NCBI GenBank assembly: GCA_965287045.1 | Contig: OZ336872.1 | Span: 31,124,001-31,188,000, forward strand | Direction of reading: 5' to 3' | DNA from: Carcharhinus amblyrhynchos | Taxonomy: Eukaryota | Length of the DNA stretch: 64,000 nt | Shown here: piece by piece, positions 1 through 64,000 of the stretch | Layout of the letters: each line of letters begins with the position of its first letter | How positions within the stretch are numbered: the first letter of the stretch is position 1 | Program-made: the position numbers and the translations under genes | Notes under the pieces: generated by a model | The model's input: only the letters and a program-made list of their open reading frames with translations | What the model was told of the DNA's origin: nothing | Databases searched by the model: none

Positions 1-109
1 TGTTGAATTTCTTAAAGTTTCTACTCGAAGTAATTTGATGGTCAAGTACAAAAATAGATAGAAATAAATAACTTATAAGTCTAGTGAGATTGATATCTTA
101 GAGGCTTAC

Positions 110-217
110 AGTCACCGGGCCACCATTTTATTGAGGACGTTTTTGGTGTGTTGAGGATGAAATCCTGGCTGAAAGTGTCAAAGGTTGCCGTTGTCTCTAG
201 TCCACGAAGGTGTGTGC
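110..217 (-). CDS. ACOX2: ACOX2 coding exon 4 of those visible (gene continues beyond window start)
   Basis: Minus strand reads tttaag|GC ACA CAC CTT CGT GGA CTA GAG...TGG TGG CCC GGT GAC T|gtaagc, i.e. (G)[35 protein letters not shown], the acyl-CoA oxidase GLETTATFD...KWWPG motif. 108 nt, phase 1 to phase 1. Confidence 0.95.
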
Positions 218-860
218 CTTAAAATAAACAGCAGGTAAATGATGTGGAAAGTTTAAGAGATCACAGTCGGAAACAAAAAGTTGATTACCTTACTTTCATA
301 AAGTCTACTGGTTGATAACACTTAGACAAATTTCAGGTTCAGTTAATATGCTTGTCTCAGGTTCAGCAGCACTGCTAAGTTCAGTAAAGCTTGTTACAGC
401 ACTCAACAAAGGTGCAGATCGTACTAAATACCCTGAACTGAAAGCTATGTTTATCCAATTGAAATTGAATCCAACTACCTCAATTACAATGAATATCTAT
501 GAACCAGCTAGATATCAGCGACTGGTGCAGACTACTAATTAATGAATTTACAATTTGATTTCAATCTGTTTGTTAATCATCATTTTCAAAAAGGAGCCAA
601 TGTGAATGTAATTAATTGCTTGCATAATCAAGATCAGAATTCATAGTATGGAGTTCACAATAGAAACTGCTCCCTCTGCTTTGAACCATAGTATGCTGAA
701 GCCCAAAGTTTCACTTAGCAGCTGACTTTTTTACTAAAATTTTAACAGTGAAGTGCCCTGCAATTTGATTTTGTAAAATTATAAAGCTTAAATCAAGGGT
801 GCAATATAATTGTGTTGGTAAACAGTATTCAAGTGTAAGTATATCAAATTGTCCACTTGC

Positions 861-1015
861 CGTGGCCTAGCTCCGTTTGAGCATAAGTTCCAATAATCTG
901 GTAATCCTTAGCCAGTGGAATCCATTTTGCAATCTGTGCATCTGTTCCCAGTTCTGTGATTGTTGGTATAAAGACTCCATTGTGGACTCCAAAGGCCAAA
1001 TTTTCGGTTAGGGCC
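861..1015 (-). CDS. ACOX2: ACOX2 coding exon 3 (ends at a GC donor)
   Basis: ctttag|G GCC CTA ACC...GAG CTA GGC CAC G|gcaagt gives (R)ALTENLAFGVHNGVFIPTITELGTDAQIAKWIPLAKDYQIIGTYAQTELGH(G), containing the hallmark YAQTELGHG. 155 nt; phases fit both neighbours. Confidence 0.95.
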
Positions 1016-1029
1016 CTAAAGACAGACAG

Positions 1030-1290
1030 AATTTGAATTCAATAAAACAAAAAGAATTTGGAATTAAGAATCTACTGATGACTGTGAAACCATTGTCGAT
1101 TGATGGAAAACCCATCTGGTTCACTATTGTCCTCTAGAGAAGGAAATCTGCCGTCCTTACCCAGTCTGGCTTACGAGACCCCAGACCCACAGCAATGCAG
1201 TTGACTCTCAACTGCCCTCGAAGGGCAATTAGGGGTGGGCAATAAATGCTGGCCAGCCAGCGACGCCCATGTCCCACTAATGAGTAAAAG
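1030..1290 (+). mobile_element. 3' end fragment of an older CR1-type LINE
   Basis: Ends in GGGCAATTAGGG(G)TGGGCAATAAATGCTGGCC; the same terminus recurs near 40240, 44200, 53910 and 59770. Boundaries approximate. Confidence 0.6.
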
Positions 1291-1982
1291 AAACACCAGA
1301 CTCATGTGAAACTGTGTTTAAAGAAATTATCAAGTTGCCCATTACCTGATGTGTATGAACTGAAGAGATAAAATTGGATGTCTGAGTGTATATATTTACA
1401 AAGACTTGCTTTATGAATGACTTCAATAAGACCCGGATGCTAAACCAGCTCAATAACTTCCACCTGTTGACTCTAGCATCACGCTCTGCAGATAAGGGCT
1501 TGAGATACTGAGGGTCAGTATCTCAAGGGCCTAATACTGAGTGTCAAACAGCTTGATTCTTTTATGGTTGTCTTTCAGTAAATGGAGCGTTGCCATACAC
1601 CATTGGTTTAGTGTTCTTAAGAAGAATATGTTTACATTTTAAGCAACATTCTCACTTTGACTTTAAATTGAATGGCAACCATGCTTCAATGTGTTGATAA
1701 ATGTCTTGGAACTTGTAGACTCTACCATATGGTTTATTTCTGATATTAGCTATGATTCTATGCAGCAGCGTCTGACTGGAATTTTTCCACAGCAAGATAT
1801 GAATATTTGGGTCCAAATACCTCTTGTATTTCCCGTGGGCCTGTTTCAAATGCATAGCTTGTGCAGGCCTGAGACTAGATTTCTTACTGTGGCTGATGCA
1901 CTTGGGGAAGGAGAAAAATACAATTTCTGTAAAAGGGCTCTTACAAAAGAACACATTGGCATTTTTTGCTTAAAAGCAATAC

Positions 1983-2145
1983 CTCAAAGCAAACTGCATC
2001 TCTAGCCCATCATCAGTCCAGCCCAATTTCTTCATCTTCTGCCGCAGATGCACAGCTTTTTTTACAGCTGCTTCATATTGTTCAGTTGGAGTCAAGAAAT
2101 ATATATTTTCTTTGTTGAAAACAGCATCACAACTGATAAGATGTT
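1983..2145 (-). CDS. ACOX2: ACOX2 coding exon 2
   Basis: ttttgtcag|AA CAT CTT ATC...TTT GCT TTG AG|gtattg gives (E)HLISCDAVFNKENIYFLTPTEQYEAAVKKAVHLRQKMKKLGWTDDGLEMQFAL(R), alignable to the ACOX N-terminal domain. 163 nt. Confidence 0.93.
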
Positions 2146-2979
2146 CTGACAAAACAAAGAAAAATATTGTAAGTTATAATATTTCAATTTTTAATTCACA
2201 TATCAATTCCTGTAAAGTTAAAACAGATACTGAATTACTCATTATACATAAAGCCCCAAAATTATGGAATATATTTTATATAATTTATTGCACCCTCCTC
2301 CCTTTCTTCCCTAGCCTCCACTGCTCCAGTAGCTGCTTAGCTCAAGCCATCCCTGTACTCCAAGAATTGAAACCTCATACTTTGCCGAACTTCAAACAAA
2401 AATTGAAAACAAGTTATTTTTTCTCATCTATAATAACATTCCATACTTAAATATGCAAAAAAAAGTGTAATATAGTTTCCAACCAGGAGATGAAGTATTC
2501 TGATTAAACTTGACTAATCTTGCAGCCTTCACTTCTCAAACAAAATTAAAGCTTCATTAACCGATGCGTCTGCACCTTCAGGTAAATTCAGCCTGGGCAT
2601 ACTGGTCATTTGAGCAGGAGCAGGAAAGCATTCAATATTGTACATAAACAGTCCAATAGGTAGATGCCGCTAAAAACAACTGGAGGATGTTCTGATTAGC
2701 AACTGTACTTTTAACAGAGGACCAGAATAAATGCAGAAGTATATGCCATTTACTAAAATCTGTTCTAAAGGACAAGTTGTTTATTTGAAACAAAACAGAG
2801 AATGCTGGAAAAGCCCAGCAAATCTGGCACCATCTGTCCTGCTGACCTTTTCTAGCATTCTCCAGTTTGTTTCAGATTCCAGCATCCACAGCATTTTGCT
2901 TACTTTTGTTTATTAAGTTGTTTATTTAGCTTATATGTTGGTAGTTATCAACTGCTAGAAAGATTTAACATGCTGTCCT

Positions 2980-3280
2980 GGTGGCAAGGTGGTTAACACT
3001 ACTGCCTCACACACCAGGAACCCGGGTTCAATTCCAGCTTTGGGTCACTGTCTATGTGGAGTTTGCATATTCTCCCTGTGTTTGCATGGGTTTCTTCTGG
3101 GTGCTCCAGTTTTCTCCCACAGTCCAAAGTTTGCAGGTTAGGTTGGTTGGCTATGCTAACTTGCCCCTTAATGTCAGGGGTACTAAACAGAGTAAACGCA
3201 TAGGGATAGGGCCTGGCAGGGGCTATGGGCTGTGTAGACTCAACAGGCCAAATGGCCTCCTTCTGCAGGATGAAATACAA
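2980..3280 (+). mobile_element. tRNA-derived V-SINE (HE1-like), CR1-type tail
   Basis: Head GGTGGCAAGGTGGTTAACACT...GGGTTCAATTCC (A/B boxes), core GTGGAGTTTGCA...GGTTTC...CTCCCACAGTCCAAAG, tail ...AATGGCCTCCTTCTGCA. Confidence 0.85.
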
Positions 3281-3433
3281 TAGTAACTCTACTATCTGTT
3301 CCCTGGCTTCTTTTAGTTTGTCTGGATATAATCCAGCCAGACCCTGGGCTTTAGGTTTTTTTTAATATACCAATTATATTCCCCTTTCTATTTTAAATGT
3401 CCTTGTATCTTTTATGATTTCTTCTCTTAAAGT

Positions 3434-3885
3434 CACATCTTGGTATGACTCCTGCTCCGCCCAAGAGCACAAGGAACTACAAAAGGTTGTGAATGTAGCA
3501 CAATCCATCATGCAAACCAGCCTCCTGTCCACCGACTCTGTCTACTCTTCCCGCGGCCTCGGCAAAGCAGCCAGAATAATTAAGGACCCCACATATCCCG
3601 ACAGTCTCTCTTCCACCTTCTTCCTTCGGTAAGAAGATATAAAAGTCTGAGGTCATGAACCAACCAACTCAAAAACAGCTTCTTTCCTGCTGCTGTCAGA
3701 CTTTTGAATGGACTTAGCTCGCATTAAGTTGATCTTTCTCTACACTCTAGCTATGACTATAACACTACATTCTGCACTGTCTCATTTCCTTCTCTATGAA
3801 TGGTATGTTTTGTCTGTATAACATACAAGAAACAATACTTTTCACTGTATGTTAATACACGTGACAATAATAAATCAAATCAAAA
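3434..3885 (+). mobile_element. Rex/Babar-like (L2-group) LINE 3' fragment
   Basis: Translates as TSWYDSCSAQEHKELQKVVNVAQSI...KAARIIKDPTYP; 3' end GTGACAATAATAAATCAAATCAAA. Same family as 11970, 15826 and 62212. Confidence 0.75.
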
Positions 3886-3939
3886 ATGTCTACCTTGTTA
3901 GTCTCCCTGATAAAAATAGAGGAAAGGTAATGATCTAAT

Positions 3940-4190
3940 ACCTCATGGTGCCCAGGGACCTGGTTTCAATTCTGGACTTGGGTGGCTGGCTGGCTGTGTA
4001 GAATTTGCACATTCTCCCCATGTCTGTGTGGGTTTCCTCCCACAGTCCAAAGATGTGTAGGTTTGGTGGATTAGCCATAGTAAACGTGCGGGGTTATGGG
4101 GATGCTACAGAGGGGAGGGCCTGAGTGGGATGTTCTTTTACAGTTGGTGCAAGCTCGCTGGGCCTCTTTCTGCATTGTAGGGATTCAACA
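3940..4190 (+). mobile_element. V-SINE (HE1-like), degraded
   Basis: CCAGGGACCTGGTTTCAATTC...TTTGCACATTCTCCCC...CCCACAGTCCAAAGATGTG...TGTAGGGATTC. Confidence 0.8.
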
Positions 4191-5302
4191 GTTCTAATAC
4201 TTTTGCCATTTTGCCCCCGTTACTGGTGAGTTTATTTTGTACATCATTTAGTGGCCCATCCCTATCCTGCTTTACCGTCTGCTATTTATGCACCTATTTC
4301 TTTTCATAGTACTTCATAACATAATTTTGACGTTTCCCTGTCTTCCTATTTGTTCATTTTACTTACTTCCTAACTTCTTCGTATTCCCTTTGCCATTTCC
4401 TCCTTTATTGTCCATGTTTTCAGTATATGCCTTCTTTAGATTCAATTCTGTCCCTACCATTTTATTCATCCATGGTGTTTCCTTATTGGTTAGTTTGCTC
4501 TTTGGCTTTTTAGTGGAATGTATTTCTCCTAAAATTTGTTGATCATTTTAAATAAAAATAGTTCCCATGGGTTGTTTTTAAATCTTTTTCCCATTTCTTG
4601 GCTCTAGTTTTGTTCTTGTCCCCTCAAAATCTGCTTTTTTCCCCTAATAGACTATATTTTTTGCCTTACTTATGTTTTCCCAACTTTTATCTCCAACTTG
4701 CATTGCAAATTAAAATTTTGTATGTTCTGCTAAGCTTCAATCCACTATTTGTTCTGATTCATTTCCCATTATTGGTTCAACCAGCTGAACAGAAGGATAG
4801 TTGGTCATCAGGGGAAAAAATGATCACAGGGTGTGGGCAGGAAAGTGGAGCTGACTGAGATCAGCCATGGTTGTACTGACTAACAGAGCACATGGTTCAC
4901 TCCTGTTTAAATTTCATGTGATCATTTGATTCCTTTCTTATATTCCTTATATACTGGCTATGAAAGGTGTCCCGAATACATTCTAAAAACTCTTATCCTT
5001 CTTCATGCCAGTTGTTTGGGGGTAGTTAAGATAGCTTACAGAGTTTTCCTCAACTTCTCTTAATAGATAGTCTGTAGAATAACCTTATTAACATCATTTT
5101 ACCCAGATTGGAATCCCTACCACTTGGAGACATGGAAGTGCACTCAGCAGTTGAGGAGGAATCGCTTGCTTATTATGCACATGTTTCAGTCTGCAAATGT
5201 TCATAACTTCATACAGTGAAACACAATTAACATAGAGTTAAGGTGAGTTAATGGTGTGATTACCAAAGGGACAGCAAAGCTTTGGACGACTCAGGCTTAC
5301 AT

Positions 5303-6631
5303 ACATAAGAAATAGGAGCAGGAGTAGGTCATCTAGCCCTTCGAGCCTGCCCCGCCATTCAATAAGATCATGGCTGATCTGTCGTGGCTCAGTTCCACAT
5401 TCCCGCCCTCTCCCCATAACCCTTAATCCCCTCGCTTATCAAAAACCCATCAACCCGCGTCTTAAAAATATTTAGCGAGGTAGCCTCCACCACTTCAACG
5501 GGCAGAGAATTCCAGAGATTCACCACCTTTTGAGTGAAGAAGTTCTTCCTCAACTCGGTTCTAAACCGCCCCCCCCTTTATCTTGAGGCTGTGCCCCCTA
5601 GTCCTACTGTCCTTTCTGAGCGGGAAGAGTCTCTCCACCTCTATCCTATCCATCCCATTGATCATCTTATACGTCTCAATGAGATCTCCCCTCATTCTTC
5701 TAAACTCTAACGAGTACAAGCCTAGTTTATTCAGCCTCTCCTCATAGCTCAACCCCCTCAACTCCGGCATCAGCCTAGTAAACCTCCTCTGCACTCCCTC
5801 CAAGGCCAAAATATCCTTGCGTAAGTACGGCGCCCAAAACTGCACACAGTACTCCAGCTGCGGCCTCACCAATGCCCTATATAGCCGCAGCAAGACCTCC
5901 CTACTTTTATATTCAATCCCCCTCGCTATGAAGGCCAGCATCCCATTCGCCTTCCTGACCACCTGCTGCACCTGCAAGCTGGGTTTTTGCGTCTCATGCA
6001 CAAGGACCCCGAGGTCCCTCTGCACCGTCGCCTGCTGCAGTTTTTCGCCACGTAAGTAATAATCCTTCCTACCAATGTGGACCACCTCGCACTTGCCAAC
6101 ATTAAATTCCATTCGCCAGTTCCTGGCCCATTCGCCCAGCCTATCTAGATCCTTCTGCTGACTCTCCACACCCTCCGCACAATTTGCCGTTCCACCAATC
6201 TTGGTGTCATCAGCAAATTTCGACACCATACACTCGGTTCCCTCCTCCAGATCATCTATATAAATGGTAAATAGCTGAGGCCCCAGCACCGACCCCTGGG
6301 GCACTCCACTAGTCACCAACCGCCAATCCGAATAGCACCCATTGACCCCCACTCTCTGCCTCCTATTTGACAACCAGTCCTCTATCCACACTAACACCCT
6401 ACCTCCAACTCCATGTCCCCTGACCTTCTGCAATAACCTCTTGTCAAACGCCTTCTGAAAATCAAGAAAGACCACATCCACCGGCTCTCCTCTATCCACC
6501 GCCCTAGACACATCCTCATAGAACTCCAGTAAATTTGTCAGACACGACTTCCCCTTAACGAAACTGTGCTGCGTCTGCTCTATCAAACAATTCTCCTCAA
6601 GATGCCTCGCTATTTCCTCCTTGATGACGGA
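5303..6631 (-). mobile_element. Young CR1 LINE, 5'-truncated (RT and 3'UTR)
   Basis: ORF 5561-6586 has RT motifs [19 protein letters not shown] and KFADDTK. The 3'UTR ends ...CTACTCCTGCTCCTATTTCTTATGT. Near-identical reverse complement of 8015-9358. Confidence 0.97.
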
Positions 6632-6879
6632 CAGAAGACTATGGAAGGCTGGTCATACAGCTTAGGTCTTGTTTGTCTTTCTTGAGGAAACCTTGAGTCG
6701 ATTTAATTTGAATTTGGTTTTTGGAGCAAGCAAAGGATGGATTTGGGTTTACCTGCTCCACTCTGAGCATTGCCTTTGTAATTTTAAGGATGGAGTAAAA
6801 AATATTTTTAAAAACTGGAATAATCAAGTTGGGAATTGGTAAAGGTATCGATGAGTGATTTAGTAAGGTTGGTGGATGT

Positions 6880-7086
6880 TATGGAGATTGGAATACGCTA
6901 GTGGTTCTCAAACTTTAATCATACGGGTCATAGTTTGAGGATAAGTGGTAAACCTTTTAGAACTGAGGCGAGGAGAAATTTTTTCACCCAGAGGATGGTG
7001 AATGTGTGGAATTCACTACTGCAGAATGTAATTGAGACCAAAATGTTGAGTGATTCCAAGAAGAAATTAGACATAGCTCTTGGGGC
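6880..7086 (+). mobile_element. Old CR1 3' region, left half (continues at 9430-9567 after the LTR insertion)
   Basis: GGTCATAGTTTGAGGATAAG...AGGAGAAATTTTTTCACCCAGAG...GACATAGCTCTTGGGGC resumes as GGGCTAAAGGAATCAGG...GAATGGCCTACTCCTGCT at 9430. Confidence 0.8.
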
Positions 7087-9429
7087 TGAGATGTTAAGGA
7101 GTTAACATCCCATGAATCTATGACCTTGGCCATTTGTAAAAAGGTTTTGCAAGCTGAGATCCTGCAAAATTGCAAATGCAGCTGGTTGCTTTAAGATAAA
7201 GTGAAAAGTCTCCATTAGCTTAAAGCTGTGATTAACTGTATTTTGTTTAAAATGACCTGTGCTGATATCAGTGCATATTCCCTTATTCTGAACTGTCACC
7301 CTGGCCTTGTAAATAACAAAACTTTTGCTTTATTAAATCAGTCTAGACTGGATTTGGCTAAATGCTGTCCTTGTTTGAAGGGGATAACATTCATTTTATG
7401 GGCAAAATAACGTCCCAAGATATATATGAAAACGGTTGCTATCTCGCAGTGGAGAAATGGTGGATGTGCAGTTGCGACGGCAACCGGTGGGGGGGATCCG
7501 ACATATTTTTACTCCATACCGTATCTGTACTTACTTTTGCTGTTGCTAAGCACGTGATCTGGGAAAAGTTATACTGTGTGTACATGACTAATTGCTGTAA
7601 AAAGAGTATAAAGGGGGAGAATCCCCCAGTTCGAGGGAGCATCGCTCGGCTAAGCTCAGGATTCTGTGCTGACTTAGTAAAACGATCCTCAGAGAGCTTG
7701 TATTTGCTTGAGAATAAGGACTGGGTTTCCTTATACAGATCGTTACTAGAGAGGCAGTGCTCGACAGACCGGAGGGACTGATTGTGGACAAGTCCCCAGG
7801 ACCGGATGGAATGCATCCAAGGGTTCTGAAGGAAATGGCGGAGGTGATAGTGGATGCCTTGGTGATTATTTTCCAAACGTCGCTGGATTCCGGGGAAGTG
7901 CCGGAAGATTGGAAAATGACTAATGTTACGCAGTTGTTTAAGAAGGGTGGCAGGCAAAAGGCGGGGAATTATAGGCCGGTTAGTTTAACGTCTGCTGTAG
8001 GAAAAATGTTAGAATCCGTGATCAAGGAGAAAATAGCAAGGCATCTTGAGGAGAATTGTTTGGTAGAGCAGACGCAGCATGGTTTCGTTAAGGGGAAGTC
8101 GTGTCTGACAAACTTATTGGAGTTCTATGAGGATGTGTCTAGGGCGGTGGATAGAGGAGACCCGCTGGATGTGGTCTTTCTTGATCTTCAGAAGGCGTTT
8201 GACAAGGTGCCTCACAAGAGGTTATTGCAGAAGGTCAGGGGGCATGGAGTTGGGGGTAGGGTGTTAGCGTGGATAGAGGATTGGCTGTCAAATAGGAGGC
8301 AGAGAGTGGGGGTCAATGGGTGCTATTCAGATTGGCGGTTGGTGACTAGTGGAGTGCCCCAGGGGTCAGTGCTGGGGCCTCAGCTATTTACCATTTATAT
8401 AGATGATCTGGAGGAGGGAACCGAGTGTATGATGTCAAAATTTGCTGATGACACCAAGATTGGTGGAACGGCAAATTGTGCGGAGGGTGTGGAGAGTCTG
8501 CAGAAGGATCTAGATAGGCTGGGCGAATGGGCCAGGAACTGGCGAATGGAATTTAATGTTGGCAAATGTGAGGTTGTCCACTTTGGTAGGAATAATGGTA
8601 TTACTTACGTGGCGAAAAACTGCAGCATGCGACGGTGCAGAGGGACCTCGGGGTCCTTGTGCATGAGTCGCAAAAACCCAGCCTGCAGGTGCAGCAGGTG
8701 GTCAGGAAGGCTAATGGGATGCTGGCCTTCATAGTGAGGGGGATTGAATATAAAAGTAGGGAGGTCTTGCTGCAGCTGTATAGGGCACTGGTGAGGCCGC
8801 AGCTGGAGTACGGTGTGCAGTTTTGGTCGCCGCACTTACGCAAGGATATTTTGGCCTTGGAGGGAGTGCAGAGGAGGTTTACTAGGCTGATGCCAGAGTT
8901 GAGGAGGTTGAACTACGAGGAGAGGCTGAATAAACTAGGCTTGTACTCGTTAGAGTTTAGAAGAATGAGGGGAGATCTCATTGAGACGTATAAGACGTTG
9001 AATGGGATGGATAGGATAGAGGTGGAGAGGCTCTTCCCGCTCAGAAAGGACAGTAGGACTAGAGGGCACAGCTTCAGGATAAAGGGGGGGGGCGGTTTAG
9101 AACGGAGTTGAGGAGGAACTTCTTCACGCAAAGGGTGGTGAATCTCTGGAATTCTCTGCCCGTTGAAGTGGTGGAGGCTGCCTCGCTCAATATTTTTAAG
9201 ACGCGGGTTGATAGGTTTTTGATAGGCAAGGGGATTAAGGGTTATGGGGAGAGGGCGGGAATGTGGAACTGAGCCACGACAGATCAGCCATGATCTTATT
9301 GAATGGCGGGGCAGGCTCGAGGGGCTAGATGGCCTACTCCTGCTCCTATTTCTTATGTTCTTATTTCTTATGATCGGTGTCTTGGTCTTGCATCAAGTAC
9401 ATAAGGGTCTCTGAAAAATGAACCTGACA
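7087..9429 (+). mobile_element. Solo LTR (~0.7 kb net) carrying a young CR1 insertion
   Basis: Starts TG(AGATG) at 7087 and ends (CCTGA)CA at 9429. Flanked by a 4-bp duplication GGGC (7083-7086 and 9430-9433). Internal TATA-like GTATAAAG (~7606) and poly(A)-signal-like GAATAAG (~7712). Confidence 0.75.
7735..9371 (+). mobile_element. Young CR1 LINE, 5'-truncated, frameshifted RT
   Basis: ORFs 7757-8734 and 8635-9111 give KSPGPDG...NYRPVSLTS...QKAFDKVPH...PQGSVLGP...FADD and continue past a frameshift near 8600. Tail TTCTTATGTTCTTATTTCTTATG. Confidence 0.97.
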
Positions 9430-10173
9430 GGGCTAAAGGAATCAGGAACATGGCAGAAAGAGGGGATCAGGATATTGAATTTGATGATCAGCCATGTTAA
9501 AGATGAATGATGGAGCAGGCTCAAAGGGCTGAATGGCCTACTCCTGCTATTCTTAGTTTCTATGTTTAATTGAAGGAACTCTTTTCAAATGGATTGATAA
9601 TAATACACTGCCTTCCCAATCTAAGTTATACTATATAGTAGTCATCATACGAAGGCGCTGCATATAGTTTCACAAATATCAGCAAGATACAACTGCCTGC
9701 TTTCCATTTCAAAACCTGACAGGAGCCTGGAGAGAACAAAGCACAGAGAAAGCAAGGAAACAAGAGCACAAGCTGTGCAGGTCACACCTGCAGCTGTCAT
9801 TCACTCCCTTACTGTTAACCACGGCACCTGGATTATCCATGGGCCCCAGTTTGGGAAGCAGTAAAATCGACGGTCTTACCGACAGAGTGTGGAGTTAGAA
9901 GCTCATGTTGCGGTTAAATAGGGTGTAACGGTTAGGAGAAATTTTTTAGATTGCACACAGCTTCCAGGGAGTGGTGACGAGGGAACAGGAGTGAAGGGAG
10001 ACAGGACAACTGTGCCAGTCTTCCCAATATTTAGTTAAAGGGAGTTTTTGCCAGATTGGATTTGGGACAAGCCGGCAAATTAAAGGCAAATGACTTTAAC
10101 TGAAAAATTCAGGTCTGTTCAGCGTTTACTCTGATTCAGTGTTTCGGATTAAGTCTTATAATTGCGAAATTGG

Positions 10174-10465
10174 CACACTCTGGCCACGCAGCCCCCGGTC
10201 TGACCGGACACACACACTCTGGCCACGCAGCCCCCGGTCTGACCGGACACACACTCTCTGGCCACGCAGCCCCCGGTCTGACCGGACACACACTCTCTGG
10301 CCACGCAGCCCCCGGTCTGACCGGACACACACACTCTGGCCACGCAGCCCCCGGTCTGACCGGACACACACACTCTGGCCACGCAGCCCCCGGTCTGACC
10401 GGACACACACTCTCTGGCCACGCAGCCCCCGGTCTGACCGGACACACACTCTCTGGCCACGCAGC
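10174..10465. repeat. 39-bp GC-rich minisatellite, ~7.5 copies, in ACOX2 intron 1
   Basis: TGGCCACGCAGC recurs at 10181, 10220, 10259, 10298, 10337, 10376, 10415 and 10454 (period 39). Unit TGGCCACGCAGCCCCCGGTCTGACCGGACACACAC(A/T)CTC. Confidence 0.97.
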
Positions 10466-10504
10466 TCTCGGTTCGACCGCGGACGCTCCCTGACCGGGAC
10501 TCAC

Positions 10505-10652
10505 CGACGGCCCTCCGGGTGCGGGTGCGAGCCGCTCCGCCGTCCAGCAGGTTGATCAGTTTCTCGATCGGGAAAGTGGGAGCCTCCCGCTCGCTGGCGA
10601 TGTCGGGGTTAACAGGTGGGCGCGAGCCCCTGTTCGAAACTAACGGCTCCAT
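10505..10652 (-). CDS. ACOX2: ACOX2 first coding exon
   Basis: ATG at 10652: MEPLVSNRGSRPPVNPDIASEREAPTFPIEKLINLLDGGAARTRTRRAV, then G|gtgagt (donor at 10504). The NPDI.SER...LDGG motif is typical of ACOX. The N-terminal extension before NPD and adjacency to FAM107A favour ACOX2 over ACOX1. Confidence 0.9.
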
Positions 10653-11014
10653 CGCCCGCTGCCGCCCTTTGGAATGCCTGGTATTGTCAGACTTCTTACT
10701 TTTGGAACGCCGCGCCGAGAGCCCGCCCCTGCCGCGCGCTGGTTGGTGCCGGCTCCCACTGCCGCTGTGCTGACTGGCTGTGGCTGCTGTCAATCTGAGC
10801 CCGTAAACAAGTGGCCTCTGACCCTTCCGGGTTTGTCGTGATTAGGGCTGCCAACTTCATCATTTCAGATCAGGGCGTAATAAATGTTGATGTTAGGGAG
10901 AATGTAAATATAACCGTCCGTTACTGTTGGAGTGATTGGAAATGCTTGTGTAAAATTCCTATTTGAAAGCCAGGATTGAATCTTGTCCTCAGTTGGGTGG
11001 TGATTCCAGTTAGA

Positions 11015-11215
11015 TCATAGAAACTCTACAGTGCAGAAAGAGGCCATTTGGCCCATCGAGTCTGCAGCGAGCACAATCCCAGCCAGGCCCTAACCCCATA
11101 TCCCTACATATTTACCCACTAATCCCTTTAACCTACTCATCTCAGGACAGTAAGGGTAATTTTAGCATGACCAATCAACCTAACCTGCACATCTTTGGAC
11201 TGTGAGAGGAAACCG
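11015..11215 (-). mobile_element. V-SINE 3' half, CR1-type tail
   Basis: Plus strand CTACAGTGCAGAAAGAGGCCATTTGGCCC...CAACCTAACCTGCACATCTTTGGACTGTG is the reverse complement of the SINE body and tail. Confidence 0.8.
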
Positions 11216-11512
11216 CAGAATATTAATTCAAGTTGAGTTAAAGAATGAGTATTCAATATATTCATTGATTCATTGTCTTCAGTGATTCAAAACCTCCAAC
11301 TCTCACCGATGGGTGAGCCTTAGATTATTGATGGAACATTCATAACTTACTGGCTCAGATTTTCGCTGAGACTTGGGAGACCTTTGAAAGTAGTGGGCGG
11401 GAGCATATGTATAAGCCCCATATAAGGGGCACGAATGATACAAGTAGGAAATCTGAACTCAGCAGGACCATTTGACCATTTGAGTACCACAGTGGTCTTA
11501 ATCTGCAGAAGT

Positions 11513-11646
11513 CAAGCTTTCTGAGCACTGTTTCTTCATCAGGTGAAGGAGCAGTGCTCTGAAAGCTTGTGATTTCAAATAAACCTGGTGTCCACGTGGC
11601 CTCTCATCTTGACAACCCTAGTCCAACACCGGCATCTCCACATCAT
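11513..11646. mobile_element. Short palindromic Penelope-derived fragment with hammerhead motif
   Basis: CAAGCTTTCTGAGCACTG...TTCATCAGGTGA is followed by its inverse GGAGCAGTGCTCTGAAAGCTTG and the shared terminus AGTCCAACACCGGCATCTCCACATCA. Confidence 0.75.
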
Positions 11647-11969
11647 TGACATTCACCTTAAATCTGCCGCCTCTGATCCTCAATGCTTCAGCCAATAGGA
11701 ACAGTATTGTCTATCTGTTTTTGAACAGCCTCTTGTCATTGATTAGTGTTCATGATCATGAGCATTGACCTATGCTGTAATCAATATTTGCTGTGCTACA
11801 ATCAATTGTTTTCGCAGTATCATGCTGTTTTTAATGGTATTTCACATGCTGAACTGTTGTCCATTAAAAGATGCCAAGTTAATGAGCAATATGCAAACCT
11901 TGTGTTTCTCATAGCAAATTTTGGTTTTAGATGAAAATAGCGTGGCTGGATTATTTCTAATAATAGTGT

Positions 11970-12310
11970 TCTATTACACTTCCCACTGCCTCGGAAAAAC
12001 AGCCAGCATAATCAAGGACCTCATGCATCCTGGACATATTTTCTTTCTTCGGGAAAAATACACAAAAGTCTGTGATCGCATACTAACCAACTCAAGAACA
12101 GTTTCTTTTCTGCTACCATCAAGCTTTTGAATGGACCTACCATATATTAAACTGATCTTTCCCTGTACCCTATCTGTGACTGTAACACTATATTCTGCAC
12201 CCTCTCCTTTCCTTCTCCCTTATGTATTCTACGAATGGTGTGCTTTGTCTATAGAAATAATACTTTTCACTGTATCCCAATTTATGTGAAAATCAAATAA
12301 ATAAATTAAA
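11970..12310 (+). mobile_element. Rex/Babar-like LINE 3' fragment
   Basis: YTSHCLGKTASIIKD...; 3' end similar to 3540-3885. Confidence 0.7.
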
Positions 12311-13685
12311 TCAATAAACAGCTCTGTCAAATCTCACTCAACTTTTCTCTCAAGAGAACAACCCCAACTTTTCCAACCTATTCACATAACTGAAGACCCC
12401 CCATCCCTGGCATCATTTCCATAAATCTATTCTGCCCCCTCTCTAAACCTTCACAAGTTGTCTAAAGCACAATGCCCAGAATCTGACACAGATGCCCATA
12501 GACAGATTTACAATTAGTGAGGCCCTGTGCTCACATTAATTTCTGCACCCTCATCCCCAACCTCATTGCTCCCCACCCTTACTTGCCCTGCAAAACACAA
12601 AAGCACCAGTCACAGCAATTTAATCGCTACTTTTTCACCTGCAAAAACATGCCTGCGCGAATAATTGCCTTGCTGAAATCCAAGTCCACCTCTTGTCAGA
12701 ATGACGGTAAAGATGGTTAATATTGCGATATGAGATTTGAGGCAAACAAACATGAAACTTGCTGATGAGCAATGAGTTGGAAAAATCAGCCAATAACATC
12801 ACTGCCATATAGCTAGCAAAAGCATTGCCTAGCAACTCTTTGTTTAAAAGGAATCATGCATCACAGTTAGGGTTTCTTCAGAATGAGCCAGTGCAAGAGC
12901 AAATACTCCAATCAACAAGATACATACACTGCTGTTCAGTATATTTCACAGAGTCTCCAAAAATAAAAGTTAACTTCCTCTCACAAAATCAAAAAAAGTT
13001 ATTGTTATAAATTCATATGAGTGGAGTCCAATTAGTCAAATTCCAATATCAGGTGGCTTCGTGTGGCAGGATTCCGTTATTTGCCCAAGAGATTTTAAGA
13101 AGTCCAGTCTTGAGAGTGATGTTGGTGTTAAAGCATGTGACCAGCTTCAGCCATTATATCAGCTCAACAATGGTCATTTTGAAAAACAAAATTTAAACAA
13201 GAGAAAATGGAAGAAGGACAGCTTTTAAAAATTTCCTTACTTCATCCTTTGTTGACATGGCAATTTAGATAGCTTTTCTTTACACTTTTCCTTTACAAAA
13301 TAATCAATTACACAATCATAGGTAATATCTTGTAAAGATGTACTTTGAATTCTCAATTTTGTGAAATTGTCAAATGTTCCTGACACACCGTACTTTGTAA
13401 ATAATTTTTAACTCCTTTTAAACAGAAAAAGAACATTCACAGAAGCATTTATGACAGGTATTGTTAAAAGTATTTTCAGAATGGTTTCCACATTAGGATT
13501 GCCTGCAAACCATCAGATACAAGTCTGTACAAATCAGCTGGTGATTTTGAAGCACAGAGTTCATCATTATCGATAAAATGAATGTATCATTTCACTTAAT
13601 TTTCAAAAAGATTTGTGCCCATGTCCTGGTAGAACTCACACAATTTCTTACTGCAATGGTTTTTAGCATTTTCATCCACACCTCT

Positions 13686-14597
13686 CAATGTGGTTAGTAA
13701 GTTTGCAGATGATACCAAGATTGGTGGCATCGTGGACAGTGAAGAAGGTTTTCTAGGATTGCAATGGGATCTTGATCAATTGGGCCAGTGGGATGACGAA
13801 TGGCAGATGGAGTTTTAGATAAATGCAAGGTGATGCATTTTGGTCAATTGAAACAGGGCAGGACTTAGTCAGTTAATGGTAGGGGAGAGTTACAGAACAA
13901 AGAGATCCAGGGGTACAGGTTCATAGCTCCTTGAAAGTGGAGTTACAGGTGGACAGAGTAGTGAAGAAGGCATTTGGCATGCTTGATTTAATTGGTCAGA
14001 ACACTGAATACAGGAGTTGGGACATCTTGTTGAAGTTGTGCAAGACACCAGTAAGGCCACACTTGGAATACTGTGTACAGTTCTGATCATCCTATTATAG
14101 AAAGGATATTATTAAGCTAGAAAGAGTGCAGAAAAAATTACTAGGATTCTACCAGGAATTGATAGTTTGAGGCTGAATAGACTGGGACTTTTTTCTTTGG
14201 AGCGTAGGAGGCTTAGGGATGATCTTATAGAGGTCTAAAATAATGAGGGGCATAGATCAACTAGATAGTCAATCTTTTCCCAAAGGTAGGGGAGTCTGAA
14301 ACTAGAAGGCATCGATTTAATATGATAGGGGAGTGATACAAAAGTGTCCAGAGGAGCAATATTTTCACACGGAGGGTGGTGAGTGTCTGGAACAAGCTGC
14401 CAGAGGTACTCAGAGGCGGGTACAATTTTGTCTCAAAAAAAATGTTTAGACAGTTATGTGGGTAAGATGGGTATAGAGGGATATGGGCCAAACGCAGGCA
14501 ATTGGGATGAGCTTAGGGGTTAAAAAAAGGGCAGCATGGACAAGTTGGGCCAAAGGGATTGTTTCCATACTGTAAACCTCTGACTCTATGACTCTGT
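13686..14597 (+). mobile_element. CR1 LINE 3' fragment (different subfamily) inserted in the hAT
   Basis: Starts ...AAGTTTGCAGATGATACCAAG (KFADDTK); ends CTGTAAACCTCTGACTCTATGACTCT. Confidence 0.9.
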
Positions 14598-15825
14598 CAA
14601 AAAGCACAGAAAATAAATCAACAGTTTTCTTCAAAGATTCACTTCTACTCTGCAATTTCACCATTAGAATGTCACAAATAGTGTTGACAGTCTCAATGAT
14701 CTTATCTTTCCTGTTTTGAAGTGATTTCATTGTCTCTAGTTTCACAGAGAATAACTTCCTATGTCTTATATGATTCTCATCAGAGGAACCTTTTTTTTTG
14801 TTAGTGCTTCTGTTTCCACCAAGCTGTAGTCATTTTCAACTTCCATGATAAAACTTTTAACTAACTAAACAAATTTGTGTCAATATTTTGCAGCAATTTG
14901 CTGACAACATTAATTCTTTGAAGTAAATGGTTCAACAAAAGAATAAAACAGCAATATTGCACCTTTCAAATTTCTCTCCTAAGGATGATGCTTTAGTTTC
15001 ACACACGGCTTTTTTGAATTTGATTTGGGTATGTTTAATAAGATTTCCTTTATATCACCGAAGCACATTTTCAAAGCCAAAACAGTATCTGCAGGAGCAG
15101 ACCACCTCATGTCACGAATTCTTTTCACTGTGAAATGTTTTCCCTGTGATTGTAATGTATTCCACCGACGTGTGGAAAATGAAAGAAAGTCAAAAAATGT
15201 ATAGCACCTCACAGAATTTGGCTGCAGATTAAATTCATGGAATGACTGGAACACGGGATAAATAATGTGCAGGGGCTTGTATTGTTCAGTCTTCCTTGCA
15301 GACCTGAATAAATTGCATCATTGAAGCTCTGTCCACAACAATTGTTGATGTTTGAGCCTAAATTTACAATGATTTCTAAAACATTTGTCTTCAGACATTC
15401 AGAAGTGTGAGATTTTAGCTGGACAAAACAAACAAATTGCTCTACAAGTTCACCATTGCTGATCACGTATCTTAAAATTACTGTTAATTGTTCCACATGA
15501 CTCACATCTGGTGTTGAATCAACTATTATGGAATAATATTTGGCATCTTTAACTTCATTTGCGAATTGGTTTCTCAGCCACTCTGCCATTAGAATGAAGT
15601 ATTCATAGGTCTGGTGGATTAAAAAGTTGGTCTTCCCTGAGCTGCAGTATTGACAACTTTTCAAAAGACTCTTCGAGAAGCTCATCAAATTCACTGAGAT
15701 ATTCAAAGCAAGATAAAAATATTACCTTTTCGATTTGACAATGATGACTCATCATGTGCTCTTAGAGGTAGTCCCAAAGAAGATAGCAGTTTGACATGGC
15801 AACAACAAACATCATCAACAACATC

Positions 15826-15990
15826 AGATTTTTGAATGGACCTACCTCGCATTAAGTTCTCTACACCCTAGCTATGATTGTCACACTACATTCTGCACTC
15901 TCTCCTTTTCTTTTCTATGAATGATATGCTTTGTCTGAATAGCGCACAAGAAACAATACTTTTCACTGTATACCAGTACATATGACAATA
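15826..15990 (+). mobile_element. Rex/Babar-like LINE 3' end, split by the RTE (remainder 20066-20095)
   Basis: CAGATTTTTGAATGGACCT...AATACTTTTCACTGTATACCAGTACATATGACAATA continues after the RTE as ...ACATATGACAATAATAAAACAAATCAAA. Confidence 0.85.
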
Positions 15991-18900
15991 TGTTGTTGTT
16001 CGTCCATCATCATCGATGAGGACGTCAACGCCATTAGTCATTTTGAGGCTGGTTGCGGTGTGTCCGAAGATGACTGATCAGGCCAATTCGGGCACAGAAT
16101 GTCCTGGCGCATATTGGGCAGACTTGTATAGACACTGTAGTTGTTGCGCTGGTGGCTCTGGACTTGCGCAGCTTGCGCTTAAGTTGTGCTTCAGCGATAC
16201 ACCTTGCTTCATGAGCTTGACAGCCTTTGTGGATGAGGCAGTGCCAGGTAGGACGGTTTTGTGCCAGCGTTTCCCAAGTGGTTGTGTCAATGTCAAGCGA
16301 CTTCAGGGAGGCCTTGAGTGTGTCTTTGAAATGTTTCTTCTGCCCTCCATACGAGCGTTTTCCAGCAGAGAGTTCCCCAAAAAGGAGCTGCTTGGGTATG
16401 CGCTCGTCTGACATACGGATGACATGACCTGCCCACTGGGTCTGCGCTCTCATCAGCAGTGTGTGGACTGGTGGTAGACTTGCTCTAGAGAGAACTTCAG
16501 GGTCTGGTACTATGTCTTGCCACCAGATGCATAATATTCTGCAAAGACAAGTCATGTGGAAATGATTGAGCTGTCTTGCATGCCTTCAGTACACAGTTCA
16601 CGTTTCACAGGCATATAGGAAGGTAGTGAGTACCACGGTGCTGTAGACCTTCAGTTTTGTTGCTGGACTGATTCCTCGACATTCCCATACAGTGGAGCGC
16701 AGTCTACCAAAAGCAGAACTTGCCTTTGCTATTCTGCAGTTAACTTCTGCATCAATAGTCACTGATTGGGAGAGGGTGCTGGATGAGTGAACTGGTCCAC
16801 TGCCTGTAGTTTCTGCCCTTTGATTGTGATATTGGGTTCTCTGTACGGTGCATGAGGAGCAGGCTGGTGCATGACTTCGGTCTTTTTAATGTTGATGGTG
16901 AGTCCAAAGTTGTCACAAACCGTGGAAAATTTGTCCATACTGACTTGCAACTCTGGCTCTGAGCCAGTTTACAGGGCGCAGTCATCAGCAAAGAGGAAAT
17001 CTCTCAGAACAGTCTCTTCCACTTTGGTAATAGATTGAAGTCTCCTCAGGTTAAAGAGCTTCCTATCCACTCTGTACTTGAGGCTGATTCCAGCAACACT
17101 GTCCTGGAAGGCATCATTCAGCAAAGCAGTAAGCATCATGCTGAACAGTGTGGGTGTGAGCACACAGCCCTGTTTGATGCCATTGGTGACTGGGAATGCC
17201 TTAGAGGATTCTCTGCCATCCAGTACTCTGGCCAACATGCCATCATGGAACTGGCATAACATCTGAATGAATTTGGGGGGGCAGTCGAACTTCGACATGA
17301 TCCTCCACAGGCCTTGTCGGCTTACAGTATCGAAGGCTTTCGCAAGGTCAACAAAGGTTGTGTAGAGCTCGCAATTCTGCTCCTGACACTTCTCCTGAAG
17401 TTGGCGCGCAGCAAAAATCATGTCAGTCGTCCCATGACCTTGGCAGAAGCCACACTGTGACTCTGGAAGCAGGCCCTGCTCCAGATGAGTGACCAGACGA
17501 TTTAGCAGGACTCTTGCGAGGGCTTTTCCTGTGATGGAGAGCAGCGAGATTCCTTGGTGGTTGTTGCATACTTGCCGATTGCCCTTCCTCTTTGTAGAGG
17601 TGTACAATGAAAGCATCTTTAAGTTCCTGAAGACTGGATCCTTGCTTCCAAAAGGACTGGAACAACTCGGTGAACTTCTTGATAAGTACAGGACCAGCAG
17701 CTTTATAGATCTCTGCAGGAATGACATCTGCCCCTGGGGCTTTGCCACTGGATAGCTGGCTGACAGCTTTCGTGACTTTGGCTACTACTGGTGGGTCATC
17801 CATGGCACTGTTGATATCAATCTGTAGAATCCTGTCTACTGCCTCATCGTTAATAGATGACGATTGGTTGAGGACGGCTTCAAAGTGTTCAGCCCATCTC
17901 TGCAGAATCTGAGCCTTCTCTGTAATGAGAGTTGACACCATCTGTACTCAGGAGGGGGGGACTCCAGAGAGATTGAGGTCCGTAGAGAGTGTTGAGGGCT
18001 TCATAGAACCGTTTCAAGTTGTTTCTGTCAGTGTATCCCTGTATTTCATCTGCCTTGGCGCTCAGCCAGGCATCCTGCATTTTACGCAGTTTATTCTGGA
18101 CTGTCCTGCGAGCACTGGTAAAAGCATTTTTCTTGGCAGCTGAAGATGGGTCGTTCTGACAGGCCCGATGAAGACGGTGCTTTTCAACAAGTAGAGCCTG
18201 TATCTCATCATTCTCATCGAACCAGTCATGCTGCTTGCGGGTAGAGGGTCCAAGCATCTTCAGCGTGGATATATGGATAGCATCCTTGAAGTATTCCCAG
18301 TCATCCTCAGCGCGAGGGGTATGTCAGCAAGCTTGATTTCTAAGTCTTCAGACAGTGCTGAAGCTATCTTGGAGTTCCTTAGCTTGGCCGCATTGATTCT
18401 TTTCATAACCTTGCTTTCGCCTCTTGGGTCTAATGCGGAGCCTCATTTTGGAGACAATGAGCCTGTGATCTGTCCAGCAGTCTGCACCAAACATGGCCTT
18501 GGTTACTCTGACATCCTGTCTGTCTTTTCTCCTGACAATGACATGGTTGATAAGATGCCAATGCTTACAGCGGGGGTGCATCCAGGAGGTCTTGTTACGG
18601 GTAGGCAGACGGAAGGTTGTGTTGGCAATGAGGAGATTGTGTGCTGCACAGGTCTTCAGTAAGAGTAGGCCATTACTGTTACACTTGCCCACTCCATGCC
18701 TCCCAATGACTCCCTGACAGATCGCAGAGTCACATCCTACTCTTGCATTGAAATTGCCAAGCAAGATCAGCTTGTCGGTACTGCTGACTGCTGATAGTAG
18801 GGCGTCTAGTTCTTCATAGAGCTTGTCTTTCATCTCATCCGGGTTGTTCATTGTGGGGGCATAGGCACTGATCAGGATGGCTTGACTTCTGTCCTGTAGC

Positions 18901-20065
18901 GGAAGCTGTAATGTCATAAGCTGGTTGTCACATCCTTGGGCAGACTGTCAAGTTTCTGAACAAGGTGACTCCTGACGGCAAATCCAACTCCAGCATCACG
19001 ACACCCATCGCTGCTGCGACTGCTCCAGAAAAAGGTGTATCCACCTCCAGTTTCAGTCAACTGATCTACGTTGGCAAGATGAGTTTCGCTCAGGGCTGCA
19101 ATGTCAATGTTGTATCTTGCAAGCTCTCTGGCTGTTGCAAGCTCTCAGGCTGTTCTTCTCTCTGGTCTGTCTGCTGTAGGGTTGTCCAAAACCGTGCGCA
19201 CGTTCCAAGTGCCAATGGTGAGCGGTGTCACCTTGTGTTTTGTGTGTTCAGTCTCAAGATGGGATCCCCGTCAGCTGTGGTAAACTGGCCAGGGTGTAGT
19301 GAAGCAGGCAATGTTTAGGGCACCTTTTCTAGCCCCTTCCTCATTCTATGGAGGTGAGCAGTGCGTTCCTGAAGAGGACTGCTCAGTCGCCCAGGTAGAC
19401 ACTGAGTTCCACTGCTACTTCGGTCAGCGGAAAACGACCATTAGACCTGAGCCACCTGCGTGCTGGTCTGTGACTACAGCTCCCAGTGTATCCACACCTG
19501 CTGCTTCGTCGCTCGCCCATCGCCACAGGACTTCAAGGATTGAATAGGACACTGATGATGATGATGATGGTGTCGAAACTAGAGCTTGATTTGGATTAAA
19601 GCGAGGGAGAGTTGTGCAGCGTCAGCCTCACTCTCTCTTCCCAATTCCCATCTAGATCCAGTGGCAAGACAGTCAGGACGGCTGGAGGTGGGACTAGGTG
19701 CAGTGGATGACCAAGACGTCTTCTGTGTCTTGTCTTGCTCTTTGCAATCCATGATGCTTGCAGAGACCACCTTCTCGACCGTTGGATCTTCCATTGGTCT
19801 CTTCTGCTCAATCCGCTGGACTCTGTCTTGACATGCTGGGATAGACATCTCCCTATCTCACCGAGGGTTGAGACCTGTCGGCTACCCTCACCTGGTTTAG
19901 CCGGCTGGTTGAGGCCGTTGCCCGGGGTGTGTCCACTGTCGCATGCAAACAGCTACGGGGAGCCACAGGTGAGAGCTGAGTGCCAGGTGGGGACAGAGGA
20001 TGGACAAGCCGCCCTGAAAGGATGCGACATGTTTCCCCACCAAAGGTATTACCCCTCCCTGACAA
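15991..20065 (-). mobile_element. Full-length RTE-clade LINE (~4.07 kb), frameshifted
   Basis: APE motifs (IGTWNVRT, SAYAPT, LGNFNARVG, TDHRL), RT motifs (LPESQCGF, FVDLAKAFDTV, KQGCVLTP, LFADD), C-terminal C2H2 finger CPICARTFCARIGLISHLRTH and a (CAA)n tail at 15991-16000. 13-bp TSD ACATATGACAATA at 15978-15990 and 20066-20078. Confidence 0.96.
19885..20055 (-). ncRNA. Candidate HDV-like self-cleaving ribozyme at the RTE 5' end
   Basis: On the minus strand CUCUCACCUG pairs with CAGGUGAGGG (P2), and ACACCCC-GGGCAAC-GGC..GCC-GGCUAAAC resembles HDV P1'/P1.1/P4/J4-2. P3/L3 fits only imperfectly. Confidence 0.45.
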
Positions 20066-20337
20066 ACATATGACAATAATAAAACAAATCAAAACATGTC
20101 AGCATTTTCCTTCAATAAGAACACTTTTTCAATCTGAGCTGATAATGCGGAATCAATTCTTCCAGATAATTTACATCTGTGAATGAACGCATACGTAGCT
20201 TTAGTATGCACTTTGGAAGTTTGACGATCAGCAAAATCTCTTAAACCATTTCTCCAATTGAAGTTCTTGTCGATGAATGTGCGATTCCCTTTACTAGGGT
20301 CAGGCTCAGGGAATAATTTGCAAATAGCAGAGCCAGC

Positions 20338-20427
20338 GTCAGATCAGCCATGATCTTATTGAATGGCGGGGCAGGCTCGAAGGGCTAGATGGCCTACGCC
20401 TGCTCCTATTTCTTATGTTATGTTCTT
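20338..20427 (+). mobile_element. Very short 3' end of the young CR1 family, inserted in the hAT
   Basis: AGATCAGCCATGATCTTATTGAATGGCGGGGCAGGCTCGAAGGGCTAGATGGCCTA...TTCTTATGTTATGTTCTT matches 9281-9362. Confidence 0.9.
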
Positions 20428-22321
20428 AGAGCTTTCCAAAAGAACTCAGCCAATTTCTAATTTCAGTCATCCCATTTCTCTTCACCCTCCAGAGAACGGA
20501 ACTGATGAAGATTTCTAATCTGCATTCAGCCTTCAACTTCAAAATCTCTTTTCAGATTTTCCATATTACCTATGGTTTTTGGTTTATTTTGTACAAAATG
20601 TTTTGCCACACCCAGAGAGACATACTTTGGCCACAAGGCAATGTCTTCAGGATAGATTTCTTCCCTCCCCAACAGAATGAGTAACATCTTGTAGTTCCAT
20701 TGTAGTTTCAGAGTCCACTTGTTTAACTTTTGCAGTCAATGTGGTATCTCTGGAGATTGTCAAGTTATTAGATAATTCACCCATACTTCTGGACGAATGA
20801 TTGATAAAAAACTTTGAACTTCTAAAAATAAAATGACAAACTATCTTTTTGCTCAGCTTCATTCTCGTCTTGCCTTCTTTTTTCTGTGCTTTTGACTGCC
20901 AGACTGATAGTGTTGTTTCATTTTGCTAAAGAAACTGATCTTGATTTTAGGCAGCTAATAAAGCATCTGAAAGAGCAGGTGTTTGCACAGTCACTCTCAT
21001 GATTTCACCAGGTTCAAGCTTGGCATTAATCTTTTAACTATGAAGCTGATTCTGCTCATAGATTTCAAACTGGGTCACACTACCCATTTCCCACCTCTCT
21101 GCCCCTCACACTCCCATTCTCACTTTACTTGTCTGAGTATGCAAGGCAACCTGCTTCACCTATGCTGTGCCTTCATCATGGCTGCCATGTCTCAAGGCAT
21201 TGTGTGCCTACTGCTGGCCTGAGGCAGGGTGGGGGGTGGTGCAGCAGAGATCTGCTCTGCTGCTGAGGCAAACCTAGGCTTTTCCACACCACACAGCTTC
21301 CAAACCACATCTCAGGCAGCTGCTGCTAGGGTTTCTTACTGAAGGTAAATGAGAAGCTCACAAGAAGTCAGAATGGGTATTTTTGCTTTGCATTTCTATT
21401 GAAGTAAAGTGTTGGAAATACTCAGTACATCTGTGCAGAGAGAAACAGAGGTCAATGACCTTTTAACAGAGCTAGTGGAAATCTTGGACCTGAAGCATTG
21501 ACCCTGTCTCTTTCCCTTCACTGGTGTTGCCTGGCCTACTTGAGTATTTTCATCATGTTGTATTTATATTTCAGATATTCAGCATCGGCAGTAGTTTTAT
21601 TTTATGCTGCATACTGGGCATTTGCAAGTGTGGTTAGTTTCAATTTAAAATGAGAAAATACACAAAATCTAATTTGTGTGTCAAGTGTTTGGTACCAATT
21701 TACTGGAAGGTTTTTCCATATTTAAATTTGGAATGGAAACCAATAGAATGTGTCACTGTTAATTCAAGATATTCTCATTTGTACATAGGATTGTTGTCTA
21801 ATGTGCTAGAGGTTCAAGTCTTTTGGATGTTGTTGTCTGGATATTGCATAGGGCCTGCTGCAGAGATGCAGAGCTGGTTGCATAATACAACTTGGTCATT
21901 TATATGTAGTTGTCTGATAGTGTATTATACTGAAATCTGGGTGATCGATCAGCTTTATAAAGAGAGGCATAGAACAAAAAAGCCAAGAGATTTTGCTAAA
22001 CCCCAACAGTTGACCCCGCTGTGACTATTGCTGCAAAAGCTGCTGCTCTACAGCCACAACAGTGCCAGGAGGTAGACAGACAGCAACACTATGGCACTGG
22101 TGGAGGAGCCTCCCCCTTACGTCACTTGGTCTAACTTGTGCAGCCACCAAGTCAGATACTGGGACTGCTCTTATCATTTGACTAGTTGGGGTTGCGATCA
22201 GCACTTGGTGAATCACGTAGACACAAGTGGACTCCAACCAAACTGGGGTAAAGGATAATTTATGGCTGATCTCAGGAATTCTGCTCTGGGGGATCTATGC
22301 CAGAAATATGCAAAAGATGGG

Positions 22322-22605
22322 AAGCATGGTGGCACAACAGTTAGCACTGCTGCCTCACAGTGCCAGGGACCTGGTTTCAATTCTGGCCTTGGTTCACTGG
22401 CTATATGGTGTTTGCATATTCTCTCCTGGTGCTCCGGTTTCCTCCCACAGTCCAAAGATGTACAAGTTAGGTTGATTGGTCTTTCTAAATTGACCCTAGT
22501 GTTAGGAGGATTAACAGGGTAAAACGTGTGGAGTTACAAGAATAGGGCCTCGGTGGGATTTTTGTTGATGGGCTGAATGGCCTCCTGTACTGTAGGGATT
22601 CTATG
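22322..22605 (+). mobile_element. V-SINE, CR1-type tail
   Basis: AGCATGGTGGCACAACAGTTAGCACTGCTGCCTCACAG...GGGCTGAATGGCCTCC...TGTAGGGATTCTATG. Confidence 0.88.
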
Positions 22606-23319
22606 AACATGTCTCAAATCCCTCCAATCAGTTTTCAACATTGGCCACGGTACCAAATCAGCAAACAACATCCTTTGTTACTGACAAAAGGTAAACTATC
22701 AGCCCTTTTTCTTTAGGGCCCATCTCATGCAGAATGATAGTGCATCAGGAGGCCATTCGGCCTATTGAGCCAGCAGGCAAAACAATCCCAACCAGGTCCT
22801 ATTCCCACATATTCACCCTGCTAACGCCCTGACACTTCTGGCAGGGCCAATCAACCTAACCCACACAACTTCAGTGTTTTTGACATGGTTAACCACCGCA
22901 TTCCTCAAATGTTATCCAACCAGCTATGAGTGCACTCATCTGGTTCTATTCTTATGTAATTAATTGTAATCAAAACACTACCTGCAATGGCTTCTCTTCC
23001 TGTTCCCACACCATTATCTTGTATCTCCTGACAATCTTCCAAACAATCTTTCTTTATTTCAAACAGCTGCTGTTTGAAATAACTGCCAATGGAAAACTGA
23101 CAATTTAGTAAAAGAACGCATACGAGATTAGCAAAAATTAACTATTTTGTATCATCTTTAAAGTATTTTATTACGATTTATGAACAATGCACTTTAACTT
23201 TAATGTTAGATGGCCCTGTATTAATGTGACATTGCTCAGTGAGCTAAAATTGATTTCAATAAGATTGCTTTGAAATAGACAAACATACGTCATAGCTTAG
23301 CTAGAAGACTGAGTTTCAC

Positions 23320-23600
23320 TAATGCTATTCTGAGGGAATGCTGCATTGTCAGGGTGCCTTCTTTCAGTTTAGACGATAAGTCAATGTAACATCTGCCCCT
23401 ATAGTGAAAGTTTGCATGGCACTGATCATAGAACTTTAATAATAGATTTATTGGTTATTTGCTTTTTTTGGGGTACCTTGCTGTGTGCTTACTGGCTACT
23501 GCATTAATTATTATAGTTCAAAATATAACTCATTGGCTGTTAAATCATTTGGATTGACCCCAGGATAATGATTGGGTGCCAAATGATGGATAATCTTCTT
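23320..23600 (+). mobile_element. Old Deu-SINE remnant
   Basis: CTGAGGGAATGCTGCATTGTCAG...TTGCTGTGTGC...TCATTGGCTGT resembles the better copy at 50050-50595. Confidence 0.55.
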
Positions 23601-23744
23601 CATCAGCTTGAAGTTCTGTAAGATCTCAAAGGTGTTTGTAATCAAACACAGCAATTTGTTTGGAATATATAAGCCTCCACAAACATTATAGTAACTGCAA
23701 TGTTTGAACAGTGCAAAGCCTACACAATTTATGTACCAGAATTT

Positions 23745-25726
23745 TCCACAAAGTAAAATATGTATGTTTTATTTCAAAGTTATAAGTTACAATGACACAA
23801 ACCTATGATGGCAAAAGTACAGTGAATACATTATCCCCTTTTCCTGTTATTGATAATTACACTGGGTATTTATAATCACAGACTGACTTGATTTTTATAT
23901 GCATGTTTATACACACAAAAAAGTAACAATTCCTCAAAAAAATGAGTAACAGTGAGAGAAAATAAATTCCATTCCAAGGTTAGTGCTATGAGACACATTC
24001 TATCAGACACATGTAACCATTGTTTCTTATAGTGATGTGATAGGTACAACTTACCCAACAGTCAATACCTATTCAGCAACATCTCAAAGGCAACATTCCC
24101 AAAACATATACAGATAGCTGTTACCATTATAAACAATGCAAACTATTAACAGTGTAAGCTAAATTGAACTTTTTTTCACAATTTTCTTCAAGTAAAATAC
24201 AAGAAATCCTTTCAATTTATTACCCAGTGAAGCTAATACAGAGAGCAAAGCGAACAGTGACCCAAACTCAGATATACTTAAAAGGATTTCAGGGTTACAT
24301 TCATAACCAACTGATGAGCTTTTTTTTAAAAAAAACAGTAAATATAGTTTCCATGACCTGACACTACTTAATACCAGAAATGAAAATCAGTATTGTGAAA
24401 TATAAACATAGGGACATGAATATAAAAATGCTGCACCAATTAACCACTTGAGCACTGATTTTTAATGATTACAGGTTTAAGGTCAAAGTTAACATATTTC
24501 TTGTGCTAACTCCATGGAATTCTGTACATTCTGTAAGGCTGTGATTTTCTAAGGCAAAATATGTTAATACATCGTTGATGAAATCTATGGAGGTAATAAC
24601 TTATGGCAGTAATGTCAGAATTAAAATTAGTCTAAAGTTAAATATGTTGTCAGGAAAACACATATTTCCAAAGTGTGTAGGTCAGTTGTTTCTGTTTACT
24701 GTAGAAGTTATAATTGCGTAGACCCTATTTATGACTTTAACCCATACATGTGTGTAACGATTATTCCATTGAGAATCATGGTATATTTTTCCAGAATACC
24801 ATTGTGTTGTTCTAAACTCAATCTCTAAAAATTAGCAGCTTACAGCTCCGAATCTTCCCGGCAGATTCTCATTAATTTAGCTGATGGCTGTATGCGTGTC
24901 CATACAAATGATATATCCATAAAATACTACAATGAACCATTTATTTTACTGTTTTGATCTGGAGCTCAAGATTATTAAAATATATATGCAGCATTTACAA
25001 TGATGTAATCTTCTATTAGCAACATTTTCAATTCAAATATAGTTGTACCAAGAAACCAAGACATACAAGTCATAAAATCTGGTCAAACTACAAGACAGGC
25101 AAAAGGCATGTTTTGATGACATAACAACTCCAATAACATAACACAATGATGTCACCGTTTCAACCTGACAAAGAGAACATTTTGTTGTATTCTCATTAAA
25201 TAGTTGTGTCATTACTGCAGAATCTCAGTTGATGTTATGTAGGAAGAACCTTTGCATAAAACTCTAACTATGAAACGTTATTTAGGTGCATTGCATCATC
25301 ACATGCAATGTTTGCAAGAATATAATTAACTCAATGCAGCTCACGTCAGCAGTTTTAGCAGGGAGTAATGAATTTACAGTGTTGATAGATCACTTGCACT
25401 CCGCTATTAGTAAAGTCACCTTCCAGCTTCATAGGATTTTACTATCTGTGCCGTTCTCCAAACTGGCATCTTCACTGTAAAATAGCACTTTTCTGTTTTC
25501 ACCAAATGACCAGATTTGGCAGGTGCCCATGGAACAAACATTCTTTACGTCTGGAAAAGACTAGCCATCATTCACAGCTGAATAACATTTCATATTTCAT
25601 TATTCTCTGAAGAAAGACAAGAACATTAAATGAACTCTATAGCGATGGCATAGCAAATCAGTCAAGTAGAACTGGTGCCAAGTTTAACCCACCAGTTAAA
25701 TTCAGCTGGGACAGGACGGCTCAATA
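23745..25726 (-). other. FAM107A: FAM107A 3'UTR (~2 kb) with poly(A) signal
   Basis: AU-rich sequence with no recognisable repeat, downstream of the TAG. AATAAA on the minus strand at 23773-23768 followed by T/GT-rich sequence; an internal AATAAA at 24945-24940. The 3' end is inferred. Confidence 0.65.
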
Positions 25727-25843
25727 CTACCCAGCTTTCTTTTCTGCACTGAAAGTAGATGTTCGCCGCAAGTTTTCTTTGACTTTGATGAATTCAGGGG
25801 CATTCTCCTGTTCCTCGCCACTCCTCTCCTGTTCTCGTTCCAG
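25727..25843 (-). CDS. FAM107A: FAM107A last coding exon
   Basis: cttgcag|CTG GAA CGA...GCT GGG TAG gives LEREQERSGEEQENAPEFIKVKENLRRTSTFSAEKKAG*, with the FAM107 APEFIKV.ENLRR motif. Confidence 0.96.
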   Translation of the reverse strand: MEREQERSGEEQENAPEFIKVKENLRRTSTFSAEKKAG

Positions 25844-26243
25844 CTGCAAGACAACATTATTTTAAAAAATTATGGTTTTCTTGCATGTCTTGGCTTGAAC
25901 TTGCTGCAGTTGGACCACAGGATACTTTACAGTGTTATGTATAGTTGGTACCAAAGTTGCACGTCAGATTAACAACTGTGTCAGTACCAAATAAGGAATT
26001 AATGGATTGTTCGTGATTTGCTGACATTTTCACAGTAACTTCATTGCAGTATTAGTGTAAGCCTACTTGTGACACTAATAAACTTTAAACATTATTAACC
26101 CATTGGGAACACTGGAAAAAAAACTTTCCAGAACAGGCTGCACCACCCTTGCTCATAATCCAAAACCACCAGCAAGTTTAATCTTTCCCTGCAATTTAAA
26201 TGAAAAATATTTGATATTCTTGCAATTTAATTTGATTTTAATT

Positions 26244-26550
26244 GGGGCAGCACGGTGGCACAGTGGTTAGCACTGCTATCTCACACCATGGGCCTGGGTT
26301 TGATTCCCAGCTTGGGTCACTGTCCGTGTAGAGTTTGCATTTTCTCCCCGTGTCCGTGTGGGTTTCCTCCAGGTGCTCCAGTTTCCTCCCACAGTTTGAA
26401 AGACACGCTGGTTAGGTGCATTGGCTATGTTAAATTCTCCCTCCATATACCTGAACAGGTGCCAGAGTATGACAACTGGAGGATTTTCACAGTAACTTCA
26501 TTGCAGTGTTAATGTAAGCCTACTTGCGACACTAATAAATAAACTTTAAA
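26244..26550 (+). mobile_element. V-SINE with the alternative (non-CR1) tail
   Basis: GGGGCAGCACGGTGGCACAGTGGTTAGCACTG head; tail GGATTTTCACAGTAACTTCATTGCAGTGTTAATGTAAGCCTACTTGCGACACTAATAAATAAACTTT. Confidence 0.9.
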
Positions 26551-28034
26551 CCGTGACAATCCTCTTTAATTTTCACCACACTTATGATTTTATACCTTGG
26601 CCAATATTTCAGGGAGTTAATATTGTTGCTAAATCAGAATGATTGATCACAGCATGGAAGGAGGCGATTTGTCCCATTGAGTCTGTGCTGGCCCTTGAAG
26701 AAATAATTTATCTACTGCCACTCCCCAGCCTTCTCCCATAGCCCTGCTTTTCTTCCCCTGTTCAGATAACGATCCACTTTCCTTTTGAAAGCCTCAATTG
26801 ATCATATACGTGGGCAGTGCATTCTAGATCCTAAACCTATGCCATGTGGAAAAAAAGGTTTTCCTCATGTTGCCATTGCTTCTTTTGCCAATTCTGTTTT
26901 CAATTTTTCCTGATGTGGGTTTTTCCACCAATTTTTCCACCAATGGTAATGGGTTCTTCCTATCTACTTTGTTCAGACCTCTTGTGATTCTGAATATCTC
27001 TATCAAATCAACATGTGATCACTTTTTCTGAAAAACTATTTGTTTCAAACTATGGACATGGGGCATTTGAACAGAGTTCGAGTACTATTATGGACAACTG
27101 TAAAAGGCATGGTTGTGAACTGCATTATACAAGGCAAATTCATTCTACTTTTGAACTGTTAAAATGGCATTGCACCAGGCGTGACCATAACTATGGGATA
27201 TGGTATTTAAAAAGGAAGAACCTAAAATTGCAGTCAATTATGAAAGCTGTTGAATGATTCTAGTACACCCTTCAACCAAGGCCAACCTGGGAAACAGACT
27301 CCAATCAGCCAGTCATTATCTTACATCTGAACAATCTCTAGCAGATGGACTATTCTTTCAAAATTAATAAATTTAGTTGAAAATACCCATGAAAAAAGGT
27401 GCTAATGATCATTCTAATCAATGTATTTGTTGCATTTTCTACTTCTGGCTAGTTGCCAAAAATATCAGCAATCCCTTGACATTTTCTTTCAAGCAAGCAC
27501 CCAACCTGCAAAAGCTGCAGTGACTGGATGAGCTTTTGTGACTGATTAAACTGTAATTGCAATCTTTCTGGATTGAGTCATGAGTCAAGAGTCTCCAGTC
27601 TCCCAGGTTCTCCTACCAGTGAACTGGGACAAAGATTCCCCTTATGCACGATTGGTGCATGTATCATCCTGGCTGCTGTTACTTGTTGCCAATCAGCATT
27701 TCCCGGTTCCTGCTGGTTGCCCCACTCCTCAACTTAGACTGGAGGTTACAAAACCCTGCTTCACAAGAGAGAAAAATGACACCACGAATTTACTGGCTGG
27801 AAACCACTAATTAAAAACAATGTTAAGTATTTAAATACCTATTTTCTCTGCAGACCTATGCACAAGCAAATCAGATGGTGAAGAAGCAAGACCTAGTGAG
27901 ATCCCCCCCCAACCCTTGCTCTTTCAATCCAACTTGCAAGTTTTGAGCCCTGCCTGACAGAGAAACGTTACTGGGAATAGGCAGGAATGTGGGGTGGGTT
28001 ATAGTCTAATTGATCACGATCTTACTGAATGGTC

Positions 28035-28150
28035 ACAGAAGGAGCAGCACTCCGAAAGCTCGTGATTCCAAATAAACCTGTTGGATTTGAACCTGATATT
28101 GAAACTTGTTACTGTGCCCACCAGACCAACACAGGCATCTCCACATCATT
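28035..28150 (+). mobile_element. Penelope-derived terminal fragment (half hammerhead)
   Basis: GAAGGAGCAGCACTCCGAAAGCTCGTG...AAATAAACCTGTTGGA...GGCATCTCCACATCA, inserted in a CR1 3'UTR and flanked by a repeated TTACTGAATGGT. Confidence 0.75.
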
Positions 28151-29365
28151 ACTGAATGGTGGAGCAGGCTCAAAAGCTGAATAATCTATTCCTGCTCTTA
28201 ATTTGTACATTGATATGGATGTGAGCTTCAAGTGGGTGTGTGCGTGCATGAAAATTGGAATGTTTTTATTATTGTTAGCAGGTTAATCCTAATAAATACT
28301 TTTTTTTTGTAAAAACCTCAGGAAAACTTGTGTTTGTATCCTTTGAGATATTTTGGTCTGAATTTTACAGAACTTCCCACCGGCAGGATCTTCAGGTCCA
28401 GCCAAAATCAAGCGACTTCTGAATGGATCACCACATTTTCCTGCCCTGCCCCCACCATCACAAAATTCCACCCAAGACATGTAAACAATTAAATACTTGA
28501 ATTGGCAAGCATATCGTAAGGTGATAAGAACTAGGAGCAGAAGTAGGTCATCTGACCCCCCCCCTCCCCCCAACCCCGAGCCTGCTCTGCCATTCAATAA
28601 GAACATGGCTGATCTTTTCATGGTCTCTGCTCCACTTGCCCACCCAATCATAACTCTTAATTCCTTACTGTTCAAAAATCTATGTTTGCCTTAAAAAGCA
28701 TTCAATGAGGTAGCCTCAACAGCTTCACTGGGCAGGAAGTTCCACAGATTCACAACCGCTTGGGTGAAAAAGTTCCTCCTCCGTTCACTTGCTAGCGATG
28801 CTTTTCCTTGCTCTTTATTTCATTACTTTTTCTCTCCCACTTCAATCTCTCTGTGCCAATATACGTCTCTCCCCTTGTGTCTCTATCCCCTTTGCTTTCT
28901 CTTGTATCATAACGACAGAGGTGTTGCCTTGGAGCAGAGGAGAACCAAATAGAATTTGGAGGAAAGACAGAGCTTTGTGAAGACTGTGGCTGGAGTGTCA
29001 GGTAGGTGGGGAAGAAGTCTTTGAACAAGTTTTTTTGGATTTGTTCAATAAATAATATTTGTGGCCCATCTGGTTAGTTTTAAGCAGTTAATAAACAATA
29101 GATCATTTTTTACATTCAATTTTGTTCCATCAACATGGCATGCCAATATATTACTAGACAAGTTAGATTTCTTGGGGTAATACTAAAGCAATGCAATTTA
29201 CTCACAGAAATACAACATTAATTAGTTTTCCTGATGAGACTGATACAGCTTTCCAGCTTAAAAAAGTCACATAGCCTAACTTTGTTATTGCATGCTCATT
29301 CTCCAGACTGCTTGTTCAGATATTACTGAACAACAAAATTCTCCAAAATATCTGCTCATTCTAAC

Positions 29366-29522
29366 CTGCTCTAATCTTTGCTGCCTTTTCAGGAGCTGAA
29401 GTTCAAAAGGCGATTTAACTTTGCGTGCCTCTTCTTCCTCCTTTCTTTGCCGAATCAGCTGATCTCTCCGCCTGTATTCCAGCACTCGTTGTAGTTCTGG
29501 CTTGTTTTCTGAACTTACACCA
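29366..29522 (-). CDS. FAM107A: FAM107A middle coding exon
   Basis: cttgcag|T GGT GTA AGT...TTA GAG CAG|gttaga gives [52 protein letters not shown]. 157 nt, phase 2 to phase 0. Confidence 0.96.
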
Positions 29523-29796
29523 CTGCAAGAGAAACACAAGGAAAGATTACATTGGCTCTCAAATCTCCAGTGGCTTTATCCATGGAAAGTCAAGACAAAT
29601 TTCACTCCCAATATATTCTTTTTGCAGGAGTTGGGTACACAGGGGGATTTTCTGCCTTTCACCATTACCTCTTTTTGTCATTTAATCCCACTTGCTTTCC
29701 ACTCTATTACTAATCCTGAAAATGCTGGAAAATTTTAGCAGCTCTGATGAAGGGTCTTCCTGATGTGAAACATTGGCTCTATTCACCACAGGAGTA

Positions 29797-30306
29797 TTCT
29801 CTTCCTGTTGGGGAACTCTTCAGCAGTCACAGGCATTCAGCTGCTGATCTTCAGGTATCCTTCTCCGAAGCGGTTTTCACGACACATGACAACGCAGAAT
29901 CACTAAGCAGAAACTGATAGCCAAGTTCTGCACACGAGGACAGCCTCAACTGGGATCTTGGGTTCATGTCACATTATCTGTATCCCCCATGTCTTGCCTG
30001 GGCTTGCAAAATCTCACTAACTGTCCTGGTTGGAGACAATACACATCTCTTTAACCCTCTCTCCATTCACATTGTCTGTACCTTTAAGACTTGATTACCT
30101 GTAAGACTCACACTCCAACCATTCTCTTGCAAATTGAGTTTGTGCCTATAGATGCCCTATTTGTGAACACAACTCACCTGATGAAGGGGCAGTGCTCTGA
30201 AAGCTAGGGCTTGTGCTACCAAATAAACCTGTTGGACTTTAACCTGGTGTTGTTACTGACTTCTTACTATGCTTACCCCAGTCCAACACCAGCATCTCCA
30301 CATCAT
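29797..30306 (+). mobile_element. Penelope-like element 3' fragment (GIY-YIG end plus pLTR)
   Basis: Similar to 52660-53191. Hammerhead core CTGATGA (30178-30184)...GAAAGCTA (30199-30206). Confidence 0.85.
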
Positions 30307-31979
30307 GTCTATTCTCTCTCTACAGATGTTATCAGATCCACTGAGATTTTCCTGCATTTTTTGTGTTTCAGATTCCAGCATCCACAGTAATTTGCCTTTG
30401 TCTATTACTAATCCTCTTTTGTTCTTTCCACCCCTCCACCACCACTTTCCCTGCCTCAATACTTAAATTTGATCATCTCTCTAGTCTTGTCCAGTCTACT
30501 GAAAAAAGAACCTGGGAATGTTCAATTGATATTTCTCTCCACATGTACTGCCTTGACATGCTGAATATTTTCCAACATTTTTTTCTGCCTTGATTACAGA
30601 GTTCCAGCATCTACAATGTTTTTATCTTTGTGAAAAGTAAGCCCTCTTCCCAAAATGATCTCCCATGTGTTGCTGTTAAGTTTCTGTTCTGATTGCAACT
30701 TTGTCTATTGTAAAGGTATCGTATTGGTTTAGCCTTTGTCCCAGTTTGGCTATTATGAAATTCCCATATCAATGTCTGTTGAGTAAATATCTGCTTTGCC
30801 ATACAGCTGCCAAACTAAGGCAAATGGAAACATTGTCAAATTTTACACAAACTTTTCTTCTCAAATTTGTTTTCCAGCAATGAGAAATTTTGAAACAATT
30901 ATTTTCAATACAGTCGTTGTAAGTTGGACCATACTTATCTTTGACATTATTTGAATTCTGCCAATTTTATTTCTTGTTTTGTACTTTGCAGTCAGAGTTA
31001 CATGGTCTGCCAGGGTATTGTTTATTTGCCAGAGAGGTTCGCAGTTACTAATTCGATATCTTATTAACTGAACATCAGCTGGATTTTTCACCCCGATTTG
31101 GACACCAGCCTGCTTGAGGTTTGAGATTTATTAACCTATAAATGGATCAATGAACAGGAGCAAAGACAAAGACATGCTTAACCAGCTCTACTCAGTAAAT
31201 TGGAAAGTAACCCGGATTGGGCACAAGGCTCCTAAAAATATTAGGAACGTTTAATAGAGAACAGTCGCATAACATTCAGGCTAATGGATATATTCTAAAA
31301 TGGGATCATTTTTATAAAAAGGAAACAGGAGCTTGCTCTACCATTGAAGGTAAGATCATAACTAAACTCGTGTATCAGCTACACTTTCCCACATTATCCC
31401 TTGATTGCCAAGAATCTATAGATACCCATAATAACTCAAGGTCACGAAGTGGCAAGTAACAAACTAAAGAATTTAATTGATTGAGAAGAACTATATAAAA
31501 CAAAGGGTTTACAGTACAGCTATATTAGGTCTACTAACAACACCCTGACTCCAACTGCAGCCTCTCAGGCAGTGGGATGCATGCCCTCTCCCCCAGTAGG
31601 GCCAGCTTTGTGTGATCTTAGTGCATTGGTTCTGACCTGGTCATATGGCCTGTGAAGGATTGTCCATTAAAGGGGCCATGCTACCACAATATCAATTTTG
31701 AATATAGTCCAACTGAGCAACCACAACCCTCTGATATGGAGAATTCCAAAGATTCATAACACTCAGTGAAGAGGTTTCTCTGAATCTCAGCTCTAAATTG
31801 CCTAACCATTATCCCAAGTCTTTGACTATTAGTTCCAGGCTCTCCAGCCAAGGAAAATATCTATCACCAACTACCCAGTCAAGCCTAAGAATTTGTACAT
31901 TTCAATGAGATCACTTCATACTCCAATCAAGAGAACAGACTCATCGCACTCAAGAACTGAGAGGGCTCCCCTGAGTGGA

Positions 31980-32790
31980 GGCATCAAAAACGGTAGGTAG
32001 AGAGAAAGTAGGGAACATTAGACTGGTGAGTCTAATGTTGTTACTAGGGAAGTTGCTAAAGTCCATTATTGAGGCTTTCATAACTCAGCATTTGGAGTAT
32101 AATCAGATAAAGTCAGCATTGATTTACAAAAGGGAAATCATGCACGACAAATCTACTGGAATTCTTTGAGGATGTAAAGAGCAGAGCTGACTGAGGAGAA
32201 CCAGTGGATGTGGTTTATTTAAACTTTCAGAAGGCTTTTGACAAGATCTCACATAACAGACTATTATATAAGAACATAAGAAATAGGAGCAGGAGTAGGC
32301 CATCTAGCCCTTCGAGCCTGCCCCGCCATTCAATAAGATCATGGCTGATCTGTCGTGGCTCAGTTCCACATTCCCGCCCTCTCCCCATAACCCTTAATCC
32401 CCTCTCTTATGTAAGGTTAAAGCATATGGGATTGCAGGGTAACATCGCAGATGGATAGAAAGCTGGTTAGCAGATAGGTAGCAAAGAGATGGCATAAATA
32501 GGTCTTTTTCTGATTGGCAGTGGCTAGTGGAGTTCTGCAGGGAAGAGGGAATTGAACGTATCATCCCCAAATTTGCAAGTGATACAAAGATGGGTGGGAA
32601 GATGAGCTGTGAGAAAGATGCATAGATTCTTCAGCGTGATTTGCACAGAATGTGTGGTCATCTACAATATAATGTGGATAAATGTGAGGTTATCCTCTTT
32701 GGTAGCAATAATGGGAAGACAGATTATTACTTTAAGGGGTGTAAATTGAGAGAGGTGGATACTCAGTGAGACTTTGGTGTCCGTGTGCCA
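31980..32790 (+). mobile_element. Old CR1 RT fragment, interrupted by a young CR1 3' end (minus, ~32270-32404)
   Basis: VDVVYLNFQKAFDKISH... resumes after an insert matching 5303-5435. Confidence 0.8.
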
Positions 32791-32799
32791 GTGACTGTT

Positions 32800-32950
32800 T
32801 GATGTGCAGATACTGGCTTTGGACTGGGGTAAACACAGTAAGAAGTCTCACTACACCAGGTTAAAGTCCAACAGGTTTATTTGGTAGCACAAGCCACTAG
32901 CTTTCGAAGTGCTGCTCCTTCATCAGGTAAGTGGGAGTTCTCGTGAACAG
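32800..32950 (-). mobile_element. Penelope pLTR fragment with hammerhead motif
   Basis: Minus strand CTTACCTGATGAAGGAGCAGCACTTCGAAAGCTAGTGG (32931-32894). Confidence 0.8.
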
Positions 32951-33381
32951 AATGACTCTTTTACAGGGGTCCTGCATGAAGATGCAGAACATTCTCCAGT
33001 AACTTGCTAAAAAAAAAGTGGCTGTTACACATGTAAGGTTGCTCTGTATTGTGCTCTTGAACTTGTCATCATTCTGTCCTCCACACAAAGGAGCTCCAAC
33101 CATGAAGCTTCAGGGAATAAATGTAATTTAATTTATAAACCAATCTTCCTGTAAACTTGCATATCCCAAATTGCTGATGTCAACAGATTTTGGTATTCCG
33201 TTTTAGAATTTTACGGATATCAGCACATTCTAAACCTTTGGGCTGCGAAAATCCAAATCGAGTTTGAAGGAAGTTGAAGTCTGGATACTCAGTTCAGAGG
33301 ATATGTGGGTTCTCGGCCTTTAGGTTGGATAATCCTGCTCTCTCGCTTTCCTCTTCCTTCCCCACTCACCTCATTAATTTA

Positions 33382-33692
33382 TCATAGGATTACTACAGTA
33401 CAGAAGGAGGCCATTTGGCCCATCGAGCCCGTACCAGCCACAATCCCAACCAGGCCCTTTTCCCATAAACCTACACATTTACGCTGTTAATCCCCCTGAC
33501 ACTAGGGTCAATTTAGCATGGCCAATCAACCTAACCCACACATCTTTGGATTGTGGGATGAAACCAGAGTACCCAGAGAAAACCCCACGCAGACACGGGG
33601 AGAAAAGGCAAACTCCACACAGTGACCCAAGGCCGGAATTGAACCTGGATCCCTGGTGCTGTGAGGCAGCAGTGCTAACCACTGTGCTGCCC
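33382..33692 (-). mobile_element. V-SINE, CR1-type tail
   Basis: Reverse complement of the full SINE, ending GGGCAGCACAGTGGTTAGCACTGCTGCCTCACAGCACCAGGG. Confidence 0.9.
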
Positions 33693-34071
33693 GTAATTAA
33701 ACAATTATTTATCACTGAAATGATCTCCTTGAGTAGGCCACATTATAATTGAGTAAATGGGAAGAAGTTAGGCACTTGGCTCAGCAAACCAGGAGATTAA
33801 AACAAGTTAAAAATTTGTCAAACAAATCCTTCCTGCATATTTAGAGGTAAAAGCTCTGTAATCTGTAAAAAAAATGCAGGTTGTGATATCAGAAGATCTT
33901 CCTAGCAGACTCATAAATAAACAGATTTTCCACTGAGCACGTAGACGGATTTTTAAATGATCAGACACCAAAAACATTCCAAATTTAGGACAAAATGGAG
34001 TTAAAATTGCATATTTCATTTTGCACTGAGTACCTCTAAAACAGAATTCATCGTTAAAAAAAAGAATTCCT

Positions 34072-34608
34072 TGAGTGGCACAGTGGTTAGTACTGCTGCC
34101 TCACAATGTCAGGGGCCCAAGTTCAATTCTGGCCTTGAGTCAGTGTTTGTATGGAGTTTGCACATTGTGTCTGTGTGGGTTTCCTCTGAGTACGCCGGTT
34201 TCCTCCCATACTCCAAAGACATACGGGTTACGTGGAGTAGCCATGGTAATTGCGTGGGGTAAACACAGTAAGAAGTCTCACAACACCAGGTTAAAGTCCA
34301 ACAAGTTTATTTGATAGTAAACCCACAAGCTTTCGGGGTTTGCCCTTCGTCAGTTGAGTGGAAAGTTCTGGTCTCAAACAGAGCGTACAAAAGGCACACA
34401 GTTGTTGGACTTCAACTTGGTGTTGAGAGACTGCTTACTGTGTTTACCCTAGTCCAACGCCGGCATCTCCACATCACAATTGCGTGGGGTTACAGGAATG
34501 GGTTGGGGGGGGCGCGAAATGTGGGGCCTGGGTAAACTGCTTTTTTGAGGAGTTGGTGCAGACTCAATGTGCTGGATGGCCTCCTTCTGCACTGTAGGGA
34601 TTCTATGG
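34072..34608 (+). mobile_element. V-SINE interrupted by a palindromic Penelope-derived insertion
   Basis: SINE head at 34072 and CR1-type tail at ~34600; the body is split at 34260/34478. Confidence 0.88.
34261..34477. mobile_element. Mini palindromic Penelope-derived element with hammerhead, 13-bp TSD
   Basis: TSD AATTGCGTGGGGT at 34248-34260 and 34478-34490; inverted ends; minus-strand CTGACGAAGGGCAAACCCCGAAAGCTTG. Confidence 0.88.
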
Positions 34609-37371
34609 TTTAACATAACATGTTAATAAATTAAGTTGCTATTTAAACCTCCCCCTTTTTAGTAACACAAACACCTAGTCATAAAAGATAATAACGGATG
34701 AGAAAAGGTTATTCTGTTCAAAAGACACTGGAAGTCATTTCACTGCAACGTCCAATTCTTTCTGAAATGAATCCAGGGGTTTTTGCCTATGTTACTCCAT
34801 CTGGAATTAATTCCAATGATCATTCTTCATGTCTAGAATCTGCTGACATTAGCCATAAATTTGTCATTTATTTGTTTGAATCTATATCCTCTTGTTCAGC
34901 ACTCAATTTAATATTTTGGATTTCCATATCGTTTAATATCTTGAATACCTCTGTGAAATCACATCTCAGACACATGGTATCAAGCCTGAAAAGAAGCAAA
35001 TTTTTCCATGCTTCTTAATAATTCAGGATTTTGATACCAAGGATCAGCTGTATGTCCAGGACTCGATCATTCATCACAGTACTCAAGCTGTAGCCTGCTA
35101 ATTGCACTGTACCATTTGATCATGCTTCCTTTGCTTTGTACTATGATTTTAGCTGTATGGTTCAATATTTTATTGCCTTTGTTGATTGCTGCTCTGGATT
35201 GTAACATTGAGTTTAAGGTTCTTTAGGTCTCTTTAAATTCCATTTATAACTATTTCAGTCCCATTCATAGAAGTGTGTCACTTATTTTATCTGCCAATAT
35301 GGAGTACTTAAGTACTTGCCTGTATTAAACTTTATCTGGTATTTTTATATCAAAATGGTACAATCCTTCCCAGTTATTATTTCTGCAAATAAACACTTTC
35401 GTGCTCTCACTCCAATAAAAAGAGATTAAATAACCCCAACCATGTGGAACATAAATCACACAATTTCAAATACAACCTCATTTGTCAAATAAGCTGTGAT
35501 AATTACAAGTAGGTTATTCGACTGCAGGGTCATCACAGATGTGTCCAATCTTGCCCTCATCCAATGGATGCAAAATTAATCTAATGGTAAAACACGCAGC
35601 AGCCACATAGGACATATGAGTTGGATTAAAGCACACACTGGCCTCCCGTAAAATTGGTCTGATTTTTAACCATGTTGATGTATTTGATCCTGCTGAATTC
35701 ACCCAGTGTTAAATGGTGCCTACTCAGGAGTTGACGGGGGAGGGGGGGGGGGGGGGGGGTAGAGAACAGCTATTGGTAGTCAGCTTTGACAGGAGTGAAG
35801 CATGAAATGGAAACATTGGTGATATTCTTGTGTGGGGAGTGGCAGCACATACCATAGCTGACCTGCCTTGGGGAATTTAGTAGTATACTGAGAAGCACAG
35901 AATATTAAAAAGTCCCAAGGGAAAAAAAGCATTGACTCAATTCAATGCCAAGATTTATTTTCCCCTTCTCCCTCTTAATTAGCCTACTCACAATATAGAC
36001 AAACATCAGAATACTCTGCATCTGGCTGTATTTACTAATGCAGTGTGATGTAGATATACCATTGACAAAGCTCTGTAGCAGTATTTAGTTAAAAACCAAG
36101 GTGCCATTGTACACCAGTATACCAAGCATTCCAAGATGCTTAAAATACAGTAACTAGTGCAACTTGAAGTTACTTTTTCCCTCTGATATAAAAGGTTAAT
36201 TTTGTCAGGACTTGAAGAAACAAGACTTAAAATAAGATCCACTCTCGCACACTGCTGAAAACAACCACAAGAACTTGTGCAATTTAGCTTTTTTCCCCTG
36301 GGCTTCTGTTAATCATAAAGCCAAAACTCTAAAAGATAAAAAGGTGAAGATACAAAGTACATGTCCCAGCAAAAGTAAAAACACATTTAATAGCGATCAC
36401 TTCTAGGATTTTAAACAAAGTGTTCAAACTTTGGTCATTCCTTAAAATAATGGGAAGCAAAATAACCTTGTAATAACATGACCCAAAGTAAACTTTTGAC
36501 AGTTCAATTTATTAAATCACTTTGAACTGTATTTTCTCATTAATCTCTATTTAAGGATCTGCCAATCTGATCTCTAGCCGCCTCTGAAGTCCACACATAT
36601 CCTTGAGTTTTATTAAAGTAGAGGAGGGATTTCCAATCATCTAACTCAGATTAGAGACTCTCAGTAATTAACAAATTGGGCCATGTTTATTTTGGATGTT
36701 AATGATTTTGGCACACAGTGAAGCAGGCAAGAGTTCCACGTGTAACTCAGGCACATGAGCACCCTGATGTTTCACAGCTTAATAGAAAAAGGAAAAGAAA
36801 GAATCTCTGGTCAAAAAGGAGGTTTCTCTCCAGATGATGGTGGCACAATCTTAATGCACAGAAGTCTGATAGTGCCTTGGTCGCAACACTGGAGCAACGG
36901 TGAACATAAACTCCATTCCAAGGTCACTTTATTCCAATGATCCAGTCACCCTGTGGCTCAAAAAGCCAAGTACTACTCAAGCTTTACATTAATGAAAATT
37001 TAGTAGCCAGAAATAAATAGGGGCAAATCAACATAACAAGCAGACATGGAATTAAACAGAATAAATAAGATCCATACGCATGTGATCCTAAATGAATTCA
37101 CTGGAAAACAGGCACAAACTGATCATACTTAACTTTAGCTCGTTGATGTTGGGATATTTATTTGAAGCAATATTCCTCAATTTCCTAGGCACTTTTCTGG
37201 CCTTGTCTCTTCAAGCCACATTTCAACTCAAAGCTTTCACCCATGTAAATAACTCATTTCTGCAAAATGTCTCCCGAGGTGACAGGTATATGATTTATCA
37301 CCTTGGTGAAAATTGAAGTCTGCACTTGAGGAAAATGCTCCTCACGGGATACTGAAATATTGGAGCTGAAA

Positions 37372-37667
37372 GTTTAACATTTATTTGTTAGGTCTTACAA
37401 GAAGGCTTACATTAACACTGCAATGAAGTTGCTGTGAAAATCTCCTAGTTACCATACTCTAGCGCCTGTTTGGGTACACCAAGGGAGAACTTAGCATGGC
37501 CAATGCACCTAACTAGCTTGTATTTCCGACTGTGGGAGGAGACCACAGCACATGGAGGAAACCCACACAGACATGGAAGAACGTGCAGACTCTGCAGTGA
37601 CTCAAGCGGAAATCAAACCCGGGTCCCTGGCGCTGAGAGACAGCAGCGCTAAGCACTGTGCCACCCT
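37372..37667 (-). mobile_element. V-SINE with the alternative tail
   Basis: Plus strand AGGCTTACATTAACACTGCAATGAAGTT...CCCTGGCGCTGAGAGACAGCAGCGCTAAGCACTGTGCCACC. Confidence 0.88.
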
Positions 37668-38641
37668 CAGGTGTACCAGTCAATCCTGTTTTACACAAAC
37701 GTCAGCCTCAGCAAATTGGATGTGTTGTCACTATGGCTAACACGTATCTACCTGAGCACGATCAATTATTGAAATTATAAAGACAATAGAACATTGTAAC
37801 ATAGGAACAACAGTGGGGTATTCAGCCACTATTGCACCAAAAAAAACATATCTGACCTGCATCCTAACTCCATCTGCCCGCTCTGATTCCACGTCCTCTT
37901 ACATTCTTGTCAAGCAAACATTTATTGATCACAAAATTACAAATTCTACTAACAACTACTGTGTTTAGAGACTTCCACACTTCTCCCACCACATATGTTT
38001 CCTAATTTCAACTTTTCTCCAGAATGGCTTGGTTCTGATTTTTAAGGTTATGCTCCTTTATCCCACACTCTCCTGCCAGCGGAAGCAATTTCTCTCTAGG
38101 GATCAGGATATTGAATTTGATGATCAGCCATCATCAAAATGAATGGTGGAGCAGGCTCAAAAGGGCTGAATGGCCTTCTCCCGCTTCTAGTTTCTATCCA
38201 ACCCACAGCCTTTCCTCAGCTGACAAATCAGTACTGTATGTTGGACATCACTTGGATGAAGCACAGAGCACAGAATGGTGATCTTCAACATCCATTACTA
38301 AGAATGGCTCAGTAGCACTGCTACTGACTGAGCTCGCTGAGTCCTGAAGGACATTGCTAACAGTGCCAGATGCAGTTTGGTAGATAAGGAACAAACAAAA
38401 AGGAAAAACCAACTTGACCTCATCCTCACCATACTACCTGTCACAGATACATCAGTTCATGGAAGGATAGGTAGCAGTGATCACCACACAATACTTGTCA
38501 TAAAGACCCATCTTCACATGCTGTGCCACATCAGCATCCTCCCAAATGGGATAGATTCAGAACCAATCGCGGCTCAAAACTGGATTTCTATGAGGCGCTG
38601 AGGGCCATTAGTAAAAGAACAGTATCTAATCACAATCTGTA

Positions 38642-39108
38642 TAAGAACATAAGAACATAGGAGCAGGAGTAGGCCATCCAGCCCTTCGAGCCTGCCCCGC
38701 CATTCAAAAAGATCATGGCTGATCTGTCGCTGCTCAGTTCCACTTTCCCGCCCTCTCCCCATAACCCTTAATCCCCTCTCCTATCAAAAACCCATCAACC
38801 CGCGTCTTAAAAATATTTAGCGAGGCAGCCTCCACCACTTCAACGGGCAGAGAATTCCAGAGATTCACCACCCTTTGAGTGAAGAAGTTCCTCCTCAACT
38901 CCGTTCTAAACCGCCCCTCTTTTATCTTGAGGCTGTGCCCCCTAGTCCTATTGTCTTTTTTGAGCGGGAAGAGTCTTTCCACCTCTATCCTATCCATCCC
39001 ATTCATCATCTTATACGTCTCAATGAGATCTCCTCTCATTCTTCTAAACTCTAACGAGTACAAGCCCAGTTTATTCAGCCTCTCCTCATAGCTCAACCCC
39101 CTCAACTC
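38642..39108 (-). mobile_element. Young CR1 3' fragment
   Basis: ORF 38734-39105 LSYEERLNKLGLYSLEFRRMRGDLIE...; near-identical to 5303-5765. Confidence 0.95.
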
Positions 39109-39200
39109 CTCATGGCCAACACAACCCTCATTCTACCATTACCACCAAGCCAGGGAATCAGTACTGGTTCAAAGAAGAGTGCAACTAGCTACGTCTGGAG

Positions 39201-39453
39201 TGTTGCATAAGGGTCTGGCACATAAAGGGTTAATGCAGGACTAAGTGCAATGCCACCCCTACAGTGATGTAAGACAGCACGTGATCCACACCTAAGGGAG
39301 CACAGTATGGGACACAGCCATGTATAGAAGTAAACATGGAGACAGCTCCTAGCTTGAACCTTCACTGTACCAATGTATATAGTTTCTAGTAATTAATAAA
39401 TACTGTAGAACTATCCAAAACTCTGAATAGCTTAATAAGACTTAACACCTTAC
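39201..39453 (+). mobile_element. Probable solo LTR (Gypsy-like), ~250 bp
   Basis: Begins TGTTGCATAA, contains AATAAA (~39395), ends CCTTACA, and interrupts the old CR1. The TSD is not clean. Confidence 0.5.
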
Positions 39454-40766
39454 AAGGGGCAGCACCAGGCATATCTGAAAATGAGGCGCCAACCTGGTGA
39501 GGCTACAACTCAGGACTACTTGTACGCTAAACGGCATATGCAGCATACAATGGGTTGGGCCAAACAATCCCAACACCAATCGATCAGATCAAAGCTCTGC
39601 CCACCAACCTTTCCTCCATCATTAGGTCAGAAGTAGGAATGTTCAGCATCATTCACAATTCCTCAGGTACTGAAGCAGTCCATGCCATTATGCAGCAAAA
39701 CCTGGACAACATTTAAGCTGGGGCATAACAATTGTGTTACACACCAGAAACTGAACTAGCCACATAAAAACTGTGACTACAAGAGCAGGTAGGAGGCTGG
39801 GAACTCTGTGGTGTGTAACATCTCTGGAGTCCCCAAAGCACACAAATTGCCTGGTTGTGTATGACTCTAATAACACTCAAGAAGCTCGACACCATCCAGG
39901 ACAAAGCAGCCTGCTTGATCAATGCCACCTTAAATATTTACTTCCTCTACTGTTAGCACACAGTGGTAGTAATGTGTGCCATCTAAAAGATGCATTGCAG
40001 AAACTTACTAAAAGCTCCTTTGACAGCACTTGACCTCTATCACTTCAAAGGACAAGGGCAACAGATGCATGGGAACACCGCTGCCCTCCCAGCCACACAG
40101 CATACTAAGTTGGAACCATATGGCCATTCCTTCACTGACACAGGATCAAGATGCTGGGACTGCCTTACACTGTGGGTGTACCTGTTCCACATGGACTGCA
40201 CCAGTTCAAGGTAGCTGCTCAGCACCATCTTCTCAAGGATAATTAGGGATGAACATGTTGGCCATGCCTGTGCTGCTTATCCCTCTGTGAAAGGATTTTA
40301 AAAATCCCAAGTATACTACACCACAAATCCAAACCAGGAAAGGTAAAAACAAATATTTTAAAACATTCCCAATACTTTATTTGTAATATTACATAAAATA
40401 ATTAATCTTTGTTCAATTTTACAATTGTTTTCACATTAAACCATCAGAGCATTTACAATATATTTTGCAAGATTCTGTAATAAAAAGAAAGAAATCAGAG
40501 ATCAAAGGTTATTTGAGCTCAATGAGCAGTTGTCAAAAAGACAAGTTGTACAACACAAATATAAAATCTCAATTTCCAATGAAATGGATCACAATGGAAT
40601 TACACAAATTCCTGGGCAGATCTGCAACTTGGAATGTCTGGCTCAAAAAAATTCCCAGCAATATATTATCCAACATCTGTAAGTGCTATGGTAGACTTCA
40701 TCATTTTATATAGTTTCATAAAGTGTCTTGCTGAGCCAAAAAGGTTATAAGAGACAGCTTGCTTAC

Positions 40767-40936
40767 CGCTTCTGGTTCATGAGGAGTTCTCGATGCAGTT
40801 CTTGGTGACTCTTGGAGGCTTTGACAGGATTAAGGAGCTTCTTGGGCTTGATAAGCTCTGGGTTATCGTCAAAATAATCGGGTTCTGCCATGAGACTTCT
40901 GATCTCCGAGGGATTGTTGTGCCTTTCAGAGTACAT
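40767..40936 (-). CDS. FAM107A: FAM107A first coding exon (exon starts at 40941)
   Basis: catttag|CCTCC ATG TAC TCT GAA...AAC CAG AAG CG|gtaagc gives [56 protein letters not shown](R). The MYSE start is FAM107A-like. The three exons total 444 nt = 147 aa plus stop. Confidence 0.96.
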
Positions 40937-43900
40937 GGAGGCTAAATGAAAGGTGATTGTGTTAATACTGTCAAGGAAAAAAAATCCAACAAGCTCCTAA
41001 ATAGACATGCACTTAGAAAGGGATGGATCATTGTATGTCATTACAGTCCTAACAATGGTCCTTCCCACATAATCTTTTGCCAGTGTCATGCCCAAAGGCA
41101 CATCATACTCCTAACTTCACACGTGAACTGAGCTTATATGGAAGCTCCTGGAACCTCTCTTATTTGTTTAAAATGGCCAATAAAGAACTGTCAAAGTGAC
41201 TGCCAAAGGTTCAGGTGACCTTTGTTTATTTGACACAAACTATCAGGCTTCCACAAAGTTCTGAATTCAACAACCATGAGTGAGGACCTTTCCCTGAAAT
41301 GAGCATACCAGGAGTAATGTTACCTGTGGAATTCACACTTACCACTGCACTTTGAGTAAACTGTCTCCAGGTTTGCAATTTAACAGAAGAAAGCCAATGA
41401 TACTGGTTATCCACAAGTGTGAAAGACCACCATCTATCTCCTATAGCAATGGTCTGCCAGCTTTAAGCCATTCTGGTTAGACAATGCTATTGGTCATGTG
41501 ACCAGAATTGGCTCCTGATAGTGGAAATTCTTCACTATTCCAAGACTCAGAAGAAACCTGGGCAGACTGCAGACGAACACTAATCAGAGAAATGCTGGGC
41601 CATCTTTGAATTTAAGAACCATTGGTGGTCAGCTAGTCTGAGAACCAGACTGAAACCAGCTGCAAGTCATCAAGCAGCCAAAGTACTGAACCTGTTCCAG
41701 TTTCAAAGTTCACTTCAGAACCAACCTCCTTGATATCTGTCAAGAAACCACTTTATAGTAACCATTGGCCACGGAATGCTGTTACAGCCAACAGGACATG
41801 TTACAACATATGTCCCCTCGATAGCTATCTCAATAGAAGGCAGGGATCCAAACCACATATGTACCAATTGTCATAGGGCCAAACAAATTGGCTAAAACAT
41901 TGCGTGTGATCAAGGCAACATCTTTATGTTGGGCAAAAAAATGCTGCCATACTGAAGATAAGGCCAAGGCTGCAATGATAAAGTATCTGGGTTAGTGGAA
42001 GACCCTTTACATTTTCTGGTGCTGGTGAGTTTATCTGCATATTCCAAATACATTCATTGTTTGTGGCACACATATTTGGATTAGGCAGTACAAGGTGTCA
42101 GACAACTAGAGAGTAACATAATATCAGAAAGGAAAAATTGGAGACATGCCTCTCAGGCAGCTGAATCAATATTGGCCACTTTACATCATCAGCCAATGTC
42201 AAAATTACTCCCTCAAGGTGTGACAAATCAGGGTGTGGATGTATAAAGTTTTTTCTATAATACTACAAAACAATGCCCCATAGCTTCCTACCTGCTCTTG
42301 TGTAGTCCACATTTAAAACTATGTGCGCACCCCAAGGGTGACTTCAGATCCTGACTCTGACATTTAAATTAAGTCCCTGCAGCAGGCTCTCTTTAGGTGC
42401 CCAAATTCATTGGTAATGGGGTACGAGCCTACACAGCATGTGAACCCTCCACTTGGACCTATCCCAATGAGAAGAGTGGGTGAGAATCAGACCCACTATT
42501 TGTGCTGAGATATAAAAATATATTTCTTGTAAACAATATTCTCCATTTTTAAACACAGGCAATATTACAACTGACACCAATAGTCCCTTGTCTTTAAAGC
42601 TAATTCGACAACTTGTTTTTGGCATTCCCCAGGGGGCCCATTGGCTGTCAGGTTAATTTTTGGATAAAAGTTGCCATATCGTCAGAGCTTTATAGGAAGG
42701 TCACTTTGTGCTTTCCCACTCTGCCTCAGAGCAGGACTTACAACCAGTATGTGTTAGCACAAAGACTGCTTCTCCAAAACCATTCCTGTCAACAATGGTT
42801 TGAATATGAAATTTTGGGTGGAATTTTCCTCCCTTGCCAATGATGGGAATGGTAGAGGGGGTGGGGCACAACATTCAGTGGGAATGAAGAGTTGGTTCCC
42901 TCCCCCCCAGTGGAAAATTGGTTTGTAACTTTGTTCTCAGACAGATTAAAGGTGAGTCGAATTTTCCGCTGAGCTATGTTGGGAACCACATTTCAGTTCA
43001 TGATCACTCAAAGACCAACTTTCCAGAATCACATTTAGCCTCCAACCCTCCCACCAATATGGGAGAGGTCTCAGGGCATCAAGGAAGAGGAGTTCAGCAC
43101 AACTATTTTGGACTGACTGAAGTCAACTCAAACCACAGAGAACAGGGCCAGCTAAGTGGTGGAGTTGACAGCCTAATGCGCAATGAACTAGCTTGTTTCT
43201 TCATCAATGAGCTCATTCAAGCAAGAATCCATTAAGTTTGTGTGGTTAGTCTTAATCTTATCCTCAGACCCATGTAAAATGGGGAGGATCAAACAATCAA
43301 GGACCATGGCTACTGCACAGAAGCTAAATGGACTCTACAAGCCTCAGGGTACCTTTAGAGTGACCTGGGAGGACACCCTGGGTGCCTAAGTGGCACTCCT
43401 CTCTTTAGGTGCCCGAGGACTCTCCCTGACTCTGGGGTACCTGGAGAGAGGTCAACATGTCCTGACCCTTCCCACTTTGGTGCAGGTCCAAGTACAATTA
43501 TGTGATTGGTATAATTCTTTTAATTGGACAAAGCTAAAAAACTTTTAACAATGAAACATTCCCATTGTGTGGAAATTTGACACTTGTATGGTCAGTTACC
43601 TCTTCTTATGGATATAATGAATGAAAACCATCAGGATTCGATAGCTATTTACAGAATCGTAAAATTATTACAGCACAGGGGGTAATTCGGCCTGTCAAGC
43701 CTGTGCCAATCTTTTGCAATAGCAATTTAATTCGACTCCATTGCTGTATCCCCCTAGCTCAACAAATATGTTCCTTGCAGGTGTTTACTGATTCTATTCT
43801 GAATGCCACAATTGAATCCGCCTCTACCAGCCTGACTGTGCATTCCAGTTCATAACTGTATACTGTGTATAAAGCTTCTTTCCCCTCATGTCACTTCTGG

Positions 43901-44259
43901 CTCATTTGCCAATCACCTAAAAACTGTCTCCTCTAGATCTTGACCCTTCCGCCATGGGCCAGTTTATCCCTCCCTACTATGTTTAGTCCCTCTTGAATAT
44001 GTGGGGTTACTGGGGAATGGGCCTGGGTTGGATTGTTGTCAGTGCAGACTCAAATGGGCCAAACAGCCTTATTCTGCACTGATGATCTTCTACAATGATC
44101 ACGTCTCAACCATCTTTGCCATCCATGTGACTACAGACCCACAACAATGTGGTTAATTCCTAACTGCCATCTGAAACAGTCTAGAAAGTCACTCAGTTCA
44201 AGGCAATTAGGGATGGGCAACAAATGTTATTAACACCCATGTCCTACGAAGGGAAACAA

Positions 44260-44810
44260 TCCTATAAACGTTCCCTGTATCCTCACTGAAGCCATGACAT
44301 CTTTTCTGTTGTATGGTGCCCAGAAAGGCCAAACCAGTATTTTTGTAAAGATTCATCTGAACTTCCTTGCTTTTGTATTCTGTTGCCTCTGTTAGCAAAG
44401 CCTACCTACATACCCTTTGGAATTTCATCCTTTATATTTATATTGCCTCCCTCGTTCTTCCTACCAGAATGAATCACTTTGCGTTATATTTCATCTGCCA
44501 TCTGTCTATGTATTCCACCAACCTGTCTAAATTTATCCTCTTGGAAGTTTATCAATATCCTTCTGCACACTCATTTTGTGTCATCAGCAATCAATGACAC
44601 TGTTCGACACAGACAGACGTTCAAGTTGTTAATATCAGTCAAGAAAAGCAGTGCCCCTGGCACTGATCCCTGGGGAACACCATGATAGTTTCATCCAATC
44701 TGAAGAACAACTATTCCCACCACTACTCTGCTTCCTGTCACTCCACCAACTTTGTACCCAAGCCAACGTTGTCCTTTTATTCCAGTGTTTCAACTTTCCT
44801 AAGAAGCCCG
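44260..44810 (-). mobile_element. Old CR1 RT fragment
   Basis: Minus strand GGTGTTCCCCAGGGATCAGTGCCAGGG (GVPQGSV) and TTTATTTTGCTAACAGAGGCAACAGAATACAAAAGCAAGGAAG-like remnants. Confidence 0.65.
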
Positions 44811-45062
44811 ATATTTGAACAAGGTTAATAAATTCCTGTCTCTTGATAATTCAAAATGACATGTAAAAATAAACAGACCTTTGTAACCAGGGTAGTCTTG
44901 GACTTCATACCCAAGCGGTCATATTTATTGTCCTGAATGACCTCTCTCTGTGAGAATGAACCTTTCATAAACTGAATCTGACTTTAAAATTATTATACTA
45001 AAAAATTTCTGTTGGGCCCAAGAAATAAAAATCCCAAAACATTAATTTTTATGGACAGCATT

Positions 45063-45322
45063 GTTTAAAATTTATTAGTGTCACAAGTAAGCTTACTGAA
45101 GTTATTGAAGCGAAAATCTCCTAGTCACCACATTCCAGTGCCTGTTCGGGTACATGGAGGGAGAACTGAGCAAGGCCAATCCACCTAACCAGCACATCTT
45201 TGGAATGCGGGAGGAAACCTACACAGACACGGAGAGAACTTGCAGACTCCACACAGACAGTGACCCAAGCTGGGAATCAAACTTGGGTGCTATGAGGCAG
45301 CAGTGCTAACCACTCTGTTGCT
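45063..45322 (-). mobile_element. V-SINE with the alternative tail
   Basis: Plus strand TTTATTAGTGTCACAAGTA...GAGGCAGCAGTGCTAACCACT. Confidence 0.85.
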
Positions 45323-46115
45323 CCATTGTATGAGAAACCATTTCAGAGCAGAGGACAATCAACTAGTTTTTAGGTTGTGAGAAAGTCAATCGTTAAGCAT
45401 ATCATTGCTCCTGAGAAACCGATTGCCACAGCATCAATTGCACAATGGGTTCACATTTTTAAATCTAAATATAATTATGTTTGCAATACCTGAAATAAAG
45501 GCCTATGCTTACACTCAATTGTGAAAAGAGATCATAGTGAGGTTTCTTTTTAATTTGACAGGTCTCGTTATATTTGGACCATGCATGATGTAACAGTTCA
45601 TTACAAATTTGTAATGTTTTAAGTACCATTTTGATAGAGATAGGCGATAGAACTGACAAACAGAAACACAAGGAAACCCCTGACAACCACTGAATGAAGC
45701 ATGCTGGTCTACATTAAACATGGAGACAGACAGCATAATCCTGTGAAAGAAATGTCGGTGTTGCAGACCAACTTGTTCTTATCCTCCAGAGCAATTAATT
45801 ACTCACTGCTGCCATACAAAGAACCTTCTACTTCATTACTTACAAAAGCAACAGCGAACTGACAAAGCATAATAAAGCACTCTGATATACTTCAGAGAGT
45901 GGGACAAAAAGCAGCAAAATACAGCCAATGCAGCAAGTAACATCAAAGCTCCCAGCACCACTTCCTGCACTTACACCAAGTGCTAATCTCTATACCAGCA
46001 TTTTAGAATTTCAGAATGTGGAGGGGCAGGAAGTAGGACTATTTCACAGCACAGTTGTGAAAGAAGGGGTAGAGGGGCGGGTGCAGAATGAAGAACTATC
46101 ACTGTTCAGAATTTC

Positions 46116-46398
46116 ATAGAATCCTTATAGCGCAGTAGAGGTCATTCAGCCCATCGAATCTGCACCGATTCTCTGACAGAGTATCTTACCCGGGCTCTCT
46201 CCCTGTAACCCCACACATTTCTCATGGCTAATCCATCTAACCTCCACATCTTGGGGTATTAAAGGGGAATTTTAGTGTGGCCAATCCACCTACCCTGCAC
46301 AGTTTTTGGACTGTGGGAGGAAACCCACGCAGATAAAAGGGAGAATGTGCACACGCCGTCACCCACAGCCGGAAATGAACCCGGATCCCTGGCGCTGC
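46116..46398 (-). mobile_element. V-SINE, CR1-type tail
   Basis: Plus strand CATAGAATCCTTATAGCGCAG...TTTGGACTGTGGGAGGAAACC...CCCTGGCGCTG. Confidence 0.8.
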
Positions 46399-47620
46399 AA
46401 TGATTGAAAATGTTCCAATCCTAGAGGGAAAAATGCCTTTGACCTCTGGTAGATAAGTGTGGGTCCTAGTGAAAGGCCAAACAGCAGTTTGCATGGCGAG
46501 GAATAGGAAGAACTGAGTAATTAAGATGTTAATGTGATCAGTGCAGGAATACTAGTTTTAGTATCTGAGGCTTTTTCCCTGGAAGCAAGGCACTGCAAAG
46601 GACATCAAGAACATTTACAAAAACCGATTCTGAAGTTCATGCACTGCTACCTTTTTAGAAAGCTTACCATGAGGAAAGCAGACTTGCTATTGTTTTGATC
46701 TCAGGAACATTCATCATTCTTACAACATTTCTCAAAAGACATGGTCGGAAACATGTGGTGCCATTTTGCCAACTGCATGTACAGACAAGAAAAAATTGCT
46801 GGCAGACATGGGCCAAGATATTTCTAATCCCAGCAGTTTCCAAATAATGTCAAGAAACAATCCAAGCCTTGCACCAAATTCAACAACTGTTCTTGTCTCT
46901 TGAAGAATAAAACAGCTCTCAAACTGAATAACCAAGTTATTTCACTTTGTATACTTTGGTTCCATGTTCACTATCACTGCACCCACAAATCTGGACAATG
47001 GCCTGACCTCAGTCATTTACAACATTTAGGCAGAGCCCCAGATTTCTGGCAAGTTGACCCCTTGCAGTGAGAGTTAGATTGGCAAAAGGATCAACAAAGA
47101 GGTGAAAAGTTACTGAGAGGAGGTGAGGGGTTTACAGTTGATGCCAAGGGTCGTCATGTAACTAAACAAGCTTATTCTCAGCTGACAGGTCTTTGAACAC
47201 ATGGGACAGGACATCTAATGGAATCTGGAGTGCAGGATTTGCTTCCTTTCCGTTTCTTCTATCTGCCTCTGCTCCACCTCATCATGAAGACATTGTGGTT
47301 CAAAGCACAACGCAGCTTGATTGGTAAAAGCAACCTGGCAATCATTAATATCAATGCTATTATGCTTTAAGGCGAGCTTCAGAGTGAGCTTGAAGTGCTT
47401 TCCTCTGAATTTTTACAGAAAATCATTCAGAACAGGTTGCCAGAATAAAAGGAGCCAAGGTAACATATTTCATAATTAAACAGAAGGCTTCGACATCTAA
47501 TTTCAGTTTTTGTCTATATCCTGGACTCACAGTCGAGGTCTGTTGTTTCCCCTGGAGAGAACCCCTCACCTGAGGAACACTCAAGAACTCAATACTGCTT
47601 TGGGCAGCCAAGGAATCAAG

Positions 47621-47870
47621 GAACTCCTACAATGCAGAAGGAGGCCATTCAGCCCATCAAGTCAGCACTGGCAACAGTGCCACTTTAGGCCCTACCCCTG
47701 TACCCTCACGAATTTACCCTGATACTAAGGGGCAATTTAGCACGGCCAGTCAGTCAATCTAAACAGCACATCATTGCAGTGTAGGAGACAACTGAAGCAT
47801 CCGTAGGAACCCCACATAGCCATGGGGAGAACTTCACACACACAGTGACTGGAGACTGGAATTGAATCCA
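47621..47870 (-). mobile_element. Degraded V-SINE
   Basis: Plus strand CTACAATGCAGAAGGAGGCCATTCAGCCC...GGAATTGAA. Confidence 0.7.
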
Positions 47871-48692
47871 TCAAATTGCTGACCATCCTCTTAACCTTCC
47901 CAATGCTACTATCACCTGGGTTCAGCAGCAACCATGGCAGCTATACCTGTACATCCTCACAACAGGGATCCAACGTGGGACTCCCCACTGCCAATCGCTG
48001 GAGGGTGGGGAGACACAGGGGGACATGGGCCCAGGCTGGAGTCAACATCTAGTTTGAGGGTGGGGACAGGAGGATATGGAAAGTAAAAAAGGATAAATTT
48101 GTTCCAGTAAAAATGATCGAAATAGTCAGTAGATGCAGCAGCATATGTGGAGAGAGAAGCAGAATGTTTCAGGTCGATAACCCTCCATTAGAATTTTCAC
48201 TCGGTGAAAGGGCAGAGGTGAATTGTTTACTGCCCATTCCCTGTTCACAGATGCTGCCCGGTGAGGGATTAGAATGCCCTGCCTGCTGCAGTTGTAAATG
48301 TGCCTAGTTTGGGGGCGTTTAAGAGATCCGTGGATAGGTTTATGGATGGTAAGGGTTTGGTTTAGGTTAGTGGGTCATTGTTTTTTTTAACTGGTCGGCG
48401 CAACATCATGGGCCAAAGGGCCTGTTCTGCGCTGTAATGTTCTATGTTCTAATCAACTTCCTTCATTTTGGGATTTCAATAAGCCCAATATTTGGATTTT
48501 GTTTTAAATTCCTGAACAAGGTGAGGCTATTTTAACTATTATGCAGGCTTAAACCCCTCCACCTCATGTAGCTGCTGGGCTTTGCTGATTCCCATTACAT
48601 CATCCAAGTCTGGTTTGTCTGCCACTGCTTGCTTTCTGACTGGACTCAAACCACAAAGAAATTAGATGGATTTTGAAAGTTGGGGACTGCTT

Positions 48693-48990
48693 AAGTTTAG
48701 TTTACTTATTAGTGTCGCAAGTAGGCTTACATTAACACTGCAATGAAGTTACTGTGAAAATCTCCTAGTCGCCATGTTCCGCCGCCTGTTTGGGTACCCT
48801 GAGGGAGAATTTAGCATGGCCAATCCACCTAACCTACATGTCTTTTGGACTGTGGAGGGAGACCTGCGCATATGGAGGAAACCCACACAGACACAGGAGA
48901 ATGTGCAGACTCCACAGACAGTGACCCAAGCTGGGAATTGAACCCAGGTCCCTGGTGCTTTGAAGCAGCAGTGCAAACACTGTGCCACCC
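48693..48990 (-). mobile_element. V-SINE with the alternative tail
   Basis: Plus strand TTATTAGTGTCGCAAGTAGGCTTACATTAACACTGCAATGAAGTTACTGTGAAAATC...CACTGTGCCACC. Confidence 0.9.
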
Positions 48991-50049
48991 CAGGTAGTTT
49001 CAGCACATGGACCAAGTTTCTTTGCTGATTTTAGAGTGTGGAATACGGGCTGGAGAGGAACTTTGTGGCTTTGGAAATAGTTTGATGTGATTCAAATTGC
49101 ACAACAAATTAAGCACAAAGTGATTTTTTCACAACATTCTTAAAATAAACACAACCTGAAACCCAATACCAGTCACAAGACAATGAAAGCGAGCAAGCAT
49201 GCATGTTCAATAGAGTAAGAGAGAATTCTGTACCTGCAGTTTGGGTTCTGCCTTCCATTTAATTATAATGTGCAGCACTTCACATGTAAATAACCCTGAC
49301 ATCCTGTGATGCAAACTTGAGAATGTAATCAAGATGGAAAACGTACGGCAGCTGAGGTGTTTTTGCATTTACTTACGTTTAAATTCCAAACTAATATTTG
49401 ACATTTTCCAGTTGTTTAGCATTCTCTCTGTATGCATACTTAGTCAGAACCATGAGCATAGGCTCACAGATCACCCAAAACTCAACAGTTTAAAGTACAA
49501 CTTCACACTGGACTTCACAAGCTCTTTGACAGTGTTTACTTTTTTAAGCTATGTTATTGGTACTCACTTGGGAGACTGACAACCATCCCCTCCCCCATCC
49601 CTCAGTCCCACTTGCCAGATGTTTCAACATTCTCCATTATGGTGTTTTAATGTTGAGCATGTCAAGAGTGCTTCCATCTGCATGAAGACAGCTGTAACTT
49701 GGGCTTAGTAGATGCTTTTCCTTACAATGCAATTTGCATGGTAATGCCAAACTCAGTAACCACAAGTTTTCCCCTGTAATTATCACAAAGCAAAAATCAA
49801 AACAAAAATGTGTCTTTTCAGAGTTTTTTTATGCGGGTATTGGTGCTTCATTACCTAATTTATGTACTTACTCAGTCTCTACACATTTATTTCTTAAATA
49901 CCACCCTCATTATTAACCTGATTAGATTCCCTATTGTCCACTTGTAGGTCCACCAACCTACAGAGACCATGGTCTATTGCAAGTTAATTAAATTGAACTG
50001 AATTTTGCAGACTTTTTGAGAATAGCGTATTGTACCCTTACTATACAAT

Positions 50050-50595
50050 GTCAGTAATGACTCAGCTGGTAGCACACTCTTGCCTCGGAATCAAAAGGTG
50101 CTGGGTTCAAGGACCACCCAGGGCTTGAGCCGAAAAATCAAGGCTGATGCTCCTGAAACCAAACCAGAAAATTCTGGAAAATCTCAACAGGTCTGACAGC
50201 ATCTGTGGAGAGAGAATAGAGCCAATGTTTCGAGTCTGGATGACCCTTCGTCAGAGCTGACACTTTTACTGAGGAGGCACTGTTCTTGTCACTGTCTGTC
50301 AGATGAGATGACCTGAGGTCCTCTTTACCTTTCCAGGTGATTGTAAAAGATCCCCTGGCACTAGTTCAAAGAAAAGTGGGGGAGTTATTCCAAATGACCT
50401 GGCCAATATTTATCCCTCAAATCAACATGACAAAAACATTATTTGGTCATTATCACTTTGCTGTTTGTGTGCATATTGGCTTCTCTGTTTCCAACTTTAC
50501 AACAGTGACAATACTTTTAAAAAAATCCTTCATTGAGTGTAAGACACTTGAGACATCTGGTGGTTGTAAAAAGTGCTTTAAAAATGCACGTCTTC
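50050..50595 (+). mobile_element. Deu-domain SINE (SacSINE1/AmnSINE-like), interrupted at ~50155-50258
   Basis: tRNA-like head GACTCAGCTGGTAGCAC...GGGTTCAAG; Deu-like core GTAAAAGATCCCCTGGCACTA...CCTGGCCAATATTTATCCCTCAA...GGTCATTATCAC. Confidence 0.75.
50220..50258 (-). ncRNA. Minimal hammerhead motif, second family
   Basis: Minus strand AGCT-CTGACGA-A-GGGTC-ATCCA-GACTC-GAAAC-ATT-GGCT. A related copy is on the plus strand at 29740-29778. Confidence 0.65.
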
Positions 50596-52018
50596 GCCCC
50601 TCCCCTCCGAGAAATCACTCAACCGCAATATTTTTCAGTTAAGTATTTGTATATTGTAATCAGCAGAACTTTGCCAAATTCAACCAAATCCTTTTCGCAT
50701 CTGACTTTAGAACTACTCATTCTGGGGTGGTGATGATATTCACAGATAAGGTAGGGTTAGAAGCAGAATGTGTTAGGAAGTAATCTTGTGATGGTGATGA
50801 TCTGGGTCAGACAGATCAAACAAGTTGGCAAAATGGTGAACAATTTATTTCATGATAGCCAGGATTGAAACTATTAACAGACACTGAAGATGGCAAGTTT
50901 TAGTCTTCCCAATGTTCAAGGGTTCCAGCTGATCCAACAATTGGATGTCAACAAATGGGACACAGTCATATTGGCAGTTCACGCCCCGCTGCCACTAAAG
51001 CGAAGACGGAGAATTTGGCTCCCAGCCAAATCTCCGTAGACTGCAGCAGGACTAGAAAATCCCACCAACATCAATATTCCTAGGATTCTGGCCATAATCT
51101 TTTTGGTGCCCATTTCTAACCAGTCTGTGAATCAGAAAGCAAATATTGGGGTAAGTTACATCAAGATGTTATGAAGGTATACTTAGCTTATAATGAATTA
51201 AATTCACATAACACCCAAATTAACTTCATAAAAAGGTAGCCACAGACATAGAAAACACATCAATACAATTTGTTAATACACTCCAAAAGTGAAAGTGGAC
51301 AAAATTAGAAAGTTTCCTGCTCATAAAATATTGGGGAACAGGCCACATATGACATCTGATCTATCCTAATATCTGCATCCAATAATCAGCCAATTAGATT
51401 GACTACCTTGAATCAAATTTCCTGTTTGGTGCATATGTGCCCTGTGCCCCTAGAGAGCGAGACAGCAAATGAAAACGTTAGCCTGTAAATCAAAGGCGAG
51501 TAGGGGACTATCTAGTGTAGCTTAGGAAAAAAGGCCATCCGTTTATGTTCCAAATTTAACAGGCCTTGTTTGTTACACTTCCCAAATACACAATGAACTC
51601 ATCTTCCAGGTTATCTTTGACAATCTGATTTGTCCAACCTATATAAAAATTAAGATAACTCATTATTGCACCTTTCATACAAGTTATTTTGTTTCTTCCT
51701 GTATACCCTGTGCTGCAGTGTATCTACTATCAGGGAACCTATTATCTCCTTTGACCAGTGACTTCTTTCCTTAGCATTTTCATATCTCTACCCCAACTGA
51801 TTCCACATCTTGATCTTCTAATGAAGATCATCTCTCAGTACTACACCCATTACAACCTTAACTTACAGATGTACCTATCTACCAATCCATGTGAAATGTC
51901 AAATATCCTTGAATATTTAAGTCCCAGCCTTGTTCACCTTATAGCCATTTCAGAGATTTCACTTTCACAATAATTCATGTACAAACATACATCAGTAATG
52001 GATGACAGAATAAATATG

Positions 52019-53191
52019 GTAAAAAGTCTGACAACACCAGGTTTTAGTCCAACCTATTTATTTGATAATATACTCACAAGCTTTCGGGTTAGCCCCTTCG
52101 TCAGGTGAATGGAGTGTTCTGGCCTCAGACAGAGCATATAAAGCACAGACAGTTTAGAGATTACTGATTAGAATGTGAATCCTTACACCTAACCTGCTGT
52201 TCAAGACCTGAAGTGGCTGATAATGTGAGTGGAAGGAGCACTGATCACAGTTTAAAGAGATGTGTATTGTCTCCAGACGGTACAGTAAGTGAGGTTTTGC
52301 AAACCCAGGCAAGTCACGGGGGTTACAGATAGTGCGACATGAACCCAAGATCCCTGTTGAGACCGTCCTCATGCGTGCGGAACTTGGCTACCAGCCTTCA
52401 GGAGAACAGTGACCACAATACCACATAACCCTGCCACAGCAACCTCTGCAAGACATGCCGGATCATCGACATGGATACCATCATCACACGTGAGAATACC
52501 GTCCACCAGGTACATGGTAAATACTCTTGCAACTCGGCCAACATTGTCTACCTGATACGTTGCAAGAAAGGATGTCCCGAAGCATGATACATTGGGGAGA
52601 CCATGCAGACGCTACGACAACGGATGAATGAATATCGCTCGACAGTCACCAGGCAAGACTGTTCCCTTCCTGTTGGCGAACACTTCAGTGGTCACGGGCA
52701 TTCAGCCTCTGACCTTCAGGTAAGCATTCTCCAAGGCGGCCTTCACGACACACGACAGCGCAGAGTCGCTGAACAGAGACTGATAGCCAAGTTCCGCACA
52801 CATGAGGACGGTCTCAACAGGGATCTTGGGTTCATGTCGCACTATCTGTAACCCCCGTGACTTGCCTGGGTTTGCAAAACCTCACTTACTGTACTGTCTG
52901 GAGACAATACACATCTCTTTAAACTGTGATCAGTGCTCCTTCCACTCACATTATCAGCCACTTCAGGTCTTGAACAGCAGGTTAGGTGTAAGGATTCGCA
53001 TTCTAATCAGTAATCTCTAAACTGTCTGTGCTTTATATGCTCTGTCTGAGGCCAGAACTCTCCATTCACCTGACGAAGGGGCTAACCCGAAAGCTTGTGA
53101 GTATATTATCAAATAAATAGGTTGGACTAAAACCTGGTGTTGTCAGACTTTTTACTGTGTTTACGCCAGTCCAACACCGGCATACCCACAT
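52019..53191 (+). mobile_element. Penelope-like element: GIY-YIG remnant between ~380-bp inverted arms, 13-bp TSD
   Basis: TSD CAGAATAAATATG at 52006-52018 and 53192-53204. 52019-52397 is the near-perfect reverse complement of 52777-53155. Protein remnant CHSNLCKTC...NIVYLIRC...A*YIGETMQTLRQRMNE...HF...EDGLNRD. Confidence 0.95.
53064..53102 (+). ncRNA. Minimal type I hammerhead ribozyme motif in the pLTR (mirror copy on minus at 52072-52110)
   Basis: ATTCAC-CTGACGA-A-GGG-GCTAA-CCC-GAAA-GCTT-GTGAGT: stem I AUUCAC/GUGAGU, stem II GGG/CCC, palindromic loop-less stem III. Confidence 0.8.
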
Positions 53192-54929
53192 CAGAATAAA
53201 TATGAGCATAGGTCTTAGGAGCAGGTGTAGGCCATTCAGCCCAATGAGCCTGCTGCCGTTTGATAAAAGATCATGACTGATCTGGTGGTGCTCTCAATTC
53301 CACTTCCTGTTTAATTCCCATACACCAATGTAATAAATACAGACAACACAGCAATATCAAATAATGCAGCCAGAAGATGCAACTCTTCCTCAGTTTATTC
53401 TTGCCTTATCAGAGGCCCAGGCTCCGAATTCTTGACACCCCCCCCGGCAACCCCTCGCAGAACAGAATTTGGCCTGTTCAAGTTTGTACAGCCATAAGAT
53501 GACAAATTCCAAACTCTCACACAGTGACTGCGTGTATGAAACGCACAAAACAGATAACATAAAAACAAGAGAATGATTGAAAAAAAAAGTTGCATATGAA
53601 CCACTTGATTGGCATCTCATTCACCACCACCATGCAACAGCATGTACAAGGTGCACAGCAGCAACTCACCAAGGCTCCTTCCACAGCATCCACCAAACTC
53701 TATCAATCTAGAAGGGCAGATGTATGGGAACACATCTTTTCCATGGTCCCCTCCAAGCTACTCAAAATCCTGACTTAGGAATAAATTGTCATCCCTTCAC
53801 TGTTCCTGAGTCAAAATCCTGGAGCTCCCTTCCTAACAGCAATAGGAATAGACATACACCTCATGGATTGTAGCAGTTTAGGGTAGCAGCTCACTACCAG
53901 CTTCAAGGGCAAATAGGGATGGGCAATAAATGCTGGTCCAGCCAACAGTATCCACAGCCCATAAATGAGTAAATTAAGAAATGATACAGAGTCACAGTAT
54001 GGGTGCAAGTAGTAGAGGGAGGAGAAAAGTGAGTAGATAAAAATGAGTGGAAGTGTGTTAAGGAAATGCTCAGAAAAGGATGTAGCCTCTTTTTTTGTAA
54101 ATATGTTTCCATTCCTGTAAATCAGTTCAGTAGGATTGTTGCAGGTAAATTAATTCAACTGCTTAATATGCTCAATGCCGGAATAACCAGTTCTTTGGAA
54201 GATGCATCACCCTGAAACAGAATAATCTGGCACTACCTTTCAAAAGGTATTTGATTTGGAGGTTTAGCACTTCATGATTTAATTATTAGTCATACTGAAC
54301 TTTTTAAACAATGCTGTTTATTTAATTAAGGATGGGTGGTACACAATCTGTCACTGGAAAGGACAACACTGAGGAACAATGCTGTCAGAAGATCATTCAG
54401 GCAATGATTTAGGTCGAAGGCAAGACTGATTTCAAGTCCAATTCAACAAATAATCCTATTTTTATTTAGTAATGGGAATAGATTTTAAACCTAAATTAGT
54501 GAGTCCGATGCTAAATGAATATGAACAGTTTTGAGGGTCTGTAGCTTTAAAAGTCAGGGAGAGCCCATGAATTTTATAAGCAACTGTTTTAAAAAAAAAA
54601 TACTTTTTTAAGCTAAATTAGGTGGAGTACCTGACTTTCTCCCACAAAAGCGTTTGAAATCTGTAGCCCTGCAGATTAGTAAGGCTCTAACACAACTGCC
54701 TTGTTGGGCAATAACATTACTGACAATGATATGCTTTCAATCGGTTAACTGAAACCACAATGCTTTGAGTACTCGCTACACCTGTGAGCTTCAGATGTAA
54801 GCATCACCAGTGAACTCAGAACATTTACATCAGATTAAAGAACATTATTGACAGAACGTTGCTTTATTGAAAAAAGGTAACTCACTTTGGTTCTGTCCTG
54901 GCACCCTTAAAAGACCTGGGAAATCATTG

Positions 54930-55620
54930 GGGAGTCCGTAACTTCATCCATTTTGGACCAAGAGAGGACAGGTTCAATTAGTTTTTGAATGGCAGCAGTT
55001 CAAAAGATTTCCGGGTCCTTGTACACTTATCACTAAAACACAGTCATCAGGCACAAAGAATAACCAAAAATGGTGAATGTTGACTGGAGGGCAGGAATGT
55101 AAAAAGAGAAGGAGTTTAGATGCGAAAGGACAAAGTCCTGGTTAAACCATATCTGGAGTATGGTGCACCACACCTAAGAAAACATATCGGTCTTGGAAAG
55201 AGAATTGCACAGATTCATCATGACTTTTCTTGGCTCTAAGTGTTAAATTAGAAGGAAAGCTGTGCATTTTCTGGAATATAAAAGGGTAAGGGGGTGAACG
55301 TAAAGATCTTGAACAGAATGACTAAGATAGATAAAGAGAAATTTTTTTGGGCGGGTATAGCACATGGGATCATAAGCTTAAAATCAGAGTAAGACCATTC
55401 AAGAGGTAAGTTAGGAAACACTGTCACACCAACAGCAGGGACAGTCTCAAAAAAAAATAGATGCTAGCTTAATTAATAATTTAAATTTTAAAAGCAACAT
55501 TAGATATTTGATGGACAAGCCTGTACAAGGTTATGGAACAAAGTCAAATGGATGGAATTGAATAGGCCATGTTCTCACTGATTGACAGAATAAGCTAGTA
55601 CGGCCTAATGGCTGCCTCCT
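54930..55620 (+). mobile_element. Highly degraded CR1 3' region
   Basis: Remnants such as CCATATCTGGAGTATGGTG, AAGGTTATGGAAC and AATGGCTGCCTCCTGT. Boundaries approximate. Confidence 0.55.
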
Positions 55621-56814
55621 GTCCTCACACCAAGTTGCAGGAGAGGCAAAGAGCGGAAGATTCAAATCAATGCTTGCTAATTCTTCTCAAGCAGCAGCAG
55701 GGGTACTACCATTCATTTTTAAAGCACACACCCTTTCATAAAGGGATTTAGGAAAGATTTTTGAATCACAAACCTTCATTCTTGAAAATTTATACATATT
55801 CAAAAAAGTTCTTGGTTTTGTTTACTTTTTCCTCACCTTTTGAGCCTGTAGCTTTTTGGAAGCGATTATTTTAAGCATGTATTTGCATCTGCCCATTATA
55901 ACCACTCGAATTTTCCAGGGTGATGGATGCAAAATGCTTGAACTTGTGACAAGGCCTCAATGCACCTCAGGTGCATTTATGATCAGATGAACCATCTTCG
56001 ATCAAGCTGCACTCAGAAGAAGTTTTACGTCTTTTGCCAGGGATGTGTTGTTTTCTATCTCCTGTTAAGTTTAAATTAAATCCACCTTTTTTAAAAAAAA
56101 ATGTGCTGCCAAACCTGCAACCTCGGTGACTTAGAAGGACAAAAGTAGCAGGTAAACCACCATCCCCAAGTTCTCAAGCAGGGCATATGTTACCACTCCT
56201 CATTGAAGACTTGGTAACTTTTGGCATCCTGCATACATTGCAGCCACAACAGTGGAGAAAGTGGCCGTTTCAGTGGATGGGCTAATATGTCTTGTACATT
56301 CCTAGGTATTGTTGCAGCTAATTATATAAAGATTCGAGTACCACAATAGCTCACATGGATTACCTAAAAATACTCAATTCTAAACCCCACCTTTGTTACA
56401 AATATTTCATTCAGTAACAGCCAAACAAAACAATAATGACCTTAACCTGGTAATTGATTAGGATCTTAACTAGCAGACTGAATAATCACAGACAATTGCA
56501 TTTATTCCTGCACACGTGTACTATGATTAGACAGAGATCCTGAGAACTTACTTAAAAGGAAATGGAGTAAAGAGTAGCACAAAAGGGAAGTGAGTGCGGA
56601 AAAAGCAAGACGAAACAATGCATCATCTTCGCAAGGTGGTTTTATGCACACAAATGCAATGATGTTTCAATGCAATTTATGCTGGCAAAACAAAACAATT
56701 CCATTTAGATAGCATCTCTCCGGGACATTATCCGTCTAATTAGCTTTAGTGCATGTAAGACATAACTTCATTTTCATAGCTGGCTAAAATATTTATGAAT
56801 GGTGGGATGCCTCA

Positions 56815-57555
56815 GAATGTGGAGTTGCCAGCATTGGACTGGGGTAGAAGTCTCACAACACCAGGTTAATTTGATAGCAAAAGCCACTAACTTTCAGAGC
56901 GCTGCCCCTTCATCAGATGAGTGGGAGTTCTGTTCACAAACAGGGCATATAAAGACACAAACTCAATTTACAAAATAATGGTTGGAATGCAAATCTTTAC
57001 AGGTAATCAAAGGTACTGACAATGTGAGTGGAGAGAGGGTTAAGGACAGGTTAAAGAGATGAGTATTGTCTCGACAATCACCAGGTAAGGGTGTTCTCTT
57101 TCTGTTGGGGGACACTTCAGCAGTCACAGCATTTCACCTCTGATCTTTGGGTAAGTGTTCTCCAAGGCAGCCTTCACGACACAACAGTGCTGAGCAGAGA
57201 CTGATAGCCAAATTCCGCACACGAGGATGGCCTCAACTGGAATCTTGGGTTCACGTCACACTATCTATAACACCCACGACTTGCAAAATCTCATTAACTG
57301 TTCTGTCTGGAGACAATATACATCTCTTTAACCTGTACTTAATGCTCTCTCCACTCACATTAAGACTTGATTACCTATAAAGACGCGCATTCCAACCATT
57401 ATTTTGTAAATTGAGTTTGTGTCTTTATATGCCCTGGTTGTGAATAGAACTCCCCTCACCTGATGAAGGGGCAGCACTCCAAAAGCTAGTGTTTTTTTCT
57501 ATCAAATAAACCTGTTGGACTTTAACCCGGTGTTGTGAGACTTCTTATTGTGTTT
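56815..57555. mobile_element. Older palindromic Penelope-like element with two degenerate hammerheads
   Basis: Inverted arms ~56830-57072 and ~57305-57550; duplication ATGCCTCA at 56807-56814 and 57556-57563; CTGATGAAGGGGCAGCACTCC(A)AAAGCTA at 57460-57488. Confidence 0.85.
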
Positions 57556-60500
57556 ATGCCTCACAAGTACAGATATTTACATCACATCCCAATTTCTTTT
57601 ATTCATTCATGGAACATTAGTGAATCAGATGCGTTTTTACTACAACTGGCAATGATTTCATGGTCATCATTAGACTTTTAATTCAAGATTTAAAAAGAAT
57701 CAAATTCAAATTTCACCATCTATCACAGTGAGATTCAAACCCAAGACCCCATAGCATTACCCTGGATCACCAGCCTACGACAATATCACTGCGCTACCGC
57801 CTCTCCTAACTTCTATATGCCTTCAATAGAAAAAAAATCATGTGGAATGACTTTTCTGTCACTTTCTATAGCTCAGGAAATCAGTTGAAACCACTTTCTC
57901 AAATTTTTTTGATCCAAAAGGAAAAGGTTGCCAAAGCTTTTTGATGGACACCTGTTTGAAAACACATTGGCCAAGAAACTTGAGTGAACCTGAAAAATCA
58001 GGATGTTAGCATCGTACCAGTCATCATGTATTATTTATACTTCCTGCCTGTTACCAACATGAGTCAGGCATACAGCCAGTGCTCCATGGCCTATTTGCTG
58101 TCTGTCCACCTGTTGGTGGACTATTGGGTCTCCAATACCACTTAAAGGCAGCCAGCACCACAGCTGTCCTTAAGCTACAGATACCAGAGATAAAACTCTG
58201 TACACGGAAAATGCCACTGCAAGTACTGAGAGGACACCAAGCTTTCTGATGGTGCTCTGCAGGCTTGGGGTGGAAGGCACCCTCTTACCCCAGAAGGTGG
58301 AAAGCTGTCTAGGCAACATTCCCACTGCCCATGGGAAGACATTGCAGAGATAATCATTGCCCAGGATCTCAGCTCCCAGCATAGGACTGCAAAGCTGAAA
58401 GTTCAATGACCTGAGCTGTCATGGTAACAAATACTATTCTCTTATTCTTCATTCACACCTCCACCACCTCAGACTCACTAAACACAAGACTCACCTCCCT
58501 CACTTTCCTTCAGTCTCCTACAATCATTGCACAAAATTCATTACTCTTCCTTCTTCCCAGACTCTGATGCTTACCATTATTCTAGCCCACACTTCCCCAC
58601 ACCTCATGAATTTGGAAGGAGAGGTGATCTTATTGAAGCATATTGATCCTGAGGAGATTTGGCAGGGTAGTTACTGCAGGACGTTTCCACTTGTGGGAGA
58701 GACCAGAATTAGAGGGATACATTTTAAGAATAAGACGCCTACCATATTTTAAGAATAGGGCATCTACCATTTAAGACAGAGGTAAGAGAAGATTTTCTTT
58801 CTCAAAAGGTTGGTAGCATGTGAAATTGTCTTCCTCAGAAAGCAGCGTAGGCTGAGTCATTAGGCAGAGTTGGACAGATATTTGATAGACAAGGGAGTCG
58901 AGAGTTATGGGGGCCAGAGCAAATAGGAAAGTGGATTTGAGACCACAACCAAATCAGCCATGATCTTCTAACTTGGCTGATTCCCTCAGTCCTATATGGC
59001 ACAATACACACCAGCCATTTAACCACAACAGGCATGCACTGTATATCTACAGACTCTCACTAACCCACTTCCTTCTTCCTCACAAGAAAGAGTGCCTTTG
59101 ACACCAAATGGCACAAGGCAGAGGAGGCAGAGTCTGCCTGCACATCTACTTCCAATGTTAAATATGTAGTGGCTCTCACAGGCTGACAGAATTCTAGTCA
59201 ACGTCATAGTGACTTACAACTCACTCCACACACTCAGCAGGACTAACTGTATAATTTCACCAACCATTTCTCTTTGCTTTCCTTTTACACCAGAAGCATC
59301 ATTGTGAGTAAACAAACTGTGGATGTACGTCTACCTCTTGGAGAAGGCCAAAAATTTTGCTTTGCTCCTGATATCAACCTACTTTTATATAATTTACAGC
59401 CAGTTTGGAAGGTGCAGAGTGATAGTAATGGCAACCTGCAACATTTATAAGCCTTAATTAGAACCATCATCCTTTAGTACATATCCAACTCAGCAGCAAA
59501 TTGTCACTGCAAAAAAAAATTCAAAGATCCTTAAACAGCATCTTCTAAACCCATGACCACGTTCACTTAGAAGGACAATGGCAATGGATACATGGGAACA
59601 CCACCACCACCTGCAAGTTCCCTCCAAATCACTCACCATCCTGACTGGGAAATATATTGCCGTTCCTTCAGTCACTGAGTCAAAATCCTGGAATTCCCTC
59701 CCTAACGGCCACGCATAGTGCATGGACTGTAGCGTTTCAAGGAGGCAGCTCACCATCACCTTCTCGAGGGCAACAAGGGATGGGGGTGATAAACACTGGC
59801 CAGACAGTGACGCCCATGTCCCATGATTGGATAAAAACCTCCAGTCTGTTTTGAATAGTCTAAAAGGAAACTAAAAGGATTAAATTGCTAAGAAAATTCC
59901 ATCTACCAATATTGTCAGCCTTTGTGGATAGATGAAGTGCTCAGGCGCCTGTCCTCCAGGCCCCATGAACTTTGACACAGATCACTGCTTGGGGTAAAAG
60001 AGGAAAATAAAAGGACAGCTCAGCAGTAGATCGGAATGCATGAGGGTGAAGGTATAATGTGAGCCATTGAAGGGGAGCTATATTAGGATTAGAGGGAAAG
60101 CAGTTTTCTGGGGAAGAGGGGGAATGTGCCGGTGCACATGTACATGGTTTTGCAGCAATCCGGAAAGTACTTTGCAACGAAGTAAACAGGCCATCTCCAA
60201 CTTTGGGAAAGTTCAGTGTCTTGTAAAATGCAAGCAACCCATGTGTTAAAAAAGTAGCCCTCAGAGGAACCTGTGCAGTGCAACAGAAAATTGAGAGAAT
60301 ACTGGCAATCGCTGCAGTTAATAAAAACCTTAAGGCCCCTACTTGGATTCCTGGGGCTACTGAATGAAGGCTAAGGGTGTAATTCATGATCCTGTGCTTG
60401 GGTGTGGTTGTTAAGTGTATGTCTCATTATGCATTTAAAGATTACACACATACTGCTGCATGCTAATACTGCCAGCTTTTGTGCCTCATGCAGGTCTCAT

Positions 60501-62211
60501 CCTTCAGGAATCTAAAGTATCCTGTGAAGACATGGAGGAGGAACTCATGGCAGCAAAAATGCAGCAGTCTCTGTACGGCAATTTTAAAGGTTTGATGGAT
60601 GTTTTCTTCTTCCAGTAATGCTCTAACCTGTGAATTCAGGCTGAAGATATTGTGGCTAAGGATAGTTTAATTCCCAGATCAGGGGATCAGTTGAATAAGT
60701 TTAATATTTGCAATGTCCAGCTGGAAACTGAAGGTTTGCAGCTATATGTAATTATTCTGTAGTGGCATCAAGCTTATTATGTCTCAAATAGCGATCTGAT
60801 GAATAAGATGATCCCATCTTTCTGGCCACAAAATTCATGTTTTGCATACACTCAGCAAACTAGCCACAATATCAGCCACAACATGCTGTCCTTGAAGTTC
60901 TAGGCAGCTTCAATCTTTCATCGCACAAATGCATAGTTTACTTATAAAAAGGACGCAAGGCTTGAAATAGACGATATGGGCTGTGTTGCAAAGAACTGCA
61001 GGATTGTAACACATGTCTACTATTTGCATCATGAGGTTGGTTCATGATTTGGAGTGACATCAACAGTGCAGGTTCAATTCTCATACCAGCTGAGGTTATT
61101 CATGAAGGCCCACCTCCTCAACCTTGCCCCTGGCCTGAGGTGTGATGATTCTCAAGTTAAATCACTACCCATGGTCATCTGGGACTATGGTGACTTTACC
61201 TTACCTTCGCATCAGATGCTTAATACATGTCGAACACCCACGGTGGCAGCTTACTTATGTATACTGTGCAAGTTGATCACCCATTTTGGAGGGATTTTAA
61301 AGCTTCATAGGTTAACTTGTATTCCATCTACGGTATTTCCCTGTAGACACAATGGACTAAAGGGCCTCATTTTGTGCTGTAAAACTCTGACTACATTTAA
61401 TTTTTGATCAATGTTACCTTATACTAACTGTTTGCAGCAATGATGCTTCATTTTGAAAAGTTATCCAAATTTCCAAGGGCACTCAGCCTATTTTCTGTGA
61501 AATAAACAATTATGGAAATTTGGGAACAAGTTATGCCTGCAAGAACAATACATCCAAATCAACTCAAACATTTTACAATCGATTATCTCTCCGCCTAAAC
61601 ACATTCCCACTTGTTATCATGGCCCCACCCAAGTTGGTGAGCCTCTCATACCAGATTCCTGCAATTCCACTTGCTTAGGGAGACGCTCAGACTTGTGACC
61701 AGATTTTCAGGAGTATCCAGGAACAAGATTATTTCTCTAATGGGTCAGAGCGATTTCTTTGAGTGCTTTGTCTTCACTGTTCATTTGAGTGGCATCAATG
61801 CAAGTCATGCCAAACAATTTTTTTTAAGAAAACAAAGCTCCTCTGATCAGTGTTCCTCAGCAGGCCCCTGAAATGATAGCCATTTGGAAAAGTGGCCCCC
61901 AATTTTCTACTCAATCTTATTGAACACAAAATCTGCCATGAACCAATTCAATCAGGCAGCAATTCAAAAACTAAATAATGCGTCCTTTAGGAAATATTCC
62001 TTGACATATTTAGGAATTGTGACTTAAAATTTGATTAATATAGCTAAAAAAAATCATAAAAAAAGCATTTTAACATCAGCGTCATTGCACCCCCCAACCT
62101 GAAAGTAATCCAATTTCACGTTACTGAAGATAACTTATTTAAAAGCACAGAACAATTTTCTGGTTAGATTGGCATACAGCAAGTAGTTCAATTTTTAAAC
62201 AAATATTCAAA

Positions 62212-63150
62212 TTTTTAAGTTTGCTGATGACACCACCGTTGTGGGTTGGATCTCAAACAATGACAAGTCAGTACAGGAAAAAGAGATAGAGAATCTGGTG
62301 AACTGGTGTGACAACAATAATCTCTTCCTCAATATCAAAAAAAATGAAGGAGATAGTCACATACTTAAGGAAGCATGTCTACATCATGATGTGGGAATGC
62401 CGGCGTTGGACTGGCATAAACACAGTAAAAAGTCTGACAACACCAGGTTTTAGTCCAACCGATTTATTTGATAATACTCACAAGCTTTCAAGGGGACTGC
62501 CTCTCCATTCACCTGACGAAGAGGCAGTCCCCTCGAAAGCTTGAGAGTATTATCAAATAAATCGGTTGGACTAAAACCTGGTGTTGTCAGACTTTTTACC
62601 ATGTCTACATCAACAGGGATGAATTAGAAGTGGTCAAGAGCTTCAGGTTTTTAGGTCCAAATCACCAACAACCTGTCCAGGTCCCTTCATGCAGACATTA
62701 CAGATAAGAAAGCCCACCAACGCCTCTACTTTTTCAGGAGATCAAGGAAATTTGGCATGTAAGCTATGATTCTCACCAACTTCCACAGATGCACCATAGA
62801 AAGCATTCTTTCTGGTTGTATTACATCTTGGAATGGCTCCTGCTCTGTCCAAGATCGCAAGAAATTACAAAGGGTCATGAATGAAACCCAGTCCATCACT
62901 CGAACCAACCTCCCATCCATTGACAGTTGTCTACACTTCCTGCACCCTCGGAAAAGCAGCCCACATAATCAAGGACCCCCACGCACCCCAGACATTCTCT
63001 CTTTCACCTTCTTCCGTCGGGAAAAAGATACAAAAGTCTGAGGACACGTACTTACTGGCTCAAAAACAGGTTCTTCCCTGCTGCCATCAGACTTTTGAAT
63101 GGACCTATCTTGCATTAAGTTGATCTTTCTCTACACCCACGCTATGACAG
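62212..63150 (+). mobile_element. Rex/Babar-like LINE RT and 3' fragment
   Basis: KFADDTTVVG...KAHQRLYFFRR...ILTNFHRCTIESILSGCITSW...; interrupted at 62387-62599. Confidence 0.85.
62387..62599. mobile_element. 213-bp palindromic Penelope-derived element with hammerhead, 13-bp TSD
   Basis: TSD CATGTCTACATCA at 62374-62386 and 62600-62612. Hammerhead ATTCAC-CTGACGA-A-GAGG-CAGTCC-CCTC-GAAA-GCTT-GAGAGT at 62507-62548. Confidence 0.9.
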
Positions 63151-64000
63151 GGAAAAGGCAGGAGAATGGCACTCAATCATGATGCTCGTTTGGAGAACTA
63201 GTGCAGAGATGATGGGCTGAATGGCCTCCTTCTGCAGTGTAACAGTTCTGTGATGTCATGAGTTTATTTTTTCCCCATGATATGTGCTCATTTTTGCAAT
63301 TGGGTGTCTATTAATAAGATGTGCGGAAATTCAAGTGCAACTTGGCAGACAGAGAATGTAGTAGGCACCGCTCAGGGTGAAATCTCCAGATTGCGGCCTG
63401 AAATTTCCTACAACAGTTACAATCTCTTAAAACTAATATCTGTCCTGTTGTCGAATTGATATTGAACATGCATATCATTAGCTAAGAGAGATTTTAGTCT
63501 GGGAGGACACAAAACAAAATCATTCATTACCATAGTAACTAGCAAGCTTTTGCCAGGGATTTACATCATTGCCAAGATCTCTTGGGCAAAGAGGTGAGCA
63601 ATTAAGAAAATTGGATGGGTGCTTGCTCACTCTCATCTCAGAGCCCTTGCAATTTGTGAAAATGTAAAACAAATTGGAGATGATTGATAACTAAACTGAT
63701 GTTAGGTCCACACAAAGAAAAAAATTGCTAAACTGACTCTCACTCAGTTTAATTTTGCCCATTCATGCAATGATACTCCCCATCAAATGACAAATGTTTG
63801 GCTGAGATGCTATCGGAGACAATTCAGGTAACTGTGTGAACCATTCCACTTCAATTAAATTAAAAGCAGATTACACCTCATGAATATGCATTGCTTAATT
63901 CACCATTATCCAATTGCTGTGTTAACGCACAAAAATAAACTTTGTAAAAAAGTTGAGCTTTTTCTCCAAGTGGTCACATGGTCATGGAGTTTGCAATCTG

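Follow-up and report, generated by a model that had tools for sequence, protein, structure and literature searches.

Minimal hammerhead motifs in a 64-kb stretch of shark DNA: probable pLTR ends of one endonuclease-bearing Penelope-like element family

The hammerhead motifs scattered over the window, by which we mean the whole 64-kb stretch of shark DNA analysed here, are very probably the pLTR ends of one endonuclease-bearing (EN) Penelope-like element (PLE) family, present as insertions that are truncated and in many cases mirror-imaged; selection for the predicted dimer-type self-cutting fold is likely to have acted on only a few source elements. Motifs of this kind have already been published, including their occurrence in fish PLEs, covariation and dispersed copies; such minimal hammerheads (min-HHRs) were described in the fish elements Neptune, Poseidon and Xena (Cervera and De la Pena 2014, PMC4209133). 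One cartilaginous fish is named among the genomes sampled by Li et al. 2026 (10.64898/2026.07.22.740005), and a search of main texts in a limited literature collection found no shark-specific description of Penelope hammerheads. The shark family offers a test bed in which many young subfamilies, with tens of thousands of copies, make it possible to separate selection on source elements from the decay of copies, and its intact full-length elements allow tests of what PLE hammerheads do. Small testable additions to the published picture are the hypervariability of stem II and the gathering of 5' ends just before stem I.

Motifs and insertions in the window

The first-pass annotation of this DNA had placed the hammerhead motif, or part of it, at ten sites. 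When the window sequence was re-inspected, the motif was found whole or partial at every one of them, together with an extra partial arm, ending at 62489 on the minus strand, that had been absent from the list. These 12 motif copies come from 8 insertions, and most are damaged; 52104 and 53070, 56916 and 57460, and the pairs at 11.5 kb and 62.4 kb are each the two arms of a single inverted insertion. The copies, the insertions and the host gene are as follows.

Full hammerhead cores (n=9): 11542(-), 30178(+), 32926(-), 34353(-), 52104(-), 53070(+), 56916(-), 57460(+), 62513(+)
Partial arms without CTGAYGA, broken inside the core (n=3): 11536(+), 28040(+), 62489(-, arm end)
11513..11645, both strands: inverted PLE end insertion; minus arm with core 11542, its stem II absent or broken; plus arm begins inside the core and stops at the long (tail) end
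28037..28148, plus strand: 5'-truncated PLE end, antisense in the FAM107 intron; begins at A9 (no CUGANG), C17, long end, 12-bp target duplication
29783..30305, plus strand: 5'-truncated PLE with a remnant of the endonuclease C-terminus, 3' UTR and core 30178 (A17, stem I disrupted at its second pair); sits inside a copy of a second family, 7-bp duplication
32800..32944, minus strand: solo PLE end, sense in the FAM107 intron, with intact core 32926; A17, stem II of 4 bp with one G.U, stem I of 4 bp with wobbles
34255..34476, minus strand: inverted insertion, sense in the FAM107 intron, of a minus copy with core 34353 (U17, A.G mismatch as first stem I pair) and a plus-strand tail arm at 34404-34476; 13-bp target duplication
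52011..53193, both strands: young inverted insertion with 387-nt arms 98% complementary and intact cores 52104(-) and 53070(+); carries the linker and GIY-YIG endonuclease end (about 52400-52848, plus strand, with stops); 13-bp target duplication
56817..57560, both strands: older inverted insertion with cores 56916(-), in which GTT replaces GCT (C16.2 to U), and 57460(+), in which G12 is lost (G12 to A)
62387..62608, both strands: young fold-back insertion with core 62513(+), stem I disrupted at its second pair, and partial arm end 62489(-); 13-bp target duplication
29739..29784, plus strand: second-family minimal hammerhead, core 29744, decayed; the family resumes at 30308-30368
50151..50259, minus strand: second-family minimal hammerhead, core 50254
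25727..40936, minus strand: host FAM107-family gene, probably FAM107A by sequence and gene order; coding exons about 40936-40766, 29522-29366 and 25843-25727; Pfam DUF1151 E 1.5e-14

Only 3 of the 12 motifs (32926, 52104 and 53070) are fully intact. A strict minimal-hammerhead descriptor, which combines the core with stem I of at least 3 bp, stem II of at least 3 bp and 15.2-16.2 pairing, matches 4 distinct window sites (32926, 52104, 53070 and 56916) and none in each of 100 dinucleotide shuffles; an Rfam search of the window returned no hammerhead match at E<=5. The motif consists of a CUGANGA ... GAAA ... UH core without loop III, palindromic 15.2-16.2 and a helix I of 4-6 bp. Stem I, on which the first-pass annotation had not remarked, pairs ATTCAC or ACTCAC with GTGAGT or GTGGGT over up to 6 bp. 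Among unselected copies, which were collected with a core-blind profile search of 784 kb, the extra base between A9 and 10.1 is A in 55 of 55, G10.1 is present in 54 of 56, and C11.1 in 46 of 61 (12 have T via CpG decay). The young insertion at 62387..62608 is predicted by folding to form a single long hairpin on either strand, so that the motif would be buried in fold-backs of this type.

The second family, which had been overlooked earlier, has an ACGT-type palindrome, with C-G instead of G-C, around the same core. Its copies terminate at a pyrimidine tract followed by AG. The nested pair at window 29739-30368 places two same-strand cores 434 nt apart, whose AGCU and ACGU-type palindromes would not pair with each other.

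The parent element and its relatives

The motif-bearing repeat runs upstream into a 3' UTR and the end of a GIY-YIG endonuclease. At another locus, L134, there is an 893-aa ORF whose last 86 residues are matched by window 52588-52845 at 97% identity, and this single ORF comprises an RT domain (Pfam RVT_1 E 1.2e-9), a C-x4-C-x2-C linker that fits the CX2-5CxxC form expected between RT and endonuclease, and, at its C-terminus, a GIY-YIG endonuclease with CCHH residues; the endonuclease motifs were identified by eye, and a Pfam search of the ORF gave no endonuclease match. The full-length layout is motif, about 95 nt, ATG, 893-aa RT-endonuclease, 3' UTR and motif. Identical motifs lie in the two flanking pLTRs of L134, 3,026 nt apart, and the motif is likewise found in both pLTRs of L121. 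Partial tandems, an inverted truncated copy, a tail at one end and target duplication, all traits of EN+ PLEs, are present as well. By the criteria of Craig et al. 2021 (PMC8557442), who describe the RT-endonuclease Cys linker as common to the Neptune and Nematis clades, the element is, as judged from its sequence, an endonuclease-bearing Penelope-like element with a Neptune/Nematis-clade linker, and a label such as 'Neptune-type' would rest on that linker. This linker is present here, whereas it is described as missing in the Penelope/Poseidon clade. The initial identification of the sites as PLE minimal hammerheads is thus supported: they are pLTR ends of one PLE family whose full-length relative has the motif in both pLTRs.

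The shark motif closely resembles the PLE min-HHRs as described by Cervera and De la Pena (PMC4209133). Both have a type I core without loop III, palindromic 15.2-16.2, an extra base between 9 and 10.1, and a G10.1-C11.1 pair; both occur in the two pLTRs, in many variable families with covariation, and mostly as dispersed single or opposite-strand copies. However, helix II is 3-5 bp here and 7-8 bp in Schistosoma, and at least 49,673 copies of one family are counted here, compared with about 4,000 in coelacanth and 9,000 in Xenopus, numbers that come from different search methods (PMC4209133). Non-LTR retrozymes (Li et al. 2026, 10.64898/2026.07.22.740005) also contain type I hammerheads derived from PLE pLTRs; according to that description they form tandem arrays, whereas the window copies are dispersed or inverted. 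A retrozyme reading, for which at least 2 consecutive tandem hammerhead units are required, was rejected, as there is no tandem array here.

Variation among copies: decay, stem II and position 17

Copies decay after insertion, and they do so fastest at CpG sites, including those of the catalytic guanines G8 and G12. Among unselected copies, 12 of 61 have A in place of G12 and 6 of 54 have A in place of G8; the two positions lie in CpG, and the core is intact in 20 of the 52 copies that cover it. Outside the ribozyme, the pLTR has stretches that vary as little as the core in the unselected copies; core invariance alone therefore shows only descent.

In 149 intact-core copies, mostly selected by pattern, pairs 10.2-11.2, 10.3-11.3 and 10.4-11.4 switch between G-C and A-U with G.U intermediates, and 10.1-11.1 is G-C or its CpG-decay product. 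Among 53 distinct copies of equal length, two-sided cells number 13 against 7.0 in shuffles (6/500) and the covariation score is 0.211 against at most 0.126 for slid structures, while the counts of pairs with change and of pair types are not above those of shuffles (361/500 and 209/500, respectively); all these controls leave the relatedness among copies in place. The rate of change is the stronger argument. In young copies carrying 200 nt or more of upstream flank (n=24), stem II and its loop differ at 0.29 per base, whereas 187 upstream windows of 13 nt have a median of 0.036 and reach 0.175 at most, and the common stem II variants all retain 3-5 pairs. In young copies, stem II changes about 8 times faster than the flank while staying paired, and this combination supports selection on the source elements. 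The observation made from the window alone, that stem II varies while remaining paired, is thereby supported by compensatory G-C/A-U changes with G.U intermediates and by a rate above that of the flank; stem II variability had also been noted in words by Cervera and De la Pena (PMC4209133).

It had likewise been stated that position 17 is T, C or A, but never G, in the window. This holds in 12 of 12 copies, whose states derive from 3 source states across 8 insertions. Genome-wide, exact cores (n=49,673), counted with one pattern with four endings for which reversed controls gave at most 1 match each, have T at 30,323, A at 12,097, C at 6,606 and G at 647 (1.3%), so that the refuting condition set in the first-pass annotation, G17 as frequent as chance would give, does not hold. 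The core-blind profile search yielded T 39, A 12, C 10 and G 0 (n=61 unselected copies). The G17 copies are scattered over many stem II types, and no G17 subfamily was seen. Thirty G17 loci were inspected, of which 6 have a partner arm that can be read, and the partner carries A, C or T in 5 of these 6, as expected if G arose after or during insertion; the pair L011/L012 has G17 in both arms. G17 is about three times commoner than an A14G control (199 copies, 0.4%), and this excess indicates that either some G17 sources or a mutation-context effect exist. The same set of three motif variants repeats at regular spacing at G000:C1:5.33-5.53 Mb, which points to a large tandem duplication and hence to slightly inflated genome-wide counts.

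The flank tree is weakly resolved (37 of 55 inner branches are open), and independent changes at position 17 are therefore few and uncertain. The source-lineage evidence at this position consists of a few T/A/C switches on a weak tree and is, alone, only suggestive. The proposal of selection in several source subfamilies is supported by the rarity of G17 and by the fast yet paired stem II; the pattern within the window, on its own, mostly reflects shared descent.

Copy ends and a model of insertion

Most insertions are head-to-head pairs. Across all loci 114 such pairs were found, of which 91 are classifiable, and in 85 of the 91 one arm ends long, just before the ATG, and the other short, about 35 nt earlier. 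Many pairs are flanked by target duplications of 12-15 bp; in the window, those at 28.0, 34.3, 52.0 and 62.4 kb measure 12-13 bp. The 5'-truncated copies, adjacent inverted copy, one-end tail and target duplication are shared with EN+ PLEs as these are described in PMC8557442 and by Arkhipova et al. 2013 (PMC3846280); with respect to those descriptions there is no difference of kind, and the rule of one long and one short end is here given as a count (85/91). Two fixed copy ends about 35 nt apart are also reported for the green anole's Poseidon element, PAc (Frangieh et al. 2024, PMC11167929). In PAc, however, the ORF begins at stem II and copies end 111-118 nt into the ORF (PMC11167929), whereas here about 95 nt separate the cut site from the ATG, which is where the long end stops.

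If cut RNA were copied, copies should begin immediately after position 17. In young subfamilies 5' ends are not in excess there: 90 are counted at the cut site, against 96 at 8 nt upstream and 218 at 5-6 nt downstream. Among the first 30 loci of each set, junctions with unrelated DNA number 8, 5 and 4, where by eye one junction in each of the last two sets derives from the element; scaled up, these give about 24, 13-16 and 22-29; there is no spike, and a footprint of a few tens of copies could escape such a count. In older subfamilies, cut-site starts number 87 against 62 in a single control, a count inflated by internal indels, which by eye account for about half of 30 loci. Cut RNA as a template is unsupported for PAc as well, in the experiments described (PMC11167929).

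Starts instead gather just before stem I. Of 82 unselected arms, 20 begin 2-19 nt before C3, whereas five other 18-nt bins hold 5-9 each, and 29 of the 82 extend into the first 22 positions of the profile. Among core-bearing copies, 45 of 133 begin 3-8 nt before C3 (39 of 87 older and 6 of 46 young ones), a pile-up that may be inflated by divergent upstream sequence. Such starts would fit an RNA whose 5' end is the first base of stem I and which is copied uncut. Uncut RNA served as the template of the anole element in vitro (Frangieh et al., PMC11167929), and an internal promoter has been described for Penelope in Drosophila (PMC2377424).

These features may be combined in the following mechanism. 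Within one element RNA, the two pLTR motifs would pair through AGCU and swapped stem I strands, and the hammerhead of a source element would cut slowly or with the help of the element's protein. Most genomic copies would be made from uncut RNA that begins at the first base of stem I, and once inserted they would become methylated and lose the catalytic guanines. An extension, which we put forward tentatively and consider rather doubtful, is that the ribozyme constitutes the 5' extremity of the element RNA, with transcription starting at the first base of stem I, and that stem II and loop II serve as a paired hypervariable lineage tag, the fastest part of active subfamilies that are 96-99% identical. 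Were the ribozyme at the RNA 5' end, cutting would take off the cap and about 35 nt. The hypervariability of stem II and loop II might arise from slippage in the hairpin, from template switching or from evasion of host silencing.

A different RNA template for each arm was also considered: young pairs in which both motifs are readable nearly all match, and one differs. In this inverted pair, L034/L035 (G000:C1:442902 and 443193), the arms carry stem II of different subfamilies, and it would stem either from a single event with two RNA templates or from two separate insertions.

Some features of the copy ends resemble splice signals. In young subfamilies a splice donor (GTGAG) can be read in the 3' strand of stem I from the base after the cut, and older subfamilies have only a poor donor there. 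Some 22 nt before the ATG, and 73 nt past the cut, there is a pyrimidine-rich AG (L134:2435-2507; window 53097 onward), and the short copy end is near a likely branch point of the candidate 73-nt intron thus outlined. Contigs of 4 runs of uncertain type contained no spliced joint of this candidate. It can be likened to the 75-bp 5' UTR intron of Drosophila Penelope (PMC2377424).

Alternative explanations

Between subfamilies, position 17 switches among T, A and C, and not to G. Every stem II variant found at least 3 times retains G8 and G12, which lie in CpG, and N7 is free to change; most of these copies had been collected with a pattern that includes the core. The NUH and G8/G12 constraints are catalytic rules and not binding rules. 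Both observations tell against the idea that the element retains the fold as a structure for protein binding or promoter activity and that its hammerhead chemistry is vestigial, which we regard as improbable. The idea does agree with the absence of a footprint at the cut site, with the finding that catalytic mutants of the anole element had no effect on in vitro insertion (PMC11167929), and with the spread of Naiad PLEs, described as lacking canonical hammerheads (PMC8557442). Selection on a few source elements for a self-cutting fold is preferred.

A second alternative concerns the host gene. The copies at 32.9 and 34.3 kb were noted in the first-pass annotation as being sense to the FAM107A pre-mRNA and ~1.4 kb apart, and it was suggested that they could dimerise in cis. 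Their arrangement is as described: both are sense, both have AGCU, and they lie 1,427 nt apart in one intron, between exons at about 40.8 and 29.5 kb. In the double hammerhead model, each core pairs with the partner's cleavage strand (PMC4209133). On paper this is possible for one half-site, in which the 32926 core and the 34353 cleavage strand could form 6 bp, including two wobbles; the reverse half-site (34353 core and 32926 strand) has an A.G mismatch at its first pair, beside the cut. Nor is folding favourable. With only contiguous pairs scored and tertiary contacts ignored, the double hammerhead of 34353 and 32926 is predicted at -10.6 kcal/mol, weaker than the two monomers on their own (-12.8) and than the best mixed fold (-18.7), and homodimers of young copies are predicted at -16.5 to -18.3 kcal/mol. 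Moreover, 34353 is enclosed in a long hairpin closed by its own tail arm, and the published minimal hammerheads are reported to cut poorly even as exact dimers (PMC4209133) or to cut only with the element's protein (PMC11167929).

A check for strand bias of intact motifs in introns had been proposed. Sense depletion was not seen in the 434-kb FHIT intron, set by coding exons at G000:C3 32.483 and 32.917 Mb on the minus strand, where 20 arms are sense and 18 antisense, the corresponding numbers being 7 and 5 for solo copies and 4 and 3 for intact cores; this absence of bias comes from one intron and a small sample with low power. Taken together, it appears very unlikely on this modelling that the two copies dimerise in cis, cut the pre-mRNA and alter host expression. 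The window copies would thus be without function in FAM107A RNA, and a regulatory role in this gene is unlikely.

Copies antisense to the host transcript offer it a strong splice donor (CAG then GTGAGT; window 30173-30184, minus strand), because the complement of the 5' strand of stem I and the core start reads as one, and this would provide a route to exonisation.

That the whole pattern is shared ancestry and chance only is scarcely credible, for although there are just 8 window insertions, and three states would omit G by a roughly one-in-four chance, stem II changes about 8 times faster than the flank and is still paired, and the same core occurs in a second, unrelated family whose palindrome has C-G instead of G-C.

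Other repeats and genes in the window

At 10135-10557 and 10560-10710, a 39-nt tandem array lies beside a minus-strand exon that resembles the start of an acyl-CoA oxidase gene; a Pfam search of this putative exon gave no match. Two inverted CR1-like LINE fragments occupy 5303-9358, with arms 94-96% complementary over about 1.3 kb. At 15986-18947 a broken LINE, probably of the RTE type, lies on the minus strand and retains remnants of endonuclease and RT.

Follow-up and report, generated by a model that had tools for sequence, protein, structure and literature searches.

RTE, R2, R4, Baggins and Ingi/L1Tc elements are described as carrying 5'-terminal HDV-like ribozymes in the text of PMC5786205 and PMC6765202 (citing Ruminski 2011), and the occurrence of such ribozymes on RTEs is already established. 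For drz-Agam-2-1, a ribozyme from mosquito, the text of Webb et al. 2016 (PMC4908430) reports that an architecture of P1.2 and a long P2 speeds cleavage. Here we analysed a window (the whole stretch of DNA studied, 64,000 nucleotides) that carries an RTE-type element on its minus strand. Like the ribozymes of those retrotransposons, the one predicted for this family lies at the element 5' end and would release the element RNA; unlike them as the text of the same two papers describes them, it has an L3 of 28 nt with a helix, although the figures or supplement of Ruminski 2011 may show one. With drz-Agam-2-1, as portrayed in the text of PMC4908430, the family shares a large structured J1/2 closed by P1.2, short linkers and a double pseudoknot, and its extended P2 has 11 bp plus a bulge against 12 bp there. 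Activity was measured for drz-Agam-2-1, whose text mentions no L3 insertion, and is predicted for the present family. The R2 ribozymes, in the text of Eickbush 2013 (PMC3774820), are similar in their long J1/2, a tolerated reduction of P4, an important G in L3 and harmful P1 mismatches, but their P1 5' strand often comes from the 28S target, whereas that of the present family is element-borne and the elements insert at unrelated sites with TSDs. A two-GC P1.1, the J1.1/4 strand and an 8-nt stretch resembling the L3 of genomic HDV are shared with the genomic HDV and CPEB3 ribozymes, in which, according to the text of bioRxiv 10.1101/2022.09.22.508989, an L3 of 7 or 8 nt goes with a short J1/2, unlike here. 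A helix in L3 is mentioned neither in the text of these papers nor in that of PMC4870747, PMC10879173, PMC8501958 and PMC8495972, although figures, supplements and further papers may show one, and literature searches listed no paper about such a helix; the supplement of PMC5786205 contained none of three 9-nt core motifs, and eight passages for shorter motifs were unrelated. As far as these texts go, an L3 helix together with P1.2 on an HDV-like core would be a new variant.

We propose that complete copies of the family start with a predicted HDV-like ribozyme of ~193 nt bearing a hairpin in L3, which probably cuts the element from host transcripts, and that the window copy, having lost its first 14 bases, is likely inactive; we hold this reading with moderate confidence. 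Direct support exists for the pairings, for compensation in relatives and for the coincidence of element 5' ends with the start of P1.

Host element and family copies

LINEs of the RTE clade have one APE-RT frame, a short-repeat tail, a TSD and a length of ~3-4.5 kb. The window element (Table 1) has a strong RT domain (PF00078, E 4e-22), matched RT clusters at 0.94 in an atlas search, and shows weak APE and C-terminal zinc-finger matches (E ~0.003, below the cut-off), an AAC tail at its 3' end, a 13-bp TSD and a length of 4,074 bp; two-ended derivatives occur in its family. It is probably RTE-type, a label taken from its architecture, characteristic motifs and the original prediction. The window copy lacks the P1 5' strand (2/7 pairs remain) and three P1.2 bases, its P3' reads GAC, and it retains the catalytic C, P1.1 and P4. 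The P3' change, already read as a mutation in the original prediction, is indeed private (1/66 copies, with GCC in 61/66). Because of this mutation and the loss of the P1 5' strand, the ribozyme of the window copy is likely inactive. Among the 66 copies, 21 have a P1 of at least 6 pairs, P3, P1.1 and the core bases all intact.

A first look at the 2.9-Gb genome gave 1,010 candidates for the family 5' end, and the 40 that were scored are 91-94% identical to the window 5' end, the window itself excepted. The 66 unique copies from this genome were picked by similarity, so invariance among them says little on selection; most of their differences look like post-insertion decay, many of them at CpG. 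Their tree is star-like and distorted by internally deleted copies, and does not display the G-type P1 as a subfamily or otherwise.

In the coordinates used below, 0 is position 20064 and negative numbers run upstream on the element sense strand. The common sequence reaches to about -14 in 30 aligned copies, and 32 of 40 copies found with the window sequence start at -14 to -11, in a mapping that is blind beyond -14. Among 20 copies having a 3' end, the TSD ends at -16 to -11 in 13, further upstream in 2 and at -8 and -6 in 2, and 3 are without a credible TSD. In runs X1 and X4, both from other organisms, contigs likewise start at -14; contigs, of which all the compared runs consist, cannot reveal RNA ends. 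By both the TSD-mapped copies and the copy starts, the predicted cut site is the element 5' end.

Several features of the element and its surroundings were also noted. Among 39 fetched copies, six (L040, L042, L049, L053, L069 and L077) stop at element position ~506, within an ATC repeat in the 5' UTR; in four of the six the sequence picks up again at ~3960-3994, so that they are non-coding elements with two ends. This repeat (window 19554-19568) is complementary to a GAT repeat before the 3' tail (16012-16003), with a predicted duplex of -33 kcal/mol for the two regions, a value computed without a shuffle control. Adjoining the element, window 14979-15721 contains broken frames and a weak DUF4371 match (E 6e-7, below the cut-off), and is likely a decayed DNA-transposon gene.

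Table 1 Positions of the retrotransposon and of the predicted ribozyme parts in the window
Feature	Positions	Strand	Remarks
RTE-type non-LTR retrotransposon copy	15991..20064	-	4,074 bp; 5'-truncated by ~14 nt; reading frame broken
TSD, 5' copy, 13 bp	20066..20078	-	Identical to 15978-15990
TSD, 3' copy, 13 bp	15978..15990	-	Perfect match to 5' copy
Single extra T at TSD/element junction	20065..20065	-	Likely untemplated; other copies also have extra letters at the 5' junction
P1.2 5' strand, remnant (7 of 10 nt)	20058..20064	-	Full helix -15.3 kcal/mol in copy L002
P1 5' strand of the original prediction	20051..20055	-	Rejected; inside J1/2 domain
J1/2 domain, interior	19988..20057	-	In one hairpin, L035 and L037 show two-sided changes; remainder forms alternative folds
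P1.2 3' strand, predicted	19978..19987	-	Pairs with the inner GGGGUGU region, 10 bp
P2 5' strand (extended P2, 11 bp)	19965..19975	-	Paired in 95.5% of cells; U-A replaces C-G in L037
P3 5' strand, GGC	19962..19964	-	66/66 copies
Expanded L3, 28 nt	19934..19961	-	Canonical-looking 8 nt (U20, C21, C22 and G25 equivalents), 19-nt hairpin and one G
Inserted L3 hairpin (3' side of the loop)	19935..19953	-	5/5 pairs in 61/66 copies; kept in L033/L038, L035 and L037
P3 3' strand	19931..19933	-	GAC here; GCC in family
P1 3' strand, ACACCCC	19924..19930	-	Partner absent from window copy
P1.1 GG and J1.1/4 GCAA	19918..19923	-	GG 52/66 (12 AG, CpG type); GCAA 61/66
P4/L4	19902..19917	-	Two compensatory pairs in L037
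J4/2, candidate catalytic C at 19900	19897..19901	-	C in 66/66 copies and 4/4 outside loci
P2 3' strand, one bulged C	19885..19896	-	From the covariation model

Outside relatives and the predicted core fold

The window copy passes a loose descriptor only with one P3 mismatch allowed, and such matches occur ~1.1 times per shuffled 64 kb (15 shuffles). Because this is near chance level, the case for the fold is built on the family and its relatives rather than on the window copy. A second descriptor match, at 63026, was unmatched by the covariance model and is chance-like. An Rfam scan of the truncated window copy gave no HDV family among its 6 matches at E<=10, and plain folding of 19880-20060 was no more stable than shuffles (z = 0.34), as is expected because the program cannot form pseudoknots.

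A pattern scan of metagenomes returned 8 loci, four of which are true relatives in three lineages (L033/L038, L035 and L037) with model scores of 54-103 bits; L035 and L037 are ~81% identical to the window family. The other loci (L031, L032, L034 and L036) were discarded as chance matches. The same reading was given to all 22 pattern matches in genome contigs (11 loci) and viral contigs (11 loci), six of which were run through the covariance model and received no score. When the family's own genome was searched by sequence with L035 and L037, the matches belonged to the window's family and none to a divergent one. Because P3, C21-C22, three P1' bases and GGGCAAC were set in the pattern used to find the relatives, their conservation is circular; this pattern placed no constraint on P2, P4, the hairpin, the other P1 bases or the catalytic strand. 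In L033 (375-528) and L038 (322-475) the L3 hairpin is present, P4 is nearly gone and P2 is shortened and irregular, and both loci are without the 5' end.

Covariation was examined in nine rows, namely four own-genome copies picked from the 66, the window and the four outside loci, under a 60-pair model in which 89.7% of 478 cells are paired. Nine two-sided pair changes were found, where shuffles, which ignore relatedness, gave 3.8 (none of 500 reached nine) and slid partners gave 0-2. Seven of the nine come from L035 or L037, and the other two are open to doubt, one being CpG decay in L021 and one a single cell in L038; with three outside lineages, each compensatory change counts as a single event. 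Compensatory changes are present in P1, P2 and P4, and neither P3 nor P1.1 covaries. The original prediction had looked to covariation among genomic copies in P1, P2, P3 and P4; P1, P2 and P4 are borne out through the outside lineages, but P3 is not, and the own-genome copies offer little here because most differences among them resemble post-insertion decay. Unconstrained core folds of L033, L038, L037 and L076 contain P2, P3 and the hairpin, and in those of L021, L023, L029 and L035 P3 is not closed as modelled.

The letters and positions given in the original prediction are all present on the minus strand, among them P2 (19975-19966 with 19894-19885), GGC-UCC, the hairpin, ACACCCC, GG-GCAA, P4 and G-C-U-A-A. 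P2, with 11 bp and one bulge, crosses P1 and thereby makes the first pseudoknot. The 3-bp P3 has 3/3 pairs in 64/66 copies and is broken in the window copy. P3, P1.1, GCAA and the G-C-U-A-A strand have the spacing of HDV, and in HDV numbering the equivalents of U20, C21-C22 and G25 occur as U in 66/66, CC in 62/66 and G in 58/66 copies. The candidate catalytic C at 19900, also part of the original prediction, is present in every copy and all four outside loci, consistent with the role assigned to its strand.

It could be argued that this is a structured 5' UTR whose likeness to HDV arose by chance, and both the lack of an Rfam match and the near-chance descriptor match of the window copy alone would agree with that. 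Against it stand the compensation in P1, P2 and P4, both pseudoknots lying in register, and a position exactly at the element 5' end, which make a chance likeness scarcely credible. The central point of the original prediction, that an RTE-type element has an HDV-like fold at its 5' end, is accordingly upheld at the family level, from the copies and relatives rather than from the window copy.

The P1 strand and the predicted cut site

The P1' strand ACACCCC has three potential partners: an outer heptamer (-13 to -7), an inner GGGGUGU (-4 to +2) and GGGGU at +9 to +13 (20055-20051), which the original prediction had assigned to P1. L035 has U-A at the second P1 pair, in place of the G-C of the others, and there the outer strand makes 7/7 pairs, the inner 3/7 and GGGGU 4/7 (5/7 in the window). 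In L037 the outer strand also pairs 7/7 with P1'. Run X12 has U as the last P1' base (depth 627 of 638) and GGG at -13 to -11 in loose ends, which makes the first pair G.U. Because only the outer strand follows the L035 change, and in view of L037 and X12, the outer heptamer, 22 nt upstream of 20055, is the predicted P1 5' strand of the family. Its start coincides with that of the element. GGGGU is thereby superseded, and the cut that had been placed just 5' of it is off by 22-23 nt, the true P1 5' strand having been lost from the window copy by 5' truncation.

If P1 were instead formed by the inner GGGGUGU or by GGGGU, cleavage would fall further inside and the window copy might cleave. The inner strand makes 7/7 pairs in 41/66 copies with -11.8 kcal/mol, and GGGGU reaches -8.3 kcal/mol. 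However, none of the copies starts at -4 (0/40 and 0/66), the inner strand falls to 3/7 in L035 and would be sequestered in the predicted P1.2 (-15.3 kcal/mol), a start at +9 is seen in 2/66 copies, as ordinary truncation could give, and P3 of the window is broken. We therefore regard an inner P1 as very improbable and proceed with the outer heptamer.

At the family level P1 has 6-7 bp from G1, with 7/7 pairs in L035, L037, L021 and L029 and 6/7 in the majority form. The defect of the majority form is at pair 3, where the 66 copies have 39 C, 9 T, 13 G and 5 A, the C facing a C; among them 7/7 pairs are reached in only 4 and 6/7 in 28. An extra G at -14 is found in 38/66 copies, and in 26/34 of the C/T-type copies. 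The extra C of the majority P1 would be either a C.C mismatch, placing the cut before -13, or a bulge that lets one further G pair, placing it before -14. The bulged-C register gives 7 pairs and -8.0 kcal/mol, against -5.5 kcal/mol for the mismatch. A G at -1 makes a poor substrate according to the text of PMC8495972. Given the energy, the frequent G at -14 and the avoidance of a G at -1, the bulged register, and with it a cut before -14, is favoured under this model. On the other side, several copies start at -13, and since L035 carries the extra G despite a perfect P1, the G at -14 need not pair.

Single P1 mismatches reduce or abolish cleavage in R2 ribozymes, in the text of PMC3774820. The family could descend from HDV-like ribozymes and have lost cutting, at least in the majority form of this genome, with the transcription start setting the 5' end and the fold kept as a template or translation signal. 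The P1 pair 3 defect in most copies and the 20-nt insertion beside the active site would agree with such a loss, as would the extra G in 38/66 copies and L035, which would then derive from a cap, and the finding that in L1Tc promoter and ribozyme are the same 77 nt, as reported in PMC3383444. Yet the catalytic C, U20, C21-C22 and G-C-N-R-A are present in all outside loci, the catalytic strand having been outside the search pattern; moreover, L035, L037 and X12 have a compensated, perfect P1, and the ends sit at P1. On balance, a loss of cutting appears unlikely, and a cleaving ribozyme remains our preferred reading.

The family 5' end from -14 to +13 (L002:1487-1514) consists of three similar G-rich units in series with ~10-nt spacing, and a further partial G-rich repeat lies upstream in L112 and L096/L097. 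The inner of these units may be a second copy of the P1 strand that has been taken up into P1.2.

The L3 hairpin, the J1/2 domain and their proposed roles

L3 has 7-8 nt in the HDV descriptor, compared with 28 nt in the family and 29 in L037. The original prediction had seen a hairpin inserted in L3, and this reading gains from its retention in three outside lineages as well as in most copies of the family (Table 1). It had also expected standard descriptors to miss such an L3; indeed, an L3 of 7-8 nt was found in 0/34 loci and the expanded L3 in 13/34. Within the hairpin, the pair closing CAUG changes from G-C to A-U in L035 and is unpaired in L037, and a U.G becomes U-A in L037. L033/L038 and L035 lack one U-A pair as a whole, as does a contig of run X15 (depth 122, two gaps).

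The expanded loop depends on where P3 closes. If P3 closed on GCU, L3 would have normal length and the hairpin would be open. GGC-(8 nt)-GCU does have canonical spacing with a G.U pair, the arrangement is unaffected by GAC in the window, and P3 offers no covariation to decide. Nevertheless, closure on GCU gives -1.2 kcal/mol in L023 against -4.9 for the hairpin model (3.7 kcal/mol worse), and GCU forms the 5' strand of a stem whose pairs are retained in every lineage; furthermore, GCC followed directly by the 7-nt P1' and GG is the exact HDV spacing. Closure on GCU is thus improbable, and we retain P3 on GCC with the hairpin formed.

J1/2 is predicted to be a structured domain closed by P1.2, both of which the original prediction had overlooked. 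P1.2 is visible in the folds of L021, L029, L037 and L076, with linkers of 3 nt to P1 and 2 nt to P2, and is weak in L035, with 6 of 10 pairs in the modelled register.

Two further complementarities were observed. The L3 hairpin loop (19947-19942) is a self-complementary hexamer around CAUG, likewise in L033/L038 and L035 but not in L037, and loop-loop dimerisation through it is conceivable, as discussed for CPEB3. Window 20030-20023 in J1/2 is complementary over eight bases to 19944-19937 in the 3' half of the L3 hairpin, with a similar match in L037; this pairing is not kept in L035, is a possible misfold and was left out of the model.

In the proposed structure, P1 (-13 to -7 with 19930-19924), P1.1 and P4 would form one stack and P2-P3 the other. 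The 10-bp P1.2 would close a J1/2 domain of ~90 nt, drawing P1 and P2 together as in drz-Agam-2-1, and would hide the second GGGGUGU. C19900 would act as general acid with Mg2+, and the extra hairpin would leave L3 after the position-27 equivalent, pointing away from the active site. If the ribozyme cleaves, L3 would be a third helix-accepting place in HDV-like ribozymes, besides J1/2 and P4. The search descriptors would then change, an engineering site would be gained beside the active centre, and the defined 5' end of a high-copy LINE family would be explained. More tentatively, and slightly short of an even call in our judgement, the family may belong to a widespread active subclass of RTE HDV-like ribozymes with a conserved L3 helix that standard searches miss, and with a bulged P1 in this genome. 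The core would then tolerate two supposedly excluded changes, and ribozyme-headed LINEs would be undercounted in animals.

Compared with L002 and L076, contigs of run X8 that carry the ribozyme core have a different J1/2 interior and, over roughly half of their depth, A at L3 positions 23-24; more divergent families exist in another organism.
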